Both the position numbers and the translations under genes were made by a program. This document shows, in pieces, positions 1 to 64,000 of a stretch of DNA of 64,000 nucleotides. Position 1 is the first letter of the stretch, and each line of letters begins with the position of its first letter. The notes under the pieces were generated by a model. The model was not told the origin of the DNA and did not search any database. It saw only the letters and a program-made list of their open reading frames with translations. Source of the DNA: Thermoanaerobaculia bacterium. Its GTDB lineage: Bacteria > Acidobacteriota > Thermoanaerobaculia > Gp7-AA8. The stretch is taken from NCBI GenBank assembly GCA_017883205.1, contig JADGNZ010000035.1, positions 444-64,443 of the forward strand, written 5' to 3'.

Positions 1-731
1 TTCGCCTGGATGCGCGACTTGAGGTAGAGATTGCCCATCGACGGCTTGATCTTCAACGACTGATCGATCCATTTCATCGCCAGCGCGTTGTTGCCCGAGT
101 CGAACGCGAAGGATGCCGCGCGAGCAGGAGTCGCAGCATCCGTCGGAGCGGCAGCGGCAACGGACGCAGTCGCCGCAGCCATCACGTTTGCGGTGGTGTT
201 CGTGCCGACTTTGAAGAGCACCATCGTGTCGGCCCAGCGTAGCGCGACCACGGCGTCGTCGGTCGTCACGTCAGGAAACGTGATTGTGAACACCTCCGCA
301 TGCGGTCCCTTTTCCGCCTTCGCGGTGACGCGCAGCGCGTCCTGCGCCTGTTCGTAGTTGAACGAGCCCCACTGCTTTGCGGTCTTGTTGAAGATCAGCG
401 TCCACGAATCCTTCCCCGGGATCGTGTGTAACGAGTAGGCACCCTTCGGCAGCGGCTTGCCGTCGATCGTCACGTCTTCGCTGAACGTGATCTGCGTCGC
501 TTCGTTCGCGCCGGTGCGCCAGACCTTGTCGTACGGGACTAGCCCGCCGAAGATCGTGCGGCCCTTGGCGACGGGACGGCTGTAGTCGATCGTGATGTCG
601 GTGAGCCCGACTGTTTGCGTGATGACCTGATGCTGCGACACGCGCGGAATCTTGAGTGGCGCGGCCTGCTGCGCGACCAACGGAAGCGTGGCCGAGGTGA
701 GAAAAAGACAAATCGCAAGGTACTTGCGCAT
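1..731 (-). CDS. DUF2911 domain-containing secreted protein (3' end beyond window start)
   Basis: Minus-strand frame translated by hand: MRKYLAICLFLTSATLPLVAQQ... signal peptide, then GRTIFGGLVPYDKVWRTGANEATQITF, typical of DUF2911. ATG at 729-731; the frame stays open to position 1. Confidence 0.7.
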   Translation of the reverse strand, partial: MRKYLAICLFLTSATLPLVAQQAAPLKIPRVSQHQVITQTVGLTDITIDYSRPVAKGRTIFGGLVPYDKVWRTGANEATQITFSEDVTIDGKPLPKGAYSLHTIPGKDSWTLIFNKTAKQWGSFNYEQAQDALRVTAKAEKGPHAEVFTITFPDVTTDDAVVALRWADTMVLFKVGTNTTANVMAAATASVAAAAPTDAATPARAASFAFDSGNNALAMKWIDQSLKIKPSMGNLYLKSRIQA

Positions 732-804
732 TGAAAAGCTCCTTTCGGTTTCGTAACCGGGGCCGGATCGTAGCAAAACGGCAGGGAGGGTCGGTAAACT
801 GATG

Positions 805-927
805 GTGTCGGGTTGTGGGGAGTTGGGTGTGGGGTGTGGGAGCAGAATCAAAGGAACCGCAAGCGTCGTCGATATGCGCTTCGCTGCTTTTGCTCCCACC
901 CCCCACTCCCCTACTCCCCACACCCCC
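805..927. repeat. Intergenic hairpin element. G-rich arm (GTGGGGAGTTGGGTGTGGGGTGTGGGAG), imperfect C-rich complement arm
   Basis: Arms about 811-842 and 893-927 are imperfect reverse complements. The element sits in the divergent region between the DUF2911 gene and the zinc-ribbon gene. Confidence 0.7.
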
Positions 928-946
928 GGACACCAAGGAGAACCTC

Positions 947-1576
947 ATGGTCGCCATCCGCTTCACAGGAAACTACGAAGACCTCTCGACTGACCGCGGC
1001 TATCAGTTCAAGTTTTTCTGCGAGAAGTGCAACAACGGTTACATGTCGAGTTTCAACACCTCGACTGTCGGAGTCCTCAGCTCCGCTGCGCGCGTGGCCG
1101 GAAGCCTGTTCGGAGGCGTCTTCGGAAACGTCGCCAACAGTTCGTACGAGGTGCAGCGCGCCATTGGCGGTCCGGCGCACGACAGCGCGCTGAAGGAAGC
1201 GGTCGATGAGATCTCGCCGATCTTCAAGCAGTGCACGCGCTGCGGGCATTGGGTCTGCGAGCCGGTCTGCTGGAACAAGAAGGCCGGCCTTTGCGAGACG
1301 TGCGCGCCGGACATGGACGAGGAGCTGGCGGCGGCACAGGCCGAGGCGGCGCGGGAACAGGTGCAGACAAAAGCGCGCGAGGTGGACTGGACGAAGTCGC
1401 GCCAGATCGATCAGGTCTCCGGCGCAGTCTGCGCATCGTGCGGCGCGAAATCGCAAGGCGGCAAGTTCTGCCCCGAGTGTGGCACCGCCTACTCCGCGAA
1501 AAAGAAGTGCGCGTCCTGCGGGCATGAGGCCGAGGGGACGCCGAAGTTTTGTCCGGAGTGTGGGGGGAAGTACTGA
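947..1576 (+). CDS. Zinc-ribbon domain-containing protein (double CxxC...CxxC C-terminus)
   Basis: ORF 815..1576. The internal ATG at 947 is preceded by AAGGAG. Repeated CxxC pairs: CTRCGHWVCEPVC, CASCG...CPECG, CASCG...CPECG. Confidence 0.6.
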   Translation: MVAIRFTGNYEDLSTDRGYQFKFFCEKCNNGYMSSFNTSTVGVLSSAARVAGSLFGGVFGNVANSSYEVQRAIGGPAHDSALKEAVDEISPIFKQCTRCGHWVCEPVCWNKKAGLCETCAPDMDEELAAAQAEAAREQVQTKAREVDWTKSRQIDQVSGAVCASCGAKSQGGKFCPECGTAYSAKKKCASCGHEAEGTPKFCPECGGKY

Positions 1577-1595
1577 GCTCTCTTGAAAACCGTTT

Positions 1596-1652
1596 CACGC
1601 GGAGACGCGGAGAAACGCGGAGGATTTCTCCGCTCCTCCGCGTCTCCGCGTG
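1596..1652. repeat. Hairpin (CACGCGGAGACGCGGAG...CTCCGCGTCTCCGCGTG) between convergent genes; terminator-like
   Basis: Perfect inverted repeat with an ACGCGGAG subrepeat, immediately after the zinc-ribbon gene stop and before the 3' end of ddl. Confidence 0.7.
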
Positions 1653-1660
1653 AAAAGCCT

Positions 1661-2668
1661 TTAACGCCTTCGCCCAATCGCGATCTGCTCTTCTAGAAAA
1701 TCGCGAAACGACACACCCGCCTCCCGCAGTTGCTGGGGCACGAGCGAGCTACTCGTGAGCCCCGGCAGCGTATTCCGCTCCAGAAAGTAGAGCCCGTCGT
1801 CCGCGAGGATCAGATCGCTGCGCGAGTACCCTTCGCAGCCAAGAACGGTGTGCGCGACTAACGCCATCTGCTGCGCTTCGTCGCGGATCGCGTCGGGGAT
1901 CTTTGCCGGACAGATCTCGCGGGTTCCCTTGCCGAGGTATTTGCCTTCGTAGTCGAAGGCGAAGCCGGGATCAGTTTCGATCTCGATCACCGGCAGCGCA
2001 CGAGGTCCGTTCTCGCCGTCAACGACACCCACAGTCAGCTCGCGGCCGGCGATGAACTGCTCGAGGATGTAGGGGACTTTCAGCGCGTGGATGGCCGCCA
2101 CGATCGGAGCGAGATCGGTGGTCAGGTCGACGAAGAAGAGACCGCGTGACGAGCCACCGGCGACCGGCTTGAGCACGATCTTCTCGTGGCGCTTGAGCAT
2201 CGTGGCGATGCTGCCATCGATCGCGCGGACGTCGTCGACGACGAGCGATTCGGCGACGCGCAAGTGGTTCTCCACGATCTCCTTCGCGCGTCCCTTGTCG
2301 AAGGCCGCCGCGCTCGCTGCCGACCCTGAGCCGGTGAACGGAATCCCGCGCGCTTCCATCAGACGCTGCACGCCGCCGTCCTCCCCTTCGCCGCCATGAA
2401 GCGCCAGAAGAAAGACGGGATGCTCGACCGGGAGAGTGTCGAGGGCTTGTTCGAGGTCGGGCCAGATGGCCGGCCGCGACGGCTCGAAATCGTTCGTGAA
2501 AGGGTTCTTGTGATGCAGCAGATCGTCGCGATGAACGTCGTGCACCGCGCCGCTCGGAGCCCAGAACCACGCCAGAGGCGCATCGAGTGACCGGACGATA
2601 TTTTGCGCCGATGCTACCGAGACGTGCCGCTCATCGCTGCGGCCGCCGAAGAGAACGATGACTGTCAT
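1661..2668 (-). CDS. ddl: D-alanine--D-alanine ligase
   Basis: MTVIVLFGGRSDERHVS... ATP-grasp Ddl family architecture across the full length. The start is taken at MTV (2666-2668); the upstream part of the ORF is repeat-encoded. Confidence 0.9.
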   Translation of the reverse strand: MTVIVLFGGRSDERHVSVASAQNIVRSLDAPLAWFWAPSGAVHDVHRDDLLHHKNPFTNDFEPSRPAIWPDLEQALDTLPVEHPVFLLALHGGEGEDGGVQRLMEARGIPFTGSGSAASAAAFDKGRAKEIVENHLRVAESLVVDDVRAIDGSIATMLKRHEKIVLKPVAGGSSRGLFFVDLTTDLAPIVAAIHALKVPYILEQFIAGRELTVGVVDGENGPRALPVIEIETDPGFAFDYEGKYLGKGTREICPAKIPDAIRDEAQQMALVAHTVLGCEGYSRSDLILADDGLYFLERNTLPGLTSSSLVPQQLREAGVSFRDFLEEQIAIGRRR

Positions 2669-2692
2669 TGAATGTCCATGGTGCGTTCCGGC

Positions 2693-2791
2693 GGGAGTCG
2701 GGGGTCGGGGGTCGGAGCAAGGCTGCACGATCAAACGCTCGCGCGCTACGCCGCACTTCTCCGACCCCCGACCCCCGACTCCCGACTCCCG
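2693..2791. repeat. Hairpin element GGGAGTCGGGGGTCGGGGGTCGGAG...CTCCGACCCCCGACCCCCGACTCCC
   Basis: Near-perfect inverted repeat with GTCGGGG subrepeats, in the divergent ddl/tlpA intergenic region. Confidence 0.8.
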
Positions 2792-2835
2792 CGAGCCGTC
2801 GAATATCACAATCGCACAGCGCGTTGCGCGCGCAT

Positions 2836-3327
2836 ATGCCGCTGCGAACCAACTCGCTGATCCTCGTCCTCCTCCTGTTCGCGACCACCGCCTCGGCCGC
2901 CGATCTGCACGACGTCAACGACCCCGCCAGGATCAAGAGCTTCTTTCCTCGGAACGCCAGGATTCGCGTCGTGAACATCTGGGCGACGTGGTGCGTCCCC
3001 TGCGTCGCCGAGATGCCGGATCTGCGCATGATCAACGCGGCGTTCGGTCCGGAACTGACGATGGTGGGGGTGTCGATGGACGACATGATCCCGGGCGCGA
3101 AACGCGAGAACGTAGCCCGCTTCCTCGACCAGCATTGGATCGGCTACCTCAATGTTTACTACAAAGGCAACGCCGACGATCTCTCCAGCTACTACCATTT
3201 CGAGGGGGAAATCCCCGTGACGATCGCCTTCGATGCGGCCGGACGTGAGGTCTGGCGCCATCAGGGCCCGATCAAGAGTGGAACGACAATTGACGAGCTG
3301 CGGAAGCTGCTCAGGAGGATGCATTGA
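2836..3327 (+). CDS. TlpA/ResA-like thiol-disulfide oxidoreductase (thioredoxin fold, secreted)
   Basis: Signal peptide MPLRTNSLILVLLLFATTASA and the WCVPC CxxC motif. ATG at 2836 within ORF 2668..3327. Confidence 0.8.
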   Translation: MPLRTNSLILVLLLFATTASAADLHDVNDPARIKSFFPRNARIRVVNIWATWCVPCVAEMPDLRMINAAFGPELTMVGVSMDDMIPGAKRENVARFLDQHWIGYLNVYYKGNADDLSSYYHFEGEIPVTIAFDAAGREVWRHQGPIKSGTTIDELRKLLRRMH

Positions 3328-3923
3328 AAAACATGCTGAGGTCAGTGCTTTCGCTTCTGCTTCTCGTTTCCGCCGTTGCCTGCGCCAACGCCGACGAGCT
3401 GTCGATCGGCGCGAAAGCGCCGCAGTTCTCGCTCGTGAATGCCGTCGACGGCAAGACCGTCGCCTTTCATCCCGGCGACGGCAAGGTCTCCGTCGTCGTC
3501 TTCACCTGCAACCAGTGCCCCTACGCGAAGGCGTTCGAGCCGCGCATCATCGAGCTGGCCAAGCAGTATCAGGCGAAAGGCATCGCGTTCTACGCCATCG
3601 ATTCGAACGATGAATCGCAGTACTCGGAAGAGTCGATGGCGGAGATGAAGTCGCGCGCCACGCAGAAAGGCTATCCCTATCCCTACCTCAAGGACGACAA
3701 CAGCGCGATCGCCCATGCGTACGGCGCCCGCGTCACGCCGCACGTCTACGTGATCGACGGCAGCGGCACGCTCCGCTACCGCGGCTACGTCGACGACAGC
3801 GCCAAACCGGAGGAGCGCCGCACGACCGGCCTCGCCAACGCGCTCGACGAACTGCTCGCCGGCAAGACGGTGTCGAATCAGACCACGCGCGCGTTCGGAT
3901 GCACCATCAAGTTCAAGGCGTAG
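3324..3923 (+). CDS. Thioredoxin-family redoxin (secreted, CNQC motif)
   Basis: Signal peptide and VVVFTCNQCPYAK CxxC motif. The start overlaps the upstream stop (ATGCATTGA). Confidence 0.8.
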   Translation: MKNMLRSVLSLLLLVSAVACANADELSIGAKAPQFSLVNAVDGKTVAFHPGDGKVSVVVFTCNQCPYAKAFEPRIIELAKQYQAKGIAFYAIDSNDESQYSEESMAEMKSRATQKGYPYPYLKDDNSAIAHAYGARVTPHVYVIDGSGTLRYRGYVDDSAKPEERRTTGLANALDELLAGKTVSNQTTRAFGCTIKFKA

Positions 3924-3970
3924 GTCGGCTACGTCAGCCTGCATCTCTCGCATTTGCAGGGAATTCCAAT

Positions 3971-4179
3971 CGAGCGCCTTCTCCCCCACGCTTTTCAGTG
4001 GGGGAGAAGGTGGCGAAGCCGGATGAGGGGGCATTTGACGTCGCGGCACCGTTGCCAAGCAAGAGCCGCGACGTGACGTCACGCCCGGCCTGAACCTCGT
4101 GTCCCGTCGATTGCACAACACCCCTCATCCGCCTTCGGCACCTTCTCCCCTCGAAAAGCACGAGGGGAGAAGGCGCTCG
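3971..4179. mobile_element. MITE-like palindromic element: two inverted copies of an approx 60-bp unit flanking an approx 85-bp core with its own hairpin
   Basis: 3971-4034 CGAGCGCCTTCTCCCCCACGCTTTTCAGTGGGGGAGAAGGTGGCGAAGCCGGATGAGGGGG reappears reverse-complemented at 4119-4179. Each unit has an internal stem CTTCTCCCCCAC/GTGGGGGAGAAG. A solo copy lies at 13057..13140. Confidence 0.6.
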
Positions 4180-4324
4180 ACGCAAAGGGGTCGCTAAAAA
4201 GTTTGAGGATGGGGTGGCGCGAAAGGGGTGCATCGTCTGTGGAAATCGTCACGATCTGGCTGGTTTCCACTCGACGGTTGATGACCGCACCGTCGAGAAC
4301 AAGAGATTGTCCTCGAAAGATGAC

Positions 4325-4520
4325 GATTCCACTCAAGAGCTGGTGGGATTGCCTTGAAGACAAGTTGATTTCACTCAAAAGATCGCGACATCGCCTTAAA
4401 ACAAGTGGATTCCACTTAAAAGATCGCAACATCGCCTTAAAACAAGCCGATTTCACTTAAAAGAAGGCGACATCGCCTTAAAACAAGTGGATTTCACTTG
4501 AACGATGACGGCGTTGACAC
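4325..4520. repeat. Tandem direct repeat, approx 41-bp unit x about 4.5 (GATTTCACTTAAAAGATCGCGACATCGCCTTAAAACAAGTG)
   Basis: Head-to-tail copies, each containing the palindrome GGCGACATCGCC. AT-richer than the surroundings. No unique spacers between copies. Confidence 0.85.
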
Positions 4521-4580
4521 ATCCCCATCGCTGAGCGCCACGCCAGGACTGTTCCAGCATGAGGCGAATTGGGCAGGAAC

Positions 4581-5597
4581 TCACTCGGACGACTTCCCTT
4601 CTTCCGAATCGAGCCAGGGACTGGCGTGAACGATGTCGCCGCGAACCTCCATACGGCCGGCCATGAATCCGAGTACGCGCTTGCCAGGCGTCTCCGGGGA
4701 TGGAGGGACGACTTCAGCGACCGGTTTGCCGAATCGCGTGATGGCCACGCCGCGCACCACCACCGCCGCGATCAGGATGCCGATCGCGGCGGAGGCGAGC
4801 ACGTCGCTCGTCCAGTGGCGGAAGGCGAGCACACGCGAGACGGCGACGGAGAGCGCCAGAAGAAACGCGGCAATGCGCATCGTGCGCGAAGGCGAGGCGA
4901 GCATCAGCACGCCGCCGAGGGCGAAAGCGCCGACGGTGTGGCCGCTGGGAAAGGATGTCGCGGCGGCGCGAGCGTGCTGGAACGGTCCAAGCCAGAGCTC
5001 GGGACGCGTGCGGCCGGCGGCGTACTTGATGATCTGGACGGCGATCCCGGCTGCCGCTCCGCTGAAGGCCATCGCCACGGCGTAGGCAATCCAGCGGTGA
5101 TAGCGATAGGCGACGCCGGCGATGAGAAAGAAGAGGACGACCATGGGCGGATTCATGCCGCCGCCGAAACGGTTCGCGAAACGGATCGTGTCCTGAATCC
5201 CCGACGACTGCACGCGCTCGGCCCAGGCGGTCACCGGCGCGTCGGCGAGCCGCCAGATGAGCGCGATGACCATCGCCGCGCACACGGCGGCGATCGCGTC
5301 GATCTTGCGCATGCGCAGGCGCGTCGCCCGCACGAGCGTCCAGGCCTCCGCGAAATCGTGCGCCACGTAGCCGGTGGACGGATGAAGAATCACGAGCGCG
5401 AAGAGGCCGGCGATGAACCAGAAGGCGATGTCCCACGAGGGCGCCTCGCGGCCCAGAAACGACAAGTCATCGACGCCGAGTTGGGCGTGACAGCAAACGT
5501 TGTTGATCGCGATCGCCGGCGACGGCCAGAAGACCGACAGCGCGAGCAGGGCGATGAACGCCGCGGCGGCAAGACGGCGCTTATTGTCGATAGACAT
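4581..5597 (-). CDS. PAP2 family phosphatase (membrane)
   Basis: PAP2 motifs KxxxxxxRP (AAGRTRPE), PSGH (SFPSGHT) and SRxxxxxHxxxD (SRVLAFRHWTSDV). Overlaps the upstream GT39 gene by 17 nt. Confidence 0.8.
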   Translation of the reverse strand: MSIDNKRRLAAAAFIALLALSVFWPSPAIAINNVCCHAQLGVDDLSFLGREAPSWDIAFWFIAGLFALVILHPSTGYVAHDFAEAWTLVRATRLRMRKIDAIAAVCAAMVIALIWRLADAPVTAWAERVQSSGIQDTIRFANRFGGGMNPPMVVLFFLIAGVAYRYHRWIAYAVAMAFSGAAAGIAVQIIKYAAGRTRPELWLGPFQHARAAATSFPSGHTVGAFALGGVLMLASPSRTMRIAAFLLALSVAVSRVLAFRHWTSDVLASAAIGILIAAVVVRGVAITRFGKPVAEVVPPSPETPGKRVLGFMAGRMEVRGDIVHASPWLDSEEGKSSE

Positions 5598-7125
5598 CGA
5601 ACCATTTTCCGATCATGCGCAAGGACGTGACGACGTGATAACCGTTGAGCGCCGGTGCGATCTCGTTCGCGTGGGCGCGTGCGGTCACGATCACTGGGGG
5701 TTTTGTTTTCGCCAGCATCTCCGGATCCGCGTAGACGACGCGCTCGTACTCGCGCGGAAAATCGCGCGTCCAGAGGTAGGGCGCGGCGTAGAGCGCGATC
5801 TGTTCCGGGGGCACTTGCTGTTGCTGCAATGCTTTCACTAGCGGGCGCGTGGAGACGAGATCGTTGACGACCGGCATCAATGCGATGGCGATGAATGCCA
5901 TCGCGATGATCGGAACGAGGCCGGTGGCGATGGTCGATGTCGTGAGCGACGCGCGTGTCGCAATTAGAAAGGCGATGATGGCGGCAGTGGCTGTGACGAT
6001 GAGGAGTGTTCGTACTTCGGGGAGGCGGATGAGGGCGGACTCGGGGCCTTTGATGCGGGTTGGGGAGAGGAGGAAGGCGGCCATGGCGATGAGGGCGATG
6101 AGGGCGTTCGCGATGAGGTTGGCCGCCGGGCCGGCGGCGGACCAGCCGGCGGGCCGCCGGCGCTCCACCAATTCGCGGCGCTCCGCCTCGCCTACATAGC
6201 GCGAGATCAGGAGGGCGATGGGGGGGATCATGGCCATCATGTAGACGTCGAGTTTGCTGCTCATGATCGAGTACGGGACGAGCACGGCGATGATCCAATT
6301 AATGAGGAAGCGCTGCGTGCGCCAGAGAGCGGCCACGGCTACGCATCCGAGGAAGAACCAGGGGAAGAGCGATGCGGGGAGGTGGGCTGCGTAGAACCAC
6401 GGCGGGGCGTTGTGGACCCATGAAGCGATGGCGCGGCCGACGGTCTGCTTGACGATGACGTCGTGCGTGTACGCGCCGCCGCCGAGAATCATCGCCGGGA
6501 TGAACCAGAGCAGCGGGATCACGATCATCGCCAGAAGCGCGGGCGCGTAGTTACCGCGCGGCGCGCGGCCGCGGCGCCACCATTCCAGACCGAAGAGCAC
6601 GACCGCGATCACGGGCGCCATCGGGCCTTTGATCAGAATGGCGACGCCAATGGCGATGCCGCACCAGAGCAGCGCTCGAAAATCATCACGCTCGAAGAAG
6701 CGCTCGAGCTGCCATAGCGCCAGGACGATGAAGGCGGTGAAGGCGACGTCCATGCGCGCGCTTTGCGCCGACGTCCACACCATCATCGACGAGCCGCAGA
6801 CGAAGGCAGCGAGCGGACCACCCATCCGCCACAGCAACCAGAGCAGAAAGACGAGGCCCATCAGCGACGGGAGTACGAACGCCCACGTCGAGTAGACGCC
6901 GAGGGGAAAGGTGAGAAGGTCGATGAGCCAGAAGTGCAGCGGAGGTTTGTGCGTGAACGGCATGCCGGTCAAGGTCGGCAGAAAGAACGCGCCGGTGGCT
7001 CGCATCTCGCGAACGACCTGACCGTATTTCGTTTCGTCGCCGACGAAGAGATCGCGCTGCATCGGGGTGATGAGCGCGGCGAGGACGAGTAGTGCGACTG
7101 CGGCTGTGGTGATTGAACGCGGCAC
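5581..7125 (-). CDS. Glycosyltransferase family 39 (ArnT/PMT-like, polytopic membrane)
   Basis: LFVGDETKYGQVVREM, FTHKPPL, many transmembrane helices. A typical ArnT-like N-terminus. Confidence 0.8.
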   Translation of the reverse strand: MPRSITTAAVALLVLAALITPMQRDLFVGDETKYGQVVREMRATGAFFLPTLTGMPFTHKPPLHFWLIDLLTFPLGVYSTWAFVLPSLMGLVFLLWLLWRMGGPLAAFVCGSSMMVWTSAQSARMDVAFTAFIVLALWQLERFFERDDFRALLWCGIAIGVAILIKGPMAPVIAVVLFGLEWWRRGRAPRGNYAPALLAMIVIPLLWFIPAMILGGGAYTHDVIVKQTVGRAIASWVHNAPPWFYAAHLPASLFPWFFLGCVAVAALWRTQRFLINWIIAVLVPYSIMSSKLDVYMMAMIPPIALLISRYVGEAERRELVERRRPAGWSAAGPAANLIANALIALIAMAAFLLSPTRIKGPESALIRLPEVRTLLIVTATAAIIAFLIATRASLTTSTIATGLVPIIAMAFIAIALMPVVNDLVSTRPLVKALQQQQVPPEQIALYAAPYLWTRDFPREYERVVYADPEMLAKTKPPVIVTARAHANEIAPALNGYHVVTSLRMIGKWFDVYRQ

Positions 7126-7134
7126 GGAGCGCTA

Positions 7135-7211
7135 TCTTAATCTGCGTCGATCTGCGCTCATCTGCGGATGAGAATCTTTATCCGCAGATGACGCAGATCG
7201 ACGCAGATACA
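7135..7211. repeat. Hairpin element with CATCTGCG-type subrepeats (ATCTGCGTCGATCTGCGCTCATCTGCGGAT...ATCCGCAGATGACGCAGATCGACGCAGAT)
   Basis: Perfect inverted repeat. Same family as 10935..11006. Confidence 0.8.
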
Positions 7212-7262
7212 AAAAGAGCCGCCTTGCCGGCGGCTCTGTTGATCAGGTGTGTCGTCGATCCG

Positions 7263-7499
7263 CTACGCCATCGCGTTTTGATTCTCGTAGGTGCGGATCC
7301 GGGCGGCCATCTGGTCCTTCAACTGGAGTTTTCGCTTCTTCAACGTTTTCTCTTCGAGCTCTTCATCGGTGGAGACCTCGTTCTTCGCTATGAGCTCACC
7401 AAGCCGCGACTCGCATTCATGATGTTCGTCGAGCCACTTGCGGAACTCGTTGTCTTCGGTGCTGAGAATCCGTTGAATGTCAGCGATTTGATTCGACAT
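7263..7499 (-). CDS. DUF465 (YdcH-like) small protein
   Basis: 78 aa: ...FRKWLDEHHECESRLGEL...LKKRKLQLKDQM, matching the DUF465 pattern. Confidence 0.65.
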   Translation of the reverse strand: MSNQIADIQRILSTEDNEFRKWLDEHHECESRLGELIAKNEVSTDEELEEKTLKKRKLQLKDQMAARIRTYENQNAMA

Positions 7500-7679
7500 C
7501 CTCTATCCTCCTTCGAAGTACCTTCATTGGAAATTGTAGCACTCTAGAGGCGATCTTTCGATCACGCTAAGTAGCTTCGATTTCATGCAGTTGAGACTGC
7601 AATCGGCGCGCCGCATGATTTCCTGACGGCAGCGCGCACGCCTTCCCATCGGCTCAGCCTTTGCACTACCATCCGCGAA

Positions 7680-8324
7680 ATGTCGAAAGTGCCGTGGGCG
7701 CCTGAGGGGTGGCTGTTCCTGATTCCAGTCCTCATCCTGACTGCGGCGGCGCTGCTGATTCAATGGACGATTGCCGCCATCGTTCTCGGCCTTCTGGCCA
7801 TCTTCATCATCAACTTCTTCCGCGATCCGCGCCGTACCGGCTCCGAGCATCACGTCGACGTCCTCTCCCCCGCCGACGGCACCGTGGTCCAGATCAAAGA
7901 CGTCGCCGACGGCGACATCTGGCCCGGCCTCACGCGCCAGGTCAGCATCTTCATGTCGGTCTTCGACGTACACGTCAACCGCGCGCCGATCAGCGGGCGG
8001 ATCATTCACTACCGCTACAACCCGGGAAAGAAGATCGCGGCGTTCGCCGAGAAGTCATCGACAGAGAACGAGCAGAATCTCATCGTCATCGAGGACAAGC
8101 ACGGCGCGACGCTGGCCTTCAAGCAGATCGCCGGGTTGCTGGCGCGGCGCATCGTGTTCGACAAAAAAGAGGGTGACGAGGTCGTGCGCGGCGAGCGCGT
8201 CGGCATGATCAAGTTCGGTTCGCGCGTCGATATGTTCTTCCCCGCCAGCGCGCTCATCAAGGTCGGCATGCGCGACAAAGTGAAGGTCGGACTGACCGTC
8301 GTCGCGGAGCTCGGAGCGAAATGA
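7680..8324 (+). CDS. psd: Phosphatidylserine decarboxylase (short archaeal-type proenzyme)
   Basis: N-terminal transmembrane helix. The FGSRVD motif carries the self-cleavage Gly-Ser typical of Psd. Confidence 0.85.
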   Translation: MSKVPWAPEGWLFLIPVLILTAAALLIQWTIAAIVLGLLAIFIINFFRDPRRTGSEHHVDVLSPADGTVVQIKDVADGDIWPGLTRQVSIFMSVFDVHVNRAPISGRIIHYRYNPGKKIAAFAEKSSTENEQNLIVIEDKHGATLAFKQIAGLLARRIVFDKKEGDEVVRGERVGMIKFGSRVDMFFPASALIKVGMRDKVKVGLTVVAELGAK

Positions 8325-9142
8325 TCCAGCGGCAGGACGTCCGGAAGAAGCTTCGCCGGGGCGTCTACATCGTCCCCACGTCGTTCACGATGCTGAACAT
8401 CTTCTTCGGCTTCCGTTCGATCGTGAACAGCATGCGCGGCGCCGAGGCGATTGCGCTCGGGAGGATGGACCTGGCGGTGCACGCGTTCGAGATCGCCTGC
8501 ATTTCGCTGCTGATCGCCGCGGTATTCGACACGTTCGACGGACTCGTAGCCCGGCAGCTCGGCGCAACGAGCGAGTTCGGGAAGGAGTACGACTCGCTCG
8601 CGGACGTCGTCACGTTCGGCTGCGCCCCCGCCGTCCTCGTCTACGCCTGGGGCCTTCAATCCCTCGGCAAGCTCGGTGTCGGCATCGCCTTTCTCTTCCT
8701 GGTCAGTGTCTCGCTACGGCTGGCGCGATTCAACGTCATGACCGGCAAGACTGACTACCGCTACTTCGTCGGACTGCCCAGTCCGGCCGGAGCGCTGACG
8801 CTCGCCGCGGTCATCTACTACGCACCGGCTCCGGTGCTCGACCATCGCTTCGCCAGCGTGATCATGATCCTCACCGCCCTCACGGCCTTCGCGATGGTCT
8901 CCCCGATTCGCTGGCGCGCGCAGAAGGGCATCAATTTCCAGAAGGGACGATCGCTGATGTACATCGTGGTCATCGCCGCGATCCTCGCCGTAGCCTGGGC
9001 CTGGCCGCGTCCGTTCCTCCTCTTCTTCGCCATCGCCTATCTCGCCTCGGGGCCGCTGATCCGCCTTTGGACGATCGTGTTCCCACCGCAGATTCCCATT
9101 GATGGGGCGTCGCTGGTCGGGAGTCGGGAGTCGCAGCCGTAG
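8321..9142 (+). CDS. pssA: CDP-diacylglycerol--serine O-phosphatidyltransferase
   Basis: CDP-alcohol phosphatidyltransferase motif DTFDGLVAR...G...S.FG...DSLAD. ATGA overlap with psd. Confidence 0.85.
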   Translation: MIQRQDVRKKLRRGVYIVPTSFTMLNIFFGFRSIVNSMRGAEAIALGRMDLAVHAFEIACISLLIAAVFDTFDGLVARQLGATSEFGKEYDSLADVVTFGCAPAVLVYAWGLQSLGKLGVGIAFLFLVSVSLRLARFNVMTGKTDYRYFVGLPSPAGALTLAAVIYYAPAPVLDHRFASVIMILTALTAFAMVSPIRWRAQKGINFQKGRSLMYIVVIAAILAVAWAWPRPFLLFFAIAYLASGPLIRLWTIVFPPQIPIDGASLVGSRESQP

Positions 9143-9247
9143 GGTGTCGTTTGTCGGCGGTTGGGAGTCGTAGAAAAAAGGCCGAGCTCTCATCAGTTCC
9201 GCGCCGGTTTCTTCTTCGACACCCGACCCCCGAACACCGACACCCGC
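9113..9247. repeat. Hairpin element GGGAGTCGGGAGTCG...CGACACCCGACCCCCGAACACCGACACCC; left arm overlaps the last codons of pssA
   Basis: Imperfect inverted repeat. The left arm encodes the pssA C-terminal residues VGSRESQP. Confidence 0.65.
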
Positions 9248-9270
9248 ATGTGCTACAAATCGCGCCGCAA

Positions 9271-10269
9271 ATGACCGAGCCAAAGAAGCCCTCCGGCTAC
9301 CGCCTTGCCATCGTCAATCCGCAGACTCTGGTCGGCGCGGAGATCCAGTCGATCCTGCGCGAGCGCTCCTTTCCGTTCGCCAAAGTCGTCCTGCTCGACA
9401 GCAGCGGAACGGCGACCGGATTGCTGACGGAGATCGGCGACGAGCCCGCAGTGGTGCTCCCGGTTTCCGATGATGAGATGGAGGATTGCGACATCGTCTT
9501 CTTCTGCGGACCGGCCGAGAAGAATCGTGAATGGATCGAGCGCTACGACGATGACAACTTTGTGGCGATCGATCTCTCGCAACCTTCCAGCGCCGAGGAT
9601 GGGAAGCTGGTCATTGCCGGCGTGAATCTCGACGAAATCGACGCGCTTGACCGGCTGCTCATCTCGCCGCATCCGGCAGCGATTCCGATTGCGCTCATCC
9701 TCCACCAGATCGAGCGCATCAGCCGCGTGGAGAGTTGCACCGCAACGGTCGTGCAGCCGGCGTCCGAAGCGGGTCAGCTCGGCCTGGATGAGCTGGCCCG
9801 TCAGACGATCAGCGTCCTCAACATCCAGACCGTGCCGCAGGAAGTGTTCGACCGGCAACTGGCCTTCAATCTCTACCCCGCTCCGGAGCGCAACGAGGAG
9901 TACATCGCCTCGCAGATCCGCGCCCTGACCGATCCCACCACGCAACTGGCGCTCCTGATGACGCAGGGCACGATCTTTCACAGCCACACGTTCTCGCTCT
10001 TCGTGCGGACGAAAGAGGATCTCAGCGTGGAACGGATCACGACGTCGCTTCGCGAGAACGCCGCGATCGCGCTCGCGGAGGGCGACCAGGCCTTCGGCAC
10101 GATCGACGCGGCGGGCAAGGACGAAGTGCTGATCGCCGAGGTGCGGCCGGATGCGTCGATTCGCGGCGGCTTCTGGGTGTGGGCCGTCTGCGATAATCTC
10201 CGCCGCAGTTCCGCACTGAACGCCGTGCTCATCGCCGAGAAGGTATTGTTCGGAAGCGGAGTGAATTAG
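9271..10269 (+). CDS. Aspartate-semialdehyde dehydrogenase-like protein lacking the catalytic Cys
   Basis: Aligns with Asd: LVIAGVNLDEI..LLISPHPAAIPIALILHQI against ..IANPNCSTIQMV.., and the C-terminal GFWVWAVCDNLRRSSALNAVLIAEKVL against [20 protein letters not shown]. The start is taken at MTEPKK (9271), after the hairpin. Confidence 0.6.
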   Translation: MTEPKKPSGYRLAIVNPQTLVGAEIQSILRERSFPFAKVVLLDSSGTATGLLTEIGDEPAVVLPVSDDEMEDCDIVFFCGPAEKNREWIERYDDDNFVAIDLSQPSSAEDGKLVIAGVNLDEIDALDRLLISPHPAAIPIALILHQIERISRVESCTATVVQPASEAGQLGLDELARQTISVLNIQTVPQEVFDRQLAFNLYPAPERNEEYIASQIRALTDPTTQLALLMTQGTIFHSHTFSLFVRTKEDLSVERITTSLRENAAIALAEGDQAFGTIDAAGKDEVLIAEVRPDASIRGGFWVWAVCDNLRRSSALNAVLIAEKVLFGSGVN

Positions 10270-10276
10270 GGGCGCA

Positions 10277-10410
10277 GTGGATTGGTGATTAGTGATTAGT
10301 GGATAAATGACCCGCGGGTTTGCCAGTTACCGATCCACGAATCACTAGAATCCGACTGATCCGACTGATCCGACTGATCCGACTGATCTCCTGATCTCTC
10401 ACTAATCTGA
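10277..10410. repeat. Composite repeat: GATTAGTGATTAGTGGAT inverted repeat plus CCGACTGAT x4 tandem plus GATCTCCTGATCTCT motif
   Basis: 9-bp unit CCGACTGAT repeated 4 times, with flanking imperfect inverted repeats. Shares GATCTCCTGATCTCT with the elements at 52746..52924. Confidence 0.75.
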
Positions 10411-10440
10411 CCTGCTAAGCCAAGAAGGAGAAGACACCCC

Positions 10441-10929
10441 ATGCAAGACTTCTACGAACCGAAAGTCGGCGACGTAGCACCCGACTTTCGTCTGCCGTCG
10501 ACGCGCGGCAAAGAGATGACGCTGAAAGAGCACAAGGGCAAGGACGTCATCCTTTACTTTTATCCGAAGGACGATACGCCGGGCTGTACCGCCGAGGCCT
10601 GCTCGTTCCGGGATCACGAATCCGATCTCAGCAAAGCCCACGCGGTCGTCCTCGGCGTTTCCACCGACTCGCTGGAAAGTCACGATAAGTTCCGCGGCAA
10701 GTACGAGCTCAACTTCCCCCTCCTCTCCGACTCGATGGGCGACATCGTGAAAATGTACGGCGTCTGGAAAGAGAAGAACATGTACGGCAAGCGCTATTGG
10801 GGCGTGGCCCGCACAACGTTCTGGATCGGCCCGGACGGCAAGATCAAGAAGATCTGGAAAAAGGTCGACACGAAGCGCCACGCGGAAGAGGTGCTGGCCG
10901 CGCTGGACGAAGCGCACGCGAAGAAATAG
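10441..10929 (+). CDS. bcp: Peroxiredoxin Bcp (thiol peroxidase)
   Basis: FYPKDDTPGCTAEACSFRD peroxidatic Cys motif. RBS AAGGAGAAG upstream. Confidence 0.9.
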   Translation: MQDFYEPKVGDVAPDFRLPSTRGKEMTLKEHKGKDVILYFYPKDDTPGCTAEACSFRDHESDLSKAHAVVLGVSTDSLESHDKFRGKYELNFPLLSDSMGDIVKMYGVWKEKNMYGKRYWGVARTTFWIGPDGKIKKIWKKVDTKRHAEEVLAALDEAHAKK

Positions 10930-10934
10930 CGTTT

Positions 10935-11006
10935 CATCTGCGCACCATCTGCGTCATCTGCGGAAAAAGCTTTGGTCCGCAGATTACGCAGATGGGCGCA
11001 GATGGG
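10935..11006. repeat. Hairpin element CATCTGCGCACCATCTGCGTCATCTGCGG...CCGCAGATTACGCAGATGGGCGCAGATGGG
   Basis: Inverted repeat with three CATCTGCG subrepeats per arm, after the bcp stop. Confidence 0.8.
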
Positions 11007-11083
11007 AACCTGCACGATTCGGCATCGTCTAATAAACGATCTCCTCCCTTCCCGAGTAGAGGTTGTTTGAGAACGCACGAACG

Positions 11084-11695
11084 ATGACTGCCGAGGCGCT
11101 TTTGACGATGGATGTAACCGTAGCACTCCGGGTGTCGGAGACGGCGCCGGCGCTCCTCGCGGCAATCCGCCTGGCCCGCGACGGTGACGAGCGTGCCTTC
11201 GAGGAGATCATGCTCGCATCCCAACATCGTGTCGCATTGCTTTCGTGGCGAATCCTGGGGGATGCCGAAGAGGTCAAGGAAGCGACGCAGGAGACGTTTC
11301 TGCGCGTCTTCCGCCACCTGCACGGCTACGACGAGCAGCAGAACTTCTTCGGCTGGCTCTTCCGGGTCACGGTAAACGTCTGCCGCGATCTGGAGAAGAA
11401 ACGCAGACGGCGCTGGATCTTCGCTCCGTTCGATTCCGCGGTGAACATCGCCAGCAGCGCACGCGCCGCGGACGACGATCTTGCGGCGAAGGACGAAGTC
11501 GTGATGCTGACGCGCGCCATCGACGCGCTGCCGGCGAAAGAGCGGCTGGCGATCATCCTGCGCGACGTCGAGGAGCTGCCGACCGACGAAGTGGCCGCAA
11601 TCCTCGGCAGCTCGCCCGCAACGGTGCGGGTGCAAATCAGCAAAGCACGCGCAAAGCTGCGCACATGGATCGAAGCGCGAGGAGGTTCGCGATGA
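11084..11695 (+). CDS. RNA polymerase ECF-type sigma-70 factor
   Basis: Sigma region 2 (ETFLRVFRHLHGYDEQQNFFGWLFRVTVNVCRD) and region 4 (LPAKERLAIILRDVEELPTDEVAAILGSSPATVRVQISKARAKLR). Confidence 0.8.
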   Translation: MTAEALLTMDVTVALRVSETAPALLAAIRLARDGDERAFEEIMLASQHRVALLSWRILGDAEEVKEATQETFLRVFRHLHGYDEQQNFFGWLFRVTVNVCRDLEKKRRRRWIFAPFDSAVNIASSARAADDDLAAKDEVVMLTRAIDALPAKERLAIILRDVEELPTDEVAAILGSSPATVRVQISKARAKLRTWIEARGGSR

Positions 11696-12204
11696 AGATG
11701 ACCGAGTTCCGTTCGACGCATCCGCTGACTGACGACGACCTGGCCGCGGTCCGCGCCAACGTCATGGCCACGATCGGCGCGCAAAGCAAGCGGCGCGGAA
11801 TCCCTCTGTTTGTGCGCCTGGCTATTGCCGCGCTGCTCGTCATCGCCATCGGCATCAGCTTCCTCGCCAGACGGCAGACACCGGCTTCGCTGATTACCAG
11901 CAACCCGCATGTCGTTACACCGACGATCACGCACCGTGTAGCACCGGCGGCTCCGCAGGTGAACACAACCATCGAGACCGCGCGCGCTGCGCTGCCGTCA
12001 AACGCCGTTCAATCAGCGAAGGCTTCGATGCCGAAACGGGTGGCCTCCCAGCCAGTTGCCCGCGCTGTCTACCGGCCAAAACATCGTCCACCGCAGAATC
12101 CCGAGTACCAAACCATCCGCATGGAAATCCGGACGCCGGATCCCGACGTCCGCATCATCTGGATCGCGAACCAGACCCCGACAACAACAGGAGGCAACTC
12201 ATGA
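11692..12204 (+). CDS. Putative anti-sigma factor (single transmembrane helix)
   Basis: ATGA-coupled to the sigma factor. MKMTEFRSTHPLTDDDLAAV, then the transmembrane helix LFVRLAIAALLVIAIGISFLA. Confidence 0.5.
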   Translation: MKMTEFRSTHPLTDDDLAAVRANVMATIGAQSKRRGIPLFVRLAIAALLVIAIGISFLARRQTPASLITSNPHVVTPTITHRVAPAAPQVNTTIETARAALPSNAVQSAKASMPKRVASQPVARAVYRPKHRPPQNPEYQTIRMEIRTPDPDVRIIWIANQTPTTTGGNS

Positions 12205-13001
12205 AACGACTCATCGTCATCATCGCTGCACTGCTCATCTCCGCTGCCGCGCTGGCACAAGAGAAAAGCCAGGACAAGAACACAGAGGAGTACAACACGA
12301 CGCGCGAGCTCCAGAGCAAAGTCTTCGAGGTGCACAGCCGCGACGCACGCGAAATCGCCTCGTCCGTAAAGCTGCTGGGCAGCGGCTTCAAAGGCACGGC
12401 CCTCAGCGTCAACGAGGACCTGCACACAATCACCGTCCGCGATTTCAAGGAAAACATCATCGCCATCGAGAGCGCCATCGCGCGGCTCGATCAACCCGTC
12501 GCCGACACGCCCAACATCGAGATGAAAATCTCCGTCCTGATCGGATCGAAGACTCCGCTCGCCGGCGCCGAAAGCATCCCCGAGGAATTGGAGCCTGTGG
12601 TCAAGCAGCTTCAATCGACGCTCCGCTACGCGCACTACGGCCTGATGACGGCCACCGTACAGCGCACGAAGCCAGGCCTCGGCATCAACGGTTCCGGCGT
12701 CGCCGAGCCCACGCTTCTCGGCATGACGGTTCGCGAAGGACAACCGATCCTCTACACCTACAACCTGTTCCAGATCTCTACGACCAGCGGCGAACGCCCC
12801 GCGATCGACATCCAAAATTTCAAATTCTCGATGCGCGTCCCCATCACCGTCGGCGCTACCCAACCAATCCAGTACCAGTCGGTCGGCTTCGAGACCCCCG
12901 TCTCCGTCCGCCAAAATGAAAAGGTAGTCATCGGCACAACGACCATGGGCGACAAAGCGCTGATCGTGGTGGTAACTGCGACGGTGGTGCCGAAGGGGTA
13001 G
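12201..13001 (+). CDS. Secreted protein with two secretin-N/STN-like repeats
   Basis: ATGA-coupled. Signal peptide MKRLIVIIAALLISAAALAQ. Two similar modules (VFEVHSRDAREIASSVKLLGSG... / ...). Confidence 0.55.
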   Translation: MKRLIVIIAALLISAAALAQEKSQDKNTEEYNTTRELQSKVFEVHSRDAREIASSVKLLGSGFKGTALSVNEDLHTITVRDFKENIIAIESAIARLDQPVADTPNIEMKISVLIGSKTPLAGAESIPEELEPVVKQLQSTLRYAHYGLMTATVQRTKPGLGINGSGVAEPTLLGMTVREGQPILYTYNLFQISTTSGERPAIDIQNFKFSMRVPITVGATQPIQYQSVGFETPVSVRQNEKVVIGTTTMGDKALIVVVTATVVPKG

Positions 13002-13056
13002 GAACGATCTCGCAACTCTTCACACTCCCCTTCACACTCTTGCCAAACTCTCCGAT

Positions 13057-13140
13057 CGAGCGACTTCTCCCCCACGCTTTTGTGGGGGAGAGGGTCTCCG
13101 GAAGCACCGAAGGTGGCACACGGAAGGCCGGATGAGGGGG
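13057..13140. repeat. Solo copy of the 3971/4119 element (CGAGCGACTTCTCCCCCACGCTTTTGTGGGGGAGAGGG...GGCCGGATGAGGGGG)
   Basis: Shares both ends and the internal stem with the units at 3971-4034 and 4119-4179, with a roughly 30-bp internal insertion. Confidence 0.7.
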
Positions 13141-13174
13141 TTCAAATGGGCCGCAACGGAAGCGACCGAGCCGC

Positions 13175-13372
13175 CTAATCGTCCAGCTTTCTGTCGGCGA
13201 TGACGCCACCCATAGCCACAACGCGGCGGGGCGCAAAGCTCACGAGCCGGTCTGCGTGCTGGTCCTCGCGTTGACGAAGATAGTCGAACAGTTTGTCGAG
13301 GTCGTTGCCAACCTCGTTCATCAGTTCCTCGCGCAGTTTGCGAGTTTCAGCGACGATCGGATCTTCGTGCAT
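13175..13372 (-). CDS. Small hypothetical protein (65 aa)
   Basis: MHEDPIVAETRKLREELMNEVGNDLDKLFDYLRQ... Co-oriented with and immediately downstream of the aminotransferase gene. No family recognised. Confidence 0.35.
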   Translation of the reverse strand: MHEDPIVAETRKLREELMNEVGNDLDKLFDYLRQREDQHADRLVSFAPRRVVAMGGVIADRKLDD

Positions 13373-13428
13373 CGTTCAGCCTTCCATCAGTTCCTCGGGT
13401 TATCCACACGCTGCGGTTGAACGCCGCC

Positions 13429-14589
13429 CTACACCGCCGCCGGTTTGAACGCCCGAATCCGGTTGCACGCTTCTTCCAGCGAGGCGAAGTCCTTCGCGAA
13501 GCAGAAGCGGAGCATGCGTTTGCCGGTCTCTGAGGCGAAGAAGGCTGAGCCGGGAACCGAGGCGACACGCGAGGTTTCGAGGAGGGATTGCGCGGCTTCG
13601 CGGTCGTCGCGGAAGTCGTCTGGGATTTTCGCGAGCATGTAGTAGGCGCCTTGCGGGACCGAGGGCTCGAAGCCGGCTTCGTGGAGTGCGGCGGCGAGCA
13701 TGTCGCGTTTCTTCTGGTAGTCGGCGGCGAGGTCGGTGTAGTAATCGTCGCCGATGTCGAGGGCGCGGGCGATGCCCCATTGCAGCGGCGTCGGGGCGCA
13801 GACGTAGAACAAATCGTTGACGAGTCCGATCGATGACGAGATCCGTGCATCGACGGCGACGTAGCCGATGCGCCAACCGGTCACGGAAAATGTCTTCGAA
13901 AAGCCGCTGATCGTGATCGTCAGATCGCGGCACGATTCGATCGACGCCATCGACACGTGGCGGAGGCCGTCGTAGACGATGTACTCGTAGATCTCGTCGG
14001 TATAGGCCCAGGCGCCAAACTCGCGGCAGAGCGCGCCGATCTTTTCCATCTCGTCGCGCGTGAAGACTTTGCCGCAGGGATTCGACGGCGTGCAGACGAC
14101 GATGCCGCGCGTCTTCGGACCGAACGCGGCGCGCAGCGCATCGAAATCGATCGACCAGTCGGGAGCGGTCAACGGCACGAACTTCGGCACGATGCCGAGG
14201 ACGCGCAGGGTGTTGAGGTGGTAGCCGTAGTAGGGCTCGAAGAGGATGACTTCGTCGCCGGCGTTGAGGGTGGCCAGCGTTGCCGCGGCAAATCCGCCGG
14301 TCGATCCCACCGTCACGATCACCTCGGTGGCCGGATCGACTTTGAAGCCGTTGAAGCGCTCGATCTTCCGGGCGATTTTCTCGCGCAACGGATCGATCCC
14401 TTCGAACTTCGAGTAGGTCGCTTTGTTCGTGCGGATGGCCTCGCAGGCGCCGTCGACGAGCTCGGGAATCGTCGGCAGATCGCAGATGCCTTGCCCGAGG
14501 TTGATACCGCCGACGCGCTCGCATTCGCGGGACATGCGGCGGATGTCAGACTGCACGAGGCCGCGGAGACGATCGCTGATCTGGTTCAT
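13429..14589 (-). CDS. Pyridoxal-phosphate-dependent aminotransferase, class I/II
   Basis: SGFSKTFSVTGWRIGY (PLP-lysine region) and YGYHLN..PSNPCG. The start is taken at MNQISD (14587-14589); the longer ORF is a repeat-encoded extension. Confidence 0.85.
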   Translation of the reverse strand: MNQISDRLRGLVQSDIRRMSRECERVGGINLGQGICDLPTIPELVDGACEAIRTNKATYSKFEGIDPLREKIARKIERFNGFKVDPATEVIVTVGSTGGFAAATLATLNAGDEVILFEPYYGYHLNTLRVLGIVPKFVPLTAPDWSIDFDALRAAFGPKTRGIVVCTPSNPCGKVFTRDEMEKIGALCREFGAWAYTDEIYEYIVYDGLRHVSMASIESCRDLTITISGFSKTFSVTGWRIGYVAVDARISSSIGLVNDLFYVCAPTPLQWGIARALDIGDDYYTDLAADYQKKRDMLAAALHEAGFEPSVPQGAYYMLAKIPDDFRDDREAAQSLLETSRVASVPGSAFFASETGKRMLRFCFAKDFASLEEACNRIRAFKPAAV

Positions 14590-14601
14590 GGTGGGTAGTT
14601 T

Positions 14602-14704
14602 AAAGCACAGACAAGAGTGTCTGTGCCACATTGAGCTGCGCGACAGGAAGCCCTGAGCAAAGAAGCAGGTGCGATGGGGCACAGACACTCTTGTCTGTGC
14701 TTTC
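14602..14704. repeat. Hairpin element AAAGCACAGACAAGAGTGTCTGTGCC...GGCACAGACACTCTTGTCTGTGCTTT
   Basis: 26-bp perfect inverted repeat separated by about 50 nt. Each arm is itself palindromic. Confidence 0.85.
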
Positions 14705-14707
14705 GAA

Positions 14708-15547
14708 TTATGACGACCGAAACACCCCCGCCCACCACTCCCCTTTCGATCGCTCTTCAACGATCGACAGTCCGTGCTTCGCGCACGCGGCAACAACGTC
14801 ATCTCGCTTGATCACGAGGATGCCGCTGAGGATCAGAGAGCCGCCGACGTGTGGCTTCACGTCGCCGAGGAGCGGGATGATGACCTCGGGAATGATGTTC
14901 ATGGTGATGATGTCGAAGGCACCGCCGCGCAACGCATCGACTCCACCGATGAAGAGCGGCATCCGATCGGGCTCGACGTCGTTGCGGGCGCGGTTCTCGC
15001 GCAGCGCCGCGAACGCGTCGACGTCGTTGTCGAAGGCGCTGACCTGCTGCGCGCCGAGGCGGCACATGGCCAGGGCGAGGATGCCGCTGCCGGCGCCGAT
15101 GTCGAGCCCTCGTTTACCGGCGACGTCCATCGTTTCCAGGATCTCGATGCAGAGCGATGTCGTTTCATGGGAGCCGGTGCCGAAGGCTTGCTCCTGCGGG
15201 ACGACCAGCGCGTGGCGTTTGGTATCGCTCGGGATCAGCCTGGCATCGGGAGCGACGATGAAACGCTTGCCGATGAATAGCGGCTCGAGCGATTGCTGGT
15301 AATGCTCGAGCCAATCGATCCGTTCGCGCTCGGTGGCGTGGAGCTCGATGCCTTCAATATCGCGCAACTCCGCCTCGGCAGCGTCACGATCGTGTGCGGA
15401 ATCGAAGTATGCGGAAACGATCGATTGGCCGCTCTCAACGATTGCTGCGCTGCCGGTCGATTGCGTGAGGAACAGCCGCGACTGCACGAGATCTTCGAGC
15501 GCGAGGTCGCGCGCGTCAAAGGAGACGTCGAGGATGAAGTCCTTCAC
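14708..15547 (-). CDS. prmA: Ribosomal protein L11 methyltransferase
   Basis: [26 protein letters not shown]-binding motif. Confidence 0.8.
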
Positions 15548-16161
15548 GCTTCCGGAACGCCGTAAAGTTCGACGTAGTCTTCCATCGCCGCCTGCACGAC
15601 CGCGTGGGCGTGCGCGAAGCCGTACGAGCCGGAGACGCGGATGTGGACAGGCTCGCCCGGCACGAGCTTGTACGTGGCGAAGTAGTGCTCGAGCCGCTCG
15701 ATGAGCACGGAGGGAACGTCGCTGAGGTCGTGGGCCTCGCCCCAGACGTAATCGCCCTGCAAGACAGCGATGATCTTGTCGTCCGCCTCATCGCGATCGA
15801 CCAGCTGCAATCCGCCGATGACGCGCGCGGAGAGGATGATCTCCGACTTGGCGATCGGCCGCTCGCTGAGGACGCAGATGTCGAGCGGATCACCGTCGCC
15901 GCGCTTGGTGACCGGCGTCAGAGCGGCGACGCGTGGACCGCAGTACGTTCTGGGGATGAAACCGTAGAGCGCAGGCGGTTGCGACGATGTTCGCTGCGGA
16001 CGATCGACGCGAAGGTAGCCGCTCGCCTTGTCGACCTCGTACTTGATGAGATCGAACGGGGTGATCTCAATGTAGGCGTTGACGATGCTCGGGACATCCG
16101 AACCGGTGGGCAGTCCGTGCCAGGGATGGGGACGCCAGCGGGAGAAGTTCTGATCGGCCAC
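15544..16161 (-). CDS. ppa: Inorganic pyrophosphatase (family I)
   Basis: [27 protein letters not shown], with DPLDICVL and DDKIIAV active-site regions. Confidence 0.85.
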
Positions 16162-16195
16162 GGGGAAGAATTCTAACGCGATGCTTCCGCGGCGA

Positions 16196-16627
16196 TCATT
16201 GCCACAGTTTCCATGGATTCAGTACCGGCACATTCGCGCGCTCAAATTCAGTTGTGTCACGAGAAACGACCGTCAGTCCATGGTGAACAGCGGTCGCCGC
16301 GATCATGAGATCCGCCTGCGAAAAAGTGTGGCCAGTCTTGCGTCCCTTCTCAATGAGTAGTCGCCACTTCAGTAAGATGTCTTCGGTGATCTCGAGAACT
16401 CGGTTCTCGAACATCGGACGCGCCTGGTTGACCAACCATTCCGTCAGTTCCATTCGCCGGCCCGCATCCTTCAAGATCTCGATGCCGAATCGAATCTCGG
16501 CAAATGTGACGACGCTGACGAACAGGCGATGGAACTGCTGTCCGGATACAAACCGCACAACGTTCGCGTCCGGCTTCGGGCGCCGCAACTCGGACACGAC
16601 GTTCGTATCGAGCAACCAGCCGTTCAC
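16196..16627 (-). CDS. vapC: PIN-domain toxin VapC
   Basis: [12 protein letters not shown]...VTFAEIRFG...SRDTTEF, a PIN fold with conserved acidic residues. Confidence 0.85.
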
Positions 16628-16920
16628 AGCTTCACAGGGCGAGTACGTGCCGGTGTGCGAACGCGCTCGATGGTGATGTCGCGCAACGGCGAATTCTGCA
16701 GCATCCTCACGAGCACCTCCCCGGTTGGTTGGCCCTTCGCCCGGCGATACTCTTCCACCGAGATCACAACCACCTCTTCGCGGCCGTGCACCGTGATCTG
16801 CTGCGGGCCTTCTGTTTTCGCCTTGCGCACAACCTCACTGAACCGGGCTTTCGCATCTTGAAGAGACCACTGTCCTGGAGTATTTGTGACCTTTGCGGCG
16901 GATTCTCGAATTCTAGTCAT
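16624..16920 (-). CDS. vapB: Phd/YefM-family antitoxin (VapB partner)
   Basis: WSLQDAKARFSEVVRKAKTEGPQQITVHGREEVVVISVEEY. The stop overlaps the vapC start. Confidence 0.75.
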   Translation of the reverse strand: MTRIRESAAKVTNTPGQWSLQDAKARFSEVVRKAKTEGPQQITVHGREEVVVISVEEYRRAKGQPTGEVLVRMLQNSPLRDITIERVRTPARTRPVKL

Positions 16921-16936
16921 AGTGACTAGTATACGC

Positions 16937-18055
16937 CTACGGCGCCGTGAAAAAGTCCTTCACCTTCCCGAACACGCCCTTGTCCTGCATCGGGGTCTCG
17001 CCTTCCAGCTCTGCGTAGCGCGCCAGCAGATCGCGATGCGCTTCGTCGAGGGTTGTCGGGATGCGCACGGAGACGTGGACGTAGTGGTCGCCGCGGCCGG
17101 GGCCCTGGAGGAACTGCACGCCCTTGTTGCGGAGGCGGAAGATCTGGTTCGGTTGGGTACCGGGAGGAACGCGCAGCGGCTCCGTTCCTTCGATGGTCGC
17201 GGTCTGCAGGTCGGCGCCGAGGGCGGCCTGGGTGAACGAAATGGTCTGTTCGGAATGGATGTCGTAGTCGCGGCGCGTAAAGGTGGCGTGCTCGCGAACG
17301 GCGAGGAAAACGTACAGGTCGCCGGATGGTCCGCCGTTGAATCCGGCTTCGCCTTCGCCCGCCACGCGCAGACGCGAGCCGTCGTCGACGCCTGCCGGGA
17401 TCTTGACCGAGATCGTCTTCTCTTCGCGTACGCGGCCGGCGCCGTCGCACGACGCGCACGGATCCTTGATGACCTTTCCGGCGCCGCCGCATTGCGGGCA
17501 CGTGCGAGCGACCGCGAAGAAGCCCTGCGAGTAGCGCACTTGTCCGCGGCCCGCGCATCCGGTGCAGGTGACCGGTTGCGTGCCCGCTTTCGCGCCGCTG
17601 CCGTGACAGACGCTGCACGTGGCAACGCGGGGAACGTCGATCGTCACATCCTTGCCGAAGACCGCTTCCTCGAATTCGAGGGTGAGGTCGTAGCGGAGAT
17701 CGTTTCCACGCGCGGCGCGGGTGGTGCGCTTGCGGCCGGTACCGAAGAAGTCGCCGAATCCGAAGAGGTCGCCGAGGATGTCGCCGAAGTCGGCGAACTG
17801 GCTTGGATCAAAGCCGCCGCCACCGACGGCCTGGTGGCCGAAGCGGTCGTAGCGTGCGCGTTTCTCGTCATCCGAAAGCACGCCATACGCCTCGGCCGCT
17901 TCCTTGAACTTCTCCTCGGCATCCGCATCGCCCGGATTCTTGTCGGGGTGGTACTTCACGGCCAGGCGGCGGTATGCCTTCTTGATGTCGTCGACGGCGG
18001 CGGTGCGGGCGATGCCGAGGACTTCGTAGTAGTCGCGTTTTTCTGTCGTAGCCAT
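16937..18055 (-). CDS. dnaJ: Chaperone DnaJ
   Basis: J-domain HPDKNP, a G/F-rich linker, and four CxxCxGxG zinc-finger repeats. Confidence 0.95.
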
Positions 18056-18058
18056 CGT

Positions 18059-19900
<1,842 letters not shown>

Positions 19901-19903
19901 GAA

Positions 19904-20506
19904 TTACGTGCCTGACGGCGCGGCATCCTCCGGTCCACCAACCGCAACCTTGACCATTGCCGGGCGAATCAAGCGGTCGTGGAGAAAGTAACCCTTCTGC
20001 ATGACTTCAACGACGGTGTGCGACGGGACGGATGAGTCCTCCACGCGAACGACTCCCTCATGGATGTTCGGATCGAAGCGGACGCCGGACTCCGTGATCG
20101 GCTTCAGGCCGTGCCGCTGGAGGACGTCGAAGAGTTGCTTGTAGATGAGGGCCATGCCTTTGTGAAACTCGTCGCCCTCTTCCGCATGATCGAGGCCGCG
20201 GTCGAAGTTGTCGAGCACCGGGAGGAGATCACGAATCAACCCGGCCAGGGCGTAGCGCTGGAAGTCGTTCTTCTCACGCTCGGAGCGTTTGCGAAAGTTC
20301 TCGAAGTCGGCGAGCGTGCGGAGGTAGCGGTCGCGGAAGTCGTCCGCAACGGGTCCTTCGGCCGGTGCGGCCGGACCGTCAACAGCTTCCTTCGCCGCCA
20401 CTTCCATTTCGTGCTCGATGTCCTCGACCGTGTCGCCGGTGTCTTCGATCACGTAGCGGTCGTCGTCCAGGGTGTCACCACCATTCGGGTCGTTCTTTTC
20501 GTTCAC
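19904..20506 (-). CDS. grpE: Nucleotide exchange factor GrpE
   Basis: RTLADFENFRKRSEREKND...LLPVLDNFDRG. The start is taken at GTG 20504-20506, overlapping the hrcA stop (GTGA); the longer ATG ORF would overlap hrcA by 230 nt. Confidence 0.8.
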   Translation of the reverse strand: MNEKNDPNGGDTLDDDRYVIEDTGDTVEDIEHEMEVAAKEAVDGPAAPAEGPVADDFRDRYLRTLADFENFRKRSEREKNDFQRYALAGLIRDLLPVLDNFDRGLDHAEEGDEFHKGMALIYKQLFDVLQRHGLKPITESGVRFDPNIHEGVVRVEDSSVPSHTVVEVMQKGYFLHDRLIRPAMVKVAVGGPEDAAPSGT

Positions 20507-21576
20507 TGCTGTTGCTCCTGTTCTTCTTCGATCTTGCGGCTGAGGGCGAGACCGAGATAGTCCACCAGCGGCGCCATGCGAGCGTACTCCATGCGCATCG
20601 GTCCGATGATGCCGACCATGCCGAGCGGAGCCGCCTGCGTTCCGTAGCGCCGCGCCACGATGCTGAAGTTGTAGACCTGCGTGAAATTGCTCTCCGATCC
20701 GATCAGGATCTGCAGACCTTCTTCGGAAAGACACGAGTTCAAGATCTCCACCAGCTTTTCCTTTTCCTGCAGAGCCAGAAAGGTTTTGCGCATGGAGACG
20801 GCGTCGGCGAACTCCGGTTTGGTGAGAATCGAAGCCGCTCCTTCGACGTAGAGCTCGTGCTCGAGTGGCGCCACGTCGTTGACGGCCTCGATGCCGAGGG
20901 TGATGGTCTTCTGCAGCATGCCGTCGTGCATGGCCCGCTCCTCCTCGGTCATCCGAATCAGGCGCCGGCGAATACTGTCGAGCCGCATCCCGCTGAACTC
21001 GCCTGTGATGAAGCGTGAGATTTTTTGCAGCTCGTCACGGGTGAACGGCAGCCGCGTCTCGATGATCTTGTTTACGACGACGCCGTTCTGCCCGACCAGG
21101 ATGCACATGATCTTGTTGTCGGCCACGCCGACGAAGTCCATGCTGCGGACCGTGAATTGCAGCAGGGTCGGCATGAAGATGACGCCAACCTGGTCGCTGA
21201 GCCTGGAAAGAACGCGAGAGGCGAGATGAAGCACTTCGTCGATTTCGTTGGCGTGACTGACCTGATCGTCGATCGTCTCGCGCTCGCGCAGCGTGAGCGT
21301 GCGCGAGCGCATGAGGTGGTCGATGAAGAAACGGTAGCCAAGATCCGTCGGCACGCGGCCGGCTGAGGTGTGAGGATGCTGCAGGTAACCGAGATCCTCG
21401 AGATCCGCCATCACGTTGCGCAGGCTGGCCGGCGAGAGTTGAAACCGCCCGCACTTCGCCAGGGTGCGCGAGCTGATGGCCTCACCCGTGGCCACGTGCT
21501 GCATGATGATCTCGCGCAGCACCTCGCGGGCGCGCGTGTCGAGATCATCACCGCTTCGATCGATATGCTGGACCAT
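20503..21576 (-). CDS. hrcA: Heat-inducible transcription repressor HrcA
   Basis: GEAISSRTLAK...ADLEDLGYLQHPHTSAGRVPTDLGYRFFIDHLM aligns with the HrcA N-terminus. Confidence 0.9.
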   Translation of the reverse strand: MVQHIDRSGDDLDTRAREVLREIIMQHVATGEAISSRTLAKCGRFQLSPASLRNVMADLEDLGYLQHPHTSAGRVPTDLGYRFFIDHLMRSRTLTLRERETIDDQVSHANEIDEVLHLASRVLSRLSDQVGVIFMPTLLQFTVRSMDFVGVADNKIMCILVGQNGVVVNKIIETRLPFTRDELQKISRFITGEFSGMRLDSIRRRLIRMTEEERAMHDGMLQKTITLGIEAVNDVAPLEHELYVEGAASILTKPEFADAVSMRKTFLALQEKEKLVEILNSCLSEEGLQILIGSESNFTQVYNFSIVARRYGTQAAPLGMVGIIGPMRMEYARMAPLVDYLGLALSRKIEEEQEQQQ

Positions 21577-21628
21577 GAGTTTGAAGGCGAGTGCGCGTAC
21601 GAGTTTGGCAGCGAATGGCCGGGCTTGT

Positions 21629-21655
21629 CTGGCAGTCTCGCCGAATGACTGCCAA
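21629..21655. promoter_or_regulatory. CIRCE-like operator (9-bp inverted repeat, 9-nt spacer) upstream of hrcA
   Basis: CTGGCAGTC-N9-GACTGCCAA compared with the CIRCE consensus TTAGCACTC-N9-GAGTGCTAA (same geometry, 6-7 of 9 arm positions shared). Located 53-79 nt upstream of the hrcA start. Confidence 0.5.
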
Positions 21656-21746
21656 CAAGCACGAGAATGTAGGAATTGCGCCGGATGGTGTCAAGATTTG
21701 CGGAGCGATGAGTGCAAGATTGAAATTGACTGGGGACCTGAATTTG

Positions 21747-22418
21747 ATGATGACACATCACATTTCGCGGCGGATCCGATCGCTCGGAGTGACAATCGTC
21801 TCTGTCATCGCGTTCGTCCTTCCGTCGGCCGCGCGTGCCGCGACGCTCGACCGGATCGCTGCCGTCATCGATCAACAGGTCCTGACCGTCAGCGAAGTCG
21901 ACCAGATGGCTGAGGTTCGTTTCATTCCGCGCATCGCCGGGCGAAGCAACGACGATTACCACCATGACATCCTCGAAGCACTGATTGCGCAAGCACTGCG
22001 GTATCGCGACGTGGAGCGCTTCGGGGCGCAGGACATCCCGAAAGACTCGATCGAAGCGCGGCTGGTGGAGATCCAGCATCGTTTTGTTCCGCCGGCTTCG
22101 CTCGACGCAGCGCTCCTCCGGGCGGAATTGACCCTCGATGAGTTGCGCGCACTCATCAAGCGTCAGTTGCAGGTGGAGGCTTACATTCAGGAGCGCTTCG
22201 CCCCGCTGATCTTCGTCGCCAATGATGACATCGCCGCGTACTACAACGGACCGTGGCGTCAGCAACGTGCCGCGAGAGGGCTTCCGGTGACGCCGCTCAA
22301 CGACGTCCGCGAAGAGATTCGCACGCTCATCCGATCACGCCAGCTCGAAGAGCAGATCGAGACGTGGACGAATCAGTTGCGGGCGCGGGCGAATGTGGAT
22401 GTGTATGCGTGGAAGTGA
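21747..22418 (+). CDS. SurA N-terminal domain-containing periplasmic chaperone-like protein
   Basis: Signal peptide MMTHHISRRIRSLGVTIVSVIAFVLPSAARA, then LDRIAAVIDQQVLTVSEV...ALIAQAL (SurA_N-like). The start is taken after the CIRCE region. Confidence 0.55.
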   Translation: MMTHHISRRIRSLGVTIVSVIAFVLPSAARAATLDRIAAVIDQQVLTVSEVDQMAEVRFIPRIAGRSNDDYHHDILEALIAQALRYRDVERFGAQDIPKDSIEARLVEIQHRFVPPASLDAALLRAELTLDELRALIKRQLQVEAYIQERFAPLIFVANDDIAAYYNGPWRQQRAARGLPVTPLNDVREEIRTLIRSRQLEEQIETWTNQLRARANVDVYAWK

Positions 22419-22424
22419 CGAATT

Positions 22425-22562
22425 GCGCTCGCTGGCGCGAGCGCGTTGTCGGTTGTCAGTTGTCGGTTGTCAGCGTGCGATATCCGGGGCCAACGCGCAA
22501 TCAGCGGCGCAGCGAGACGCTGGCAACTGGGACGGCAACCCATAACCGACAACAGACAACGC
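22425..22562. repeat. Hairpin element GTTGTCGGTTGTCAGTTGTCGGTTGTCAG...CCATAACCGACAACAGACAAC, with an adjacent GCGCTCGCTGGCGCGAGCGC palindrome
   Basis: Arms of tandem GTTGTC(G/A)G subrepeats and an imperfect reverse complement about 60 nt downstream. Confidence 0.75.
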
Positions 22563-22588
22563 GCGGCGGCGCTAGCCGCCGCGCATTT

Positions 22589-24193
22589 TCAAGGTACCGG
22601 GTTCGCGTTCTGCGTGTAGAAATCGACGGAGCCGATCTCCGTAACCAAGGCGCTGAAGTCGACGACGCGCACCGTCACGCGGTGTTTGGCGTTTGCGAGC
22701 TTCGTCGTATCGATGACGAAGTGCCATCCCGAGTTCTGACTGTTGAATAGATAGGGGTATTGCACCACAACGTCGGGACGCGGGAAACCGTACTGCGCCT
22801 TCCCCTTGAAGTCGCCGTCCACGAGGATATCGACCTCCTGGAGGGTGCTGTGTTCGGTCAGGGCCCAGCCCTGGAACGTAACCGTTCCCTTCATGAAGTC
22901 GTTGGTCTGCGGGACGTCGATGAAGCCGACGGCGGAGGCGACGCGGTCTTCCGCGCACTCGAAGAAGACGGGGATGCCATCGCGGTTCGGCAGCTCGGTG
23001 AACGTCTGCTGCTGATCGCCGACGCGCACTTTCAGCACGTGATTGCCAGGGCCTACGCCGGACGCGAGCAGCGCACCGACGTCCATCGTGAAGAGGAAGC
23101 CGGAGCGTGGCGCGTCAGGATATCCGGGGTAGTAGCGCTCCACGTCGAAGCGCGGCAGGCCGTAACAGTTCACGTAATTGCCGAAAATCGGATTGAATGC
23201 ACAGTCACCGGTCGAATACCAGATGCGGCCGTCGATCATCAGCTCGGCGTAGGCGACGCGGCCGGTGTCGGTGCGCGTGCCGAGGTCGAGAGCCCAGCCG
23301 CGGACCGGCGTGATATGCGATTGCGGATTGATGGCCGGTGAGGCCTGGGGAAATACGTTGCAACGCGTGCCGTACAGCACCGCGTCGCGGATCGGTTCAT
23401 CGATGTAGCCGAACGGTTTCAGATTGCCGCTCTCATTGAAGATCTGCACGGTGCGGCGGCCGATGAGCCGCGAGAGGCCGAGGCGGTCGGTCGCGCGCAC
23501 GTCGAGCGTGTGCACGCCATCCTGGATTCGCGTCGTATCGACGTTGGCGACGAAAGCGCTGTAGAGCGCATCGGGCCAGTCGGCAATCGTGTTGGCTACG
23601 TCCGGGCGCGGATCGCCGTACATGGCGTTCTGCACGACACCGTTGTCGATGAGCACCTCGACCTTGGCCACTCCGTCGGTGTCGAGCGCCCAGCCTGAGA
23701 CCGGGAACGAACCGGAGGCGTTGTACGTGCCGACAAGGTCGGGAATGTCGACGTTGCCGAAGGGCGATTGATTGATCGTATTGTCGACGGAGATCGTCCG
23801 GCGCCCGAGCTCAGTGACCGTGTTGTCGCTGGCGAACACGCGCACGGCGATCGTGTGTGCTCCATTCGTGAACCGGCTGGCCAGCATGCCGATCTGAAAG
23901 CCGGGCGCGATGTGCTGAATGCCGGGATAGTTCGGGTAGGACTGCTCCACATCGATGCGTGGCAGATTCGTGTTGGAGTTGACGACGAACTGATCGTCGA
24001 CGTACACGGCGATCCTCGAGATCGCCGCGGGGTCGAGGAACCACCCTTTGACGAGAATCACGCCGCTTTGCGTAACGGTCGAGTCAGGATATTCGAGCGC
24101 ACCGTGCGTCTCGACCGTTTGCGCGGTCAGCACAGGAACGACGAACGACACCACAATGGCGAGAACCAGGCCGCGGGTAACCCTTCTCCACAT
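22589..24193 (-). CDS. Secreted protein with four tandem approx 120-aa repeats (GW..D....V.VxVDG.....YG.PRPDV)
   Basis: Signal peptide MWRRVTRGLVLAIVVSFVVPVLTAQ, then four recognisable internal repeats. Confidence 0.65.
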   Translation of the reverse strand: MWRRVTRGLVLAIVVSFVVPVLTAQTVETHGALEYPDSTVTQSGVILVKGWFLDPAAISRIAVYVDDQFVVNSNTNLPRIDVEQSYPNYPGIQHIAPGFQIGMLASRFTNGAHTIAVRVFASDNTVTELGRRTISVDNTINQSPFGNVDIPDLVGTYNASGSFPVSGWALDTDGVAKVEVLIDNGVVQNAMYGDPRPDVANTIADWPDALYSAFVANVDTTRIQDGVHTLDVRATDRLGLSRLIGRRTVQIFNESGNLKPFGYIDEPIRDAVLYGTRCNVFPQASPAINPQSHITPVRGWALDLGTRTDTGRVAYAELMIDGRIWYSTGDCAFNPIFGNYVNCYGLPRFDVERYYPGYPDAPRSGFLFTMDVGALLASGVGPGNHVLKVRVGDQQQTFTELPNRDGIPVFFECAEDRVASAVGFIDVPQTNDFMKGTVTFQGWALTEHSTLQEVDILVDGDFKGKAQYGFPRPDVVVQYPYLFNSQNSGWHFVIDTTKLANAKHRVTVRVVDFSALVTEIGSVDFYTQNANPVP

Positions 24194-24263
24194 AACCCCA
24201 ACCTCCCCGAAAATAACCTTGCCCGATACTGCTCAGCCTAGGCGTGATCACGCCGATTCGTTG

Positions 24264-25277
24264 ATGAGCCGACGTTCAATCCATGGCCAGTTTGCCGGAG
24301 TTTATACTGCCGAGGTGAATTCTTCAAATATCGATGCGTCCGCTGTCACGATTGAGGATGTCCGGGAAGCCGCCATCCGCATCCAACCGTACGTCCACCG
24401 CACCCCTCTGCTGAGCAGCCGATCGCTCTCCGAGGCCATCGGCGTGGAGGTGCGTCTCAAGTGCGAAAACCTCCAGCGCGCAGGGTCGTTCAAGATCCGC
24501 GGGGCGATGAATGCGCTCCTGCAGGTGCCTGAGAACCAGCGCCGCAACGGCGTCGTGGCCTTCTCCTCCGGCAATCACGCACAAGGCGTCGCCCTCGCGG
24601 CCAGACTCCTCGGCATGAAGGCCACCATCGTGATGCCGGAGGGATCCAACCCGTCGAAGGTTGCTGCGACCGAGGCGTATGGCGCGACGGTCGTCACGTC
24701 GGGAGTCACGTCCGCGACGCGCGACACCGTCGCCCGCGACATCGCCAGCAAGAGCGGTGCGGCGGTCATCCCTCCTTTTGATGATTGGCGCATCATTGCC
24801 GGAGCCGGCACTGTCGGACTGGAGATCGTCGACGAATGGCCGGACGTGGAGACGATCGTCACACCGCTCGGCGGCGGCGGGCTGCTCTCGGGCGTCGCGA
24901 TCGCGGCGACGTCGAGCAAGCCGGACATCGCGGTCTACGGCGTCGAGCCGCGCGCCGGCAACGACGGCGAGCAGTCGTTCAAGTCCGGCCGCATCATCGC
25001 CATCGATCCGCCTAAGACGATCGCCGACGGCGCCCGAACGCTGGCCATTGGCGAGCGCAATTTTGCCGTGATCCGCGAACGGGTTCGCGACGTCGTCAGC
25101 GTCGAAGACGACGTTCTCCTCGATGCTGTGAAGTTCGCCATGTATCGAACCAAGCTCGTCATCGAGCCGACCGGTGCGCTGGGGATTGCCGCGCTGCTGT
25201 CAGGCGTGATCAAACCGAAAGGAAAGACGGCGATCGTCGTCAGCGGCGGTAATCTCGACTTCAGTCTGCTCTGCTGA
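24264..25277 (+). CDS. PLP-dependent threonine/serine dehydratase family protein
   Basis: SFKIRGA PLP-lysine motif and SSGNHAQGVA. The start is taken at MSRRSIHG; the upstream ORF overlaps a divergent gene. Confidence 0.8.
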   Translation: MSRRSIHGQFAGVYTAEVNSSNIDASAVTIEDVREAAIRIQPYVHRTPLLSSRSLSEAIGVEVRLKCENLQRAGSFKIRGAMNALLQVPENQRRNGVVAFSSGNHAQGVALAARLLGMKATIVMPEGSNPSKVAATEAYGATVVTSGVTSATRDTVARDIASKSGAAVIPPFDDWRIIAGAGTVGLEIVDEWPDVETIVTPLGGGGLLSGVAIAATSSKPDIAVYGVEPRAGNDGEQSFKSGRIIAIDPPKTIADGARTLAIGERNFAVIRERVRDVVSVEDDVLLDAVKFAMYRTKLVIEPTGALGIAALLSGVIKPKGKTAIVVSGGNLDFSLLC

Positions 25278-25315
25278 TCGATCTCTTTCACTCTTCACTC
25301 TTCACTCTTCGAATC

Positions 25316-26641
25316 ATGACCGCTTCCCTCTTCGGCGAAGACCCCTTCGAACCGCCCGCCCGCAGCGATGCGCCGCTGCCCGAGCGGCTGCGCCCACGCT
25401 CGCTCGAGGAGATCATCGGCCTCGACGAGATCCTCGGCGAGGGACGCTTCCTGCGCACGGCCATCGAGAGCGACCGGATTCCCTCGATGATCTTCTGGGG
25501 GCCGCCTGGCTCCGGGAAGACCACGCTGGCGCGGATCATCGCCAACAAGACCCGGGCGAAGTTCGTCACGTTCTCGGCCACCAGCACTGCGATCAAGGAA
25601 ATCCGCACGCTGATGGAGGAAGCGCGCCGCGAGCGGAAAGCGCGCGGGACGAAGACGATCGTCTTCATCGATGAGATCCACCGCTTCAACAAGGCGCAGC
25701 AGGACGCCTTCCTCCCTTTCGTCGAGGCCGGAGACATCATCCTCATCGGCGCCACGACCGAGAACCCGTCGTTCGAGGTGAACTCGGCGCTGCTGTCGCG
25801 GACGAAAGTCGTCGTCATCCCCGCGCTGGAGCGCGAACAGGTCATGACGATTCTGCGCCGCGCCGTCAGCGATCCCTCGGTGCGCAAATACGGCATCGAC
25901 GTCAGCGACGATGCTCTCGACTTCATGGCCGCGACCTCGGCTGGCGACGCGCGTCAGGCGCTCAACTCGCTGCAGCTCGTCGTCGAGACGGCAACGAAAG
26001 ACGACGGCGCGATCGACAAAACGAAAGTGACACAGATCCTTCAGCGCCGTTCGCTGATGTACGACAAGGGCGGCGAAGAGCACTACAACATCATCTCGGC
26101 GCTTCACAAATCGCTTCGCAACGGCGACGCCGACGCCTCGATGTACTGGCTGGTGCGCATGCTGGAGGGAGGCGAAGATCCGATGTACATCGCCCGCCGC
26201 CTCGTGCGCGCTGCTTCCGAAGACATCGGCAACGCCGACCCGCAAGCGCTGGTCTTCGCCATCGCCGTCCAGCAGACCGTCCACTTCCTCGGCATGCCGG
26301 AAGCCGGCGTCGCGCTGGGGCAACTGGTCACCTATCTTGCCGCCGCACCGAAATCGAACGCCGTCTACATCGGCTACGGCGAGGCAGTTCGCGAGGTGCG
26401 CCAGGGCGATAATCCAGGCGTCCCACTTCACATCCGCAACGCCCCCACGGGCCTCATGAAAGACCTCGGCTACGGCCGCGGCTATCAATACGCCCACGAT
26501 TTCGAAGACCAGACCGCGGCGATGGAGTGTCTTCCCGACGCATTGGCCGGCCGTCGCTTCTACGAGCCGAAGGAAGCGGGCGCCGAGGCGAAGATCAAGG
26601 CCCGGCTGGATGCGATGCGCGACGCGCGGAAGAAGAAGTGA
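25316..26641 (+). CDS. rarA: Replication-associated recombination protein A (RarA/MgsA AAA+ ATPase)
   Basis: FWGPPGSGKTTLARIIAN Walker A, IVFIDEIHRFNK Walker B, C-terminal MgsA helical domain. Confidence 0.9.
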   Translation: MTASLFGEDPFEPPARSDAPLPERLRPRSLEEIIGLDEILGEGRFLRTAIESDRIPSMIFWGPPGSGKTTLARIIANKTRAKFVTFSATSTAIKEIRTLMEEARRERKARGTKTIVFIDEIHRFNKAQQDAFLPFVEAGDIILIGATTENPSFEVNSALLSRTKVVVIPALEREQVMTILRRAVSDPSVRKYGIDVSDDALDFMAATSAGDARQALNSLQLVVETATKDDGAIDKTKVTQILQRRSLMYDKGGEEHYNIISALHKSLRNGDADASMYWLVRMLEGGEDPMYIARRLVRAASEDIGNADPQALVFAIAVQQTVHFLGMPEAGVALGQLVTYLAAAPKSNAVYIGYGEAVREVRQGDNPGVPLHIRNAPTGLMKDLGYGRGYQYAHDFEDQTAAMECLPDALAGRRFYEPKEAGAEAKIKARLDAMRDARKKK

Positions 26642-26780
26642 GCAGGCGCCGGTCATCGGTGCATTCGGAAAGCTGTAGCGGCAGCAGACCAGCGTCGGCT
26701 GTTCAGCGTGTTGGCGGCGCCCCTCGTTCACCGGCTGTATACTGCGATACCTCCATCCCATTCAGGAAACTGCGACTTCC

Positions 26781-28247
26781 ATGAGCTTCACGCGAGACGC
26801 TTTCATCAGCTACGCCCACATCGACAACGAACCTCTCCCTGATGAGAAGGAAGGGTGGGTGACTGTCTTCGACAAGGCGCTTCGACAGGTGCTCAGCCGT
26901 TACACGGGCAAGGATGCGAACATCTGGCGGGACGAGAAGCTGCAGGGGAATGACGTCTTCTCCGATGAGATCCTCAGCCAGTTCCCCGAGACGGCCGTGC
27001 TCGTGTCCGTCCTGTCGCCGCGCTATCTGAAATCGGAATGGTGCAGCAAGGAGATGACTCAGTTTTACGAGATCGCGGAGAAATCGGGCGGCATCATCAT
27101 CGGCAACAAGTGCCGCATCTTCAAAATCATCAAGACACCGTTCGGAAGAGACGAGTCCCTGCCGCCAGAAGTGGCGGGAGTGCTTGGACGCATTCTCGGC
27201 TACGAGTTCTATCACCTCGACGCCGACAACACGCCGCAAGAGCTCGACCCCGCTTATGGCGATTCGGCACGCCAGGATTTCCTGAAGTCCGTGACACGGG
27301 TGGCCTGGCACATCAAGGAGTTGCTCGATGTGATGTCGAGTGCGCCCGCGGCTGGAAAGGCCAGGCCATCGATCTACCTCGCAGAGTGCACGCGTGACCA
27401 GCGCGACGCGCGCTCAACTCTCGAGGGGGAGCTGAAGCGCCTCGGATACGACATCCTTCCCGATTCCCAGCTCCCCACCGACTCAGTGGAGTACGTCGCT
27501 GAGGTCGAAAAGCAGCTCCAGCAGTGCGATCTGTCGATCCATCTCGTCGGCAGCAGCTACGGTGCCGTGCCTGACGGAACCGATCAGTCGGTGGTCGCAC
27601 TGCAGAACGCATCGGCCGTCGGCGTCAGTAGGAAGAGCGGTCTTGCCCGCGTCATCTCCGTCCCGGCGGATTTGCAGACCACCGATCCGCGCCAACAGGC
27701 TTTCATCACCGCGCTGCATGAGGATGCCGGCTTACAGTTCGGCGCGGACCTCATCACCGGCGGGATCGAGGATCTGAAGAGCGCCGTGCTGGCGGCACTT
27801 GCCCGGGTCGAGCGAGCTACCAGCATTCCCGTTGCCGGCGCAGATAAGACGCTGGTCTACGTGATCTGCGACCCTCGTGACGTTCAAGCCACCATACCGT
27901 TGGCAAAGAGTCTCGTCGCCCGCGGCATGAGAGTCGAGCTGACGGTTTTCGACGGCGACGCGGCGGCTGTGCGCGAAGCGAATGAACAGCTCATGACGAC
28001 TGCCGGCGCGATCGTTCTCTTCTGGGGCGCCGGCGACGACACATGGCGCGCCTACCAGCAGAGTGATATCCGCAAGAACCAGGGTGCACGCCGCGACAAC
28101 CCGCCGAAGACGATCACGTACGTCGCCGGGCCCGCGACGAGCAAGAAGCAGTTTCTTCTGCAAACCGAAGCCGGCGTCATCGACGCCTCGAGCGCTCCCG
28201 AGGAGCAGGCGATCGCGGCTCTTGCCAAGGCGCTGGGGCTTACGTGA
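26781..28247 (+). CDS. TIR-domain protein with two additional C-terminal Rossmann/flavodoxin-like modules
   Basis: N-terminal DAFISYAHIDNE...IWRDE...AVLVSVLSPRYLKSEWCSKEM matches the TIR betaA/alphaC motifs. Further modules start at SIYLAECTRD and TLVYVICDPRD. The stop overlaps the downstream start (GTGATG). Confidence 0.8.
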   Translation: MSFTRDAFISYAHIDNEPLPDEKEGWVTVFDKALRQVLSRYTGKDANIWRDEKLQGNDVFSDEILSQFPETAVLVSVLSPRYLKSEWCSKEMTQFYEIAEKSGGIIIGNKCRIFKIIKTPFGRDESLPPEVAGVLGRILGYEFYHLDADNTPQELDPAYGDSARQDFLKSVTRVAWHIKELLDVMSSAPAAGKARPSIYLAECTRDQRDARSTLEGELKRLGYDILPDSQLPTDSVEYVAEVEKQLQQCDLSIHLVGSSYGAVPDGTDQSVVALQNASAVGVSRKSGLARVISVPADLQTTDPRQQAFITALHEDAGLQFGADLITGGIEDLKSAVLAALARVERATSIPVAGADKTLVYVICDPRDVQATIPLAKSLVARGMRVELTVFDGDAAAVREANEQLMTTAGAIVLFWGAGDDTWRAYQQSDIRKNQGARRDNPPKTITYVAGPATSKKQFLLQTEAGVIDASSAPEEQAIAALAKALGLT

Positions 28248-30679
28248 TGTCGACGAATCCGTTCCCCGGCTTACGTCCATTCCTTGAAGAAGAAGAGCAT
28301 CTCTTTTTCGGGCGTGAATCGCAGGTCGACGCCATGGTCGACACGCTTGCCGCGTCGCATTTCCTGGCTGTGGTCGGGACATCCGGATCGGGAAAATCGT
28401 CGCTCGTAAACTGTGGTCTGCGCCCGGCCCTTCATCGGGGAATGATGGCGCAAGCCGGCACGTCGTGGCGTATCGCCCAGTTCCGGCCGGGAAACAATCC
28501 GATCTGCGCGATGGCGGAAGCGCTGGCCAAAGAGGGGGCTCTCTACGGCGGTGCCGTGGAAGGTCCCTTCACTCAAAGCGAGATGATCGAGTCGAGTCTT
28601 CGCATGAGCAAACTTGGGCTGCTGGATGTCTTCGAGCAAGCCCGTCTGCCCCAGGGAACGAATCTGCTCGTGGTGGCCGACCAGTTCGAAGAGCTCTTCC
28701 GATTTCAAGAGAAGAGCGCAATCGGAACCAACGCGCGGAACGATCTCGCCGACCAGGCCACGGCGTTCGTCAACCTCCTCCTGGAAGTGCGCGGACACAA
28801 AGACCTGCCCATCTACGTCACGCTCACGATGCGCTCTGACTTTCTCGGCGAGTGCGCGCAGTTCTACGGACTACCGGAGGCGATCAACGGGGGCCAGTAC
28901 CTCGTGCCGCGGATGACTCGTGACGAGCGCAGACGCGCCATCGCCGGTCCTGTCGGAGTCGGCGGCGCGGAGATCGATCCGGTCCTGCTCACGCGCCTGG
29001 TCAACGACGTCGGCGGGAATCCCGATCAGCTTTCGATCCTGCAGCATGCGCTCAACCGCACCTGGCGGCAGTGGGAACGCGAGGGCAGCAGCGGTCCGCT
29101 GACCCTGCAGCACTACGAGAAGATCGGCACGATGGCCGGCGCGCTCGATCAGCACGCGGAAAAAGCCTATGCGGAGCTCACCACGCCAAGGCAGCGCGAA
29201 ATCTGCGAGAAGCTCTTCAAAGCGATTACCGACAAGGCCAGCGATGCCCGCGGTGTGCGGCGGCCTACGAGCGTGGACACACTCTGCAAATTGACGGGTG
29301 CGACGATCGAGGAGCTCACCAGTGTCGTCGACGTCTTCCGTAAGCCCAGCCGCTCCTTCCTCATGCCGCCATTCGGCGAGGCCCTGAAGGCCGATACGGT
29401 GATCGACATCTCCCACGAGAGCCTGATGCGTGTTTGGGACCGCCTGCGGATCTGGACCGAGGAAGAGGCGCGATCGGCGGGAACCTACCGCCGTTTGAGC
29501 GAGACGGCCTCACTGGAGCTTCACAACGACGCGAGCCTCTGGACCGGCCCGGATCTGGCGGGAGCGCTGGCCTGGCTGAACGACGAAAAACCGGAAGCCT
29601 GCTGGGCCGAGCGGTACGCGCCGGGCTTCAACGAGGCGATGGCGTTCCTTCGGAAAAGCACGGACGCGCAGGCCGCGGAACAAAAGCGCCATCGCGATGA
29701 AGCGTTGGAGAAGGCTCGGACCCAGGCCCGCTATGCCCGGGCGATTGCATTGCTTTCCGTGGCGCTGGTTCTCGCCCTGGCTCTCGGGGGCCTGTTAATT
29801 TACCGAAACGCCGCCACCAATTACCGGAACGCCGCCACCGCGCACGAGAGGGAAAAGGAGAAGCTCAACCGGTCCGCAAGGTCACTGCGGCAACAGGTTA
29901 TTGCCTCAGAGCAACAGGTCGTCAGCTCACAGCAACAGGTCGTCAGTTCACAGGCAGTCGCCGTTCAGTCGTTTGCGGTTGACAAGCAGCGGCCCGAGGA
30001 CGCTCGGAGAATTCACCAGAGCTTCGAGGCGCTGACCCATATTTCGGCGATCACAGCAACCGCTTCTCCGGAGCATTACACGAAGATCCAGTATTTCAAG
30101 AAAGCGACGGACTCACAGAAACTCGCCATGGCGCTGGATGACCTCGGTTTCGCGGTAAGCGAGGAAACCGCACGTACTCCCCGCGAGACGAATTGCATCT
30201 GGTACGGATCCGCAGTGCCGGATAACGATGTCAAGCTTGTCGCGTATGCCGTCATGCGAGCCGGCATCGATCTTAAGGGTATTCAGCCGCAGAACGTCGA
30301 GATCGGCTTCGATCCGGAGGTAATCCAAGTCGGCCATAACCCTTACTTGGATGAACAACCTCCATTCACACCGGACATCCTCAACACAACGCCGCCAAAC
30401 CAACTCCGTCGCATCGAAGTAGGGGCCAAGTCGAACGTTACCGGCATAATTACCAAACTTGATCCGAAGGCGCAGGAGGGTTGGATCCAGGGGCCGAAGG
30501 GCCCGGTGTATTTCCAGTTCTCGGACGATCCGCCGCCGAAGCCATTTAACGTCGGCGATGCCGTGACATTCACTGTCTACTACGGCAAGCGAATGTACGC
30601 GGAGAGGGTCACGGCACGAACGGAACAGCCTCGGCCCGGATCGAAAGCGGCGAGCGAGCTCAAAGCTGGCGTCCAGTAG
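28244..30679 (+). CDS. STAND-class P-loop NTPase with a predicted transmembrane helix, coiled-coil/tandem-repeat segment and C-terminal cold-shock-like OB fold
   Basis: NPFPGLRPFLEEEEHLFFGRESQVD...LAVVGTSGSGKSSLVNCGLRPAL (Walker A), LLVVADQFEELF (Walker B). Transmembrane-like LLSVALVLALALGGLLIY around aa 512-530. C-terminal TGIITKL...VYFQFSD...NVGDAVTFTV is CspA-like. Confidence 0.8.
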   Translation: MMSTNPFPGLRPFLEEEEHLFFGRESQVDAMVDTLAASHFLAVVGTSGSGKSSLVNCGLRPALHRGMMAQAGTSWRIAQFRPGNNPICAMAEALAKEGALYGGAVEGPFTQSEMIESSLRMSKLGLLDVFEQARLPQGTNLLVVADQFEELFRFQEKSAIGTNARNDLADQATAFVNLLLEVRGHKDLPIYVTLTMRSDFLGECAQFYGLPEAINGGQYLVPRMTRDERRRAIAGPVGVGGAEIDPVLLTRLVNDVGGNPDQLSILQHALNRTWRQWEREGSSGPLTLQHYEKIGTMAGALDQHAEKAYAELTTPRQREICEKLFKAITDKASDARGVRRPTSVDTLCKLTGATIEELTSVVDVFRKPSRSFLMPPFGEALKADTVIDISHESLMRVWDRLRIWTEEEARSAGTYRRLSETASLELHNDASLWTGPDLAGALAWLNDEKPEACWAERYAPGFNEAMAFLRKSTDAQAAEQKRHRDEALEKARTQARYARAIALLSVALVLALALGGLLIYRNAATNYRNAATAHEREKEKLNRSARSLRQQVIASEQQVVSSQQQVVSSQAVAVQSFAVDKQRPEDARRIHQSFEALTHISAITATASPEHYTKIQYFKKATDSQKLAMALDDLGFAVSEETARTPRETNCIWYGSAVPDNDVKLVAYAVMRAGIDLKGIQPQNVEIGFDPEVIQVGHNPYLDEQPPFTPDILNTTPPNQLRRIEVGAKSNVTGIITKLDPKAQEGWIQGPKGPVYFQFSDDPPPKPFNVGDAVTFTVYYGKRMYAERVTARTEQPRPGSKAASELKAGVQ

Positions 30680-30682
30680 TTA

Positions 30683-30808
30683 CCGGCCGGCGCGTTGGCG
30701 ATTCGCTCGATCGGCGCCGGCTTCCGGTCTTCGCTCACTTTCACGCAGACCACCTGCGCCTCGGTGACCAGGACTTTGTTCTGGTGAAGAGTGTCACGCG
30801 CAGACGCG
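30683..30808 (-). pseudogene. 3' fragment of a diverged paralog of the adjacent acyl-CoA thioesterase gene
   Basis: The minus strand encodes ...RDTLHQNKVLVTEAQVVCVKVSEDRKPAPIERIANAPAGN. The intact gene at 31278..31685 ends ...GTDPQKKVLVTEAQVVYVNVGEDRKPTPIVRIANALSR. About 85% nucleotide identity over about 100 bp. Upstream, the reading frame runs into the repeat array. Confidence 0.55.
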
Positions 30809-30835
30809 GAGGTACGTCTTGGCCGTTAACCTTAA

Positions 30836-31094
30836 CACCCTGAGTCTCTTGCGAAAGACTCCCGAGTCTTTTGCGAAAGACCCCCGAGTCTTTTGCGAAA
30901 GACCCCCGAGTCTTTAACGAAAGACCCCCGAGTCTTTTGCGAAAGACCCCCGAGTCTTTAACGAAAGACCCCCGAGTCTTTTGCGAAAGACCCCGAGTCT
31001 TTAACGAAAGACCCCCGAGTCTTTTGCGAAAGACCCGGGTGTCATTATCGAATGACCCGGGAGTCATTGTCGAATGACTCGGGAGTCATTCGCG
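30836..31094. repeat. Array of 12 contiguous palindromic 22-bp units: 9 of type TCTTTTGCGAAAGACCCCCGAG/TCTTTAACGAAAGACCCCCGAG, then 3 of type (A/G)TCGAATGACCCGGGAGTCATT
   Basis: Each unit is an inverted repeat (AAAGACTC/GAGTCTTT or AATGACTC/GAGTCATT) around a C/G core. The two main variants alternate. No unique spacers. Confidence 0.9.
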
Positions 31095-31164
31095 AAAGGG
31101 CACGGCAGAGGAGCTAACTGCATGGGGGTTCAGTAATTTAGGTGCTTCATCTGACAGATCGCAA

Positions 31165-31255
31165 GGGGGCAGGTCGAAACCGAAACCGACGACAGCTTGA
31201 GTAGAGCGGAATGCTCGCAGCGAAGTGTCGTCGGTTTCGGTTTCGACCTGACCCC
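31165..31255. repeat. Perfect 25-bp-stem hairpin CAGGTCGAAACCGAAACCGACGACA...TGTCGTCGGTTTCGGTTTCGACCTG
   Basis: Perfect inverted repeat with a GAAACC subrepeat, immediately downstream of the minus-strand thioesterase gene. Confidence 0.85.
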
Positions 31256-31277
31256 TTCGCTTCTTCCGCTTCGCCTC

Positions 31278-31685
31278 TCAACGGCTCAGCGCGTTGGCGA
31301 TGCGCACGATCGGAGTCGGCTTCCGATCTTCGCCCACGTTCACGTAGACCACCTGCGCCTCGGTGACGAGGACTTTCTTCTGTGGGTCGGTACCGCGGAT
31401 CGCCTCACAAACGACTTTGACCGTGATCGAGGTCCTGCCGATGCGGAGGGTCTCCGTCCAAAAGCTGATGAGGTCACCGACGAAGACGGGCTGGTGAAAG
31501 ACGATCTTGTCCATCGACACGGTCAGCATCAGCCGGGAGCCCTGGCGGCGCGCTTCGATCGCGCCGGCCTGGTCGATGTAGCTGAGGATCACGCCGCCGA
31601 AGATCGTGCCTTGCGCGTTCGTGTCGCGCGGCATCATCAAGACCCGGATGGCGGGCTCTGCCCAACGTTCGGCGATTTCAGTCAT
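31278..31685 (-). CDS. Acyl-CoA thioesterase (hotdog fold, YciA-like)
   Basis: VLMMPRDTNAQGTIFGGVILSYIDQAG, typical of YciA-type thioesterases; 135 aa. Confidence 0.85.
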   Translation of the reverse strand: MTEIAERWAEPAIRVLMMPRDTNAQGTIFGGVILSYIDQAGAIEARRQGSRLMLTVSMDKIVFHQPVFVGDLISFWTETLRIGRTSITVKVVCEAIRGTDPQKKVLVTEAQVVYVNVGEDRKPTPIVRIANALSR

Positions 31686-31753
31686 GTTCGATCACTCAGA
31701 GCGAAATCCCGATCGTCCCGCCTCGGTGACAACAACCCAGCCAGGCATCTCGC

Positions 31754-33703
31754 CTAGCCGGGCTGCTGCGAAGGCGTCTGCTGTTCGGTGACCTTCTTGT
31801 TGATGTCGATCGATGCTGCTTTCCGCAGGCTCTGGAGCATCGTAATACGGAGGTTCCGTGACTCCTGCTGGCGCAACGTCTCCATGAATTGCGTACGGTT
31901 TTGCGCGAGCGTGGCGGGATCAACTTTCTTCTGCTCGAGGACCTGGAAGATCACGGCACCGTCGCCGGTCATGATCGGACCCTTCACCTCACCCACCGGA
32001 GCGGTCATCGCCGCATTGACGAGCGCCGACGTGTCGCCGGTGAACCCGGTCACGGAGCCCTGGCGGTTGACCGACGTTTCCGCTGAGGCCAGGCCGAGTT
32101 TGGCGCCGGCCACATCCACGGACGGGGCAGGCAGCTCTTTCGCCAGCGCCTGCTGCGCGAGCAGCCGCGCCTTCTCCATCTTTGCGTCGTTCTCGACCTT
32201 GGCGCGCACCTCGTCGAGCGGCGAAACGCCGGCCGAGCGGATGTTGTACAGGAACGGAATGGCTGGACCGCGCTGTGTACCGATGATGTCGCCGACGTCG
32301 TTCTGCTTGGCCGCAAAGGCCCAGCTCGTGAACGCCGGATTGTTTCCCATTCCCGGAATTGCATCGGTCTTGCCGAACCACTGCGAGTCATTCGACGCCA
32401 CGTTCCCGCTGGCCAGCGCCGTGAACTCGGCGGCAGTCTTCGGCTTGTTCTCTTTGATGCGTGCGGCGATGCGGGTGATCTCGTCGCGGGCGTTATCCTT
32501 CGACTGCTGCTCGATGGTCAAGCCGCGCAGCCGGTCGCGCACCTCTTCGAACGTGTGGTATCCCGGCGGACGCCGCTCCAGCACTTTGATGATGTGGTAG
32601 CCAAACTCGGCGGAGCGGATCGGATCGCTGATCGTATTCAACGGCATCGTGAAGGCCGCCTTATCGAACGGTTCGACCGTCGTATCCTTGTCGACCCAAC
32701 CCATGTCGCCGCCCTTGCCTGCGGAGGATGGATCGCCCGAGTTTTCTTTCGCCAGCTTCCCGAAATCGGCACCGGCACGAAGCTGGCGGACGAGGTCATC
32801 AGCCTTCGCCTTGGCCGCCTGCTCGACCGGCGCGGGAGCGCCCTGATCAACCTTGATGAGGATATGAAGAATGTGCGCACCCTGGGGAGCTTTGAACTCC
32901 TCATGGCGCTGGTCGTAGATCTTGCGCACCTCGGCGTCGCTCGGGTTGATCTGCGCCCGGACCTTGGCGAAGTCGGCGATCAGGTATTTGGCCGCGCGCT
33001 GTTCACCGTGCGTGTATTGCGACTGGTGGGTGGTGTAGTACTGCTGCACCTCGGCCGGAGTCACGTTGACATTTGCCGCTTCCCGGGCTGCGGGATAGAG
33101 GACGTATTTGATCTTCGCGGTTTCGCTGGTGCGGCGATACTCGTCGTCGGCGGACTTCGGCGAGATGATGATCGAGTTCTGAATGGCGCTCTCGATCTTC
33201 GAGAGCGTGATCTCGCGGGCAAGCTCCTCTTCAAACTCCGCCGGCGACTGGTAGCCCATCATCGTGACGTAGCGCGTGTAGATCTCGGCGCCCACAAACT
33301 TGCCGTCGGGATTGAGCGTGGGCAGATCCAGAATCTTCTTCCGCACTTCCTCGGCTGATGCGCCGAGGTGAAGACGGCGGGCCTGCTGGAGGAGAAGATG
33401 CTGATCGATCAGCGAGTCGAGCACCTGCTTCTGCAGACCCAGCTGTTGAATCTGGTCCGGCGTAAGCGGCTGCCGGTACATCTGCTCGTAGTTCTTTTCG
33501 GTGTAGTAGAGAGCCCGATCGAACTCGCGGTACGAGATCGTCTCCCCGTTCACGCGGGCCGCGTACGCATGCTGGTCGATCCCGCCACCGTTGCCGGCAC
33601 CGCCAGCGCCCCAGTCGACGAAAATGAAGAGGATAAAGACCGCAACAATGGCGACCAGAATCCATTTGAGGTGCTGAAAGCTATCGCGCATCAACTTGAG
33701 CAT
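31754..33703 (-). CDS. ppiD: Periplasmic chaperone / peptidyl-prolyl isomerase PpiD-like
   Basis: N-terminal membrane anchor, SurA_N-like region, and parvulin-type PPIase region (...ILHILIKVD... GGDMGW...). The start is taken at MLKLMRD. Confidence 0.75.
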   Translation of the reverse strand: MLKLMRDSFQHLKWILVAIVAVFILFIFVDWGAGGAGNGGGIDQHAYAARVNGETISYREFDRALYYTEKNYEQMYRQPLTPDQIQQLGLQKQVLDSLIDQHLLLQQARRLHLGASAEEVRKKILDLPTLNPDGKFVGAEIYTRYVTMMGYQSPAEFEEELAREITLSKIESAIQNSIIISPKSADDEYRRTSETAKIKYVLYPAAREAANVNVTPAEVQQYYTTHQSQYTHGEQRAAKYLIADFAKVRAQINPSDAEVRKIYDQRHEEFKAPQGAHILHILIKVDQGAPAPVEQAAKAKADDLVRQLRAGADFGKLAKENSGDPSSAGKGGDMGWVDKDTTVEPFDKAAFTMPLNTISDPIRSAEFGYHIIKVLERRPPGYHTFEEVRDRLRGLTIEQQSKDNARDEITRIAARIKENKPKTAAEFTALASGNVASNDSQWFGKTDAIPGMGNNPAFTSWAFAAKQNDVGDIIGTQRGPAIPFLYNIRSAGVSPLDEVRAKVENDAKMEKARLLAQQALAKELPAPSVDVAGAKLGLASAETSVNRQGSVTGFTGDTSALVNAAMTAPVGEVKGPIMTGDGAVIFQVLEQKKVDPATLAQNRTQFMETLRQQESRNLRITMLQSLRKAASIDINKKVTEQQTPSQQPG

Positions 33704-33867
33704 CGGGACGAACCTCTTGTTTTGACTTGATTTGGATGGCAACCGCGGCGCGGGACACCTCCAGCCGGGCGATCGCGTGAATCCGTAAAAAACGCGGCAG
33801 TGTAGCTATTCCCGCCTCCCGGAGCAAACTGTGCCGCTGGGCGTGCTATAAACTTCGACTCGTCCCG

Positions 33868-35301
33868 ATGGCCAAAGAGAAGCAGAGCTCCGGACCCGTG
33901 ATCGACTGGTATCTCGTTTCCATCGAGCGCCTCAAGCAGATCGGTATCGTGATACTCGTCGTCCTTCTCGGAGGCGGTGCATGGTGGTACTACACCAACC
34001 AGAAACGTAATCCGCGCAGCTCGGCCGAAGCAGCGATCGCCGAGGCCAGACAGGCGCTCAACACGCTCGCTGCTTCCAAAGACTTTCCGATGCATCGCAG
34101 CGATTTCGATCGCGCGCAGCACAAACTCGACGAAGCCGGGACGAAGCTCGCCGCCGGCAATTATCCCGACGCCGAGAGCGCCGCGGTGGAGTCGCAGACC
34201 TTCAGCAGGGCCGCGCTCAGCGGAAAAGGAGGCGCGGACAACGACGCACAGTTCCTCACCGTCGAAGGCGACGTACAGTTTCAGAAGTCCTCGACGAGCG
34301 ACTGGAGTCCGGCGGAGATGCGCACGCCGCTCTTTAACGGCGACTGGGTCAAGACCGGAGGCAGCGCTTCCGCGGAGCTCATCTTTTCGAACGGTTCGCT
34401 CTACACGATCGGACCGAACGCACTCCTCGAGATCTACTCGCAATTCAATGCAGCGACCAGCAGGAAGAACAATTCCGTGCAGATGCAGGTCGGCTCGGTC
34501 GAGGTGGCAACAACCGACGACGCGTCGAGCGTCCGCACGCCCGGCAGCCAGGTCACCATCGACTCCGAGTCGACGACGCAAGTCGGTGTCGACACGCAGA
34601 AAACGACCGCGGTCCTGGCGGAAAAGGGATCGGCCTCGATAGCCCCGTCCGACGGCAGCGCGGCAGTGAAACTCGCCGTCGGCGAGAAGGTCACCACCAC
34701 CCCGCAGGGAGCGCTTTCTGCCGTACGCAAGCTTCCCATGCCGCCCGCGCTCCTCACGCCGTCCGACAATCAGGTCTTTCTGGTCACGGCCGATTCGCGC
34801 GTCGAGTTCTCGTGGGAAGCCGTACCGGGAGCCACCGGCTACCTGCTGCAAGTCTCCCGTTCGCGCCTTTTCACATCTCTGGAGATCAATTCGCAACGCC
34901 AGAAAACCACCGCCTCGGCGCTAGTGACCGCAGAGGGAGCGTTCTACTGGCGCGTAGCAGCAACGGAAGCAGGAGGCGACGTCGGTCCGTTCTCCGCATT
35001 TCGACGCTTCCGCGTCAACGGCCCGGGTCACGAAGGGACGACCGCTCCGGATGCTCCGGCACCACGGCTGCAGCTCAAGCGTCCGTATTCGATCGGCGGA
35101 GCGTTCTTCATGATCGAAGGGGACACAGACCCCGGCGCAACGGTCCTCATCAACGACGAGGACGCCGACGTCGAAGGGAACGGTCACTTCAAGAAGCTCG
35201 TCAGCTTCAACAAGGTCGGAACCAATCTGGTCGTCGTCAAAGCAACCAACGCAGCAGGCAAACAAACCCGGCAATCCGAGACGGTGCACGTGGAAGAATA
35301 G
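33868..35301 (+). CDS. Membrane-anchored FecR-domain protein
   Basis: N-terminal transmembrane helix IGIVILVVLLGGGAWWYY. Middle region GDWVKTGGSASAELIFSNGSLYTIGPNALLEI is FecR-like. Ser/Thr-rich C-terminus. Confidence 0.55.
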   Translation: MAKEKQSSGPVIDWYLVSIERLKQIGIVILVVLLGGGAWWYYTNQKRNPRSSAEAAIAEARQALNTLAASKDFPMHRSDFDRAQHKLDEAGTKLAAGNYPDAESAAVESQTFSRAALSGKGGADNDAQFLTVEGDVQFQKSSTSDWSPAEMRTPLFNGDWVKTGGSASAELIFSNGSLYTIGPNALLEIYSQFNAATSRKNNSVQMQVGSVEVATTDDASSVRTPGSQVTIDSESTTQVGVDTQKTTAVLAEKGSASIAPSDGSAAVKLAVGEKVTTTPQGALSAVRKLPMPPALLTPSDNQVFLVTADSRVEFSWEAVPGATGYLLQVSRSRLFTSLEINSQRQKTTASALVTAEGAFYWRVAATEAGGDVGPFSAFRRFRVNGPGHEGTTAPDAPAPRLQLKRPYSIGGAFFMIEGDTDPGATVLINDEDADVEGNGHFKKLVSFNKVGTNLVVVKATNAAGKQTRQSETVHVEE

Positions 35302-35308
35302 GGTTCGC

Positions 35309-35393
35309 GGGAGTCGCTGGTCGGGAGTCGGGGGTCGGAGAGCACTGGCAACGTTTGCGCTCCGACCCCCGACTCCCGATCTGCGACCCCCAC
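35309..35393. repeat. Hairpin element GGGAGTCGCTGGTCGGGAGTCGGGGGTCGGAG...CTCCGACCCCCGACTCCCGATCTGCGACCCCC
   Basis: Inverted repeat with GTCGGG subrepeats between the FecR-like gene and mreB. Confidence 0.8.
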
Positions 35394-35450
35394 TTCAGGG
35401 CAACGCTCTTGCAGCAAGCCTCCCAAACGTCAAAAAAGGACAAGATCTAG

Positions 35451-36479
<1,029 letters not shown>

Positions 36480-36591
36480 CGGGGTGTGGGGAGTGGGGAG
36501 TGGGGAGTGGTAGAGCGCGGCGAGTGGAAGCTCATCCCGAATCCGGCTCCGTTTCCTCTCCCACACCCCACCCCCCACTCCGCACGCCCAC
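36480..36591. repeat. Hairpin element with a canonical G-quadruplex arm GGGGTGTGGGGAGTGGGGAGTGGGGAGTGG...CTCCCACACCCCACCCCCCACTCC
   Basis: Four GGGG tracts with 3-nt loops on the plus strand, and an imperfect C-rich complement about 50 nt downstream. Located between mreB and mreC. Confidence 0.8.
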
Positions 36592-36625
36592 TGGCTCAGA
36601 ATCTGCTCCATAACGCGCACGAACC

Positions 36626-37486
36626 ATGGCCGCACCCGCTGACGTAATCCCACGGCGCCCGACGTTGCTGTTCATCGTCGTCCTGGCGTTGCTCTTTTTT
36701 CTCATGAGCCTGAGCAGCAGGACGCGCTACATCGGTGAGACCCGCACGATGTTCGAGCGCAGCGTCATGATCCTCTTCGCGCCGATTCCGAAGACCGTGA
36801 ACTGGGCCGGCCAGTCGATGTCGGACGTCTACCATGGCTATCTCGACATGCGGCGCTCTGTCGGCGAGAACCTGCAGCTTCACCGGCAGATCGATGAGCT
36901 CACGACCGAGAACCTTCGCCTTCGCCAGTCCGAGGGCGATCTGCGCCGCCTGCGCAGTCTCCTCGGCTATTCGGAAGAGTTCACGATGCCGACGACCATG
37001 GCCGAGCCGGTCATGCTCGACATCTCCGGGCGCTTCAAATCGATCATCCTCGACCGCGGATCGAACACCGGCATCGAGGTCAACGACGCCGTCGTCAATG
37101 CCAGCGGGCTGATTGGCCGCGTTGTATTGACGACGAAAGACATGGCCAAGGTGCAATTGATCACCGACGGAAACTCCTCGGTAGGCGTCCTCATCGACCG
37201 GACCCGCCGGCAGGGCGTTCTTCGCGGTGATGGCGCGGCCGGCGCGCAGCTCTATGACATCCCGTCACTCTCCGACGTCAAGCCCGGCGACGTCGTCATG
37301 ACCGCCGGCATCGACGGCATCTATCCGAAAGGAATCCCGGTCGGAGTGGTGACGAAGGCGGAGAAAGGGCAGGACCTCTTCAAGACCATCGTCGTCCGTC
37401 CGTCGATCGACTTCGGCTCGATCGAGGAAGTGATCGTCCTGCACACGCGCAAAATACCGAATGACGTGGTGAGGTACACACCTTGA
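36626..37486 (+). CDS. mreC: Rod shape-determining protein MreC
   Basis: Transmembrane helix, coiled-coil (LQLHRQIDELTTENLRLRQSEGDLRRL) and the MreC beta-domain (GLIGRVV...VQLITD). Confidence 0.85.
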   Translation: MAAPADVIPRRPTLLFIVVLALLFFLMSLSSRTRYIGETRTMFERSVMILFAPIPKTVNWAGQSMSDVYHGYLDMRRSVGENLQLHRQIDELTTENLRLRQSEGDLRRLRSLLGYSEEFTMPTTMAEPVMLDISGRFKSIILDRGSNTGIEVNDAVVNASGLIGRVVLTTKDMAKVQLITDGNSSVGVLIDRTRRQGVLRGDGAAGAQLYDIPSLSDVKPGDVVMTAGIDGIYPKGIPVGVVTKAEKGQDLFKTIVVRPSIDFGSIEEVIVLHTRKIPNDVVRYTP

Positions 37487-37989
37487 GGTGGCTTCGATTC
37501 GCGGTCGGACTCCTGATCGCTCTGACTCTTCACTCGCTGCTCGACAGCTTCTTCCCGAACGCGCTGGCGTTCTTCAACCCGTACGTCATCCTCGTCGTCT
37601 ACTACTCGATGGGCGGCAACGTCTTCGGCGCGATCATCGCAGGCGTCATCGCAGGCCTCGTGCAGGATGCCTACTCCGGCGCGATGTTCGGACTTCACGC
37701 TTTCGCACTCACCGTTTGCGCCTACGCCGTGGCCTCCATCAACTCCCGCCTCGTGCTGCGCGGCACGCTCGCGTTCGGCGCCTGCCTGGTCGGGGCCGTG
37801 ATCGTGAACGAGCTGGTGATCTACATCCTCGTGAACATCCTCCTCAAACAGAAGGTCGAGATGTTCGAGCAGGGAATGATCGTAAAGACGGTCTTCACCT
37901 GCCTCTTCGGGATGATCGTCTATCTATTGTTGACCCTGTTTCTGCGAGAAGAGCCGATCGACGCAACGAGGAGGCCGGCAGGGTGGTGA
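37483..37989 (+). CDS. mreD: Rod shape-determining protein MreD
   Basis: Polytopic membrane protein coupled (ATGA-type overlap) to mreC, in the canonical position. Confidence 0.75.
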   Translation: MRWLRFAVGLLIALTLHSLLDSFFPNALAFFNPYVILVVYYSMGGNVFGAIIAGVIAGLVQDAYSGAMFGLHAFALTVCAYAVASINSRLVLRGTLAFGACLVGAVIVNELVIYILVNILLKQKVEMFEQGMIVKTVFTCLFGMIVYLLLTLFLREEPIDATRRPAGW

Positions 37990-37995
37990 GTTTCG

Positions 37996-38114
37996 CGGGG
38001 GTCGGCTTTCGGGGGTCGGGGGTCGGAGCAAGGCCTGCTACATGCAAGACCGATAATTGAACACCGATAATAGAGCTCGATCCGACACCCGACTCCCGAA
38101 CCCCGACACCCGAG
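37996..38114. repeat. Hairpin element CGGGGGTCGGCTTTCGGGGGTCGGGGGTCGGAG...TCCGACACCCGACTCCCGAACCCCGACACCCG
   Basis: GTCGGGG-subrepeat arms. The AT-rich loop carries the direct repeat ACCGATAAT x2. Located between mreD and mrdA. Confidence 0.8.
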
Positions 38115-38123
38115 TGACCAACC

Positions 38124-40106
38124 ATGCGCGTCTACCGAGATGACCAGAAGTTCCTGACCTTCCGCATCAACGCGCTCCTGTGGGCGATCGTCATCGTGTT
38201 CGTGTTTCTGGCGGGCTCGTTCTGGGTCGTGCAGGGCGTGCAGGCGGAGAAGTATCGGAACCTCTCCGAAGCCAACGCCCTTCGCGAGCTCGTCACGCCG
38301 GCGAAGCGCGGACTGATCCTCGACCGCAGCGGACAGAAAATCCTCGCCGACAACCAACCGGCCTATTCGCTGTCGCTCGACCGCGTGGTCATGCGCCCGA
38401 TCATCAAGAACGATCCGTCGCATCGCGACAAGGTCGTGGCATTCCTCGCCCAGGTTCTCGGCGTGCCACCGCAGGAGATCGAGGCCCGGTTCGAAAAAGG
38501 CAAGGCCATTCCCAACGCGCGGCCCATTCCTGTCGCGGAAGATCTGTCGATGACGCAGGTCGCCTCGATCCAGGCGCAGGCGATCGCCTTTCCCGAGCTC
38601 GACGTCGAGCCGGTGCAGCGACGCAACTATCCGTACGCGACCATGGCCGCGCACGTCATGGGCTTCATCGGTGAAGTGAACGAGAAGGATCTCATCGCGC
38701 ACAAAGAGCTCAAGCAGGGCGACCTCCTCGGCAAACGCGGCGTCGAGATGATGTACGACGAGTATCTGCGCGGCCGCGACGGCGCGCAGTACTGGCAGTA
38801 CGACAGTCACGGCCGCCGCCTCGAGGAGTACCGCGCCGCGCGGAAGGAGCCGGTCGCGGGTGACAACGTCTATCTCACCATCGATTTCGACCTCCAGCGC
38901 CGCGCCGAGCAGTACTTCATCGAGAACGAGTTCGTCGGCTCCGCGGTGGCGCTCGATCCGCGCAACGGCGAAGTGCTGGCCATGGTTTCTTCGCCCGCGT
39001 TCAATCCCAACGTCTACTCGCGCCGCTTCACGCCCGAAGTCTGGCGGACCATCGCCTCCAACCCCTTCAAGGTCGAGCTGAACCGCGCCATTCAGGGCCT
39101 CTACTCGCCGGGATCGGTTTTCAAACCCGTGATGGCTATGGCCGGGCTGTCGGAAACAGCGATCGACACGACGACTTCCTTTTTCTGCAGCGGCAGCGGC
39201 GTGTTCTTCGGACGCCGATTCCGCTGCTACAACAAGAATGGCCACGGCGACGTCAGCGTCGCCAACGCCCTCAAAGTGTCGTGCGACATCTTCTTCTTCA
39301 ATGTTGGAGCGCGTCTCGGTGTCGACCGGATCGCCGAATACGCGCACAAGCTGACCTTCGGTGAGATCTCCCGAATCGATCTCGATGGCGAGAAGGCGGG
39401 CCTCGTTCCCTCCACGGAATGGGCGAACACCAAGCAGCACCGCAAGTGGTATCCATCGGAGACCATTTCGGTCGCCATCGGTCAGGGACCGCTCCTCGTC
39501 ACGCCGCTTCAGGTCGCGAACATGATGGCGGCCATCTCGAACGGAGGTACGGTCTACCGCCCTCACGTGGTGAAGATGATCGAGAAGGTCAACCCTGACG
39601 GCCGCGTCGAACGGCTGCAGGTCGCCAGCGAAGTGCTGCACAAAGTCACGCTGGCCCCAAAAGCGCTCGAGACCGTCAAGCTGGGGCTCTGGAAAGTCGT
39701 CAACGAGCAAGGCGGCACCGGCGGCAACGCCCGCATCGAAGGATTAAACGTCTCCGGCAAGACCGGCACCGTCCAGGTCATCGCGCAGCACGGCTGGGTG
39801 AAGACCGAAGGTTTGCCCTACAAGTACAAGGACCACGCGTGGTTCGCGTCGTTTGCGCCAAAGGACAATCCGCAGATGGTCGTGGTCGTCTTCGTCGAGC
39901 ACGGAGGCCACGGCGGTGTCGACGCCGCGCCGCTGGCCAAGTTGTTGTACGAATCGCGCTTCCGCGAGCAGGTCCTGAACGCCAACCTCGATCTCTCGAA
40001 TCCCGACACGCTTCAAGCAATCAAGGAAGGACAAGCGCCCGTTCCCGGACAAGTCAAGAAAGCGCCAGCCGCGGCCGCAGGCTCGAACCCGAACCTCGGC
40101 CACTGA
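38124..40106 (+). CDS. mrdA: Penicillin-binding protein 2 (peptidoglycan D,D-transpeptidase MrdA)
   Basis: N-terminal transmembrane helix and dimerisation domain, then the transpeptidase motifs SVFKP (SxxK), SGD-like, KTG (GKTGT). Confidence 0.9.
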   Translation: MRVYRDDQKFLTFRINALLWAIVIVFVFLAGSFWVVQGVQAEKYRNLSEANALRELVTPAKRGLILDRSGQKILADNQPAYSLSLDRVVMRPIIKNDPSHRDKVVAFLAQVLGVPPQEIEARFEKGKAIPNARPIPVAEDLSMTQVASIQAQAIAFPELDVEPVQRRNYPYATMAAHVMGFIGEVNEKDLIAHKELKQGDLLGKRGVEMMYDEYLRGRDGAQYWQYDSHGRRLEEYRAARKEPVAGDNVYLTIDFDLQRRAEQYFIENEFVGSAVALDPRNGEVLAMVSSPAFNPNVYSRRFTPEVWRTIASNPFKVELNRAIQGLYSPGSVFKPVMAMAGLSETAIDTTTSFFCSGSGVFFGRRFRCYNKNGHGDVSVANALKVSCDIFFFNVGARLGVDRIAEYAHKLTFGEISRIDLDGEKAGLVPSTEWANTKQHRKWYPSETISVAIGQGPLLVTPLQVANMMAAISNGGTVYRPHVVKMIEKVNPDGRVERLQVASEVLHKVTLAPKALETVKLGLWKVVNEQGGTGGNARIEGLNVSGKTGTVQVIAQHGWVKTEGLPYKYKDHAWFASFAPKDNPQMVVVVFVEHGGHGGVDAAPLAKLLYESRFREQVLNANLDLSNPDTLQAIKEGQAPVPGQVKKAPAAAAGSNPNLGH

Positions 40107-40107
40107 G

Positions 40108-40252
40108 GTATTGCCTTCGGCGTTGTCGGTTCATTGCCTGCGGCGTTCTCACATCCTTTAATCAACAGCCTGAACTTGGCTCACAATGACAACGCCCAAA
40201 CGCTCTCAACCGACAACGCCGAAGGCAATCAACCGATAACGCCCAAGGCAAT
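40108..40252. repeat. Hairpin element ATTGCCTTCGGCGTTGTCGGTT...AACCGACAACGCCGAAGGCAAT, plus an extra partial copy
   Basis: 22-bp perfect inverted repeat separated by about 75 nt between convergent genes. The loop and flank contain repeated AACGCCCAA/ACAACGCC motifs. Confidence 0.8.
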
Positions 40253-40256
40253 CGCA

Positions 40257-40622
40257 TCAGTAACTCCTCTTGAATTTGTCGGCGTCGCGGCGCTCTCGCT
40301 TGGTCGGACGTCCCGCTCCCCGCTCGCGGAACACCGCATCGTCGATCTTCTCGATGACCGGCGTCTCGTCGATGTACATCGTCCGGGCGGTCTCTTTCGC
40401 CTGTTGCCGGTCCGGAATGCCCTTCACGACAAACTTCCGGAACCGCTCGCCGGCATACAGCTCAACTACGTCTCCCTCGCGTACGGGCGCCGCCGGCTTG
40501 ACCCGCTGTCCGTTGAGTTTCACGTGACCACCGCGGCATGCCTCGGTCGCATCGGTGCGATGCTTGACGAGGCAGACATGCTTGAGCCAGGTGTCGATGC
40601 GATGACGCTCTGAGTCGCTCAT
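40257..40622 (-). CDS. Hsp15-like S4 RNA-binding domain protein
   Basis: MSDSERHRIDTWLKHVCLVKHRTDATEACRGGHVKLNGQRVKPAAPVREGDVVEL is an S4 domain. The longer upstream ORF would overlap the HU gene. Confidence 0.75.
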   Translation of the reverse strand: MSDSERHRIDTWLKHVCLVKHRTDATEACRGGHVKLNGQRVKPAAPVREGDVVELYAGERFRKFVVKGIPDRQQAKETARTMYIDETPVIEKIDDAVFRERGAGRPTKRERRDADKFKRSY

Positions 40623-40646
40623 TCGGAAGAGGTTATAATCCCGCCC

Positions 40647-40916
40647 ATGATTAAAGCCGACATCGTCAACAAGGTGGCGGAAGTGTCCGAAATTTCGCGT
40701 GTGAAGGCCGCTCAGGCAGTCGACACGGTGATCGAAGGGCTGCGCAATGCGCTCGCGCGCGGGCAGCGGATCGAGCTCCGCGGATTCGGCGTTTTCCAGG
40801 TCAAACAGCGGAAGAAAGGGATCGGCCGCAATCCGAAAACCGGCGTCGAGGTGAAGATTCCACCCGGCAACACGATCCGCTTCAAGCCCGGCAAAGAACT
40901 GCGGAACCTTCTGTAG
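40647..40916 (+). CDS. HU/IHF-family DNA-binding protein
   Basis: 89 aa: [12 protein letters not shown]...[42 protein letters not shown], the HU beta-arm signature. Confidence 0.85.
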
Positions 40917-42487
40917 TGTCACCCGAGCAGAACCGGCATTTCGCCGCCAACGGCCAGACCGTACTCGTTCTCGACTTCGGTTCGCAGTACACGCAGCTCA
41001 TCGCCCGCCGCATTCGCGAGCAGTGCGTCTACTCCGTCGTCCATCCGTTCGATATTCCGATCGAGCGCGTGCGCGCGCTTGCGCCTCAGGCCATCATCTT
41101 CTCAGGTGGACCGCAATCGGTTTACGCCGACGCCGCGCCGATCTGCTCGCGCGAGATCTTCGATCTCGGCGTCCCGATCCTCGGCATCTGCTACGGCATG
41201 CAGCTCACTGCCTACCTCCTCGATGGGAAAGTGGAAGCATCGGCCGAGCGCGAGTACGGCCGCGCAGAGATCGACCTCCGCGGCACCGACTCGCCGCTCT
41301 TTGCGGGTACGCCGTCGCATCAACGCGTGTGGGCAAGCCATGGCGACAAAATCCTGCGCGAGCCTCCCGGCTTCCGCACGACTGCCTCGTCGGCAAACGC
41401 GCCGATCGCCGCCTTCGAGAATATCGAGCGGCAGTGCTACGGGATTCAGTTTCATCCCGAGGTCACCCACAGCGAAGCGGGAACGTCGATTCTTCGCAAC
41501 TTCCTTTTCGAGATCGCCCATTGCACTCCGACCTGGAACCTCGGCGACTACCGCAAACGAAAGGTCGAGGAGATCCGCGCGACGGTCGGCGACAAACAGG
41601 TCATCGCTGCGGTCAGCGGCGGCGTCGATTCGTCCGTGGCCGCGCTCCTGGTCGCCGAGGCGATCGGCGATCAGCTCACGGCGATCTTTGTCGACAACGG
41701 CGTGTTGCGAAAGAATGAAGCGATCCAGGTCATGTCGCGGCTCTCCGAGGGCCTCGGCATGCACATCATTGCCGTCGACGGAAGACAGCGCTTCTACGAC
41801 AAGCTCGCAGGCATCGAAGACCCCGAGGCCAAACGCAAGAAAATCGGAAACGAATTCATCGCTGTGTTCGAGGAAGAGGCGAAGCGCATCGCCGGCGCCG
41901 AGTTTCTCGTGCAGGGAACGCTCTACCCCGATGTCATCGAGTCGGTGTCGGTCAAAGGTCCCTCGGCCGTCATCAAGACTCACCACAACGTCGGCGGTCT
42001 GCCCGAAAAGATGGGGCTCAAACTAATTGAGCCTGTCCGCGAGCTGTTCAAAGATGAGGTGCGCCGTCTCGGACTCGAGCTCGGACTCGAAGACGAATTC
42101 GTCTGGCGCCATCCGTTTCCCGGCCCGGGACTGGCAGTGCGAATCCTCGGCGAAGTGACCGCCGAGCGCGTCGCGATCCTGCAGAACGCCGATGAAATCG
42201 TGATCGAAGAGATCCGGCGTGCCGGCCTGTATCGTGAGATTTCTCAGGCATTTGCGGTTCTGCTGCCCGTGCGCAGCGTCGGCGTGATGGGCGACGAGCG
42301 GACCTACGAAAACGTCGTCGCGGTCCGCGCTGTATCGACGACTGATTTCATGACTGCCGACTGGTACCGTATGCCCCACGACGTGCTCGACGCCATCAGC
42401 CGGCGCATCGTCAACGAGGTCCGCGGCATCAACCGGGTCGTCTACGACATCTCCTCGAAGCCTCCCAGCACGATCGAATGGGAGTGA
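40916..42487 (+). CDS. guaA: GMP synthase (glutamine-hydrolysing)
   Basis: GATase domain (GICYGMQL), ATP-PPase SGGVDSSV motif, C-terminal dimerisation domain ending ...PSTIEWE. Confidence 0.95.
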
Positions 42488-42634
42488 GGAGATTCCGGAA
42501 TCTATTATGCGTCCGTCTCCCGAGTTTCCATTTTTGTGTAGCTCTCCGCCATCAGACGCTGTAAGTTACTCATACGCGTCCTACCTGAAAACAGTTCCTC
42601 GCACATGTCGTGCGTGGTGAAGAGGAGAACCTGC

Positions 42635-44098
42635 ATGAATCCAGCCCGGCCCCTTTCACGTTTCATCGTCGGTTCCATGTTGTGTCTGTTGCTACTTCCC
42701 GCGATCGCTCTCGCCAAACCCGGCGGCGCCGACCCGATTGCCCGCATGACGGCATCAGGCTCGGTGGCCATCTGGACGACGGCAGTCAGCCACGACAAGA
42801 TCGCACTCACTGTAGTCGGCCCTGACGGATCCGTCTTCCAGAAGGAGTTTGCGGCGGGCGTCACGCCAATGTTCCGTCTGCAGGATCTGGGCGGGAAGGC
42901 TGCGGACGGCTCCTACACGTACGAGATGCGCATCATCCCGAACGTTAGCTCCGCCGTCAGACAGCAGCTCGCAGCAGCGCGCGAAGCAGGCGACGATGCC
43001 GCGGCGGCTCGCATCCAGCGCGATGCCGGATTGGCGGAGCAGATGGTGCAGTCGGGGACACTATCGGTGTCGAACGGCGCATTCATCGATCCCGACGCCA
43101 CCGAGCCGGTTCTTCGCCAGCCGGCGGCGGCCGCCTCCAGCACTACGAGCGGCACTACGAGCGCCTCATCGATCAGCCCGCCGAAGAAGATCTCGCCGCT
43201 CGACATCGTCCAGGCCGACGATGTGATCATTCAGGGAAGCCTCTGTGTCGGCCTCGACTGCGTCGTCAACGAGTCGTTCGGCTTCGACACGATCCGGCTC
43301 AAGGAGAACAACACTCGCATTGCTTTTGTGGACACGAGCACTTCCGCCGGGTTCCCGACGCACGACTGGCAGCTGACTGCGAACGACAGCGCCAGCGGCG
43401 GTGCGGAGAAGTTCTCCATCGAAGATCTCACCGCCGCAACCGTGCCTTTCACTGTGAGGGGCTCCGCACCAAACAACGCGATCTTCGTCGACAGCACCGG
43501 CCGCGTTGGCTTCCGTACCGCCACGCCAGTGCTCGACCTTCACGTCGCCACCGGCAACACACCGGCTCTGCGCCTGGAGCAGAACTCCAGCGGCGGATTC
43601 ACCGCGCAGACCTGGGACATCGGGGGTAACGAAGCAAACTTCTTCGTACGCGATGTGACCGGCGGCTCACGCCTCCCGTTCCGCATCCGTCCCGGCGCAC
43701 CGACGAGCTCCATCGACATCGCGGCGAGCGGCAACGTAGGCATCGGAACGGCCAGTCCGTCAAATATTCAATCGAATGGCCCGGTCGTTCACATTTCGGG
43801 AACCGGCGCGGCACTGCGTATCAAGGACACGGCGTCCGGCGGTGATTGGAACCTCTTTGCGAGAAACGGTGCCTCGACGAACCTGTTCCGGATCTTTGAC
43901 GGTGCCGCCACTGCCGATCGATTGGACATCGACGCATCGGGCAACGTCGGCATCGGGACGACGACACCCACGAGCAAACTTCAGGTCGTTGGCTTGCCGG
44001 TCTTCGCAAACAATGCCGCAGCAGTCGCGGGCGGCTTGACGGTCGGCGCGTTCTACCGAAATGGCGGCGATCCCGACAGCGTTAGTGTCGTCCACTAG
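42635..44098 (+). CDS. Secreted protein with phage tail-fibre/endosialidase-chaperone-like SGNVGIGT repeats
   Basis: Signal peptide MNPARPLSRFIVGSMLCLLLLPAIALA. Repeats DIAASGNVGIGTASPS and IDASGNVGIGTTTPTSKLQVVG. Confidence 0.6.
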   Translation: MNPARPLSRFIVGSMLCLLLLPAIALAKPGGADPIARMTASGSVAIWTTAVSHDKIALTVVGPDGSVFQKEFAAGVTPMFRLQDLGGKAADGSYTYEMRIIPNVSSAVRQQLAAAREAGDDAAAARIQRDAGLAEQMVQSGTLSVSNGAFIDPDATEPVLRQPAAAASSTTSGTTSASSISPPKKISPLDIVQADDVIIQGSLCVGLDCVVNESFGFDTIRLKENNTRIAFVDTSTSAGFPTHDWQLTANDSASGGAEKFSIEDLTAATVPFTVRGSAPNNAIFVDSTGRVGFRTATPVLDLHVATGNTPALRLEQNSSGGFTAQTWDIGGNEANFFVRDVTGGSRLPFRIRPGAPTSSIDIAASGNVGIGTASPSNIQSNGPVVHISGTGAALRIKDTASGGDWNLFARNGASTNLFRIFDGAATADRLDIDASGNVGIGTTTPTSKLQVVGLPVFANNAAAVAGGLTVGAFYRNGGDPDSVSVVH

Positions 44099-44125
44099 AT
44101 CTTCGATCCTGATCGCTTGACCTGA

Positions 44126-44172
44126 GCCGCGCGGCGTGTGGAGATCCTCCACGCGTCGCGCGGTTTTTCTTT
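44126..44172 (+). terminator. Rho-independent terminator after the tail-fibre-like gene
   Basis: GCCGCGCGGCGTGTGGAGATCCTCCACGCGTCGCGCGG stem-loop followed by TTTTTCTTT. Confidence 0.6.
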
Positions 44173-44202
44173 GCACGCGATTATCGAGCTCGGGACTCCC
44201 CA

Positions 44203-44240
44203 GAAAAAAGCACGGGGCGCGGCGGAAGACCGCGCCCCGT
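44203..44240 (-). terminator. Rho-independent terminator downstream of ftsZ (end of the dcw cluster)
   Basis: Minus strand reads GGGGCGCGGTCTTCCGCCGCGCCCC then GTGCTTTTTT. Confidence 0.6.
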
Positions 44241-44318
44241 TACGGAGCAGATGATCCCGGGTCCCTCTCCCCTGGATCGCGTACGGCACGCAGGAGGGGC
44301 GCGCCGCGTTGGAAAACG

Positions 44319-45623
44319 CTAGTCGCTCAAGTTGCGGATCACCGTCGGAATATCGAGGTCATTGCCGAAATCACTCGACGCCATCGGCCCGAAACCTCCG
44401 GAGCCGTCGGGCCGGCTGAATCCTTTGCGAAAAAAGGGAGGATCGTAAATCTCCCCCTCCGCGCCTACCTGCGGCGCAGCCTGCACCGCTTCCTGCGTTA
44501 CCTCGTGCTGCGCCGCAATCTCCTTCGGCGCGAACGGCCGGAACGGCACCTGCGTCGAAGTTGACGAAGGCCGCGACGCGTGACCCGACGAGAGCTGTTC
44601 GCCGCGCGTATTGAGAAACCCCTTCGTCGCCGAGTCGAAACCGGTCGCGATGACGGTGACTTTGACTTCGTCTTTCATCCGCGGATCGATGACCGTTCCG
44701 AAGATGATGTTCGCTTCCTCGTCGGCCGCTTCCTGGATGATCGACGCGGCCTCGTGCACTTCGAACAGCGTCATATCCGGGCCGCCGGTGATGTTGATCA
44801 GAACGCCCTTCGCCCCTTCGATCGACGCTTCTTCGAGGAGCGGCGATGAAATGGCGCGCTGTGCGGCTTCGACCGCACGATGTTCGCCCGAGCTCACGCC
44901 CGTGCCCATCAGCGCCATGCCCATCCCGTGCATGATCGTTTTCACGTCGGCGAAGTCGAGATTGATCTCGCCCGGAACCGTGATGAGATCGGAGATGCCC
45001 TGCACTGCCTGCCGGAGGATGTCGTCGGCGATGTTGAACGCCTCGTTGAGCGACGTTGCGCGCTCGACGAAGTTGAGCAACCGTTCGTTCGGAATCGTGA
45101 TCAGCGTGTCGACGGTCTCCCGCAACGCGCGGATGCCCTGTTCGGCCTGAATGCGCCGGCGTTTGCCTTCGAAGCCGAACGGCTTCGTGACCACCGCCAC
45201 AGTGAGCGCGCCGAGCTCCGCCGCCAACGACGCGATGATCGGCGCCGCGCCGGTACCCGTACCGCCGCCCATCCCCGTCGTGATGAAGATCATGTCCGCG
45301 CCCGAGAGCGCCTCGAGAATGCGGTCCGTGTCTTCGAGCGCGGCCTGTTTGCCGATCTCCGGGTTCGCGCCGGCGCCGAGACCTTTGGTCAGCTTGCCGC
45401 CGATCTGCAGCTTCACCGGTGCCAGCGACGTTCGCATCGCCTGGACATCGGTGTTCGCGACCATGAACTCGATGCCTTTGATCCCGGCCTGAATCATCCG
45501 GTTGACCGCATTCCCACCACCACCGCCCACGCCGATGACTTTGATCTTGGCTCCGAGCTGCTGCCCTTCGTCGAGCATCACCGCTAATCGGCCGTCACCA
45601 GGTTTTTCGTCAAATGTGATCAT
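44319..45623 (-). CDS. ftsZ: Cell division protein FtsZ
   Basis: [13 protein letters not shown] tubulin GTP-binding signature. C-terminal conserved tail DIPTVIRN. Confidence 0.95.
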
Positions 45624-45682
45624 TTACCGTCTCCAGGAAGAGTAATCATTTTTCGTTACGCATTCAAACAATATTTGCATTC

Positions 45683-46912
45683 CTACGTTTGCGTGAAGAG
45701 CGACTTGAGCCCATCGGCGATTCGAGCGAAGCCACGCCGCGGACGCTTCCGTACCCGGGCCCGGTCCCGAAAGCCCCACAACAGCAGGCCTGCTGCGGCC
45801 GCCCATTCCGGCCCCGCGACCGTGTCGGAGAGGCCGCTCAGTCCTCGCGGCACGCCTTTCCGCGCCTGCTGATCGAACACCTGCTCGACCATTTCCACCA
45901 TCCCATCCATCTCCGCGCCGCCGCCGACAACGACCACGCCGCTGCGGATCTCTTTGTCCAATCCCACCTTCTCGATATCGCGATAAACGAGTTTTGCGAT
46001 CTCGGCCGCGCGCGGTTCCAGGATGTTCGTCAGCTCGTGCTTCGAAAGGATCTTCGGCGCACGGCCACCCACGGTCGGCACTTCGATCGGATCATCCTCA
46101 GTGACCAGCGAAGCGAGCGCGCAGCCGTAGCGCTTCTTGATCCGCTCCGCGTCCTCCATGGGCGTCCGCAACACGACCGAGATGTCGCTGGTGAAATGAC
46201 CCGCGCCCACCGGCAGTACGTTGGTGTGGACGACGTTCCCTTCGAGAAAAACGGCGTAGTCCGTCGTTCCCGCACCGATGTCCATGAGTAAAACACCCAT
46301 CTCGCGCTCGTCCTGGGTCAGCACCGCTTCGGCAGCGGCGAGCTGCTCGAGCACCAGCTCCTGCACGGCGATGCCCGCTTTGTTCACGCCGGTCAGGACG
46401 TTCTGGTTGTGCGTGCGCGCACCGGTGACGATGTGGACGTTCGCCTCCAGCCGGCCGGCGGTCATGCCGAGGGGATCGTGGATGCCGTCCTGTCCGTCGA
46501 CGACGAACTCGCGCGGGATCACGTGCAGCAACTCGAGCTCGGCGGGAATGTTGATCGACTTCGACGCCTCGATGACGCGGTCGATGTCTTCGCGAGAGAT
46601 CTCACGATGCTTCCCGGTGACCGAGATGACGCCGCGCGAGTTGACCGAGCGGATGTGATCGCCGGCCACGCCGACGTAGACCGATTCGATCTGCAGTCCA
46701 GCCATGACCTCGGCTTCGTCGACCGCTTTCTTGATCGCCTCGATGGCCTGATCGAGGTTGATGATGTTGCCGCGGCGCGTTCCCTTCATCGGCGAGGTGC
46801 CTTTGCCAATGATCTCGATCTGGCCGCGGTCGGTTACTTCCCCGACCAGCACACAGACCTTGGAAGTCCCGATATCGAGCGCGACGATGTATTTCTCTTC
46901 GGTCTTCGGCAT
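45683..46912 (-). CDS. ftsA: Cell division protein FtsA
   Basis: YIVALDIGTSKVCVLVGE actin-fold N-terminus; full length. Confidence 0.95.
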   Translation of the reverse strand: MPKTEEKYIVALDIGTSKVCVLVGEVTDRGQIEIIGKGTSPMKGTRRGNIINLDQAIEAIKKAVDEAEVMAGLQIESVYVGVAGDHIRSVNSRGVISVTGKHREISREDIDRVIEASKSINIPAELELLHVIPREFVVDGQDGIHDPLGMTAGRLEANVHIVTGARTHNQNVLTGVNKAGIAVQELVLEQLAAAEAVLTQDEREMGVLLMDIGAGTTDYAVFLEGNVVHTNVLPVGAGHFTSDISVVLRTPMEDAERIKKRYGCALASLVTEDDPIEVPTVGGRAPKILSKHELTNILEPRAAEIAKLVYRDIEKVGLDKEIRSGVVVVGGGAEMDGMVEMVEQVFDQQARKGVPRGLSGLSDTVAGPEWAAAAGLLLWGFRDRARVRKRPRRGFARIADGLKSLFTQT

Positions 46913-46930
46913 TCGTTGTCTCCTGAATGG

Positions 46931-47782
46931 CTAATTCGTGATCGGTGCAAAAATCGTTGGTTTTGGCGTAGACGGCTGCAGCACGGCGGGATGAACCGGC
47001 TTCACGACGATGCGTCCGGCAAAGCGAAGATCGGCGTATTCGATGTCGTGGACGCCGAAATGCTCGGCGCGCGCGACCGCGTAAAGGTCCCGCCACTTCG
47101 CGGAAAGATCGCTATCCCCGGCGTAAACGAACGCGCCCAATTCGCGGTCGAAGAGCGCGAATGAGCTCGGCGCGATCGGCCGGACTTCCGAAATGCGCGA
47201 GTAAATCTGCGGATCGCGAGCGCGAAGCGTCTGCAGCAAGACGACACTACGTTGCAGTTCGGCACCCGGTGCATTGGTGATGAGCGGCAGATCGCTGTCG
47301 CCGACGGAAGGAGCCAGCTCCGCAAACGCCATCCCGTCTTCGTCGACGTAGCTGATGCGCCCCTTCTCGGCAACGAGCGCGGCCGGCGTGCGCTCGACGA
47401 TGCGAATGCGCAACGTGTCGGGAAGCTTCTTTTCTGCCTCGATGCGCTTGATCCAACCTAGTCCGCGAAGATCATGGCGCAGCCGGCCGATGTCGATCTT
47501 AAAGAGGTTCTCGCCGACGTACGCGCGGGTGACGGCATCGATCTCGGCTCGCGGCGTATGTACGACGCCTGTGACTTCAATCGACTTGACTGCGAAACGG
47601 TTGTCTCCCCGAGTGTGCTGAAAAACGAGAATCGAACTGATGACGAGACCGATCACGATGCCCGCTTTCCCACCAATGGCGGCAAGACGCTGCAGCTGAA
47701 TCCGGCGCTGATTGCGGCGGATGCGCGCGACGTCCGCCGGGCGGAAGAAGCGAGGCGAGGTGCTGTCGTAACCGGCCGACAT
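46931..47782 (-). CDS. ftsQ: Cell division protein FtsQ (POTRA domain)
   Basis: Transmembrane helix, then FAVKSIEVTGVVHTPRAEI POTRA start. Conserved position between murC and ftsA. Confidence 0.8.
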   Translation of the reverse strand: MSAGYDSTSPRFFRPADVARIRRNQRRIQLQRLAAIGGKAGIVIGLVISSILVFQHTRGDNRFAVKSIEVTGVVHTPRAEIDAVTRAYVGENLFKIDIGRLRHDLRGLGWIKRIEAEKKLPDTLRIRIVERTPAALVAEKGRISYVDEDGMAFAELAPSVGDSDLPLITNAPGAELQRSVVLLQTLRARDPQIYSRISEVRPIAPSSFALFDRELGAFVYAGDSDLSAKWRDLYAVARAEHFGVHDIEYADLRFAGRIVVKPVHPAVLQPSTPKPTIFAPITN

Positions 47783-49155
47783 CAGACCCCTCCTCCATCT
47801 TCGCCGCGCACCAACGCCTCGGCGATCTCATGAACGTCGCCCGCACCCATGGCGATGAACACATCGTTCGGCTGCAGCCGCCGCCGAAGCTCGTTGATGA
47901 TCTCTGCGTGGCTTCGATCGATGAATTCAACTCCCTCCGCCGAGTCGGCGATCATGCGGGAGGAGACGCCATCGATCGGCTGTTCTCGCGCCGCGTAGAT
48001 CGGCGCGACGAGCGCTACATCGGCACCGGCAAGCGAGGAACCAAACTCGCGGGAAAAATCCCGGGTTCGCGAATAGAGATGCGGCTGGAACAGCGCCACG
48101 ACGCGGCGACGCGGATAGCCGCTGCGCGCTGCGCTCAGCGTGGCCCGGATTTCCGTCGGATGGTGGGCATAGTCGTCGACGACGAGCGCTCCGTTGTAGT
48201 CGCCGAGGATCTGGAAGCGGCGGTCGACGCCGAGGAACTTGGCAAGCCCGGCGGCGATGGCGTCGTGACCGACTCCGAGCGCACGCGCCACCGCGATCGC
48301 TGCCAGCGCATTGCGAACGTTGTGTTCGCCGGGAACGAAGAGTTTGAAGAATCCAACGCCTTCGACCTCGAACGATGAACCGCGCTCGTCGAACGTGAGG
48401 TTACGCGTCGTCAGATCGGCGCCCGGTCCAAGACCATAACGGATGATCTTCGGATCGTTCGATCGCCCGCGGCGATCGAGTAGCGCCGCCACGGCCGGAT
48501 CATCGACACAGCCGATGATCGCGCCGCCCGGCCGTACGTTCTCCGTGAAGATCCGGAACGCTTCGACGATGTTCTCGAAGCTGCCGTAGTAGTCGAGGTG
48601 GTCTGCCTCGATGTTCGTGATCACGGCGATCTCGGGCTGAAGCTCGTGAAAGGTGCGGTCGTACTCGTCCGCTTCGACCACGATCATGTCGCCCTTGCCG
48701 CTCCTGGCGTTCGACGCAAAGTTTCGGAGCATGCCGCCGATGATGACCGTGGGGTCCAGTCCGGCGTCTTCGAGAACTGTCGCGATCATCGCCGAGGTTG
48801 TCGTCTTGCCGTGCGTGCCGGAGACGCCGACTGCGCGCTTCTCGTTGACGATCGCCGCCAGAAGATCTTTGCGGCGGATGACTTGAACACCGTCCGCCCG
48901 CGCCGTGTCGACTTCGACGTTCGCTCCGCGAACCGCGGCCGTGACGACGATGGCATCCACGCCGGCCAGGTGAGCCGGATCGTGGCCGATGTGAATATCG
49001 ACTCCGCGGCCGGCCAGAAGCGCCGTCGAGGACGATCGCTTCAGGTCGCATCCGGACACGGTCATGCCGCGCTCGTGGAGGATCTCGGCGATGCCACTCA
49101 TTCCGATCCCGCCGATGCCGACGAAATGAATATTCTTAATCTTGTCTAAATTCAT
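47782..49155 (-). CDS. murC: UDP-N-acetylmuramate--L-alanine ligase
   Basis: IHFVGIGGIGMSGIAEIL, GTHGKTTTSAMIA (Mur ligase P-loop). The start is taken at MNLDKIKN. Confidence 0.9.
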   Translation of the reverse strand: MNLDKIKNIHFVGIGGIGMSGIAEILHERGMTVSGCDLKRSSSTALLAGRGVDIHIGHDPAHLAGVDAIVVTAAVRGANVEVDTARADGVQVIRRKDLLAAIVNEKRAVGVSGTHGKTTTSAMIATVLEDAGLDPTVIIGGMLRNFASNARSGKGDMIVVEADEYDRTFHELQPEIAVITNIEADHLDYYGSFENIVEAFRIFTENVRPGGAIIGCVDDPAVAALLDRRGRSNDPKIIRYGLGPGADLTTRNLTFDERGSSFEVEGVGFFKLFVPGEHNVRNALAAIAVARALGVGHDAIAAGLAKFLGVDRRFQILGDYNGALVVDDYAHHPTEIRATLSAARSGYPRRRVVALFQPHLYSRTRDFSREFGSSLAGADVALVAPIYAAREQPIDGVSSRMIADSAEGVEFIDRSHAEIINELRRRLQPNDVFIAMGAGDVHEIAEALVRGEDGGGV

Positions 49156-49184
49156 TCTGGATAGTGGCTCGGTAATAACCAATT

Positions 49185-50270
49185 TTATTCTCTTCGCTCT
49201 ATTTTTTCGAGTAAATCAACGATCTTTTTTGTCGCGTCGGGTGTTGCCAGCGCGCGCGCCGCGCTTCCCATGCGGATCGTCCGCTCGGGATCGCTGATCA
49301 TTCCGGTGATCGCAAACGCCAGACGCTCCGGCGAAAGCTCGCGTTCGGTGATGACCACCGCACCGCCGGCCTGCTCGACGGCGCGCGCGTTCAGTTCCTG
49401 GTGGTTGTCCGTTGCGGCGGCAAACGGAATCAGAATCGCGGCCCGCCCCACCGCAGCTAGCTCGCCGACCGTCATGGCACCGGAGCGCGCCACGGCAAGG
49501 TCCGCTGCCGCAATCTCCGCGACGATCGGATCGAGATACGGCACGACCCGCGCGTTCGGAAACGCCGATGCGCGATATCCCGCCTGAACCTTTTCCAGAT
49601 CGGCCGGTCCGGTCTGATGAACGATGTCGATGCGCTCTCTGAGCGGCGCGAGGAACAGCAGCGCTCCGATCATCGCCTCGTTGATCGTTCGCGATCCCTG
49701 CGAGCCGCCGAAGACCAGGAGGCGTTTGCGGGAGTCGGATTTCGCGGGTCGAATGCTGGAGCCGGCATCGAAGAATTCTTTGCGGATTGGGTTGCCGGTC
49801 ACAACGGCGTCAGGACGTTTCATCCGCGTTGCGGCCGCCTCGAACGCCACCGCGGCGGCCGTGACGATGCGTGCGAGCACGCGATTTGCCAGGCCAGGAA
49901 AGGCGTTGGATTCATGAATCGCCGTCGGCGTTCCACGAAGCTTCGCGGCAAGCAGAACAGGCCCCGACGAGTAACCACCGACGCCCAGAACCACGGTGGG
50001 CCGCTGCTTGCCGATGAGCGAGAAAGCCTGCACGAAGCCGCGCGGCAGCAGGAAGAGGTTGCGAATCGTGTCGCCGAGCCCTTTCCCTTTAAGGCCGCCG
50101 ACGGAGATGAGCTCGAGCGGGAAGCCGGCCTTCGGAACGATCGTCTTCTCCAGACCACGCTCGGTACCGACGAAAACCACGCGCCGTGCAGGACTGCGCG
50201 CAACCCACTCCTGCGCAATCGCAATGGCCGGGTAGATGTGCCCCCCCGTTCCGCCCCCGGCGATCATCAG
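49185..50270 (-). CDS. murG: UDP-N-acetylglucosamine--N-acetylmuramyl-(pentapeptide) pyrophosphoryl-undecaprenol GlcNAc transferase
   Basis: MLMIAGGGTGGHIYPAIAIA (the GGTGGH motif) and C-terminal GGS...GA..E. Confidence 0.9.
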   Translation of the reverse strand: MMIAGGGTGGHIYPAIAIAQEWVARSPARRVVFVGTERGLEKTIVPKAGFPLELISVGGLKGKGLGDTIRNLFLLPRGFVQAFSLIGKQRPTVVLGVGGYSSGPVLLAAKLRGTPTAIHESNAFPGLANRVLARIVTAAAVAFEAAATRMKRPDAVVTGNPIRKEFFDAGSSIRPAKSDSRKRLLVFGGSQGSRTINEAMIGALLFLAPLRERIDIVHQTGPADLEKVQAGYRASAFPNARVVPYLDPIVAEIAAADLAVARSGAMTVGELAAVGRAAILIPFAAATDNHQELNARAVEQAGGAVVITERELSPERLAFAITGMISDPERTIRMGSAARALATPDATKKIVDLLEKIERRE

Positions 50271-50311
50271 CATTCCCCGCACACCCTGCACACCCATGGA
50301 TGAAAGTTCCC

Positions 50312-51412
50312 TCAGCCCGATTGCTGTGACAAGTTCAACAAGATTCCGACTGCGATGAGACTAGTGATCAGCGACGATCCGCCGTAGCTGACGAGCGGCA
50401 GCGGCAACCCTTTCGTTGGCAACAGACAAAGCGCGACGCTGACATTGAGCAGCGCCTGGATGCCGATCATCAGCGTGAAGCCGAGCGCCGCGTAAAAATC
50501 GAAGCGGTTCTGGCTGAAGCGCGTCACACGAAACCCACGCCAGACGAGAAACGCGAAGATCGCCACCAGCGCAAAAGCGCCGATGAAACCGAGCTCCTCG
50601 CCGATGATCGAGAAGATGAAGTCGGTGTGCGGCTCCGGCAGGAAAAAGAGTTTCTGCCGGCCGTTGCCGATGCCCAGGCCACGCAATCCTCCGGTGCCGA
50701 GCGCGATCAACGACTGCATCGCCTGGAACCCTTTTCCCAGCGGATCGGCTTCCGGGTTCAGGAACGTGAATAGCCGGTCGCGCCGGTAGGCAGCGCTCAG
50801 AACCAGCAGCAGGCCCGCGGGAATGATCATCAGAGTGAACGTCACCACCCGCATCCACGAGACACCGGCCGCGAAGATCATCCCCGCCGCCACGAGCACG
50901 AGCGTCGACGCGGTGCCGAAGTCGGGCTCGAGCAGAATCAGCCCCGCGAAGATCGCGACGACGAATACCAGAGGCAGCAGGGTCGAGGTCAACTCGTTGA
51001 TGCGTTCCTCTTTGCGCGCCAGGTATGAAGCGAGAAAAAGGACCAGCGCTGGCTTTGCAAACTCGCTCGGCTGCAGTTGAAAGCGGTGCAGCACGACGAT
51101 CCAGCGATGCGTGCCGTTGATCGGCGTCTGGAAGAGTGCGATCACCAGCGCCGCGAGCACCGCGGCGACGATGCCGTAAATGATCCGCCGGTCGCGCAAC
51201 CGCGCCGCATCGACGTGCATCAGCGTGACCATCACCGCGCTGCCGGCGATGAGCCACACAAGCTGGCGCGTGATGAAATAGTAGGGATTGTCCGACCCCA
51301 CCTTCTGCATCGTGATGATCGCGGACGCGGAGTAGATCATCACCATGCCCACCACGACGATCAGCATCGCCGCGCCGAAGAGGTACGTGTCGTAGGTGAG
51401 TTTGCGGCTCAC
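50312..51412 (-). CDS. ftsW: Peptidoglycan glycosyltransferase FtsW (SEDS family)
   Basis: A 10-transmembrane SEDS protein. PDFGTASTLV, SYGGSSL. Confidence 0.9.
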   Translation of the reverse strand: MSRKLTYDTYLFGAAMLIVVVGMVMIYSASAIITMQKVGSDNPYYFITRQLVWLIAGSAVMVTLMHVDAARLRDRRIIYGIVAAVLAALVIALFQTPINGTHRWIVVLHRFQLQPSEFAKPALVLFLASYLARKEERINELTSTLLPLVFVVAIFAGLILLEPDFGTASTLVLVAAGMIFAAGVSWMRVVTFTLMIIPAGLLLVLSAAYRRDRLFTFLNPEADPLGKGFQAMQSLIALGTGGLRGLGIGNGRQKLFFLPEPHTDFIFSIIGEELGFIGAFALVAIFAFLVWRGFRVTRFSQNRFDFYAALGFTLMIGIQALLNVSVALCLLPTKGLPLPLVSYGGSSLITSLIAVGILLNLSQQSG

Positions 51413-52725
51413 TTCATCCCCCGAACGAGCTCCTCAAAATGCTCGCCGCGATGTTCGAAGTTTCGGTACTGATCGAAACTTGCACAGGCAGGCGAGAGCA
51501 GGACGACTTCGCCCGGCTTCGCGTTCTCGCGCGCGTAGGCGACGGCATGTTGCATGTCGCCGGAGCTCACGATCGCCGCGGCCCCTTCGAGCGCCGCGGC
51601 AACACGCTCCGCGGCAGCGCCGATCGTGAGCACAGCACGAGTCTTTTCTTTGACGAGATCGCGCATCCGTTCGAACTCACCTGCTTTGTCTTTGCCTCCA
51701 AGGAGCAGCCAAACACTCGATGACGGGAAGGATTCGAGCGACTTGAGCGTGGCATCGACGTTTGTCCCCTTCGAGTCGTTGATCCAGCGGACACCGTCGA
51801 GCTCACGCACGAGAACCATGCGATGTGGCAGACCGGCAAACGATCCGAATGCGATCTGCACGCTGACCTCATCGACGCCGAGCGCCTTGACGGCCAGCCA
51901 CGCGGCAAGCGCGTTCTCGACGTTCGCCGTGCCTTCCAGCTTCAGCGAGGACCGCGGAATCCGGCGCTCCTGGCCATCGACGCGCAAAACGAGATCGCTG
52001 CCATCGAGGAAGGCGCCATCCTCAATTGAATGCGTGGATGAGAAACGCAACAGCCGGCTGACGGAATCGCGAGGCTGTGCGCGTCGGTCAGCGGCATTGA
52101 CGATGGCGACATCGTGCGCCTGCTGATTGCGGAAGATTCGGTACTTCGCAGCGGCGTACGCGTCGAAACTAGGATAGCGATCCATGTGATCGGGCGTGAC
52201 ATTGAGCAGGAGCGCCACGTTTGCGTGGAAGGTGTCGACACTCTCCAGCTGGAACGATGACAGCTCGAGCACATACGTCCTCGGCTTATCCAAGTCGAGC
52301 GCGGCAATGAACGGCTCGCCAATGTTGCCGGCCACGATCGGCTGCAGTCCGGCCACCTTGAGAATCTCTCCGATCAGCATCGTCGTGGTCGATTTCCCAT
52401 TCGACCCCGTTACCGCGACGATCCTGCTTCCTCGGGGCACATACCGATACGCAAGCTCGATCTCACCGACAACGGGAATCGCGCCCTTCTGCGACAAGAG
52501 AGGAATCGTCGCCGGCACACCCGGGCTCAGGACGATCATCCCAATTCCATCGAGCAAGCCACTATCGTCGCGTCCGAACTCTCGCTTGACCGAGGAGTGC
52601 AGGGGATACGGAAGCTCAGGATCGGCTTTCGCGTCGGTGATCGACACGTCTTCGCCGCGCGCAGCAAGAAAATTCGCTGCAGCCACGCCTGACTTGCCGG
52701 CTCCAATGATGAGGGTTCTGGTCAT
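51409..52725 (-). CDS. murD: UDP-N-acetylmuramoylalanine--D-glutamate ligase
   Basis: LIIGAGKSGVAAANFL, GSNGKSTTTMLIGEIL. Confidence 0.9.
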   Translation of the reverse strand: MTRTLIIGAGKSGVAAANFLAARGEDVSITDAKADPELPYPLHSSVKREFGRDDSGLLDGIGMIVLSPGVPATIPLLSQKGAIPVVGEIELAYRYVPRGSRIVAVTGSNGKSTTTMLIGEILKVAGLQPIVAGNIGEPFIAALDLDKPRTYVLELSSFQLESVDTFHANVALLLNVTPDHMDRYPSFDAYAAAKYRIFRNQQAHDVAIVNAADRRAQPRDSVSRLLRFSSTHSIEDGAFLDGSDLVLRVDGQERRIPRSSLKLEGTANVENALAAWLAVKALGVDEVSVQIAFGSFAGLPHRMVLVRELDGVRWINDSKGTNVDATLKSLESFPSSSVWLLLGGKDKAGEFERMRDLVKEKTRAVLTIGAAAERVAAALEGAAAIVSSGDMQHAVAYARENAKPGEVVLLSPACASFDQYRNFEHRGEHFEELVRGMK

Positions 52726-52745
52726 GTGCTCGGTTTTCGTTTTCG

Positions 52746-52924
52746 AGAGATCAGAGACAAGAGATCAGAGATCGGAAAAAAACCGCCGCGATCTCCTGAT
52801 CTCTGATCTCTAATCCCTTGTCTCTGCTCTTCTCACGTTTTCCAGAGATCAGAGACAAGAGATCAGAGATCAGGAAAAACCTGCCACGATCTCCTGATCT
52901 CTGATCTCTAATCCCTTGTCTCTG
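52746..52924. repeat. Two tandem copies (about 98-bp period) of a hairpin element GAGATCAGAGACAAGAGATCAGAGATC...GATCTCCTGATCTCTGATCTCTAATCCCTTGTCTCTG
   Basis: Copies at 52746-52828 and 52844-52924 are nearly identical. Each is an inverted repeat with GATCAGAGA subrepeats. Located between mraY and murD. Confidence 0.85.
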
Positions 52925-52930
52925 CTTTTC

Positions 52931-54019
52931 TCACCTCAACTTCAACGTCGACAGCGAAATCAGCGCGAAGATGATGGCGATGATCCAGAAGCGGACCACG
53001 ACCTTCGTCTCACGCCATCCCGAAAGCTCGAAATGGTGATGCAACGGCGACATCTTGAAAATGCGCCGTCCCGTTAACTTGAACGAGGCGACCTGCAGCA
53101 CGACGGACATTCCTTCGAGCACGAAGAGACCGCCGACGAGGCCGAGGAGAATTTCCTGTTTGATCATCACGGCCAGGCAGCCGATGGCACCGCCGAGCGC
53201 GAGCGAGCCGACATCGCCCATGAAAATCTCCGCGGGGTGAGCGTTGAACCATAGAAATCCGAGTGACGCGCCGACCATCGCCCCGCAGAACACGGCCAGC
53301 TCCGCGGCCTGAGGCACCCATGCGATGCGCAGGTAATCGGCGACGCGGAAGTTGCCGGCGGCGTACGTGAGGATCGTGTAAGTCACGGCCACGATCAGCG
53401 TCGATCCGATGGCCAGGCCATCGAGGCCGTCGGTGAGATTCACGCCGTTGGATGCGCCGACGAGGACGACGATGATGAACGGGATGTACAAAAAGCCGAG
53501 GTTCAGGTGGAGCATCTTGAAGAATGGGAAGGTAAGGACGGTCGAGTAGTTGTTGTGAATCGACGGCAGGTAGGCGATGGCCAGCCCCGCGGCAAGCGCG
53601 ACGCCGATCTGCATCGAGAACTTTTCTCTCGCCGTCAAGCCCTCGTTCTTCTTCTTGATCAGCTTGCGGTAGTCATCGACGAATCCGATCACGCCGTACG
53701 CGAAGGTGACGAAGAGAATGATCCAGATATAGGGATTGAGAATGTCGGCCCACAGGATCGTGGGAATGATGATGGCGACGTTGATGAGAATGCCGCCCAT
53801 CGTCGGCGTGCCGGCTTTCTGTTGATGCGACTTCGGTCCTTCTTCGCGAATGTACTGGCCGAGCTTGATGCGCCGCATCCGCTCGATCAGCCACGGGCCG
53901 AAGATGAACGAAATGATCAGCGCCGTGAGCGCCGCCCACGCCGACCGGAACGTGATGTAGCGGAAGACGTTGAAGCCGGAAATCATGTTCCGGAGCGGGT
54001 AGAGCAGGTAGTACAACAT
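52931..54019 (-). CDS. mraY: Phospho-N-acetylmuramoyl-pentapeptide transferase
   Basis: MLYYLLYPL...KAGTPTMGGILI...NLTDGLDGLA, classic MraY motifs. Confidence 0.95.
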   Translation of the reverse strand: MLYYLLYPLRNMISGFNVFRYITFRSAWAALTALIISFIFGPWLIERMRRIKLGQYIREEGPKSHQQKAGTPTMGGILINVAIIIPTILWADILNPYIWIILFVTFAYGVIGFVDDYRKLIKKKNEGLTAREKFSMQIGVALAAGLAIAYLPSIHNNYSTVLTFPFFKMLHLNLGFLYIPFIIVVLVGASNGVNLTDGLDGLAIGSTLIVAVTYTILTYAAGNFRVADYLRIAWVPQAAELAVFCGAMVGASLGFLWFNAHPAEIFMGDVGSLALGGAIGCLAVMIKQEILLGLVGGLFVLEGMSVVLQVASFKLTGRRIFKMSPLHHHFELSGWRETKVVVRFWIIAIIFALISLSTLKLR

Positions 54020-55410
54020 TAGTGCGCGCCCTCCGCGGTGGTCGAGTTGGTCAGCAGGTTGACGGTGCGGTCGAGGCCGATCCCGCGGCTGGCTTTGATC
54101 AGCACGAGATCGCCCGGACGGATGAAAGTCTTCAGAAACTCGGCGGCGCCCGACGCGTCATCGAAGTGATGGCAGTTTCCGTTGCGGAAGCCTGCTTCGG
54201 CGGCCCCTTCGAGCAGAGCACGCGAGCGCTTGCCGACGCCGATGACGACGTCGATGCTCCTGGGAATGGCCCGTCCAGCCTCGCGGTGGTAGTCGAGCTC
54301 TTTGTCGCCCAGCTCGAGCATGTCGCCGATCACGGCGATGCGCCTGCTGGTGACGTCGGCCTGCTCCATCAATGTCAAAGCTCGGCCGAGGGCGTACGGG
54401 TTCGAGTTGTAGGAGTCGTCGTAAATCGTCGCACCGCCTACATCGAGGATGATGCCGCGATGCGAAGCGGGGCGTAGTTCGTGAACACCGCGCTCGATCC
54501 CTTCCCACGAGATGCCGATGGCTCGCGCTGTGGCGATGGCGGCGAGGAGATTCTCCAGATTGTGCCGGCCGGGAAGTGACAGCGCAAAGGAATGACCGGC
54601 GACTTCGAACGACGTCCCGAGAAGGCCGCGCTCGCGGATGTTCAGGCCGCGGAAATCGGCTTCGTGATCGATGCCGTACGTCATCTTGCGGCCTTCGAAA
54701 CCGCGGCTGATGTCCATCACGTACGGGTTGTCGGCGTTGAGAATGATCGTCCCGCCCGGCTTGACGTTCTCGAGCAGCTCGCGCTTCGCTTCGGCAATCT
54801 TCTCGATCGTGCCGAAGAACTCGATGTGCACGGGACCGATGTTCGTGTAGACGCCGACGTCGGGATGGAGAAGCCCGGCGAGCTGCGCGATCTCTCCCTT
54901 GTGATTCATCCCCATCTCGCTGACGACGACTTCGACATCATCGGGCGTGTTGTCAATGCACAGCGGGCATCCGATCAGATTGTTGAAATTGCCCCACGAC
55001 TTGAACGTGCGGCGTTCGGAAGCGACAAGCGCGGCGATCATCTCCTTCGTCGTGGTCTTTCCCGCCGAACCGGTGATGGCGATGAGCGTGAATGGATAAC
55101 GCTCGCGGATGGATCGCGCCAGGCCCTGCAGCGCAATCGTCGTGTCGGCAACGCGGACGATTCCCTTGCCGGCAAGCACGCTCGCAGGCACGTTCTCAGG
55201 AACATTCGAAACGACCGCACCGCGCGCGGTGGTCAGCGCCTGCGCAAGAAACTGATGGCCGTCAAGCCGTTCGCCGGTGATGGCGAAGAAGACGGAATCG
55301 CCCTTCGCTTCGCGGCTGTCGATAACGACAGAATCGATGGCGACGTCGCCGCCCTGAACGAGCGCGCCTCCCGTCATCTCCGCGATCTGGCGGAAGGTCA
55401 AGTGAGGCAT
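54019..55410 (-). CDS. murF: UDP-N-acetylmuramoyl-tripeptide--D-alanyl-D-alanine ligase
   Basis: ITGSAGKTTTKEMIAALV, DDSYNSNP. The start is taken at MPHLTF (55408-55410); the longer ORF is a repeat-encoded extension. Confidence 0.9.
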   Translation of the reverse strand: MPHLTFRQIAEMTGGALVQGGDVAIDSVVIDSREAKGDSVFFAITGERLDGHQFLAQALTTARGAVVSNVPENVPASVLAGKGIVRVADTTIALQGLARSIRERYPFTLIAITGSAGKTTTKEMIAALVASERRTFKSWGNFNNLIGCPLCIDNTPDDVEVVVSEMGMNHKGEIAQLAGLLHPDVGVYTNIGPVHIEFFGTIEKIAEAKRELLENVKPGGTIILNADNPYVMDISRGFEGRKMTYGIDHEADFRGLNIRERGLLGTSFEVAGHSFALSLPGRHNLENLLAAIATARAIGISWEGIERGVHELRPASHRGIILDVGGATIYDDSYNSNPYALGRALTLMEQADVTSRRIAVIGDMLELGDKELDYHREAGRAIPRSIDVVIGVGKRSRALLEGAAEAGFRNGNCHHFDDASGAAEFLKTFIRPGDLVLIKASRGIGLDRTVNLLTNSTTAEGAH

Positions 55411-55420
55411 GAATGCCTCC

Positions 55421-55529
55421 GGGGGTGGGGAGTGGGGAGTAGGGAGTGGGAGTTTAAGCGCCGCTGGGAGTAAGCAGGCGAAGTGGGGATCAAATCTCCC
55501 ACACCCCACACCCCACTCCCCACTCCCAA
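55421..55529. repeat. Hairpin element with G-quadruplex-capable arm GGGGGTGGGGAGTGGGGAGTAGGGAGTGGG...CTCCCACACCCCACACCCCACTCCCCACTCCC
   Basis: G-tract arm and C-tract complement about 45 nt apart, between murF and murE. Confidence 0.8.
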
Positions 55530-55699
55530 AACCGCGCTCTCTTCCGGCTCCGCCGCGCCAACCCGATCGCGGCCCTTCCCCCGAAGCTGCCCGACGATCG
55601 CCAACCATCCACCCGCACAGAAGGCAATCGACGGAGCCGGAACAGAGCACCTGTCTGACGTCGCTAAATGATAAGACGAATTGATCATTGATTTCAACA

Positions 55700-57199
55700 C
55701 TAATTTGATGTCGATTTAAATGCTTCGTTTTTGTGGCTCGTTTTCGGCCGCTTCGCTTGCAAGGCGCGCTCCGCTTCCTCGCGGTCGTCGAAGTGGATGA
55801 CCTGATCGCCCACGACCTGGTACGACTCGTGGCCCTTGCCGGCGATGACGATGACATCGCTGTCGGATGCGTTCGCGATCGTGCGCGCGATGGCCTCGCG
55901 CCGGTCGGTGATGCGCTCGTAGTTCGACGCGCCCTTCATTCCTGCCTCGATTCCGTCGAGAATCGCTTCAGGTTTTTCGCTGCGCGGGTTGTCGCTCGTC
56001 AGGACGGCGCGGTCAGCGAGACGCGCCGCGATCGCGCCCATCTTCGCGCGCTTGTCTTTGTCGCGGTCGCCGCCACAGCCGAAAACCACGACCACGCGCC
56101 GGCCACCCGCGAGATCACGCACAGCGTGAAGCAACTTCTCCAACGCGTCGGGTTTGTGGGCGTAATCGACGATCACGGTTGGGCCGCCGTCGTTTTCTAC
56201 GTACTCGAATCGGCCGCGGACCGTGCCAAGGTTGCGAATCCCGGCCTCGATCGTCGGGATGTCGATACCCACCGCCAGCGCCGCGCCGATGGCACCGAGC
56301 CAGTTGGAGAGGTTCGGAGCGCCGAGGAGGCGGGACGCAACCTTGATATTGCCGGCCGGAGTGTGCACGACGCCATGGAGCCCGCGCACAGACGTCTCGA
56401 AATCATCCGACGGGCGAATGTCCGCATTAACATCGCGGCCAAACGTGACCACGCAGTCGCCGAGCTCGTTCGCCAGCCGCCGTCCGTATTCGTCGTCGAT
56501 GTTGACGATCGCTGACTTGCGTGACCGGTCGATCTGATCGAACAGAATCCGCTTCGCCGCGAAGTAGTACTCGAAGTCTTTGTGAAAATCGAAGTGATCC
56601 TGCGTGAGGTTCGTGAAGACGGCCGCGCTGAAATGCATGCCGAAGGTTCGCTTCAGAGCGAGCGCGTGCGACGACACTTCCATCACCGCGTTGCGGACGC
56701 CGGCGTCGACCATCTTGGCCAGCCACTGCTGCAGAACGACAGCGTCAGGCGTCGTGCGGTCGGCGGTGAGCCGCTCCTCGCCGGCGCGGTATTCAATCGT
56801 GCCGACGAGTCCGACCGGTCCACCCGCGGCGTCGAAGACCGACTCGATCATCTTCGTCGTGGTCGTTTTTCCCGAGGTGCCGGTCACGCCGACGAGCGTG
56901 AGGTGTTCGGCGGGGCGGCCGTAGAAGTTAGCAGCGATCGTCGAGAGGGCGGCCCGGGCGTCATCGACTTCGACCAGCACCGGGGCATTTGCCGTCGCTT
57001 CGCTGACAACCGCCGTCGCTCCCTTGCTGAGCGCCGATTCGATGAAGCGAGCACCGTCGGTCTTGAATCCCGGAACTGCGACGAAGAGCGATCCCGCGCC
57101 GGCGAGCCGTGAGTCCGCAGTCACACTTGCGATCTCGATGTCCAAAACACCGCGGCTCGTACGCACGTCCACATCGCGCAACAGTTCGCGCAGTTTCAT
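55700..57199 (-). CDS. murE: UDP-N-acetylmuramoyl-L-alanyl-D-glutamate--2,6-diaminopimelate ligase
   Basis: VGVTGTSGKTTTTKMIE, a DNPR-type motif (LTSDNPRSE). Confidence 0.9.
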   Translation of the reverse strand: MKLRELLRDVDVRTSRGVLDIEIASVTADSRLAGAGSLFVAVPGFKTDGARFIESALSKGATAVVSEATANAPVLVEVDDARAALSTIAANFYGRPAEHLTLVGVTGTSGKTTTTKMIESVFDAAGGPVGLVGTIEYRAGEERLTADRTTPDAVVLQQWLAKMVDAGVRNAVMEVSSHALALKRTFGMHFSAAVFTNLTQDHFDFHKDFEYYFAAKRILFDQIDRSRKSAIVNIDDEYGRRLANELGDCVVTFGRDVNADIRPSDDFETSVRGLHGVVHTPAGNIKVASRLLGAPNLSNWLGAIGAALAVGIDIPTIEAGIRNLGTVRGRFEYVENDGGPTVIVDYAHKPDALEKLLHAVRDLAGGRRVVVVFGCGGDRDKDKRAKMGAIAARLADRAVLTSDNPRSEKPEAILDGIEAGMKGASNYERITDRREAIARTIANASDSDVIVIAGKGHESYQVVGDQVIHFDDREEAERALQAKRPKTSHKNEAFKSTSN

Positions 57200-59130
57200 C
57201 GCGCTCCCTCCGCAAGAGTGAGCACGACCTGATGATCGATCGGCAGGGCTTCGCCGGGCATGGGTTGTTGTGTTTGGACCACTCCGCTCCCCGAGGCGCG
57301 AATCCGGAAGCCTGCTGCCGTGGCGCGGGCCAAGGCTGCTCGAGCGTCGAGGCCGCGCAGATCAGGCACTGCCGATCCCGCTGTTGTCGAAGGCTTTTGC
57401 GAAAACGTGGCCAGCGTCGGAGCGGAAACGTCGATGGTCCGCGCCGGGATGGAGGGAGGAACGCCGAGGTATCGGAGCGTCGACTCGGCGATCTCTTTGA
57501 AGGCGGGGGCGGCCACCGTGCCGCCGTACTCCTCCCCCTTCGGCTCATCGACCATGACCAGGATGACCAGGCGCGGGCGGTCCGCGGGAACGTAACCTGC
57601 GAACGACACGAACACCTTGTCTTGCGAGTAGCCTCCCCGCACCGCCTTCTGTGCCGTGCCCGTCTTGCCCGCGACAACATGCTCCGCAAGCGCCGCGCGC
57701 ATGCCCGTTCCTCTGGAGACGACCGACTTGAGAATCTCGTTCAGAACAGCAGCGGTCTTTTCGGAGATGACGCGCACCGGCGCGGCGACGGGCGGCAGAT
57801 CGACGATGTTTCCGTTGGCGTCGGTGACCTTGTCGATGATGCGAGGCTGCACGCGGAGGCCGCCATTCGCAACCGCGGCCATGGCGCTGACGACTTGCAG
57901 TGGCGTCACGCTGACTTCCTGCCCGATCGAAAGCGAGGCATTGGAAAGCTGCGACCACTGTTCGGTGCGCCGCACGCGTCCCGAGGCCTCACCGGGAAGC
58001 GCGATCCCGCTTCGTTCTCCAAATCCGAAGCGCCGGATGTAGCGATAGAAACGGTCCGGTCCCAACACCAGACCGACCCGGATCGCGCCGACGTTCGACG
58101 AGTGCGTCATGACGTCTTCGAACGTGATGAGCCCGTAACGATTGTGGCCGTGCTCGTGGATCTGCGTGGAGCCGATCTGAATGTAACCATCCGCGCAGTC
58201 GATGATCTGCGACGGTGTCACTACGCCTTCTTCGAGTCCCGCGGACGCGGTCACGATTTTGAATGTCGAGCCGGGCTCGTAGGTGTCCTGCACGGCGCGG
58301 TTCTTTCGCGCGTCAGGCGGAAAATCGGGGAACCGATTCGGATCGAACGATGGATTGGAAGCCATCGCCAGAATGCGGCCATCGCGCGGATCCATGACGA
58401 TGGCCACACCGTCGAGCGCGTGATACTGGTCGACGACCCGGCCAAGCGCGCGTTCGGCGATGAACTGCACCACAGAGTCGATCGTGAGGTAGACGTCCTT
58501 GCCGTCGATCGGCCGGTTCGGCCCTTCACCGCCGACCTGGTACATACCGCGCCGCGCGTCGCGCAACAATGTGATGCGGCCAGCCCGTCCGCGAACCTGC
58601 GCGTCGAACGAGTGCTCGATACCGCCAAGACCTTCGCCGTCGAGCCCGACGTATCCGACGACATTCGCTGCCAGCATTCCGCGCGGATAGGAGCGCCGAT
58701 GTTCTTCGAGGTAGTAGATGCCGGGAAGGCGGAGCGCTTTCACCGCAGCGCTGACTTCGAGCGGCAGTTGGCGCGCGATCCAGACGAAACCACCGCCGGA
58801 ATCCAGCTTCGTGTTCAGCTCCGCTGCGCTCATGTGCAACGCGGCAACGCTGGCCAGCGCCTTCGCAGTTTGCGCGGGATCGCCGATGGCTTGCGGATCG
58901 GCATAGATCGATTCGGCGGCAACGCTCTCCGCGAGGACGCGCTGCCGGCTGTCGAAGATCGAGCCGCGCACGGGCTGAAGAGCGAGCGTCCTCTCCTGCT
59001 GTCGTTGCGCTTTGACCACGTAGTCACCGTGGCGCACGAGCTGGACCTGCGCCAGACGGGCGATCACGATCAACGCCCATGCGGCGAGGAAGGCGAAGAG
59101 CTGCAGGAGACGCTTTTGCGAGACTGGCAT
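57196..59130 (-). CDS. ftsI: Peptidoglycan D,D-transpeptidase FtsI (PBP3) with C-terminal PASTA domain
   Basis: Transmembrane helix, STFK (SxxK), SSN, KTGT motifs. C-terminal VPDLRGLDARAALARATAAGFRIRASG is PASTA-like. Confidence 0.9.
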   Translation of the reverse strand: MPVSQKRLLQLFAFLAAWALIVIARLAQVQLVRHGDYVVKAQRQQERTLALQPVRGSIFDSRQRVLAESVAAESIYADPQAIGDPAQTAKALASVAALHMSAAELNTKLDSGGGFVWIARQLPLEVSAAVKALRLPGIYYLEEHRRSYPRGMLAANVVGYVGLDGEGLGGIEHSFDAQVRGRAGRITLLRDARRGMYQVGGEGPNRPIDGKDVYLTIDSVVQFIAERALGRVVDQYHALDGVAIVMDPRDGRILAMASNPSFDPNRFPDFPPDARKNRAVQDTYEPGSTFKIVTASAGLEEGVVTPSQIIDCADGYIQIGSTQIHEHGHNRYGLITFEDVMTHSSNVGAIRVGLVLGPDRFYRYIRRFGFGERSGIALPGEASGRVRRTEQWSQLSNASLSIGQEVSVTPLQVVSAMAAVANGGLRVQPRIIDKVTDANGNIVDLPPVAAPVRVISEKTAAVLNEILKSVVSRGTGMRAALAEHVVAGKTGTAQKAVRGGYSQDKVFVSFAGYVPADRPRLVILVMVDEPKGEEYGGTVAAPAFKEIAESTLRYLGVPPSIPARTIDVSAPTLATFSQKPSTTAGSAVPDLRGLDARAALARATAAGFRIRASGSGVVQTQQPMPGEALPIDHQVVLTLAEGAR

Positions 59131-59516
59131 CAGCGGGAACCTGCGGGGGTGGGTTGTGGGGGGTGGGGAGTGGGAGCAGAATCCGGCGGCGGTGACTGGA
59201 CCATCACGACCACGCGCGGATCGGTGTGCTGGAAACCGAGCTCCGTGGCGCGCTGTTCGACGGCGCCGAGCGAGGTGCGACGATCGAGCTCGAGCTGCAG
59301 CGCACGGTTCGCGTTCTCGATCTCCTGTTTCTTCTTCTGCAGGCGCGTCGCTTCGTGTCCGAGACGAATCACCTCGAGGTTCTGCCAGGTGAAGAGCAGG
59401 AGGAAAAGTCCGATCGGAACTCCCAGGCCAAGAACGGCAAGCAGCTCACGGAAGCGCTTGCGGTCGCGCTCGCGAACGATGTGGGAGTTTTCGATCGATT
59501 TCTTCTGCGCGTACAT
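59130..59516 (-). CDS. ftsL: Cell division protein FtsL with a Pro-rich C-terminal tail
   Basis: Transmembrane helix LLAVLGLGVPIGLFLLLF plus coiled-coil. The stop overlaps the ftsI start (ATGA). The tail PPPDSAPTPHPPQPTPAGSR is encoded by the C-rich strand of a G-tract repeat. Confidence 0.7.
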   Translation of the reverse strand: MYAQKKSIENSHIVRERDRKRFRELLAVLGLGVPIGLFLLLFTWQNLEVIRLGHEATRLQKKKQEIENANRALQLELDRRTSLGAVEQRATELGFQHTDPRVVVMVQSPPPDSAPTPHPPQPTPAGSR

Positions 59517-59544
59517 GCGGGGAACCTTTTCCGGGGGACGTCAC

Positions 59545-59692
59545 GGAGCCAGGGAACAAGGGTGAAGATCTGCCTACAAGCACGACCCGGAAACCATCCA
59601 CACCCACCCACGCTCCCCCAGCCACCCCTCCCGAGCTCCCGCGGCGCACACACGCCCACCCTTCCCCAACCTTCACCCTTGTTTCCGGGCTC
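59545..59692. repeat. Large stem-loop GAGCCAGGGAACAAGGGTGAAG...CTTCACCCTTGTTTCCGGGCTC with C-tract-rich loop
   Basis: 22-bp perfect inverted repeat separated by about 105 nt, between rsmH and ftsL. Confidence 0.75.
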
Positions 59693-59745
59693 CGGTTTAC
59701 TGCGCGCTCCAGCTCCTTCGACTCCGAGCTACGAGCACTTACCTG

Positions 59746-60696
59746 TCAGCTCTCCGCGACTTCCTGAGAGCTGACAGCTAAGAGCTTCTCCGCAACTCGC
59801 AACTTCGCGCTGCGCGACCGCGGATTGCGATCAATTTCTTCCTCCGAAGCAGTGACCGGACGGCTTGTCAGAATCTTCACGACCTCTTTCGCACCGCACC
59901 CGCAGACCGGCAGGTTCGGGGGACAGGTGCACTCCCCTTCCAACCGCCGCAATGCACGTTTGACGATGCGATCCTCGAGTGAATGGAACGCGATGATTGC
60001 GATGCGCGCTCCCCTTTCCAGAACGCTGACGGCGTCATCAACGAACTTGTCGAGTCCCACCAACTCCTCGTTTGCGGCGATGCGAAGCGCCTGGAACGTG
60101 AGCGTCGATGGATCGATCTCGCGAAACCGCGGCTTCTTCACGCTCCGCACGATCTCCGCGAGCCGTGCCGTCGTTTCGATCGGCCCCTCGGCACGCGCAT
60201 TGACGATCGCTCGAGCGATGCCGCGCGCCATCGGCTCTTCGCCGTATTCGCGCAGGATCGTCGCGAGCTCGCGCTCGCCGAGCGTGTTGACCAGCTCCGC
60301 GGCTGTCGTCGACTCCGGCCCCATCCGCATGTCGAGCGGCGCGTCGTAGCGGAATGAGAATCCGCGCGATGCGTCATCCAATTGCATAGACGAGACGCCG
60401 AGGTCGGCGAGAAGTCCGCTGACCGACTCGATCTTCTGCTTCTTCAGGATGTCAATGAGCGTCTCGTGGCGGCCCTGTGCGAGCGTCACGCGGTCTCCGA
60501 ATTTCTCCAGCCTCGCTGCCGACGCGGTCAGCGCCGCCGGATCGCGGTCGATGCCCAGGAGCCGGATCGATGGGTAGCGCGTCAGCAGTGCTTCCGCGTG
60601 TCCACCGAGCCCGATCGTGGCATCGACGAGCGTTCCGTCATCGCGCGAGGGACGGAGAAACTCGACGATTTCGCTTAAAAGAACCGACTGGTGCAT
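59746..60696 (-). CDS. rsmH: 16S rRNA (cytosine1402-N4)-methyltransferase RsmH (MraW)
   Basis: HQSVLLSEIVEFL...DATIGLGGHAEALL...LLADLGVSSMQLD. Confidence 0.9.
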   Translation of the reverse strand: MHQSVLLSEIVEFLRPSRDDGTLVDATIGLGGHAEALLTRYPSIRLLGIDRDPAALTASAARLEKFGDRVTLAQGRHETLIDILKKQKIESVSGLLADLGVSSMQLDDASRGFSFRYDAPLDMRMGPESTTAAELVNTLGERELATILREYGEEPMARGIARAIVNARAEGPIETTARLAEIVRSVKKPRFREIDPSTLTFQALRIAANEELVGLDKFVDDAVSVLERGARIAIIAFHSLEDRIVKRALRRLEGECTCPPNLPVCGCGAKEVVKILTSRPVTASEEEIDRNPRSRSAKLRVAEKLLAVSSQEVAES

Positions 60697-60702
60697 GACA
60701 TC

Positions 60703-61137
60703 TCACACACCGTGCAACTCCAACTCTTTCCAATCCTCGGCGCTCATCGGCGTCTCGGACATCCGCTGCTGGATCTTTTCGCCGTTCTCGACGATGAGGT
60801 GGTCCGTGTTCCCGAGGACGACGACGTCTTCGGTGATGCCGGCGACGTTGCGAAGGATCGTCGGGATCAACACCCGCCCCTGCGCATCGATCGTTGCCGC
60901 GTGGCCGAAGAAGTTCACCTTTTCCATCAACTTGTTCTTCGCCATCGACGACGACGGCACTTTGGAAAGGCGTCCCTGGTACGCGTACCAGACCGCCATG
61001 GGATAGATGAGAGCCCGCTCTCCGTCCATCGAAGTGATGAAGCACTCGGAGCCGTGCTGCTCTTCAATGAGCTTGCGGAAGTTCGAGGGGATCTTGAGAC
61101 GACCCTTCTCGTCGACCTTCGCCGGGGCATGCCCCAT
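60703..61137 (-). CDS. mraZ: Transcriptional regulator MraZ
   Basis: Two MraZ repeats with DEKGRLKIP and DAQGRVLIP. The start is uncertain: 61137 (MGHAPAK), or 61155. Confidence 0.8.
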   Translation of the reverse strand: MGHAPAKVDEKGRLKIPSNFRKLIEEQHGSECFITSMDGERALIYPMAVWYAYQGRLSKVPSSSMAKNKLMEKVNFFGHAATIDAQGRVLIPTILRNVAGITEDVVVLGNTDHLIVENGEKIQQRMSETPMSAEDWKELELHGV

Positions 61138-61191
61138 CAAGACTGGCTCGACCATTTCCGCTCTGACTTTCGTGTTTCGAAGGCTCCTTGT

Positions 61192-61227
61192 ACCACTACC
61201 GACCACTACTGTCCACAAAAATCCACT
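61192..61227. promoter_or_regulatory. Putative MraZ operator: four GTGGW boxes at exact 10-bp phasing (seen as CCAC on the plus strand)
   Basis: Plus strand reads taCCACtaccgaCCACtactgtCCACaaaaatCCACtcac. The mraZ strand reads GTGGA-N5-GTGGA-N5-GTGGT-N5-GTGGT. This resembles the E. coli MraZ TGGGN direct repeats with 5-nt spacers. Confidence 0.5.
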
Positions 61228-61274
61228 CACGGTAGAAAAAAGGGGGGAGATCGCTCTCTCCCCTTAACGGACCC

Positions 61275-61357
61275 GCGCTTCAGCGGCGTGGCCCGCGACG
61301 CGGAACGGTAAGGCACTTGCGAGGCGGCAACCCAGCGGGCCACGTCCGCTGAAAGCG
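61275..61357. repeat. Hairpin GCGCTTCAGCGGCGTGGCCCGC...GCGGGCCACGTCCGCTGAAAGCG (plus a small GGGGGGAGA/TCTCTCCCC hairpin at 61251-61272)
   Basis: Approx 22-bp imperfect inverted repeat with a 38-nt loop, downstream of a minus-strand hypothetical gene and upstream of the dcw promoter region. Confidence 0.7.
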
Positions 61358-61361
61358 GCAC

Positions 61362-61793
61362 TTATGGCGTCTGGCCTCTGAGAAGAGTACCGGCATTTCG
61401 TTCGAGAACCAGTGCTACGACGGCACCCAGATCTCGCATCCCACGCAATACAAATACCTTCTGGCGACCTGCGGAGAAGACAACATAGCCGCTATTCCAC
61501 TCCCGAGCGTCAATCTCCCGGATATCAGTGATCGCGATATCAAAGTGTCGTTGAGGCACAACGAAAATCAACTTGCCTTCATCGACAAGCACACTTCTCG
61601 GAACAGACAAGAAGGACCACCAAGCCAACGGAACCATGACCGTGCCGAGTATCCAGAGAACCACCGGAACGTGCTGGCCTGCGAGAGCCTCGACGGCCAC
61701 GCCGGCATAACCCGCAGTCACGACGGCTGGTGCTAGCCACAAAAACAAGTGTTGCAACCTCGTTGTCGTCGCCTGCACGTGTCTGCCGCCCAA
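61362..61793 (-). CDS. Hypothetical membrane protein (two transmembrane helices plus a PH-like domain)
   Basis: LFLWLAPAVVTAGYAGVAVEAL / VVLWILGTVMVPLAWWSFL helices, then a bPH-like region. The start is uncertain. Confidence 0.4.
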   Translation of the reverse strand: MGGRHVQATTTRLQHLFLWLAPAVVTAGYAGVAVEALAGQHVPVVLWILGTVMVPLAWWSFLSVPRSVLVDEGKLIFVVPQRHFDIAITDIREIDAREWNSGYVVFSAGRQKVFVLRGMRDLGAVVALVLERNAGTLLRGQTP

Positions 61794-61948
61794 CGTTCAA
61801 AAGTCAGCGGCGCTGTGCCGCACGCCGAATGGTAACGTACTTGGGACCCAGCAGGTTGCGGCACAGCGTCCGCTGGACCGCAAAATTGGGCTTCGCGTCC
61901 TCGCGTCATCGTGGAGCGCCGCATGATCGTTGGACATCGAGCTCGTTC

Positions 61949-62335
61949 TTAGATCGGCGGGAACTGATCTCCCTCCCGGATGGTGTAGCCATAGCAGGAT
62001 GCACCAACGAAGCTGACTCCTGCCAGGACCGCTCCTTCGAAGTCGACGTCCTCGACTGCTGCGAGTTCGAACGACGCGCCGGTGAGATCAGCGCCCCGGA
62101 AGCTCGCACACTTGACGTTGCACTCTCGAAAGCTTGTGCCGCGTAGGCTGGCCCCTTCGAAATTGGTGCTTGAGAACCAAGACCACTTTTCGAACGATGC
62201 GCCGTCCAAAGCGGCGCCCGAAAGATCGGCATCACTCAGTTCAGTGTTCGGGAAGTTTCGCTCCCCGCAGGAGTACCGTCGCAGCAACTCTTCGGGGCTC
62301 GCGGGCGGCCGGTAGTCCTGTGGCATGTCAGACAT
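61949..62335 (-). CDS. Pentapeptide-repeat protein
   Basis: Repeated A(D/N)L(S/T)GA-type pentapeptides: ADLSGAALDGASFE..ASLRGTSFRECNVKCASFRGADLTGASFELAAVEDVDFEGAVLAGVSF. Confidence 0.7.
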   Translation of the reverse strand: MSDMPQDYRPPASPEELLRRYSCGERNFPNTELSDADLSGAALDGASFEKWSWFSSTNFEGASLRGTSFRECNVKCASFRGADLTGASFELAAVEDVDFEGAVLAGVSFVGASCYGYTIREGDQFPPI

Positions 62336-62364
62336 TCCCATGTTCGCGACGCCCATCTTCCCGT

Positions 62365-64000
62365 TCAGTCCCCGATCGGCGGGCCGGGCGGCACCTCGGG
62401 TAGCTTCGGTTGTGCGCGCGGCTGATCCGGACGAGCGAGAAAGCGCTCGATGTCGTCGCGCATGGCGTGGCGATGCGCGACCTCGGCCTCATCGCGAATT
62501 CCGGCGTCGGTAAGCTTCGCCGCCAGCCGGCGCAGTCCCTCGCTCGCCTCGGCGCGCACTTGGGGATCGGCGTCGGCGTTCGCAGCGAGGTTCATCAGCC
62601 GCGTCGCTGCCAGGCGTGCCGAGGCGCGCGTGATCGCCCCGCGGTAGCCGCTTTCGCGTCTCGTGACGGTCGTGATGACATCGTTGACGACCTCGTTGAA
62701 ATCGGGATTCGCAGCATCCTCGGCGTGAAATTGCACGAGCCGCGCGGCGCGGCGGGCATCGAGCAGCGCGGCGAGCGTGATATCGGCCGACGCCATCGCC
62801 GCGCTGACCGGATCGAACGCCGGCGTCGTGTGGTGCTCGAACAGTTCCGTGTCGCTGGTGACGTCGACATTCCCGCGCGGCGGGATGAGCCCGAGGATGC
62901 GCGGCGGAATCTCGAGAAACGCAGGATCGAGGGTCGACAGCACCACGTTCAGTGCCTCGCGTTGCGCCGCGGCAGGAACGATGCGCCGCGTCGGCGTCGG
63001 CACCAGCCCCCCCTCCTCTTTCACGCTGTAGCGGTAATCGAGACCGCCGATCGACTTCGCCGCCGCCTCGAGCTGATAGCGATGATGCAGGTAGAGCGGC
63101 ACGAGCATCTCTTCGAGCTGCGCCAGCGGCGTCCCCATGGGAATGTTGCGCAGTCCGAACTGCGAGAGAGCGATGCGGCGCACTTCGATCTCGTGGCGCA
63201 GCATGGCAACGTTGTTTCCCGGCGAATCCCACACCGAGGCATCCGGATGCGCGGCACTGACCGGGCGCGACTCCGGATCGGTAATGAAGAGCGGCGCCTC
63301 GCGGACGATGCGGTCGAGCTCCTGCTCTTCGTTCGCGCCCGGCGCAAACTGCGCGTAGGCGTAGCGGATCACCCACTTGTCGTACGAGCCGATGCTCTTC
63401 GTGTAGGCATCGGACAGGTCAAGCTTTCCATCTGTGATCTTCACGTACGGCGACGGATAGTCCATGACCGAGGCGCGGCCGAAGCTGGAGGCGGCCATGT
63501 TGTGATCGAGGCCGAGCGTGTGACCGGTCTCGTGCGCGGCGAGCTGGCGGATGCGCGCGAGCGCCATCATCGACGGCGACGTCGCAGGATCGAGATCTGA
63601 CAGTGCCTTGTCATGCAGCTCATCGAACTGCGGGATCATCCCCTCGGCGAGCATCACATCCTGGCGGATGCGCAGCGATCCGAGCGTAACGTTGCCCTTG
63701 ATGATCTCGCCGGTTCGCGGATCGATGACCGCCGCGCCATAGGACCAGCCGCGTTGGGCGCGATGCACCCAGTTGATCATGTTGTAGCGAAGGTCCATCG
63801 GATCGGCGTCGGGCGGCAGCACCTTCACCTGAAACGCATTCTTGAAACCGGCGGCTTCGAAGGCGGCGCTCCACCACGAAACGCCTTCCAGCAACGCGCT
63901 GCGAATCGGTTCCGGCGCGCCGGCGTCGACGTAGTAGACGATCGGCTCGACCGGCTCGGAAACGGCGGCGCTGGGATCTTTCTTGATCAAACGATGCCGC
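62365..64000 (-). CDS. Zinc-dependent metalloprotease (HExxH; DUF4953-like), 5' end beyond window
   Basis: HETGHTLGLDHNMAAS zincin motif. The frame remains open to position 64000, so the N-terminus lies outside the window. Confidence 0.75.
   Translation of the reverse strand, partial: RHRLIKKDPSAAVSEPVEPIVYYVDAGAPEPIRSALLEGVSWWSAAFEAAGFKNAFQVKVLPPDADPMDLRYNMINWVHRAQRGWSYGAAVIDPRTGEIIKGNVTLGSLRIRQDVMLAEGMIPQFDELHDKALSDLDPATSPSMMALARIRQLAAHETGHTLGLDHNMAASSFGRASVMDYPSPYVKITDGKLDLSDAYTKSIGSYDKWVIRYAYAQFAPGANEEQELDRIVREAPLFITDPESRPVSAAHPDASVWDSPGNNVAMLRHEIEVRRIALSQFGLRNIPMGTPLAQLEEMLVPLYLHHRYQLEAAAKSIGGLDYRYSVKEEGGLVPTPTRRIVPAAAQREALNVVLSTLDPAFLEIPPRILGLIPPRGNVDVTSDTELFEHHTTPAFDPVSAAMASADITLAALLDARRAARLVQFHAEDAANPDFNEVVNDVITTVTRRESGYRGAITRASARLAATRLMNLAANADADPQVRAEASEGLRRLAAKLTDAGIRDEAEVAHRHAMRDDIERFLARPDQPRAQPKLPEVPPGPPIGD

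Follow-up and report, generated by a model that had tools for sequence, protein, structure and literature searches.

Inverted arrays of short tandem units, mostly heptamers, form a diverse class of intergenic hairpins in a Thermoanaerobaculia lineage

Intergenic hairpins of the 64-kb window

The DNA analysed here, hereafter the window, is a 64-kb stretch from an uncultured soil lineage of Thermoanaerobaculia (Acidobacteriota), relatives of which carry an identical hairpin architecture. Pfam confirms the gene names originally proposed for the DUF2911/zinc-ribbon, Ddl/redoxin, MraY/MurD and MurE/MurF pairs, and genes called in relatives confirm those of MreB, MreC, MreD and the penicillin-binding protein (PBP). 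Between these and other genes lie the elements collected in Table 1.

An inverted-repeat (IR) scan (seed 8, arms of at least 16, at least 80% complementary, span up to 260) yields 22 IR clusters in the window compared with a mean of 2.2 (maximum 7) in 100 dinucleotide shuffles, and 16 of the 22 have arms built from tandem subunits. Requiring at least 22 matched base pairs leaves 11 clusters, against 0.03 in the shuffles. The original prediction of a real and pervasive class of tandem-arm palindromes, far above shuffled sequence, is thereby borne out. A separate repeat search returns the identical top IR pairs, TRF independently calls tandem arrays in the hairpin arms, and the internal periodicity score reaches at least 8 in 11 of 21 clusters as opposed to 2.3% of random window segments. 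Folded as RNA, 14 of 15 tested elements fall between -47 and -75 kcal/mol (z -3.8 to -11.9), the degenerate site at 9108 being the exception (z -2.2). Most of the sites first listed stand, but those at 14602, 59545 and 61275 lack tandem-subunit arms. The claim that nearly every intergenic space holds such a hairpin was overstated: among the 29 spacers of at least 60 nt, 15 carry a tandem-arm hairpin and 20 some hairpin element.

Three contigs from different samples (L084, L085 and L086) are 99.97–100% identical across the elements, and elements at orthologous sites are conserved between the window and its closest relative, L087; an assembly artefact is therefore excluded. Long IRs are largely specific to the clade: they number 1.0–1.7 per 10 kb, and in contigs of more distant origin whose GC content is as high or higher their frequency falls more than 10-fold, to 0.07–0.09 per 10 kb.

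Table 1. Hairpin elements of the window (window coordinates; no strand assigned; fold energies in kcal/mol)
Coordinates	Element	Setting	Basis
804..927	GGGGWGT-type heptamer hairpin	between divergent DUF2911 (-) and zinc-ribbon (+) genes (Pfam)	IR; TRF period 7 both arms (804/895); RNA fold -74.8, z -8.4
1593..1655	hairpin of ACGCGGAG 8-nt units	convergent zinc-ribbon (stop 1576)/ddl (stop 1661)	20/20 bp arms; TRF period 8 (1597/1627); fold -51.6, z -9.6
2691..2792	GGGRGTC heptamer hairpin	between divergent ddl (-) and redoxin/TlpA-like (+) genes (Pfam)	26/26 bp arms; TRF period 7 (2692/2761); fold -75.4, z -8.4
7129..7219	hairpin, arms of three ATCTGCG cores	2-3-nt spacers between cores, mirrored across arms	sequence reading; TRF period 10 (7140/7183); fold -58.9, z -10.2
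9105..9250	degenerate GGGRGTC-type element	left arm overlaps 3' end of CDP-alcohol phosphatidyltransferase gene	TRF period 7 (9116/9217); weak fold, z -2.2; shares GTCGCTGGTCGGGAGTCGGG with 35308 element
10277..10400	hairpin with (GTGATTA)3 arms	solo (CCGACTGAT)4 array interrupts right arm	sequence reading; TRF 10280 period 7, 10350 period 9 (100% match)
10935..11006	second ATCTGCG-core hairpin	6 nt past AhpC-like stop codon (Pfam)	IR; TRF period 10, right arm only (10987); fold -52.0, z -11.9
14602..14703	inverted pair of REP-like palindrome GCACAGACA-N4-TGTCTGTGC	different element kind, no arm periodicity	
22441..22564	GTTGTCR heptamer hairpin	between convergent genes	IR; TRF period 7/14, left arm only at that score (22445); fold -62.7, z -3.8
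31163..31257	hairpin, 32-nt arms with (CGAAAC)2.5	21 nt from 4HBT thioesterase stop codon	31/32 bp arms; TRF period 6 both arms (31175/31231); fold -72.1, z -10.7
35308..35391	GGGRGTC hairpin	7 nt past FecR-like stop; upstream of sigma-54-like motif and mreB	IR; TRF period 7 (35308/35362); fold -71.8, z -10.8
36481..36589	GGGGWGT hairpin	3 nt past mreB stop; upstream of conserved TGGC-N8-TGCT motif and mreC	IR; TRF period 7 (36481/36560); fold -71.6, z -6.1
37996..38113	GGGRGTC hairpin	fills mreD/mrdA junction	TRF period 7 (37996/38082); fold -59.4, z -5.5
40110..40253	hairpin of 23-nt units (ATTGCCTKCGGCGTTGTCGGTTS)	between stops of mrdA and convergent S4-domain gene	IR; TRF period 23, right arm only (40188); fold -64.0, z -9.3
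52746..52830	GAGATCA-unit hairpin, tandem copy 1/2	mraY/murD junction filled by both copies	IR; TRF period 7 (52746/52790) and 98-nt duplication; fold -47.1, z -5.5
52843..52924	GAGATCA-unit hairpin, tandem copy 2/2		IR; TRF period 7 (52843/52888); fold -52.9, z -7.9
55421..55527	GGGGWGT hairpin	murE/murF spacer, directly abuts murF ribosome-binding site (Pfam)	IR; TRF period 7 (55421/55498); fold -72.2, z -7.6
59544..59694	plain inverted repeat, no tandem units	24-nt arms, 103-nt C-rich loop	
61270..61357	plain hairpin, no tandem units	upstream of first dcw-cluster gene	sequence reading; no match in Rfam

Unit structure, diversity and turnover

The subunits had been described as 6–9 bp long; the dominant period is 7, found in 116 of 151 intergenic arrays of close relatives (~75%), and 91 of these 116 (~80%) are paired with an inverted array no more than 260 nt away. 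Independent loci of the dcw region serve as a replicate and give 98 period-7 arrays (69 paired) and 47 period-8 arrays (30 paired). Of 109 elements, 90 have a G-rich 5' arm, a polarity that recurs in the dcw-region replicate (86 versus 11 arrays). Arms run to about four units across all unit types and form stems of ~28 bp around loops with a median of 39 nt, and they can be very unequal, as in L009 with two to three units on one side and ~13 on the other. Complementarity of the arms in register is 91%; a shift by one unit lowers it to 79%, which equals the unit-to-unit identity within an arm. A test of mirror symmetry by permuting the unit order gives a weak result (28.1 versus 25.8 matches, median p 0.35).

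Structure rather than sequence is what the elements have in common, with 51 distinct units among 65 heptamer elements, about eight unit types in the window alone, and few G-quadruplex (G4) motifs. It is nonetheless incorrect that each copy differs in sequence: within the window GGGRGTC units recur at 2691, 9105, 35308 and 37996, GGGGWGT units at 810, 36482 and 55421, ATCTGCG units at 7140 and 10945, GTTGTCG at 22441 and within 40110, and GAGATCA twice, at 52746/52843. Unit pairs within one mismatch make up 20% of pairs within a genome versus 4.4% between genomes (odds ratio 5.4, p=1.6e-6), and the contrast with REP families that the original prediction drew from sequence differences between copies is accordingly not supported.

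The elements begin a median of 5 nt past the upstream stop codon (IQR 2–19) and occupy 9.7% of co-directional, 9.9% of convergent and 7.8% of divergent spacers. They sit in the dispensable part of the spacer, just past the stop codon and ahead of any promoter or ribosome-binding site.

Across very short evolutionary distances, the same intergenic sites have gained entire elements, exchanged one for another or acquired nested ones. The mreD/mrdA junction measures only 1–6 nt and is empty in seven relatives (L012, L001, L004, L006, L081, L084 and L090); elsewhere it holds at least five unit types (GGGGGTC, AGCTSTT, a 23-nt unit, GAAGGCA and GGCGTCA). The mraY/murD junction, an ATGA overlap in most relatives, has likewise been filled independently with different units. 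At the site of the 35308 element L087 carries a GGGGWGT-type element instead of GGGRGTC, and the element at 36481 is orthologous to one in L087 with a different left arm.

Arrays also lengthen and shorten by whole 7-nt units, with only one arm changing at each step. In L083 and L084, which belong to the same species and are 97.9% identical, the left arm alone differs, by one GGGACGA unit, and all internal indels of at least 5 nt between them fall in intergenic hairpin elements; L087 has one GTCGGTT more than the window. These single-unit differences support slippage, one of the processes first proposed. Strains of one species differ by whole elements as well, and one such gain, in L083, carries ~20 nt of foreign flanking sequence and came by homologous recombination from another lineage.

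Relation to described repeats

Among described repeats, the Xanthomonas arrays of inverted GGGAATC heptamers come closest; they were reported together with Nostoc's GGGGA(C/T)T arrays (Rehm et al., 2015, PLoS One, PMC4692102). The heptamers of that study are 89–93% intergenic and lie much nearer the upstream than the downstream ORF. In Xanthomonas, ~186 arrays include 70–75 convergent inverted pairs (~75% of arrays) capable of forming stem-loops. Downstream of an ORF the coding strand is the G-rich one, arrays have ~4 units and vary in length and sequence among close relatives, and no function was found (PMC4692102). The elements described here share with the Xanthomonas and Nostoc arrays the intergenic tandem heptamers, the four or so units and the G-first polarity, and with those of Xanthomonas the inverted pairing. 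Those genomes, however, each have one dominant G4-forming unit, whereas here dozens of unrelated units occur, most of them G4-incapable; those arrays are under-represented between divergent ORFs and were reported in genomically stable regions, whereas the present elements are not depleted between divergent ORFs and are the main indel sites. The host phylum also differs.

More broadly, prokaryotes have an excess of long simple-sequence repeats with heptanucleotide units, a finding credited to Mrazek and co-workers (2007) in PMC4679880 and PMC4692102; polymerase slippage is the explanation generally put forward for it. That excess and the cyanobacterial STRR heptamers share with the present elements the dominant period of 7 and the proposed slippage, and the TTGTCAG unit is common to Nostoc PCC 7120 (PMC2408588) and the present elements. 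They are described mainly as direct arrays, in contrast to the ~80% inverted hairpin pairs here. The original judgement that no such class had been described is therefore wrong in part, as both the heptamer excess and the inverted Xanthomonas arrays are on record. The elements amount to a highly varied and quickly changing form of the Xanthomonas and cyanobacterial heptamer repeats.

REP, BIME and REPIN families are likewise abundant intergenic palindromes, often past stop codons, with inverted pairs and species-specific repertoires. The present elements differ from them in lacking a conserved palindrome, a GTAG/CGTC head and conserved loops, and in having arms that are tandem arrays of very diverse unit sequence. 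Genuine GTAG-headed REPINs co-occur in relatives, where they insert into the present hairpins, and the REP-like palindromic unit at 14602 is also present in L084. Foldback (FB) transposons of Drosophila have long inverted arms of short tandem subrepeats around a variable centre, but they are eukaryotic, kilobase-scale and transposase-associated, and the likeness is one of architecture only.

Origin and possible function

We favour, with some reserve, the reading that these inverted short tandem arrays are a lineage-wide, slippage-driven class of DNA-level palindromic repeats, largely selfish or neutral. DNA-polymerase slippage would lengthen the arrays 7 nt at a time, the arms would stay mirror images through some hairpin-templated copying or template switching within the strand, and origin and spread would both take place at the DNA level. 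Since the two arms are built from copies of a single unit, a shift of register would leave the hairpin intact, and the structure would therefore persist while sequence turns over. Slippage purely in situ leaves unexplained the ~80% inverted pairing, the G-rich 5' arms and the recurrence of units across sites of one genome with unrelated loops; among the elements compared, no template-switching or fold-back event was directly observed.

Selection on RNA, in which U-tract-less terminators or insulators, REP-like 3' stabilisers or intercistronic RNase III sites are kept for their stem alone while sequence turns over freely, strikes us as unlikely to be the main explanation. Two features of position would suit it, the start just past the stop codon and the location ahead of the conserved promoter-like motifs that precede mreB and mreC, as would the very stable stems; at ~28 bp, these have the length that RNase III needs. 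In most close relatives the mreB/mreC spacer contains one type of hairpin or another, a hint of selection for structure there. G-first polarity is equal for transcripts from either side and would fit folding before Rho loads on a C-rich 5' arm, and most Xanthomonas heptamer repeats are transcribed (PMC4692102). Yet divergent spacers are equally populated, and close relatives differ in whether essential operon junctions carry an element, so the elements are neither required there nor strong terminators. Nor is the sense strand optimised: RNA from the antisense strand folds slightly more stably (+1.9 kcal/mol, p=0.013), and sense-strand G.U versus A.C mismatches (51:37) do not differ significantly.

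Intrinsic (Rho-independent) terminators are also GC-rich hairpins past stop codons, but have stems of 5–14 bp, and the present elements, with their longer stems and loops, are additionally found between divergent genes and within tight operons. Only 6% have at least five T in the 10 nt downstream, although canonical U-tract terminators exist, conserved, in the same genomes (window 44124–44166 and 44212–44240). Lacking both U-tracts and sense-strand optimisation, they are not canonical terminators, as the original prediction had argued from their placement. No sequence signal in the elements requires an RNA function, and transcribed stems could still act as barriers at 3' ends, as weak attenuators or as substrates of RNase III.

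No more likely than selection on RNA is the reading that the elements are non-autonomous mobile elements (MITE- or foldback-like), with arms that are terminal inverted repeats built of subrepeats, and that they are copied between sites by an enzyme whose gene lies in another part of the genome. One family would fit this reading: elements with the 23-nt unit have well-defined ends (ATTGCC...GGCAAT) and retain a conserved loop although they lie at non-orthologous sites (the mreD/mrdA junction of L005 and L088; past mrdA in the window and in L087, L088 and L005), and the loop of the window member at 40110 has homologues at L088 12508 (mreD/mrdA), L088 14712 and L087 14637. The loops of heptamer-arm elements, in contrast, are site-specific, with no homology found between non-orthologous copies. 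Mobility would also account for units common to several sites of a genome, for irregular stretches shared by 35308 and 9105 (GTCGCTGGTCGGGAGTCGGG) and by 2691 and 37996 (GGTCGGAGCAAGGC(C)TGC), for nested elements (L082, L108) and element replacement, and for tight or overlapping junctions filled with stop and start codons retained. Junction duplications of 4–10 nt (L113 CTGCGATGAG, L098 GATGAGCA, L095 ATGAGCA) point the same way, but they vary in length, and at the ATGA overlap selection alone would demand them. Furthermore, 51 'terminal repeats' in 65 elements cannot all serve as substrates of a few transposases, and the one traceable recent gain, in L083, did not come by transposition. No transposase was found within the window; coverage is ~1% of any one genome, and full-length donor copies could thus be missed.

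Compared with the slippage-driven palindromic class favoured above, arrays of sites for sequence-specific repeat-recognising proteins, as first suggested, or G4/i-motif elements are very improbable: the ATCTGCG elements do have a perfect 7-nt core with variable, iteron-like spacers, the GGGGWGT and GGGRGTC arms contain four G-runs and the Xanthomonas repeats adopt the G4 fold in vitro (PMC4692102), but the number of different units makes protein sites unlikely, and a G4 motif occurs in only 12 of 114 5' arms.

Hairpins with tandemly repeated arms in the window and among its relatives

The recurrent hairpin architecture of the window is real, as judged by an excess of inverted repeats, periodic arms and stable folds. 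A repeat search recovers 76 inverted pairs separated by no more than 200 nt, the longest of which coincide with the hairpins of the original prediction and consist, by eye, of short repeated units. The window holds 22 inverted-repeat clusters, compared to a mean of 2.2 and a maximum of 7 in 100 dinucleotide-preserving shuffles, and 11 clusters with at least 22 matched bp, compared to 0.03. In 11 of 21 clusters the internal periodicity of the arms reaches a score that just 2.3% of segments drawn at random from the window attain. Independent calls by Tandem Repeats Finder likewise place arrays in the arms, and 10 of the 16 window elements have arrays of period 7. The computed RNA folds of the elements range from -47 to -75 kcal/mol (z -3.8 to -11.9), the sole weak one being the degenerate copy at 9105. 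An Rfam scan of the window gives no match at the gathering threshold, and a tRNA/tmRNA scan is likewise empty.

Of the sites originally listed, 16 fit this architecture, while the hairpins at 14602, 59545 and 61275 belong to other kinds. The accompanying gene names are confirmed. The statement that nearly every intergenic space carries such an element was too strong, since 15 of 29 spacers of at least 60 nt do so (20 of 29 with hairpin elements of any kind), and the copies do not each have a different sequence, as about eight unit types cover all 16.

Relatives were gathered as 80 loci by MreB-based retrieval (record titles nearly all Acidobacteriota, mostly class Thermoanaerobaculia), 10 soil-metagenome contigs by exact-protein match and 80 more from an MraY scan of metagenomes, sampling 21-64 kb, or about 1%, of each genome. 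The closest to the window are contigs L087 and L091, at approximately 90-92% nucleotide identity. In 1.57 Mb we count 130 tandem-arm elements, 67 with period 7 and a further 13 with period 14 or 21. Intergenic arrays of close relatives have period 7 in 116 of 151 cases, 91 of these lying no more than 260 nt from an inverted partner; the corresponding figures for the more distant MreB set are 51 of 64 and 42 of 51, so that 78-82% of period-7 arrays in the MreB sets are paired. An independent dcw-region set of 159 arrays contains 98 of period 7 (69 paired) and 47 of period 8 (30 paired). Contigs whose MraY is only 55-64% identical yield one heptamer array and no paired one.

Clusters of inverted repeats of at least 22 bp occur at 1.7 per 10 kb in the window (GC 62%), at 1.0-1.2 in two sets of close relatives (GC 63-64%) and at 0.07-0.09 in two more distant sets (GC 67-69%). 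The original prediction named an equal frequency in other high-GC genomes as one refutation; the rarity in the distant sets shows that the elements are no such general trait, and the long inverted repeats are specific to this clade.

The median element has 28-nt arms (about four heptamers), a 39-nt loop and a span of 102 nt, and 65 heptamer elements comprise 51 distinct consensus units. The 5' arms of the heptamer elements contain 40% G, 24% T, 20% A and 16% C. The G-richer arm is the 5' arm in 90 elements and the 3' arm in 19 (p=3e-12), a polarity that recurs in the replicate dcw-region set (86 versus 11 arrays). As the reverse complement of a hairpin remains G-first, this polarity is intrinsic and strand-symmetric rather than a choice of strand. 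A G-quadruplex motif is present in only 12 of 114 5' arms, and the preference for about four units persists without G4 potential. The two arms are 91% complementary in register and 79% after a shift of one unit, the latter value equaling the unit-unit identity inside one arm; an under-powered unit-permutation control lends modest to weak support to a mirror order of units. New arrays also originate within older arms, such as (CCGACTGAT)4 in the right arm of window element 10277. The solo (TTCACTC)3.4 array of the window has no inverted partner in the array scan. Other heptamer arrays lie in frame within, or extend into, the 3' ends of ORFs and thereby alter protein C-termini (Table).

Turnover at orthologous junctions and dispersal within genomes

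Contigs L083 and L084, which represent one species and are 97.9% identical, differ by internal indels of at least 5 nt exclusively within intergenic hairpin elements. One of them adds a GGGACGA unit to a single arm, and another, a 126-nt (AGCTSTT)4 hairpin, fills an mreD/mrdA junction otherwise 6 nt long. In a third, a GTAG-headed REPIN of L084 interrupts the loop of a heptamer hairpin whose L083 counterpart is intact, and in a fourth a heptamer hairpin is swapped for a REP-like palindrome. The 126-nt gain is accompanied by approximately 20 nt of mreD 3' sequence that resembles the L087/window allele and not that of L084, which indicates import of the element by homologous recombination. A second pair, L082 and L089, shows no hairpin indels, and L125 and L127 are too diverged outside the dcw cluster for insertion boundaries to be drawn from their alignment.

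The mreB-mreC spacer of most close relatives holds a tandem-unit-arm hairpin that starts 0-5 nt past the stop codon, with a unit that varies by genome (GGTTGCTNA, GTCCTGA, GGTTCCTCG, GAGTTGCA, GGAGGAAA, GGTTTTC, GTCGGCG and others); in a few relatives the spacer has a plain hairpin, a REP-like palindrome or nothing. The mreD/mrdA junction lacks an element in seven contigs (L001, L004, L006, L012, L081, L084 and L090) and elsewhere is occupied by elements built on five or more types of unit, with L005 retaining the right arm of one type beside an element of another. The FecR-like/mreB spacer contains a GGGRGTC element in the window and a GGGGWGT element with an unrelated loop in L087, at 90% identity. 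Nested elements occur in L082 and L108.

The mraY/murD junction is an ATGA overlap in most relatives and an 8-nt spacer in L091 (92% identical); in the window it spans 205 nt with two tandem hairpins. At least 10 other lineages have filled it independently with differing units or REP-like palindromes, each time preserving the stop and start codons through a 4-10-nt junction duplication. The duplications that flank the inserts of L095, L098, L113 and L130 are ATGAGCA, GATGAGCA, CTGCGATGAG and ATGAAGA/ATGAAAA. They could be target duplications or just the minimum that keeps both genes intact; selection for two intact genes would require a duplication at an ATGA overlap in any case.

Within a genome, elements at different sites share a unit to within one mismatch in 20% of pairs, compared to 4.4% between genomes (odds ratio 5.4, p=1.6e-6), and the GGGRGTC-type copies of the window have irregular stretches in common as well. 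An all-against-all BLAST of loops detects non-orthologous homology only in a family built on a 23-nt unit, which includes window element 40110 and behaves as a true dispersed element. Heptamer-arm elements share no loops between non-orthologous sites in the approximately 1% of each genome sampled, a fraction from which donor copies may have escaped. The 23-nt-unit family also displays the shared internal sequence and terminal inverted repeats characteristic of MITEs, to which it possibly belongs; a MITE is further expected to produce target duplications of fixed length, and those at mraY/murD vary from 4 to 10 nt.

A proposed DNA-level account and its alternatives

Only 5 of 114 elements are genic. 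The distance from the upstream stop codon to the start of the element has a median of 5 nt (IQR 2-19), and occupancy is 9.7% at co-directional, 9.9% at convergent and 7.8% at divergent junctions. Ahead of both mreB and mreC, the stop codon is followed first by the element and then by a conserved sigma-54-type -24/-12 motif. The motif preceding mreC is kept in most close relatives (TGGCAGGAAACCTGCT and variants), which suggests that mreB and mreC have sigma-54-type promoters of their own in this clade. TGGC-N8-TGCW is not enriched across the window (2 matches versus 3.3 expected); it marks the mreB/mreC promoters locally and does not belong to the elements.

The elements most likely constitute a DNA-level class of palindromic simple-sequence-repeat elements. 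Their arrays alter in 7-nt steps, which would reflect polymerase slippage, and hairpin-templated copying may hold the two arms as mirror images. Because the arms are tandem, the hairpin tolerates register shifts, and the structure can thus last while its sequence turns over. Elements then spread inside genomes and across lineages, with recombination as the demonstrated route. They accumulate in dispensable DNA, namely just past a stop codon and ahead of any promoter or ribosome-binding site. Slippage alone does not explain why 80% of arrays are inverted pairs, why the polarity is G-first, or why sites in one genome share units although their loops are unrelated. That one architecture is built from dozens of unrelated units argues against explaining it generally by a G-quadruplex or by a protein that binds a specific sequence.

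A role of the approximately 28-bp stems in RNA, as a 3'-end barrier, an attenuator or an RNase III site, is plausible but finds no support in the sequences. The presence/absence polymorphism at essential operon junctions also weighs against it, as it shows that the elements are neither needed there nor strong terminators. G.U versus A.C mismatches on the sense strand in co-directional contexts number 51:37, which is not significant, and the sense fold is marginally weaker than its antisense counterpart (+1.9 kcal/mol, p=0.013). These comparisons give no sign of selection acting on the sense transcript. As a speculation, a C-rich 5' arm would be open to Rho before its partner is transcribed, which would render the polarity direction-independent.

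It is very improbable that a dedicated process, directed by structure and acting at hairpins or breaks, writes the arms, which would then be no by-product of generic slippage. Such a process might consist of repeated 7-nt staggered cleavage and fill-in on both sides of an extruded hairpin, or of G-rich units being added from a template to each 3' end of a break in the style of a head-to-head 'telomere fusion'. If true, it would jointly account for the period of 7 nt, for arms that mirror each other, for a G-first polarity that is strand-symmetric and for the duplicated junctions at filled ATGA overlaps, and would extend to the heptamer excess of other bacteria.

The original interpretation is supported in part. 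It held that the hairpins are not simple terminators, and this is borne out: only 6% of elements have at least five T within the next 10 nt, the loops are long and the context disfavors a canonical terminator. Canonical U-tract terminators are present and conserved in these genomes, and a terminator consensus scan finds strong matches (stems of 12 and 20 pairs) only at the two canonical sites of the window; its remaining matches are short stems near chance (18 versus 12.9 expected). None falls inside a tandem-arm hairpin, whose loops exceed the 8-nt limit of the scan. The argument originally drawn from intra-operon placement stands for mreD/mrdA and mraY/murD and is weaker at mreB/mreC, where the element precedes the gene's own promoter-like motif. 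Selection on sense-strand RNA is rejected, with a null mismatch test and a fold difference slightly in the wrong direction, as are units supplying stops in three frames, since many units, examined by eye, contain no stop trinucleotide.

Relation to described repeats and neighboring features

That heptamer repeats are over-represented between bacterial genes has been recognized since the cyanobacterial STRR sequences were reported. To our knowledge, the 7-nt period, the inverted pairing and the function of bacterial heptamer repeats have not been explained, and we found no paper on repeats in Thermoanaerobaculia; one on intrastrand-triplex repeats does not bear on these elements. The original prediction did not place the elements in any described class. 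Inverted heptamer arrays are, however, described from Xanthomonas (Rehm et al., 2015; PMC4692102), where GGGAATC arrays are 89-93% intergenic, have a mean distance of 28 nt to the upstream ORF and form 70-75 convergent inverted pairs with stem-loop potential among approximately 186 arrays. Their G-rich strand is the coding strand downstream of ORFs, four units are preferred, the arrays differ between close species, and no function was identified (PMC4692102). Nostoc carries related heptamers, for example TTGTCAG (PMC2408588), and heptanucleotide repeats are described as the most abundant long simple-sequence repeats of many prokaryotes, with slippage as the hypothesis (cited in PMC4692102; MacGregor, 2015, PMC4679880).

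The elements of this clade share with the Xanthomonas class 7-nt tandem arrays of at least about 2.5 copies, an intergenic position close to the upstream ORF, and pairing as convergent inverted arrays in which the G-rich strand comes 5' on each strand; the sole architectural difference is that a single dominant G4-forming unit is lacking here. They differ from REP/REPIN sequences, conserved 20-40-nt imperfect palindromes with a GTAG/CGTC head, in having tandem arms and no common head, and from intrinsic terminators in lacking the short GC-rich stem, 3-8-nt loop and 3' U-tract. They are a new variant of the described class in a different phylum, with very diverse units (dozens, unrelated), very high density (about one element per 4-10 kb) and well-resolved dynamics. 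Nothing is overturned; the clade offers the clearest natural material so far on why 7 nt and why inverted pairs, a natural experiment in which single-unit slippage, recombinational import, nesting and independent colonization of overlapping essential-gene junctions supply events for testing mechanism. The elements are the main indel sites between the two same-species contigs compared (L083/L084) in these abundant soil bacteria, and could mislead gene-start calling, operon prediction and strain-level assembly.

Several other repeats and loci were recorded nearby. A REP-like palindrome family, GCACAGACA-N4-TGTCTGTGC with relatives GGACAGGCA...TGCCTGTCC, often occurs as inverted pairs and is common to species at non-orthologous sites; beyond the tabulated copies it is found in L006, L024, L025 and L113. 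Classical GTAG-headed REP/REPIN sequences (e.g., GTAGCCCCCGGCTTGAGCCGGGGGAC) also occupy the mreB/mreC spacers of L017 and L034. The spacer with the period-22 array is missing from L087 and L005, and this array together with a hairpin separates the 3' end of the 4HBT thioesterase gene from its apparent partial copy. The TIR_2 and nSTAND1/AAA_16 genes have the conserved MgsA-like AAA gene on one side and the 4HBT gene on the other; they are confined to the window, L087 and L005, and look like a small variable defence-like island.

Table. Coordinates of individual features in the window and in contigs of relatives (L handles)
Location	Feature	Observation
Window 4001-4150	Plain inverted repeat, 30-nt arms	Adjoins the 41-nt tandem repeat
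Window 4351-4506	AT-rich 41-nt tandem repeat	3.8 copies, 85% match; in the 657-nt redoxin-PAP2 spacer
Window 9105-9142	Heptamer array	Reaches the pssA-like gene 3' end
Window 14602-14703	REP-like palindromes	
Window 25287-25310	Solo (TTCACTC)3.4 array	100% match; just upstream of the MgsA-like gene
Window 26781-30679	TIR_2 and nSTAND1/AAA_16 genes	Named per L087 annotation
Window 30680-30800	Apparent diverged partial copy of 31278-31400	Past the nSTAND-like stop codon; roughly 80% by eye
Window 30838-31098	About 12 tandem copies of 22-nt unit CCCCGAGTCTTTTGCGAAAGAC	Unit itself a small palindrome
Window 31278-31400	3' end of 4HBT thioesterase gene	
Window 35398-35413	Sigma-54-type motif GGCAACGCTCTTGCA	Before mreB
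Window 36592-36607	Sigma-54-type motif TGGCTCAGAATCTGCT	Before mreC
Window 44124-44166	Canonical U-tract terminator	
Window 44212-44240	Canonical U-tract terminator	
Window 59145-59174	Heptamer GGGGGTG/GGGGAGT x4.3	Within the ftsL-like gene 3' end
Window 61270-61357	Stable plain hairpin (GCTTCAGCGG.GTGGCCCGC ... GCGGGCCAC.CCGCTGAAAGC)	No Rfam match; in the 1.1-kb region upstream of the first dcw-cluster gene
L081 5540-5740	GTAG-headed REP/REPIN	
L082 5092-5587	Period-22 array	Similar to that of the window
L084 1325-1545	GTAG-headed REP/REPIN	
L084 ~5780-5800	REP-like palindrome	
L125 ~9930	(ACCGGCA)3.4	At murF end; absent from L127

Follow-up and report, generated by a model that had tools for sequence, protein, structure and literature searches.

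Two translationally coupled genes lie on the forward strand of the stretch of DNA that was analysed (64,000 nucleotides, the window), and their features are collected in Table 1. At the junction (...CTT ACG TGA TG), the start of gene 2 overlaps the stop of gene 1, as a preliminary description of the locus had reported: the TGA stop occupies 28245-28247 and is overlapped by two possible start codons, GTG at 28244 and ATG at 28247. Public gene calls chose the ATG (P0001, 810 aa, an exact match to the gene 2 product), while the geometry of the GTG start agrees with the MISTN/MTSTN N-termini of homologues and with the ATGA-type overlap of most related loci. The motifs quoted in that description were all located, DAFISYAHID, IWRDE and SPRYLKSEWCSKEM at residues 6-15, 48-52 and 79-92 of gene 1, and GLRPF, FFGRE and GTSGSGKSS at residues 9-13, 21-25 and 45-53 of gene 2.

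Table 1. Features of the gene pair, with positions in the window and the basis of each assignment
Feature	Position	Strand	Basis
Gene 1, three-domain TIR protein, predicted effector, 488 aa	26781..28247	+	ORF, homologues, AlphaFold model
Domain 1, TIR, residues 1-186	26781..27338	+	Pfam TIR_2, TIR; Foldseek
TIR catalytic Glu, E91	27051-27053	+	Alignment to RUN1, invariance
Domain 2, DUF4062-like (TIR-like), residues 197-348	27369..27824	+	Pfam DUF4062, hhalign
Gln 275, at the catalytic-Glu position of domain 2	27603-27605	+	hhalign to Eva01
Domain 3, Rossmann/flavodoxin-like, residues 358-484	27852..28232	+	AlphaFold model, beta-alpha repeat fold
Gene 2, membrane-anchored nSTAND1 NTPase, predicted switch and sensor, 811 aa counted from the GTG	28244..30679	+	ORF, AlphaFold model
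nSTAND1 NTPase module with helical and winged-helix parts, residues 6-422	28259..29509	+	Pfam PF20703
Walker A, GTSGSGKSS	28376-28402	+	Motif
Walker B, LLVVADQFEE	28664-28693	+	Motif
Predicted single transmembrane helix, AIALLSVALVLALALGGLLIY, residues 500-520	29741..29803	+	Hydropathy, family conservation
Alpha/beta domain after the coiled coil, residues ~585-699	29996..30340	+	AlphaFold model, conserved columns
C-terminal cold-shock-like OB barrel, residues ~731-790	30434..30613	+	Model, profile vs PDB, hhalign

Homologues of gene 1 (~490-520 aa, 39-94% identity) are spread across phyla, and its AlphaFold model (pLDDT 81) contains three alpha/beta domains. The TIR assignment of the first was borne out by profile search, both with Pfam TIR_2 (E 8.5e-11, 42.8 bits, cutoff 28) and with the Pfam TIR model (E 3.6e-6), and Foldseek matched it to the TIR domains of RPP1, SNC1, RUN1, SARM1, TLR2 and MAL. 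The catalytic position is intact: WCxKE of the family profile aligns with WCLDEL of RUN1, in the same column as the E-to-A change of RUN1 entry 7s2z, and E91 is invariant in 20 diverse homologues. Domain 2 reaches the Pfam DUF4062 cutoff (24.7) when isolated (25.7 bits), against 23.6 bits for the full protein. When it was aligned by hhalign with Eva01 of pMW2, GSSYG...S270 paired with GSSYG...S82, and Q275 therefore stands opposite E87, the putative catalytic Glu of Eva01 (10.64898/2026.06.25.731849). Both Q275 and N276 are invariant among homologues. Domain 3 had no match in a Pfam search and showed a weak colinear match to domain 2 (hhalign E 0.003, probability 11%); its conserved residues are C363, D367, G392, D419 and W422.

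The product of gene 2 (AlphaFold model, pLDDT 78) consists, in this order, of the nSTAND1 NTPase, one predicted transmembrane helix, a coiled coil, the alpha/beta domain and the OB barrel. Its assignment as a P-loop STAND protein was upheld by Pfam PF20703 (nSTAND1) at E 1.6e-90 and 305 bits (cutoff 27.1). The residues of Walker A, Walker B and the TMRSDF motif do not vary in 30 homologues, the module as a whole retains 53-89% identity over 73 loci, and Foldseek matched it to Cdc6/Orc and Apaf-1.

At the sequence level the transmembrane helix is confirmed, with 21 uncharged residues and a hydropathy of 2.8 over 19 residues. An uncharged hydrophobic segment (median 21 aa) follows the NTPase in 71/71 partner proteins, and Lys and Arg are on average more numerous on its N-terminal flank (5.5 vs 3.1), with N exceeding C in 62 of the 71. 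In the alpha/beta domain beyond it, the model shows strands and helices at 586-696 (pLDDT ~80-90), and Y, K, LGF, N and W columns are invariant. A Pfam search gave nothing above cutoff for this domain, while weak matches to the CopA HMA (whole-sequence E 1.9e-5, per-domain 0.018), ACT and LytR_C tentatively suggest a ferredoxin-like fold. The barrel has five strands in the model (726-790). Its profile retrieved CspA (E 0.0016) and many other cold-shock proteins from the PDB, together with a weak CusF match, and hhalign aligned it with E. coli CspA at a probability of 92.7%. Of the "nucleic-acid-binding-type OB fold" proposed earlier, the cold-shock-like barrel is thus retained, whereas nucleic-acid binding is a fold-class assumption rather than a supported function, because the helix most likely places the barrel outside the cytoplasm.

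The C-termini of the partner nSTAND1 proteins vary (WD40, FGE-sulfatase, peptidoglycan-binding, SPOR), and the shorter paralogous variants P0029-P0049 (708-731 aa) do without the OB barrel. Among the domains that follow the same helix in homologues are FGE-sulfatase and two that bind peptidoglycan, PG_binding_1 and SPOR, which must therefore lie outside the cytoplasm. From hydropathy, the positive-inside rule and this domain logic, the variable sensor end of gene 2, including the OB barrel, probably faces outside the cytoplasm. Cold-shock-like barrels are typically cytoplasmic, which is a point against such a placement. A rather unlikely alternative retains the same TIR/STAND defence logic with cytoplasmic sensing, the helix being a tether or re-entrant and the barrel binding phage single-stranded nucleic acid. 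The nearest relatives of the barrel, the cold-shock proteins, bind ssDNA/RNA, and their RNP-motif aromatics are partly retained in it (W, Y and an invariant F), but the equivalents of CspA F18 and H33 are replaced (E, Q), periplasmic OB barrels such as the weakly matching CusF exist too, and the barrel is dispensable in the close paralogues. Similarly, WD40 and TPR are common cytoplasmic sensors, and the characterised bacterial STAND sensors (Avs) work in the cytoplasm (PMC13581612); however, a cytoplasmic N-terminal NTPase followed by one uncharged 21-residue helix is expected to leave the C-terminus outside, and both the charge bias, which favours N-in, and the peptidoglycan-binding domains after the helix argue for the same orientation. 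Cytoplasmic sensing was the view implicit in the preliminary description.

The two genes are also kept together in other genomes. In 77 of 80 loci the nSTAND1 gene comes immediately after the TIR gene, mostly with a 4-nt overlap, and the lineages represented include Acidobacteriota, Betaproteobacteria, Binatia, Methylomirabilota, Nitrospirales and Gemmatimonadota. The genome collection contains at least 538 matching stretches, and the family comprises at least 814 clusters at 50% identity. Across 73 loci, pairwise identity in the TIR module goes with pairwise identity in the NTPase module (r 0.876, Mantel p 0.001), and P0502 is called as a single polypeptide with the TIR module at 1-461 and nSTAND1 at 504-921. 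No third gene family was found to recur beside the pair across lineages. Bacteria that form flocs, biofilms or soil aggregates predominate among the hosts (Zoogloea, Accumulibacter, Thauera, Nitrosomonas, Entotheonella, Acidobacteriota). The literature, as far as its texts were available, yielded no description of the TIR/nSTAND1 pair, and no experiment on a member of the family was found in it.

At the present locus, the flanks are housekeeping genes, as had been described (rarA upstream, a 4HBT thioesterase and ppiD downstream), and the downstream gene fragment and repeat array both exist; no other defence genes lie near the pair within the window. In six relatives, found via rarA at 82-92% identity, the pair is not universal: rarA directly adjoins the thioesterase in five, with synteny otherwise identical, and a different, toxin-like cassette occupies the junction in the sixth. 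Because of this distribution the pair is accessory. The L004 allele shares 56% identity in the TIR protein and 73% in the NTPase module, against 76-100% in the flanking genes. The excess of rare codons pointed out earlier is present, although modest: AGA, AGG, ATA and TTA together make up 11.5 of every 1000 codons of the pair, against 3.8 for seven genes nearby (Fisher p 0.005); GC3 is 0.75 vs 0.81 for the same genes, and overall GC does not deviate from the flanks. That the overlap is incidental, between housekeeping genes or neighbours with no connection to each other, is highly improbable. Core genes on both sides and a flank-like GC content would be in agreement with this, but it is contradicted by the adjacency across phyla, the co-variation of the modules, the fused form and the five relatives without the pair.

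The layout is that of a classical STAND effector, switch and sensor, divided over two translationally coupled genes. The nSTAND1 family was defined in conflict systems (PMC8195603), and the hallmarks of such systems counted here are variable C-termini on a conserved core, patchy presence, the divergence of the L004 allele and poorer codon usage. We therefore regard the pair as a widespread accessory module and a candidate for immunity or cell death, and give a probability of about 55% to its being a conflict system with effector, NTPase and sensor split between two genes, in which a cue sensed outside the cytoplasm switches on a TIR NADase. The nSTAND1 protein would reside in the inner membrane, with its NTPase module in the cytoplasm and its lineage-variable C-terminal domains outside. 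Once a cue outside the cytoplasm is bound (for example part of a phage or competitor, or damage to the envelope), the NTPase would be freed to bind NTP and oligomerise, and the oligomer would collect the partner TIR protein. TIR NADases require oligomerisation (reviewed in 10.64898/2026.05.01.722283); here, clustered TIR domains would form active sites and cleave NAD+, by way of depletion or of a signal, leading to cell arrest or death. For the third domain and the DUF4062-like one, whose catalytic position holds Gln, the most likely role is that of a scaffold without catalytic activity, used for nucleotide binding or docking.

For arms-race genes, both modules show unusually strong conservation (identity across phyla at least 53% for the NTPase module and 39% for TIR), and this, like the conserved context of the pair in Acidobacteriaceae (17 loci), would fit a physiological signalling role as well. 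The pair might then have no role in immunity and serve transmembrane signalling or envelope surveillance in aggregate-forming bacteria, which we consider unlikely: an outside cue would turn the NTPase on, TIR would make a nucleotide signal (a cADPR-type product), and the Gln-bearing DUF4062-like domain or another component would read it, with physiology or developmental cell death as the output. The invariant Gln-Asn at the pseudo-active site suggests that ligand binding is kept, but no conserved third gene able to read a signal accompanies the pair, and those TIR and DUF4062 proteins that have so far been characterised in bacteria serve as defence effectors. Likewise, the aggregate-forming hosts agree with the link between such systems and a multicellular habit (PMC7159879, PMC8195603), and defence genes do not adjoin the pair in the window; however, the sensor domains are hypervariable, and close relatives differ in its presence at a junction that elsewhere houses a toxin-like cassette.

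No named system could be assigned, as previously stated: PADLOC (5027-model library) gave no significant match, and its Avs and NACHT models did not match the pair. One close resemblance is to the nSTAND1-centred conflict systems (Kaur, Iyer, Burroughs, Aravind, eLife 2021, PMC8195603) and the DGR-diversified nSTAND1/NACHT sensors (PMC10907252). The pair shares with the former the NTPase family, variable C-terminal sensors (FGE-sulfatase, WD40, TPR), TIR among the associated effectors and enrichment in aggregate-forming bacteria, and with the DGR targets the periplasmic placement proposed for some sensor domains. In the available passages on those nSTAND1-centred systems the effector is joined to the NTPase by fusion or by EADs/death-like adaptor domains, whereas here it is a three-domain TIR/DUF4062-like protein encoded by its own, translationally coupled gene and lacking an adaptor domain, and every partner examined carries a transmembrane helix behind the NTPase.

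Avs/AVAST and bNACHT proteins have in common with the pair the effector/STAND NTPase/sensor logic, activation driven by oligomerisation (proposed here) and a patchy accessory distribution. They are, however, single cytoplasmic polypeptides with a fused N-terminal effector that sense phage proteins inside the cell, and their NTPase clades differ; in the pair the effector is a protein of its own and the sensor is predicted to lie outside the cytoplasm. The DUF4062 (NIR) TIR-like NADase defence proteins Swarozyc and Evangelion (preprints of 2026, 10.64898/2026.05.01.722283, 10.64898/2026.06.25.731849) are related through the TIR-like fold of domain 2 and through the GSSYG...S motif shared with Eva01, and the same pairing of modules is seen in eukaryotic DUF4062-STAND NTPase fusions with WD40 repeats (TEP1, NWD1/2, NPHP3). 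Swarozyc and Evangelion are each encoded by one gene, which includes an auxiliary sensing region, and they have a catalytic Glu (E97 in KpSwz, E87 in Eva01), in contrast to the invariant Gln found here, in a domain lying between a canonical TIR and a third domain and partnered by a separate STAND NTPase.

Thoeris (ThsB TIR sensor and ThsA effector) also places a TIR gene beside a partner gene in a small operon. The partner here is a STAND NTPase instead of a ThsA-type SIR2/SLOG or Macro effector, the ThsB profile matched gene 1 weakly (E 5.7e-4, far below significance for a library of that size), and the NCBIfam type III model ThcB4 scored 14 bits against a cutoff of 220. The resemblance to plant TNL and animal TLR/SARM1-type receptors is one of logic only. 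TNLs share the STAND switch and a TIR catalytic Glu aligned with RUN1 E100 but are cytoplasmic single chains with NB-ARC, while TLRs, in which the TIR is a scaffold and an NTPase is lacking, share the outside sensor (predicted here), the one transmembrane helix and the TIR output inside.

The two genes were found on the plus strand exactly at the coordinates claimed in the preliminary description (Table), and every sequence motif quoted there was recovered in the encoded proteins. The proposed GTGATG start/stop overlap is present at their junction, where the TGA stop of gene 1 (28245–28247) overlaps two gene 2 starts, GTG at 28244 and ATG at 28247. The TIR and P-loop NTPase assignments were borne out by Pfam with scores far over the curated cutoffs, as TIR_2 (E 8.5e-11) and nSTAND1 (E 1.6e-90), respectively. 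The finding is real, and its first interpretation as a coupled TIR and membrane STAND pair, a candidate defence system, stands with the refinements presented here.

Table. Location of the gene pair, the modelled parts of its products, and the neighboring sequence elements
Feature	Position	Strand	Basis or remark
Gene 1 (TIR protein)	26781–28247	+	ORF, 488 aa
Gene 1, domain 1	residues 1–186		AlphaFold model
Gene 1, domain 2	residues 197–348		AlphaFold model
Gene 1, domain 3	residues 358–484		AlphaFold model
Gene 2 (nSTAND1 NTPase)	28244–30679	+	ORF, 811 aa
Gene 2, AAA+/STAND core, including helical and winged-helix regions	residues to ~455		model; Foldseek Cdc6/Orc, Apaf-1
Gene 2, long helix with 21-residue uncharged segment, then coiled coil	residues 500–520 (segment)		model
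Gene 2, alpha/beta domain	residues ~585–699		model
Gene 2, five-stranded barrel	residues ~726–790		model
Copy of thioesterase gene 3' end	30683–30783		~100 nt, right after the gene 2 stop
22-nt tandem ("iteron") array	30838–31098		~12 copies
Inverted repeat	~31163–31255		~25-nt arms, loop ~40 nt; seen by eye
Intact thioesterase gene	31278–31685	−	

The product of gene 1 was modelled by AlphaFold (20 homologues, pLDDT 81) as three alpha/beta domains. The first is a canonical TIR domain, which scored 42.8 bits against TIR_2 (cutoff 28) and 27.3 bits against TIR (cutoff 21.3), and for which Foldseek returned the TIR domains of RPP1, SNC1, RUN1, SARM1, TLR2, and MAL. In the family profile, WCxKE aligned with WCLDEL of RUN1, and the column of the catalytic Glu, located through the structure entry of an E-to-A mutant (7s2z), corresponds to E91. 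By alignment, this residue occupies the catalytic position in the alpha-C helix (RUN1 E100, SARM1 E642), and it is invariant among the 20 homologues, which are only ~48% identical. Judged by fold and catalytic Glu, the domain appears to fall in the NADase-competent subset of TIRs, with NAD+ cleavage as its putative activity.

The second domain matched Pfam DUF4062 with 23.6 bits within the full protein and 25.7 bits as an isolated domain (cutoff 24.7), and several members of the TIR family have precomputed PF13271 matches. In 2026 preprints (10.64898/2026.05.01.722283 and 10.64898/2026.06.25.731849), DUF4062 was shown to act as a TIR-like NADase domain in Swarozyc and Evangelion, which are single-gene defence systems, and in human TEP1. 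When the Eva01 sequence from plasmid pMW2 was aligned to domain 2 by hhalign, a GSSYG...S motif was common to both, and in the ungapped extension of this match the putative catalytic E87-Y88 of Eva01 faced Q275-N276, both of which are invariant across the TIR family. Because of this invariant replacement, domain 2 is most likely a non-hydrolysing relative of DUF4062, which may retain nucleotide binding. Domain 3 had no Pfam match. By hhalign, domains 2 and 3 showed a weak colinear similarity, and no signal was seen between the TIR domain and either of them, so that a description as three TIR-like domains is based on Pfam and fold and holds for domains 1 and 2 only.

In gene 2, nSTAND1 (PF20703) matched residues 6–422 with 305 bits (cutoff 27.1), covering profile positions 1–368 of 379. 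The Walker A (GTSGSGKSS), the Walker B (hhhhDQFEE), and other core residues were invariant in 30 homologues. With the full-length AlphaFold model (pLDDT 78), Foldseek was dominated by AAA+/Cdc6/Apaf-1 matches and gave no informative match for the small C-terminal domains, which were examined by sequence profiles of sub-alignments. The alpha/beta domain resembled only HMA, ACT, and LytR_C, weakly, and did not match P0106, a homologue bearing a SPOR domain. The five-stranded barrel has a cold-shock domain fold: a PDB profile search matched CspA (E 0.0016) and hhalign against CspA gave 92.7%, although no Pfam CSD match was obtained. Hence the OB fold of the preliminary description was supported as a cold-shock-like barrel, while the aromatic set for nucleic-acid binding was kept only in part, since the equivalents of CspA F20, F31, and F34 are aromatic and F18 and H33 are replaced by E and Q. 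Shorter paralogues of gene 2 are devoid of the barrel.

The pair is one copy of a family with many. A search of 1.84 billion representatives with the TIR protein gave at least 814 clusters (50% identity level) at E ≤ 1e-30, and at least 538 matching stretches were confirmed when one genome per species was scanned. In 77 of the best 80 of these loci, an nSTAND1 gene directly follows the TIR gene, so that the pair forms a conserved neighbourhood; the remaining three loci are truncated at contig ends. Loci with the pair were found in Acidobacteriota, Zoogloea, Thauera, Accumulibacter, Nitrosomonas, Binatia, Methylomirabilota, Nitrospirales, Gemmatimonadota, Entotheonella, and others, with an ATGA-type overlap between both genes in most loci. 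Around the pair, a third gene family recurring across lineages was sought in the related loci, and lineage-specific synteny alone was seen. Both modules are strikingly conserved, with the lowest pairwise identity across 73 loci being 39% for the TIR and 53% for the NTPase module, and their pairwise identities are correlated (r 0.876, Mantel p 0.001). A single-chain form also exists in at least one database entry, P0502, in which the TIR module precedes nSTAND1, the classical order of effector and then NTPase.

Other arrangements of the TIR/DUF4062-like module were also noted. In P0502, it is fused ahead of nSTAND1; in P0395, it lies behind an nSTAND1-FGE-sulfatase protein, possibly as a run-on of tandem systems; and it is also placed behind LRR repeats (P0477), a ParA/MinD-like ATPase (P0471), and a SLOG domain (P0380).

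The predicted transmembrane helix of the NTPase was confirmed as a sequence feature, the 21-residue uncharged segment, and is a family-wide trait. In 71 of 71 partners, that is, the nSTAND1 proteins encoded next to a TIR gene, a hydrophobic stretch free of charged residues (median 21 residues) was found 56–134 residues past the NTPase module, and in 62 of them Lys and Arg were more abundant in the N-terminal than in the C-terminal flank (mean 5.5 vs 3.1). In addition, some homologues have PG_binding_1 or SPOR domains past a single helix, and the C-terminus of such proteins must be outside the cytoplasm. From the charge bias and these peptidoglycan-binding domains, we infer an N-in/C-out topology, with the variable sensor probably in the periplasm. 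The region after the NTPase is highly diverse: of 66 partners, 19 have WD40 propellers there, and others show TPR together with PG_binding_1, a SPOR or FGE-sulfatase domain, pentapeptide repeats, membrane regions of the multi-pass type, or nothing that matches a known domain. For gene 2, this topology predicts a barrel located outside the cytoplasm. A rival reading, in which the barrel would sense nucleic acids in the cytoplasm, has in its favor the fold and the three conserved aromatic positions, and has to be weighed against the two substituted ones and the predicted location.

The known STAND immune receptors of bacteria, Avs and bNACHT, each consist of one cytoplasmic protein and recognise phage proteins once these have entered the cell. 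In Avs, the effector is fused N-terminally to the cytoplasmic sensor in one protein, whereas here it is on a gene of its own, and no Avs model was among the PADLOC matches. A bNACHT or other NACHT NLR-like assignment was rejected as well, since NACHT (PF05729) was not matched and nSTAND1 was best. PADLOC gave no significant match to the pair, the best being ThsB (E 5.7e-4) and mad3/mad8 (E ~1e-3, over the P-loop only). Thoeris was discarded on this ThsB value and on the 14 bits of ThcB4 (cutoff 220), and no ThsA-type effector gene (SIR2/SLOG or Macro) was present in the window or the related loci. The TIR-like FxsC of the FXSXX-COOH system, the sole NCBIfam match at the N-terminus, stayed below its cutoff (NF040588, 45.7 bits, cutoff 130) and was rejected. 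Membership of Swarozyc or Evangelion was rejected too. These are single genes with a DUF4062 core and an auxiliary sensing region; in gene 1, the DUF4062-like domain lies between the TIR and the third domain, its conserved partner gene encodes an nSTAND1 protein, and the catalytic Glu of the S-Y-T-x-x-E-Y motif is absent, with Q275 in its place.

Kaur et al. 2021 (PMC8195603) defined nSTAND1 in the context of conflict systems built with adaptor domains. DGRs target nSTAND1 as well as NACHT proteins whose sensors are lectin-like, and for some of these sensors a periplasmic location is predicted (PMC10907252); a 2026 survey mapped the prokaryotic STAND clades. In the searchable literature texts, no description was found of a TIR/DUF4062-like/third-domain protein with a transmembrane nSTAND1. 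The domains and overall logic of the pair are already known; its split architecture, probable pseudo-NADase domain, and family-wide membrane anchor with a probable outside sensor are not described in those texts.

Based on its observed parts, catalytic residues, genetic coupling, and distribution, the pair is best supported as a split STAND conflict system. The variable C-terminus of gene 2 would sense an extracytoplasmic cue, the cytoplasmic NTPase would oligomerise in an NTP-dependent manner and cluster the partner TIR protein, and NAD+ would then be cleaved, leading to growth arrest or death; in this scheme, we infer the TIR–NTPase contact, the NADase activity, the trigger, and the cell outcome. 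A rival reading is that the same parts serve a non-immune signalling role.

A more far-reaching reading, to which we would give roughly one chance in three, is that the family is a bacterial transmembrane pattern-recognition receptor, with swappable outside sensors (WD40, FGE-sulfatase/lectin-like, peptidoglycan-binding, OB barrel) acting on the STAND NTPase and, through it, on a separately encoded TIR NADase. A periplasmic or cell-surface cue would be relayed across the membrane as outside-in immune signalling, following the logic of Toll-like receptors. If so, an attack by phages or competitors could be detected before cytoplasmic entry, by a receptor built from the TIR-like, STAND, and WD40 parts that came to be fused later in eukaryotic TEP1, NWD1, and NPHP3. 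If the pair works as proposed, NLR-like switches would be able to relay extracytoplasmic signals over the bacterial membrane, and the DUF4062-STAND-WD40 pairing of these three proteins in humans could be studied in a tractable bacterial system. With its strongly conserved cytoplasmic core and exchangeable sensors, the family is suited to finding triggers by domain swaps. Its domains are familiar, but it is large, uncharacterised, and mechanistically unusual: a module that occurs across hundreds of species, has no model in the PADLOC library, and unites a split layout, a TIR effector of three domains with a probable pseudo-NADase among them, and a sensor that is most likely extracytoplasmic.

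In three related Thermoanaerobaculia genomes, the pair occupies the same junction as in the window, with rarA on one side and the thioesterase-ppiD-mreB block on the other. The syntenic allele in one of these genomes (L004, 8001–11875) is only 56% (TIR) and 73% (NTPase module) identical to that of the window and its flanking genes are 76–100% identical, which indicates allelic replacement or fast divergence. Close relatives were found by a rarA protein search and six contig look-ups; among the matches listed from metagenome contigs searched with generic rarA peptide patterns, identity was at most 59%. The pair is not universal at this position, being absent from all six further relatives with conserved synteny (rarA 82–92% identical). 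In five of these, the thioesterase directly adjoins rarA, and the sixth (L164, 10333–11827; rarA 85% identical) has another three-gene cassette at the junction, encoding proteins of 248 and 67 aa without known family and a Zeta_toxin/AAA_33-like protein of 171 aa. In view of these empty sites and this cassette, the junction is variable and acts like a hotspot for integration; the pair is accessory, not housekeeping.

The codon usage of the pair is modestly poorer than that of the neighboring genes, with more rare codons (11.5 vs 3.8 per 1000, p 0.005), as had been remarked, and a lower GC3 (0.75 vs 0.81). Since its GC content does not deviate from that of the flanks, the compositional case for horizontal acquisition was rejected, and the argument for transfer, which was retained, rests on presence/absence and allele divergence. 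Scans for promoters and terminators gave nothing above shuffled controls. Among the related loci, 17 from Acidobacteriaceae (L043–L080) have a common upstream 5-kb context, in which a gene for a protein of ~1465 aa adjoins the pair; this shared context suggests vertical inheritance throughout Acidobacteriaceae, unlike the patchy occurrence in the Thermoanaerobaculia.

The gene fragment and iteron array reported after the pair were both located. The fragment is an 86%-identical copy of the thioesterase gene 3' end, encoding ...VLVTEAQVVCVKVSEDRKPAPIERIANAPAG and a stop, and it looks like the remnant of a later insertion or recombination, because the intact thioesterase occupies this spot in the relative L003. 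The array, with the unit CCCCGAGTCTTTTGCGAAAGAC, is positioned between this remnant and the intact gene, and each unit contains a small palindrome (GTCTTT/AAAGAC). Just downstream of the thioesterase stop, there is also an inverted repeat with the arms caggtcgaaaccgaaaccgacgaca and tgtcgtcggtttcggtttcgacctg.

Follow-up and report, generated by a model that had tools for sequence, protein, structure and literature searches.

What does a STAND NTPase with a hydrophobic helix in mid-chain and a cold-shock-like fold at its C-terminus sense, on which side of the membrane, and with what output? Such a gene lies in the window, the 64,000-nucleotide stretch from a Thermoanaerobaculia bacterium (Acidobacteriota) that was analysed. 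We examined its start and domains, the helix and its conservation among homologues, the predicted folds behind the helix, and the neighbouring genes. The features are listed in Table 1.

Table 1 Features of the TIR-STAND gene pair (coordinates are positions in the window)
Feature	Residues	Position	Strand	Basis or remark
TIR partner gene, predicted cytoplasmic effector	488 aa	26781..28247	+	Pfam, gene overlap
N-terminal TIR domain	about 1-185	26781-27335	+	
DUF4062/TIR-like domain	about 195-345	27363-27815	+	
Third region of TIR partner, no domain assignment	about 355-488	27843-28244	+	
Membrane-spanning nSTAND1 receptor gene (predicted)		28247..30679 (stop codon included)	+	ORF list, translation
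nSTAND1 NTPase module, P-loop and helical/winged-helix region		28259..29509	+	PF20703 match
Walker A, GTSGSGKS	44-51	28376-28399	+	Intact, motif GxxGxGKS/T
Walker B, LLVVADQFEE	140-149	28664-28693	+	Intact, hhhhD then acidic residue
Predicted single transmembrane helix, AIALLSVALVLALALGGLLIY, N-in/C-out	499-519	29741..29803	+	Hydropathy scales, conservation
Juxtamembrane polar, mainly helical stalk	520-585	29804..30001	+	Repeats by TRF, helix from model
In-frame 21-bp tandem repeat, YRNAAT-N-YRNAAT		29800-29839	+	TRF period 21, 1.9 copies
In-frame 21-bp tandem repeat, QQVVSS units		29890-29953	+	TRF period 21, 3.0 copies
Unnamed alpha/beta domain, LytR_C-like, predicted extracytoplasmic	586-725	30002..30421	+	
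Divergent cold-shock-domain-like OB fold	726-790	30422..30616	+	
Low-complexity Pro/Ser/Thr/Ala-rich C-terminal tail	791-810	30617..30676	+	Low pLDDT, variability

The STAND gene and its TIR partner

The STAND ORF (28244..30679) has 811 codons when read from GTG at 28244 and encodes 810 aa from ATG at 28247; the ATG is the start on record in a public assembly, where a contig holds an identical 810-aa product with the TIR gene upstream. The product matched the Pfam nSTAND1 profile (PF20703) with 305 bits (curated cutoff 27.1 bits; E = 1.6e-90) over residues 6-422, and the alignment spans positions 1-368 of the 379 in the profile. This match and the two intact Walker motifs bear out the initial annotation, which had called the protein a STAND NTPase.

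The initial annotation had omitted the translationally coupled TIR gene directly upstream, the stop codon of which (TGA) overlaps the STAND ATG (TGATG). The TIR protein scored above cutoff against the Pfam profiles TIR_2 (42.8 bits, cutoff 28) and TIR (27.3 bits, cutoff 21.3) and slightly below cutoff against DUF4062 (23.6 bits, cutoff 24.7); the NCBIfam equivalog cutoff for FxsC of the Fxs system was not reached (FxsC_Nterm, 45.7 bits, cutoff 130). Seven aligned TIR partners share invariant F8, I9, S10, Y11, S85, C88, and E91, the last three falling in an S-x-W-C-x-x-E stretch (SEWCSKE here), and by this motif E91 would be the counterpart of the glutamate that serves catalysis in TIRs of plants and bacteria. 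The TIR gene likely gives the two-gene system its output. At its N-terminus the STAND protein lacks an adaptor domain through which it might contact the TIR protein, a point against the reading preferred below.

The hydrophobic helix and membrane topology

A 19-residue hydrophobic string, LLSVALVLALALGGLLIY, had been reported behind the NTPase and helical module. The string is present, with a length of 18 residues rather than 19, and the complete uncharged stretch, AIALLSVALVLALALGGLLIY, has 21 residues and charged flanks. Its mean Kyte-Doolittle hydropathy over 19 residues is 2.81 (next-best segment of the protein: 1.24), and summing the Hessa values gives -3.46 kcal/mol. With its low helical hydrophobic moment (0.31), the helix is not amphipathic. 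The predicted transmembrane helix, single and strongly hydrophobic, is thus supported, the call resting on hydropathy scales and conservation.

Of the 120 nearest nSTAND1 homologues, 116 have a hydrophobic helix within residues 450-600, and in these its position and hydrophobicity are kept while its sequence is not. The topology had been thought unusual; it is instead common in the nSTAND1 family. The initial annotation had also allowed either the sensor or the NTPase to lie across the membrane. An ATPase of about 500 aa without a signal peptide must remain cytoplasmic, so the sensor should lie outside. The charge bias agrees: K+R residues flanking the helix average 4.4 on the N-terminal side and 2.8 on the C-terminal side among the homologues (N > C in 83 cases, N < C in 11). 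We infer a bitopic protein with a cytoplasmic NTPase and an extracytoplasmic sensor.

The domains behind the helix are highly variable. The homologues carry WD40, TPR, FGE-sulfatase, PG_binding_1, SPOR, PD40, or polytopic C-termini, and paralogues that are 58-69% identical across the NTPase have, on the same NTPase-helix chassis, domains typical of the envelope (SPOR, PG_binding_1, PD40) as well as WD40, TPR, and FGE-sulfatase. SPOR and PG_binding_1 are peptidoglycan binders that act outside the membrane, and their place behind the helix in paralogues argues against a buried or interfacial anchor in a wholly cytoplasmic protein that, like Avs or bNACHT, would sense an intracellular ligand with its C-terminal domains. 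So do the uncharged length, hydropathy, low moment, and charged flanks of the helix, its retention despite sequence change, and the position of the middle domain, which in standalone proteins always follows transmembrane helices. That cold-shock domains are otherwise cytoplasmic, and that the original description of nSTAND1-FGS proteins took their sensors as intracellular (PMC8195603), speak for this cytoplasmic alternative, which we regard as very improbable.

The stalk and the predicted sensor domains

The stretch following the helix, noted earlier as containing a repeat, resolves into two in-frame 21-bp tandem repeats (TRF). The repeats are missing from orthologues, in which the stalk differs in length, and the modelled part of the stalk is predicted to be helical (AlphaFold2). 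The model has a mean pLDDT of 84 and a pTM of 0.75; that the alignments behind the structure models were shallow (17 and 71 sequences) counts against the reading we prefer. At the other end of the protein, the tail has a pLDDT of 58 and 48 in the final two 10-residue blocks of the model and differs in length and sequence between orthologues.

A domain of about 130 aa and of unknown type had been noted between stalk and C-terminus. It is real and folds independently in the model (pLDDT 92), with one helix followed by a beta-alpha-beta-beta-alpha-beta-beta core; what had been missed is its LytR_C-like character, suggested by weak fold matches. The best of these are the two solved mycobacterial LytR_C envelope domains, 6q10 and Rv0431/VirR. 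The LytR_C profile (PF13399) stayed below threshold, with 1 of 71 proteins reaching E = 0.0014 and 2 of 17 reaching E = 0.026 at best, and a profile search of PDB sequences with the middle domain retrieved neither Rv0431 nor Rv2700. The domain is a widespread, unnamed alpha/beta domain, found mostly in small, DivIC-like bitopic proteins. In standalone proteins it is always preceded by one or two N-terminal transmembrane helices, the flank charges of which put it outside in 61 cases and inside in 13; eight of these proteins match DivIC-type bitopic models. The closest structural neighbours, VirR (Rv0431) and Cei (Rv2700) of M. tuberculosis, are anchored in the membrane and carry an alpha/beta domain on the extracytoplasmic side, as predicted here, and VirR and Rv2700 have been described as LytR_C solo-domain proteins active in cell-wall remodelling (PMC11832169).

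The initial annotation had likened the C-terminal segment (TGIITKL..VYFQFSD..VGDAVTFTV) to cold-shock proteins, and the model agrees: the domain folds as a five-stranded OB barrel that superposes on E. coli CspA, its top Foldseek match (1mjc, TM 0.76). Neither of the refuting outcomes named in the initial annotation, a buried amphipathic helix or a C-terminus that does not form an OB barrel, was thus seen. The sequence profile of the domain retrieved CspA from the PDB at E = 8e-4, the list of 38 matches with E up to 10 consisting almost entirely of cold-shock or cold-shock-domain proteins, and hhalign aligned it to CspA with 94% probability. The homology to the CspA, Lin28, and Unr cold-shock domains (PF00313) is remote: the Pfam CSD threshold was missed, with 1 of 17 family members reaching E = 0.1. 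Unlike CspA, the domain would belong to a receptor and is predicted to be extracytoplasmic. We know of no precedent for a cold-shock domain outside the cytoplasm, a point that counts against the reading we prefer.

Could the domain bind single-stranded nucleic acid, and so sense extracellular DNA, or phage DNA crossing the periplasm? Its nearest relatives in structure and sequence, the cold-shock domains, bind RNA or ssDNA, and most members keep Y and F at the positions of CspA F31 and F34 and a residue of basic or polar character at that of H33. The W11 position, however, is Lys here and Lys or another polar residue in profile alignments, F18 is replaced by a family-conserved Glu, and F20 is variable, with Trp in the closest relatives only. 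Judged from these alignments, the canonical nucleic-acid-binding face (RNP1/RNP2 residues) is degraded, and the fold appears closer to the non-canonical cold-shock domains of Unr than to a nucleic-acid chaperone. The Foldseek matches also include periplasmic OB folds that bind other ligands, such as CusF. Taking these losses with the missed Pfam threshold, we consider a true nucleic-acid binder quite unlikely. The DNA-entry cue suggested by the initial annotation is unlikely as well, since the key nucleic-acid-binding aromatics are lost.

Conservation and probable role of the pair

A gene with a TIR_2 match (445-505 aa) lies directly upstream of the nSTAND1 gene in six of six related loci, whatever the sensor: the pair is retained in three orthologous loci (52-63% identity), one of them in another neighbourhood, and the TIR gene also precedes three paralogues in which the sensor is PG_binding, FGE, or WD40. 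The TIR partner proteins of the related loci are 42-56% identical. A TIR enzyme gene is thus paired with a STAND receptor, and the STAND protein is therefore probably a bacterial immune receptor, one that probably watches the cell envelope and not the cytoplasm.

The genomic setting counts against an immune two-gene system. The pair here and in its orthologues is surrounded by rarA/mgsA, a 4HBT thioesterase gene, ppiD, a FecR-like gene, mreB, and mreC, with no defence island around it in the window or the orthologous loci, and PADLOC-DB 2.0 (Avs, Thoeris, and others) gave no system-level match, which is the second such point. Component matches were limited to P-loop-level mad3/mad8 (17 bits) and ThsB (17 bits), with no ThsA near the latter. 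That orthologues only 59-63% identical share this housekeeping locus suggests long vertical inheritance. The pair might accordingly serve cell-envelope homeostasis or developmental signalling, with the outer LytR_C-like/OB module monitoring or binding the cell-wall synthesis machinery and the STAND and TIR proteins tuning physiology (e.g., by NAD-linked signalling) without killing the cell. [quoted passage not shown] Against it, the TIR-STAND combination is characteristic of conflict systems (PMC8195603, PMC7159879), and the extreme swapping of sensors on a conserved chassis is typical for arms-race receptors. Other pair-carrying loci, moreover, adjoin conflict-type genes (a kinase-NB-ARC/TPR protein, a MAP3K_TRAF_bd/TPR-S protein, and an Xre/MbcA-ParS antitoxin-type gene). 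On balance, a homeostatic role seems improbable to us.

We lean, with some reserve, toward a conserved two-gene conflict-type system, here carried by a Thermoanaerobaculia bacterium, with an NLR-like sensor that would span the membrane and control a TIR effector. The first gene would supply a cytoplasmic TIR domain with a putative catalytic Glu, followed by the TIR-like DUF4062 domain; the second would supply a cytoplasmic nSTAND1 module followed, after a single transmembrane helix and the helical stalk, by an extracytoplasmic sensor in which the LytR_C-like domain packs beside the degenerate cold-shock-type OB fold. The outer module would be bound or clustered by a periplasmic or cell-envelope cue, most likely the state of the cell wall or a ligand other than nucleic acid, and this would lead to NTP-dependent STAND oligomerisation on the inner membrane face. 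The oligomer would assemble and activate the TIR protein, which may then degrade NAD+ or make a nucleotide signal, with growth arrest or death as the outcome, as in other TIR/STAND immune systems. More tentatively, and with considerable doubt, nSTAND1-TM proteins and their conserved triple-domain TIR partners may form a widespread class of bacterial immune receptors that work from the outside in and unite the functions of a TLR and an NLR, their swappable periplasmic sensors detecting phage attack or envelope damage. If so, detection would take place at the cell surface, ahead of genome entry or irrespective of it; the sensor here would join the LytR_C-like domain to a cold-shock-derived OB fold repurposed away from nucleic-acid binding; and a cytoplasmic TIR NADase would be switched on through STAND oligomerisation in the membrane plane.

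Kaur, Iyer, Burroughs, and Aravind (2021; PMC8195603) defined the nSTAND1 clade from predicted counter-invader systems, in which it occurs with effectors such as TIR, and the present pair shares the NTPase module, the association with TIR, and the variable C-terminal sensors of that clade. Their description stresses effectors or adaptor domains fused at the N-terminus and "intracellular" FGS sensors, whereas here a gene of its own, lying upstream, encodes the effector, no adaptor is present, and a transmembrane helix separates NTPase and sensor. No description of the combination of LytR_C-like and CSD-like domains was found in the literature searched. Like the Avs families and bNACHT, the pair has a tripartite plan of effector, STAND NTPase, and C-terminal sensor, with activation expected by oligomerisation; those, however, are soluble and usually consist of a single chain, and they detect phage proteins within the cytoplasm, in contrast to the predicted bitopic protein here with its outside sensor and separately encoded TIR. 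The idea of a membrane-spanning STAND protein is already known, yet none has been characterised: a 2025 preprint by Evans et al. (bioRxiv 10.1101/2025.11.14.688446) only mentions "transmembrane STAND ATPases", as the sensors in Pepco-protease modules. These share with our protein a STAND ATPase, a membrane-spanning segment, and a defence context but are linked to protease/Pepco pore effectors, the partner here being a TIR protein. In topology only, the predicted receptor resembles eukaryotic-like Ser/Thr kinases of the PknB type and Toll-like receptors of animals, with a cytoplasmic signalling domain, one transmembrane segment, and extracytoplasmic ligand-binding domains; the analogy with Toll-like receptors, an outside sensor with an inside TIR, would run through the TIR partner. 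The sensor and transmembrane parts are not homologous to theirs, a STAND NTPase serves as the signalling engine, and the TIR domain resides on a separate polypeptide.

The STAND protein and its predicted membrane helix

The plus-strand frame 28244..30679 is translated without interruption and opens with GTG at 28244, followed directly by ATG at 28247. The 810-aa product of the ATG start has an identical record on a public contig (Logan SRR10489839), and the same exact-sequence look-up returned no record of the 811-aa GTG-start form. Pfam places nSTAND1 (PF20703) at residues 6-422 (305 bits, E = 1.6e-90), with the Walker A (GTSGSGKS, 44-51) and Walker B (LLVVADQFEE, 140-149) motifs both intact, so that the frame and the STAND NTPase proposed in the initial annotation were borne out. 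The gene and the window are alike in GC content (0.61 and 0.62). Minus-strand ORFs over this gene and over rarA/mgsA were dismissed as shadow ORFs, because the family matches of the plus-strand products are strong and their orthologues conserved.

The hydrophobic segment of the initial annotation is present but was given the wrong length: the string quoted has 18 residues, and the uncharged run, AIALLSVALVLALALGGLLIY, has 21 (residues 499-519). Over 19 residues it averages 2.81 on the Kyte-Doolittle scale (1.24 for the runner-up segment of the protein), and its Hessa apparent free energies sum to -3.46 kcal/mol. With a helical hydrophobic moment of 0.31, the helix is not amphipathic. Searching with the full-length protein gave 7,945 matches at E <= 1e-10. 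Of the best 120, which share 49-69% identity with the query over the NTPase, 116 carry a hydrophobic 19-mer (KD >= 1.6) within residues 450-600. The amphipathic or buried helix against which the membrane-spanning reading had been set was rejected on the low moment and this family-wide conservation, and we give a non-spanning helix less weight than the envelope-signalling role considered below. The predicted topology is typical of the clade, not unusual as had been thought.

The C-termini of the same 120 homologues carry WD40, TPR, FGE-sulfatase, PG_binding_1, SPOR, PD40, pentapeptide repeats or polytopic regions, and the domain pair of the query (a LytR_C-like domain and an OB fold) also recurs among them. 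Lys and Arg are more frequent on the N-terminal flank of the helix (mean 4.4 vs. 2.8 on the C-terminal flank; N > C in 83 proteins, N < C in 11). An ATPase of 500 residues without a signal peptide must remain cytoplasmic, and the target of SPOR and PG_binding_1 domains is peptidoglycan; a predicted N-in/C-out topology fits both points. Beyond the helix, the stalk contains two in-frame 21-bp tandem repeats. These are absent from orthologues, whose stalks differ in length, so slippage seems free to alter the length of the stalk.

A TIR partner and its neighborhood

The initial annotation read the STAND gene singly and missed the gene directly upstream, whose product matches TIR_2 (42.8 bits) and TIR (27.3 bits), with the DUF4062 TIR-like domain slightly below threshold. 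Six related loci were examined: three same-sensor orthologues (63, 59, and 52% identity) and three paralogues with TPR+PG_binding_1, FGE-sulfatase, and WD40 sensors. A TIR_2-matching gene (445-505 aa) lies directly upstream of the STAND gene in all six, overlapping it by 4 nt in five. Identity among the seven partner proteins is 42-56%, and the FISY motif, S85, C88, and E91 are invariant. E91 ends the stretch S-x-W-C-x-x-E, which we take to be the site of the catalytic glutamate in plant and bacterial TIR enzymes, and is thus a putative catalytic Glu. Since the partner is kept across sensors, the pair is the unit and the outer sensor of the STAND protein the variable part.

The partner seemingly comprises three flavodoxin/TIR-like modules (TIR, DUF4062, and a C-terminal region of ~130 aa), and its range of identity holds across loci with unrelated STAND sensors (L003, L005, L007, L009, L010, L011); in L010 a frameshift seems to affect the C-terminal part. 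PADLOC and NCBIfam scans of the two genes led to no meaningful system assignment, and FxsC_Nterm was well under its cutoff.

Features of the pair and its flanks
Feature	Coordinates	Strand	Remarks
ORF, 488 aa	25295-26761	-	no family match; overlaps rarA/mgsA; probably a shadow ORF in GC-rich sequence
rarA/mgsA	25316-26641	+	RarA/MgsA-type AAA+ ATPase (MgsA_C, E = 1e-63); upstream of the pair
Partner gene, 488 aa	26781-28247	+	stop TGA, its A being the first base of the STAND ATG
STAND gene, 810 aa	28247-30679	+	
ORF	28271-28798	-	shadow ORF
ORF	28871-29416	-	shadow ORF
Stalk repeat	29800-29839		1.9 copies, YRNAAT-N-YRNAAT
Stalk repeat	29890-29953		3.0 copies, QQVVSS units
ORF, 186 aa	31197-31757	+	no match; overlaps the thioesterase gene; probably spurious
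4HBT thioesterase	31278-31685	-	E = 8e-16; downstream of the STAND gene; also in orthologous loci

The host belongs to an uncultured Thermoanaerobaculia lineage, and in reference genomes the C-terminal region has its relatives exclusively in Thermoanaerobaculia MAGs. On its other side in the window, the pair is followed by the 4HBT thioesterase gene, ppiD, a FecR-like gene, mreB, and mreC. Two orthologous loci share the neighbors seen in the window, so the pair looks vertically inherited and outside any defence island in this lineage. This housekeeping synteny favors the main rival explanation, that the pair has a non-immune role in envelope signalling; on the main reading, the pair would belong with a known kind, the STAND + TIR conflict systems. 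The third orthologue adjoins MacAB-type genes and a kinase-NB-ARC/TPR protein, and the paralogues adjoin a MAP3K_TRAF_bd/TPR-S protein or an Xre/MbcA-ParS-type gene. The gene order over 21400-37500 (Big_7, PALP enzyme, rarA, TIR + nSTAND1, 4HBT thioesterase, ppiD-like PPIase, FecR-like, mreB, mreC) is conserved in Thermoanaerobaculia contigs (L003-L006) whose STAND proteins share just 59-63% identity, with a peptidase S9 gene added in one lineage and a gene of ~250 aa in another.

Predicted outer domains and proposed mechanism

Residues 571-810, modelled from an alignment of 17 orthologues (A1), gave a helix, an alpha/beta domain, and a five-stranded beta domain (mean pLDDT 84, pTM 0.75), the last two in one confident predicted relative arrangement. 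The top Foldseek match of the beta domain (726-790) is E. coli CspA (1mjc; TM 0.76 normalised to target, 28% identity), and CusF, a periplasmic OB protein, is also among the top matches. In a structure-independent search of PDB sequences with an OB-fold profile (A3, 19 sequences), CspA was recovered at E = 8e-4, and of the 38 matches listed (E up to 10) only a few are anything other than cold-shock or cold-shock-domain proteins; hhalign aligned the domain with CspA at 94% probability. The predicted CSD-like OB fold of residues 726-790 is thus confirmed as a probable remote homologue, and the CspA-like barrel agrees with the OB fold that had been read from the sequence.

In the profile alignments, the position of CspA W11 is occupied by Lys or other polar residues, that of F18 by a family-conserved Glu, and that of F20 is variable; aromatic residues are mostly kept only at the F31 and F34 equivalents. 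The domain also falls below the threshold of the Pfam CSD model. From the changed W11, F18, and F20 equivalents and the Pfam result, the canonical nucleic-acid-binding face is regarded as lost. The degraded RNP face weakens the DNA-entry cue of the initial annotation, disfavors DNA or RNA as ligand, and leaves nucleic-acid sensing with less weight than envelope signalling. The apparent recruitment of a cold-shock-type OB fold to a predicted extracytoplasmic sensor is new domain biology.

The middle domain (586-725) was searched for with the last 239 residues by exhaustive HMMER against 1.84 billion cluster representatives (50%-identity library), giving 374 proteins at E <= 1e-3, most covering this domain only. 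Among 150 matches listed, 148 carry it, 19 of them nSTAND1 proteins; most others, of ~190-290 aa, have one or two hydrophobic helices at the N-terminus and then a coiled-coil-like stretch. In these small proteins, flank charge of the last helix places the domain outside (61 vs. 13), and eight match DivIC-type bitopic models weakly. Modelled alone (A2, 71 sequences; pLDDT 92, pTM 0.88), it has a helix and a beta-alpha-beta-beta-alpha-beta-beta core. No Pfam family covers it, and a few members give sub-threshold LytR_C matches (best E = 0.0014). The domain of unknown type in the initial annotation is present, and we call it LytR_C-like, a resemblance then missed, with membership of that family not established. 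VirR and Rv2700, LytR_C solo-domain proteins, have a role in cell-wall remodelling (PMC11832169). As a widespread, unnamed, membrane-anchored alpha/beta domain, it merits family definition.

ZntA/CopA heavy-metal-associated domains (middle-domain profile vs. PDB, E about 0.05) were rejected as non-significant, sharing only a beta-alpha-beta motif. A word-indexed search with the profile found only eight proteins, without informative names. Members of this large family of small proteins come from MAGs that bear the labels candidate division KSB1 and Deferribacteres, and from Williamwhitmania taraxaci (Bacteroidota), where the standalone protein (L015, 6001-6732) has unannotated neighbors, nothing useful in Pfam, and no functional clue. 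Y-F-P-K-x-V-D, P-T-N-A-I-W-F-G, and I-Q-V-G recur as conserved motifs, and the domain occurs twice in one nSTAND1 protein (P0129).

We think that the STAND protein is a transmembrane NLR-like receptor controlling a TIR effector. Its outer module (stalk, LytR_C-like domain, and OB fold) would bind an envelope-side cue or be clustered by it. Once clustered, the receptors would tend to oligomerise through their cytoplasmic nSTAND1 modules in an NTP-dependent manner, and the oligomer would assemble the partner TIR into its active form. The probable cue is cell-wall state or an envelope-associated ligand, as suggested by the peptidoglycan-binding domains of sister receptors and by the LytR_C-like neighbors. 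Beyond architecture and gene linkage, we infer this mechanism.

Relation to described systems

To our knowledge, every bacterial STAND/NLR-like immune protein characterised by experiment is soluble and detects phage proteins within the cell. If the architecture works as predicted, NLR-type switches also serve as transmembrane receptors watching the periplasm or cell wall. A conserved NTPase-TM chassis (58-69% identity) bearing very different grafted outer domains, with a conserved TIR partner, points to a large, uncharacterised two-gene family. In the original description of nSTAND1, the associated FGS sensors are treated as intracellular and a TM segment is not discussed (PMC8195603). Our literature search for a described transmembrane nSTAND1 + TIR system turned up nothing beyond a brief mention of 'transmembrane STAND ATPases', listed without characterisation among the sensors linked to Pepco-protease modules (bioRxiv 10.1101/2025.11.14.688446), whereas the protein here has a TIR partner.

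Two fragments from a word-indexed search (291 aa) had wrongly suggested that the C-terminal region is rare, which the full-length and exhaustive HMMER searches corrected. A subgroup of close nSTAND1 homologues of ~1,100-1,280 aa (P0042-P0047, P0054, P0056, P0060-P0065, P0074, P0095, P0109) has no recognisable Pfam domain beyond the NTPase and 5-8 further hydrophobic segments, and appears to be a STAND NTPase fused to a polytopic membrane domain.
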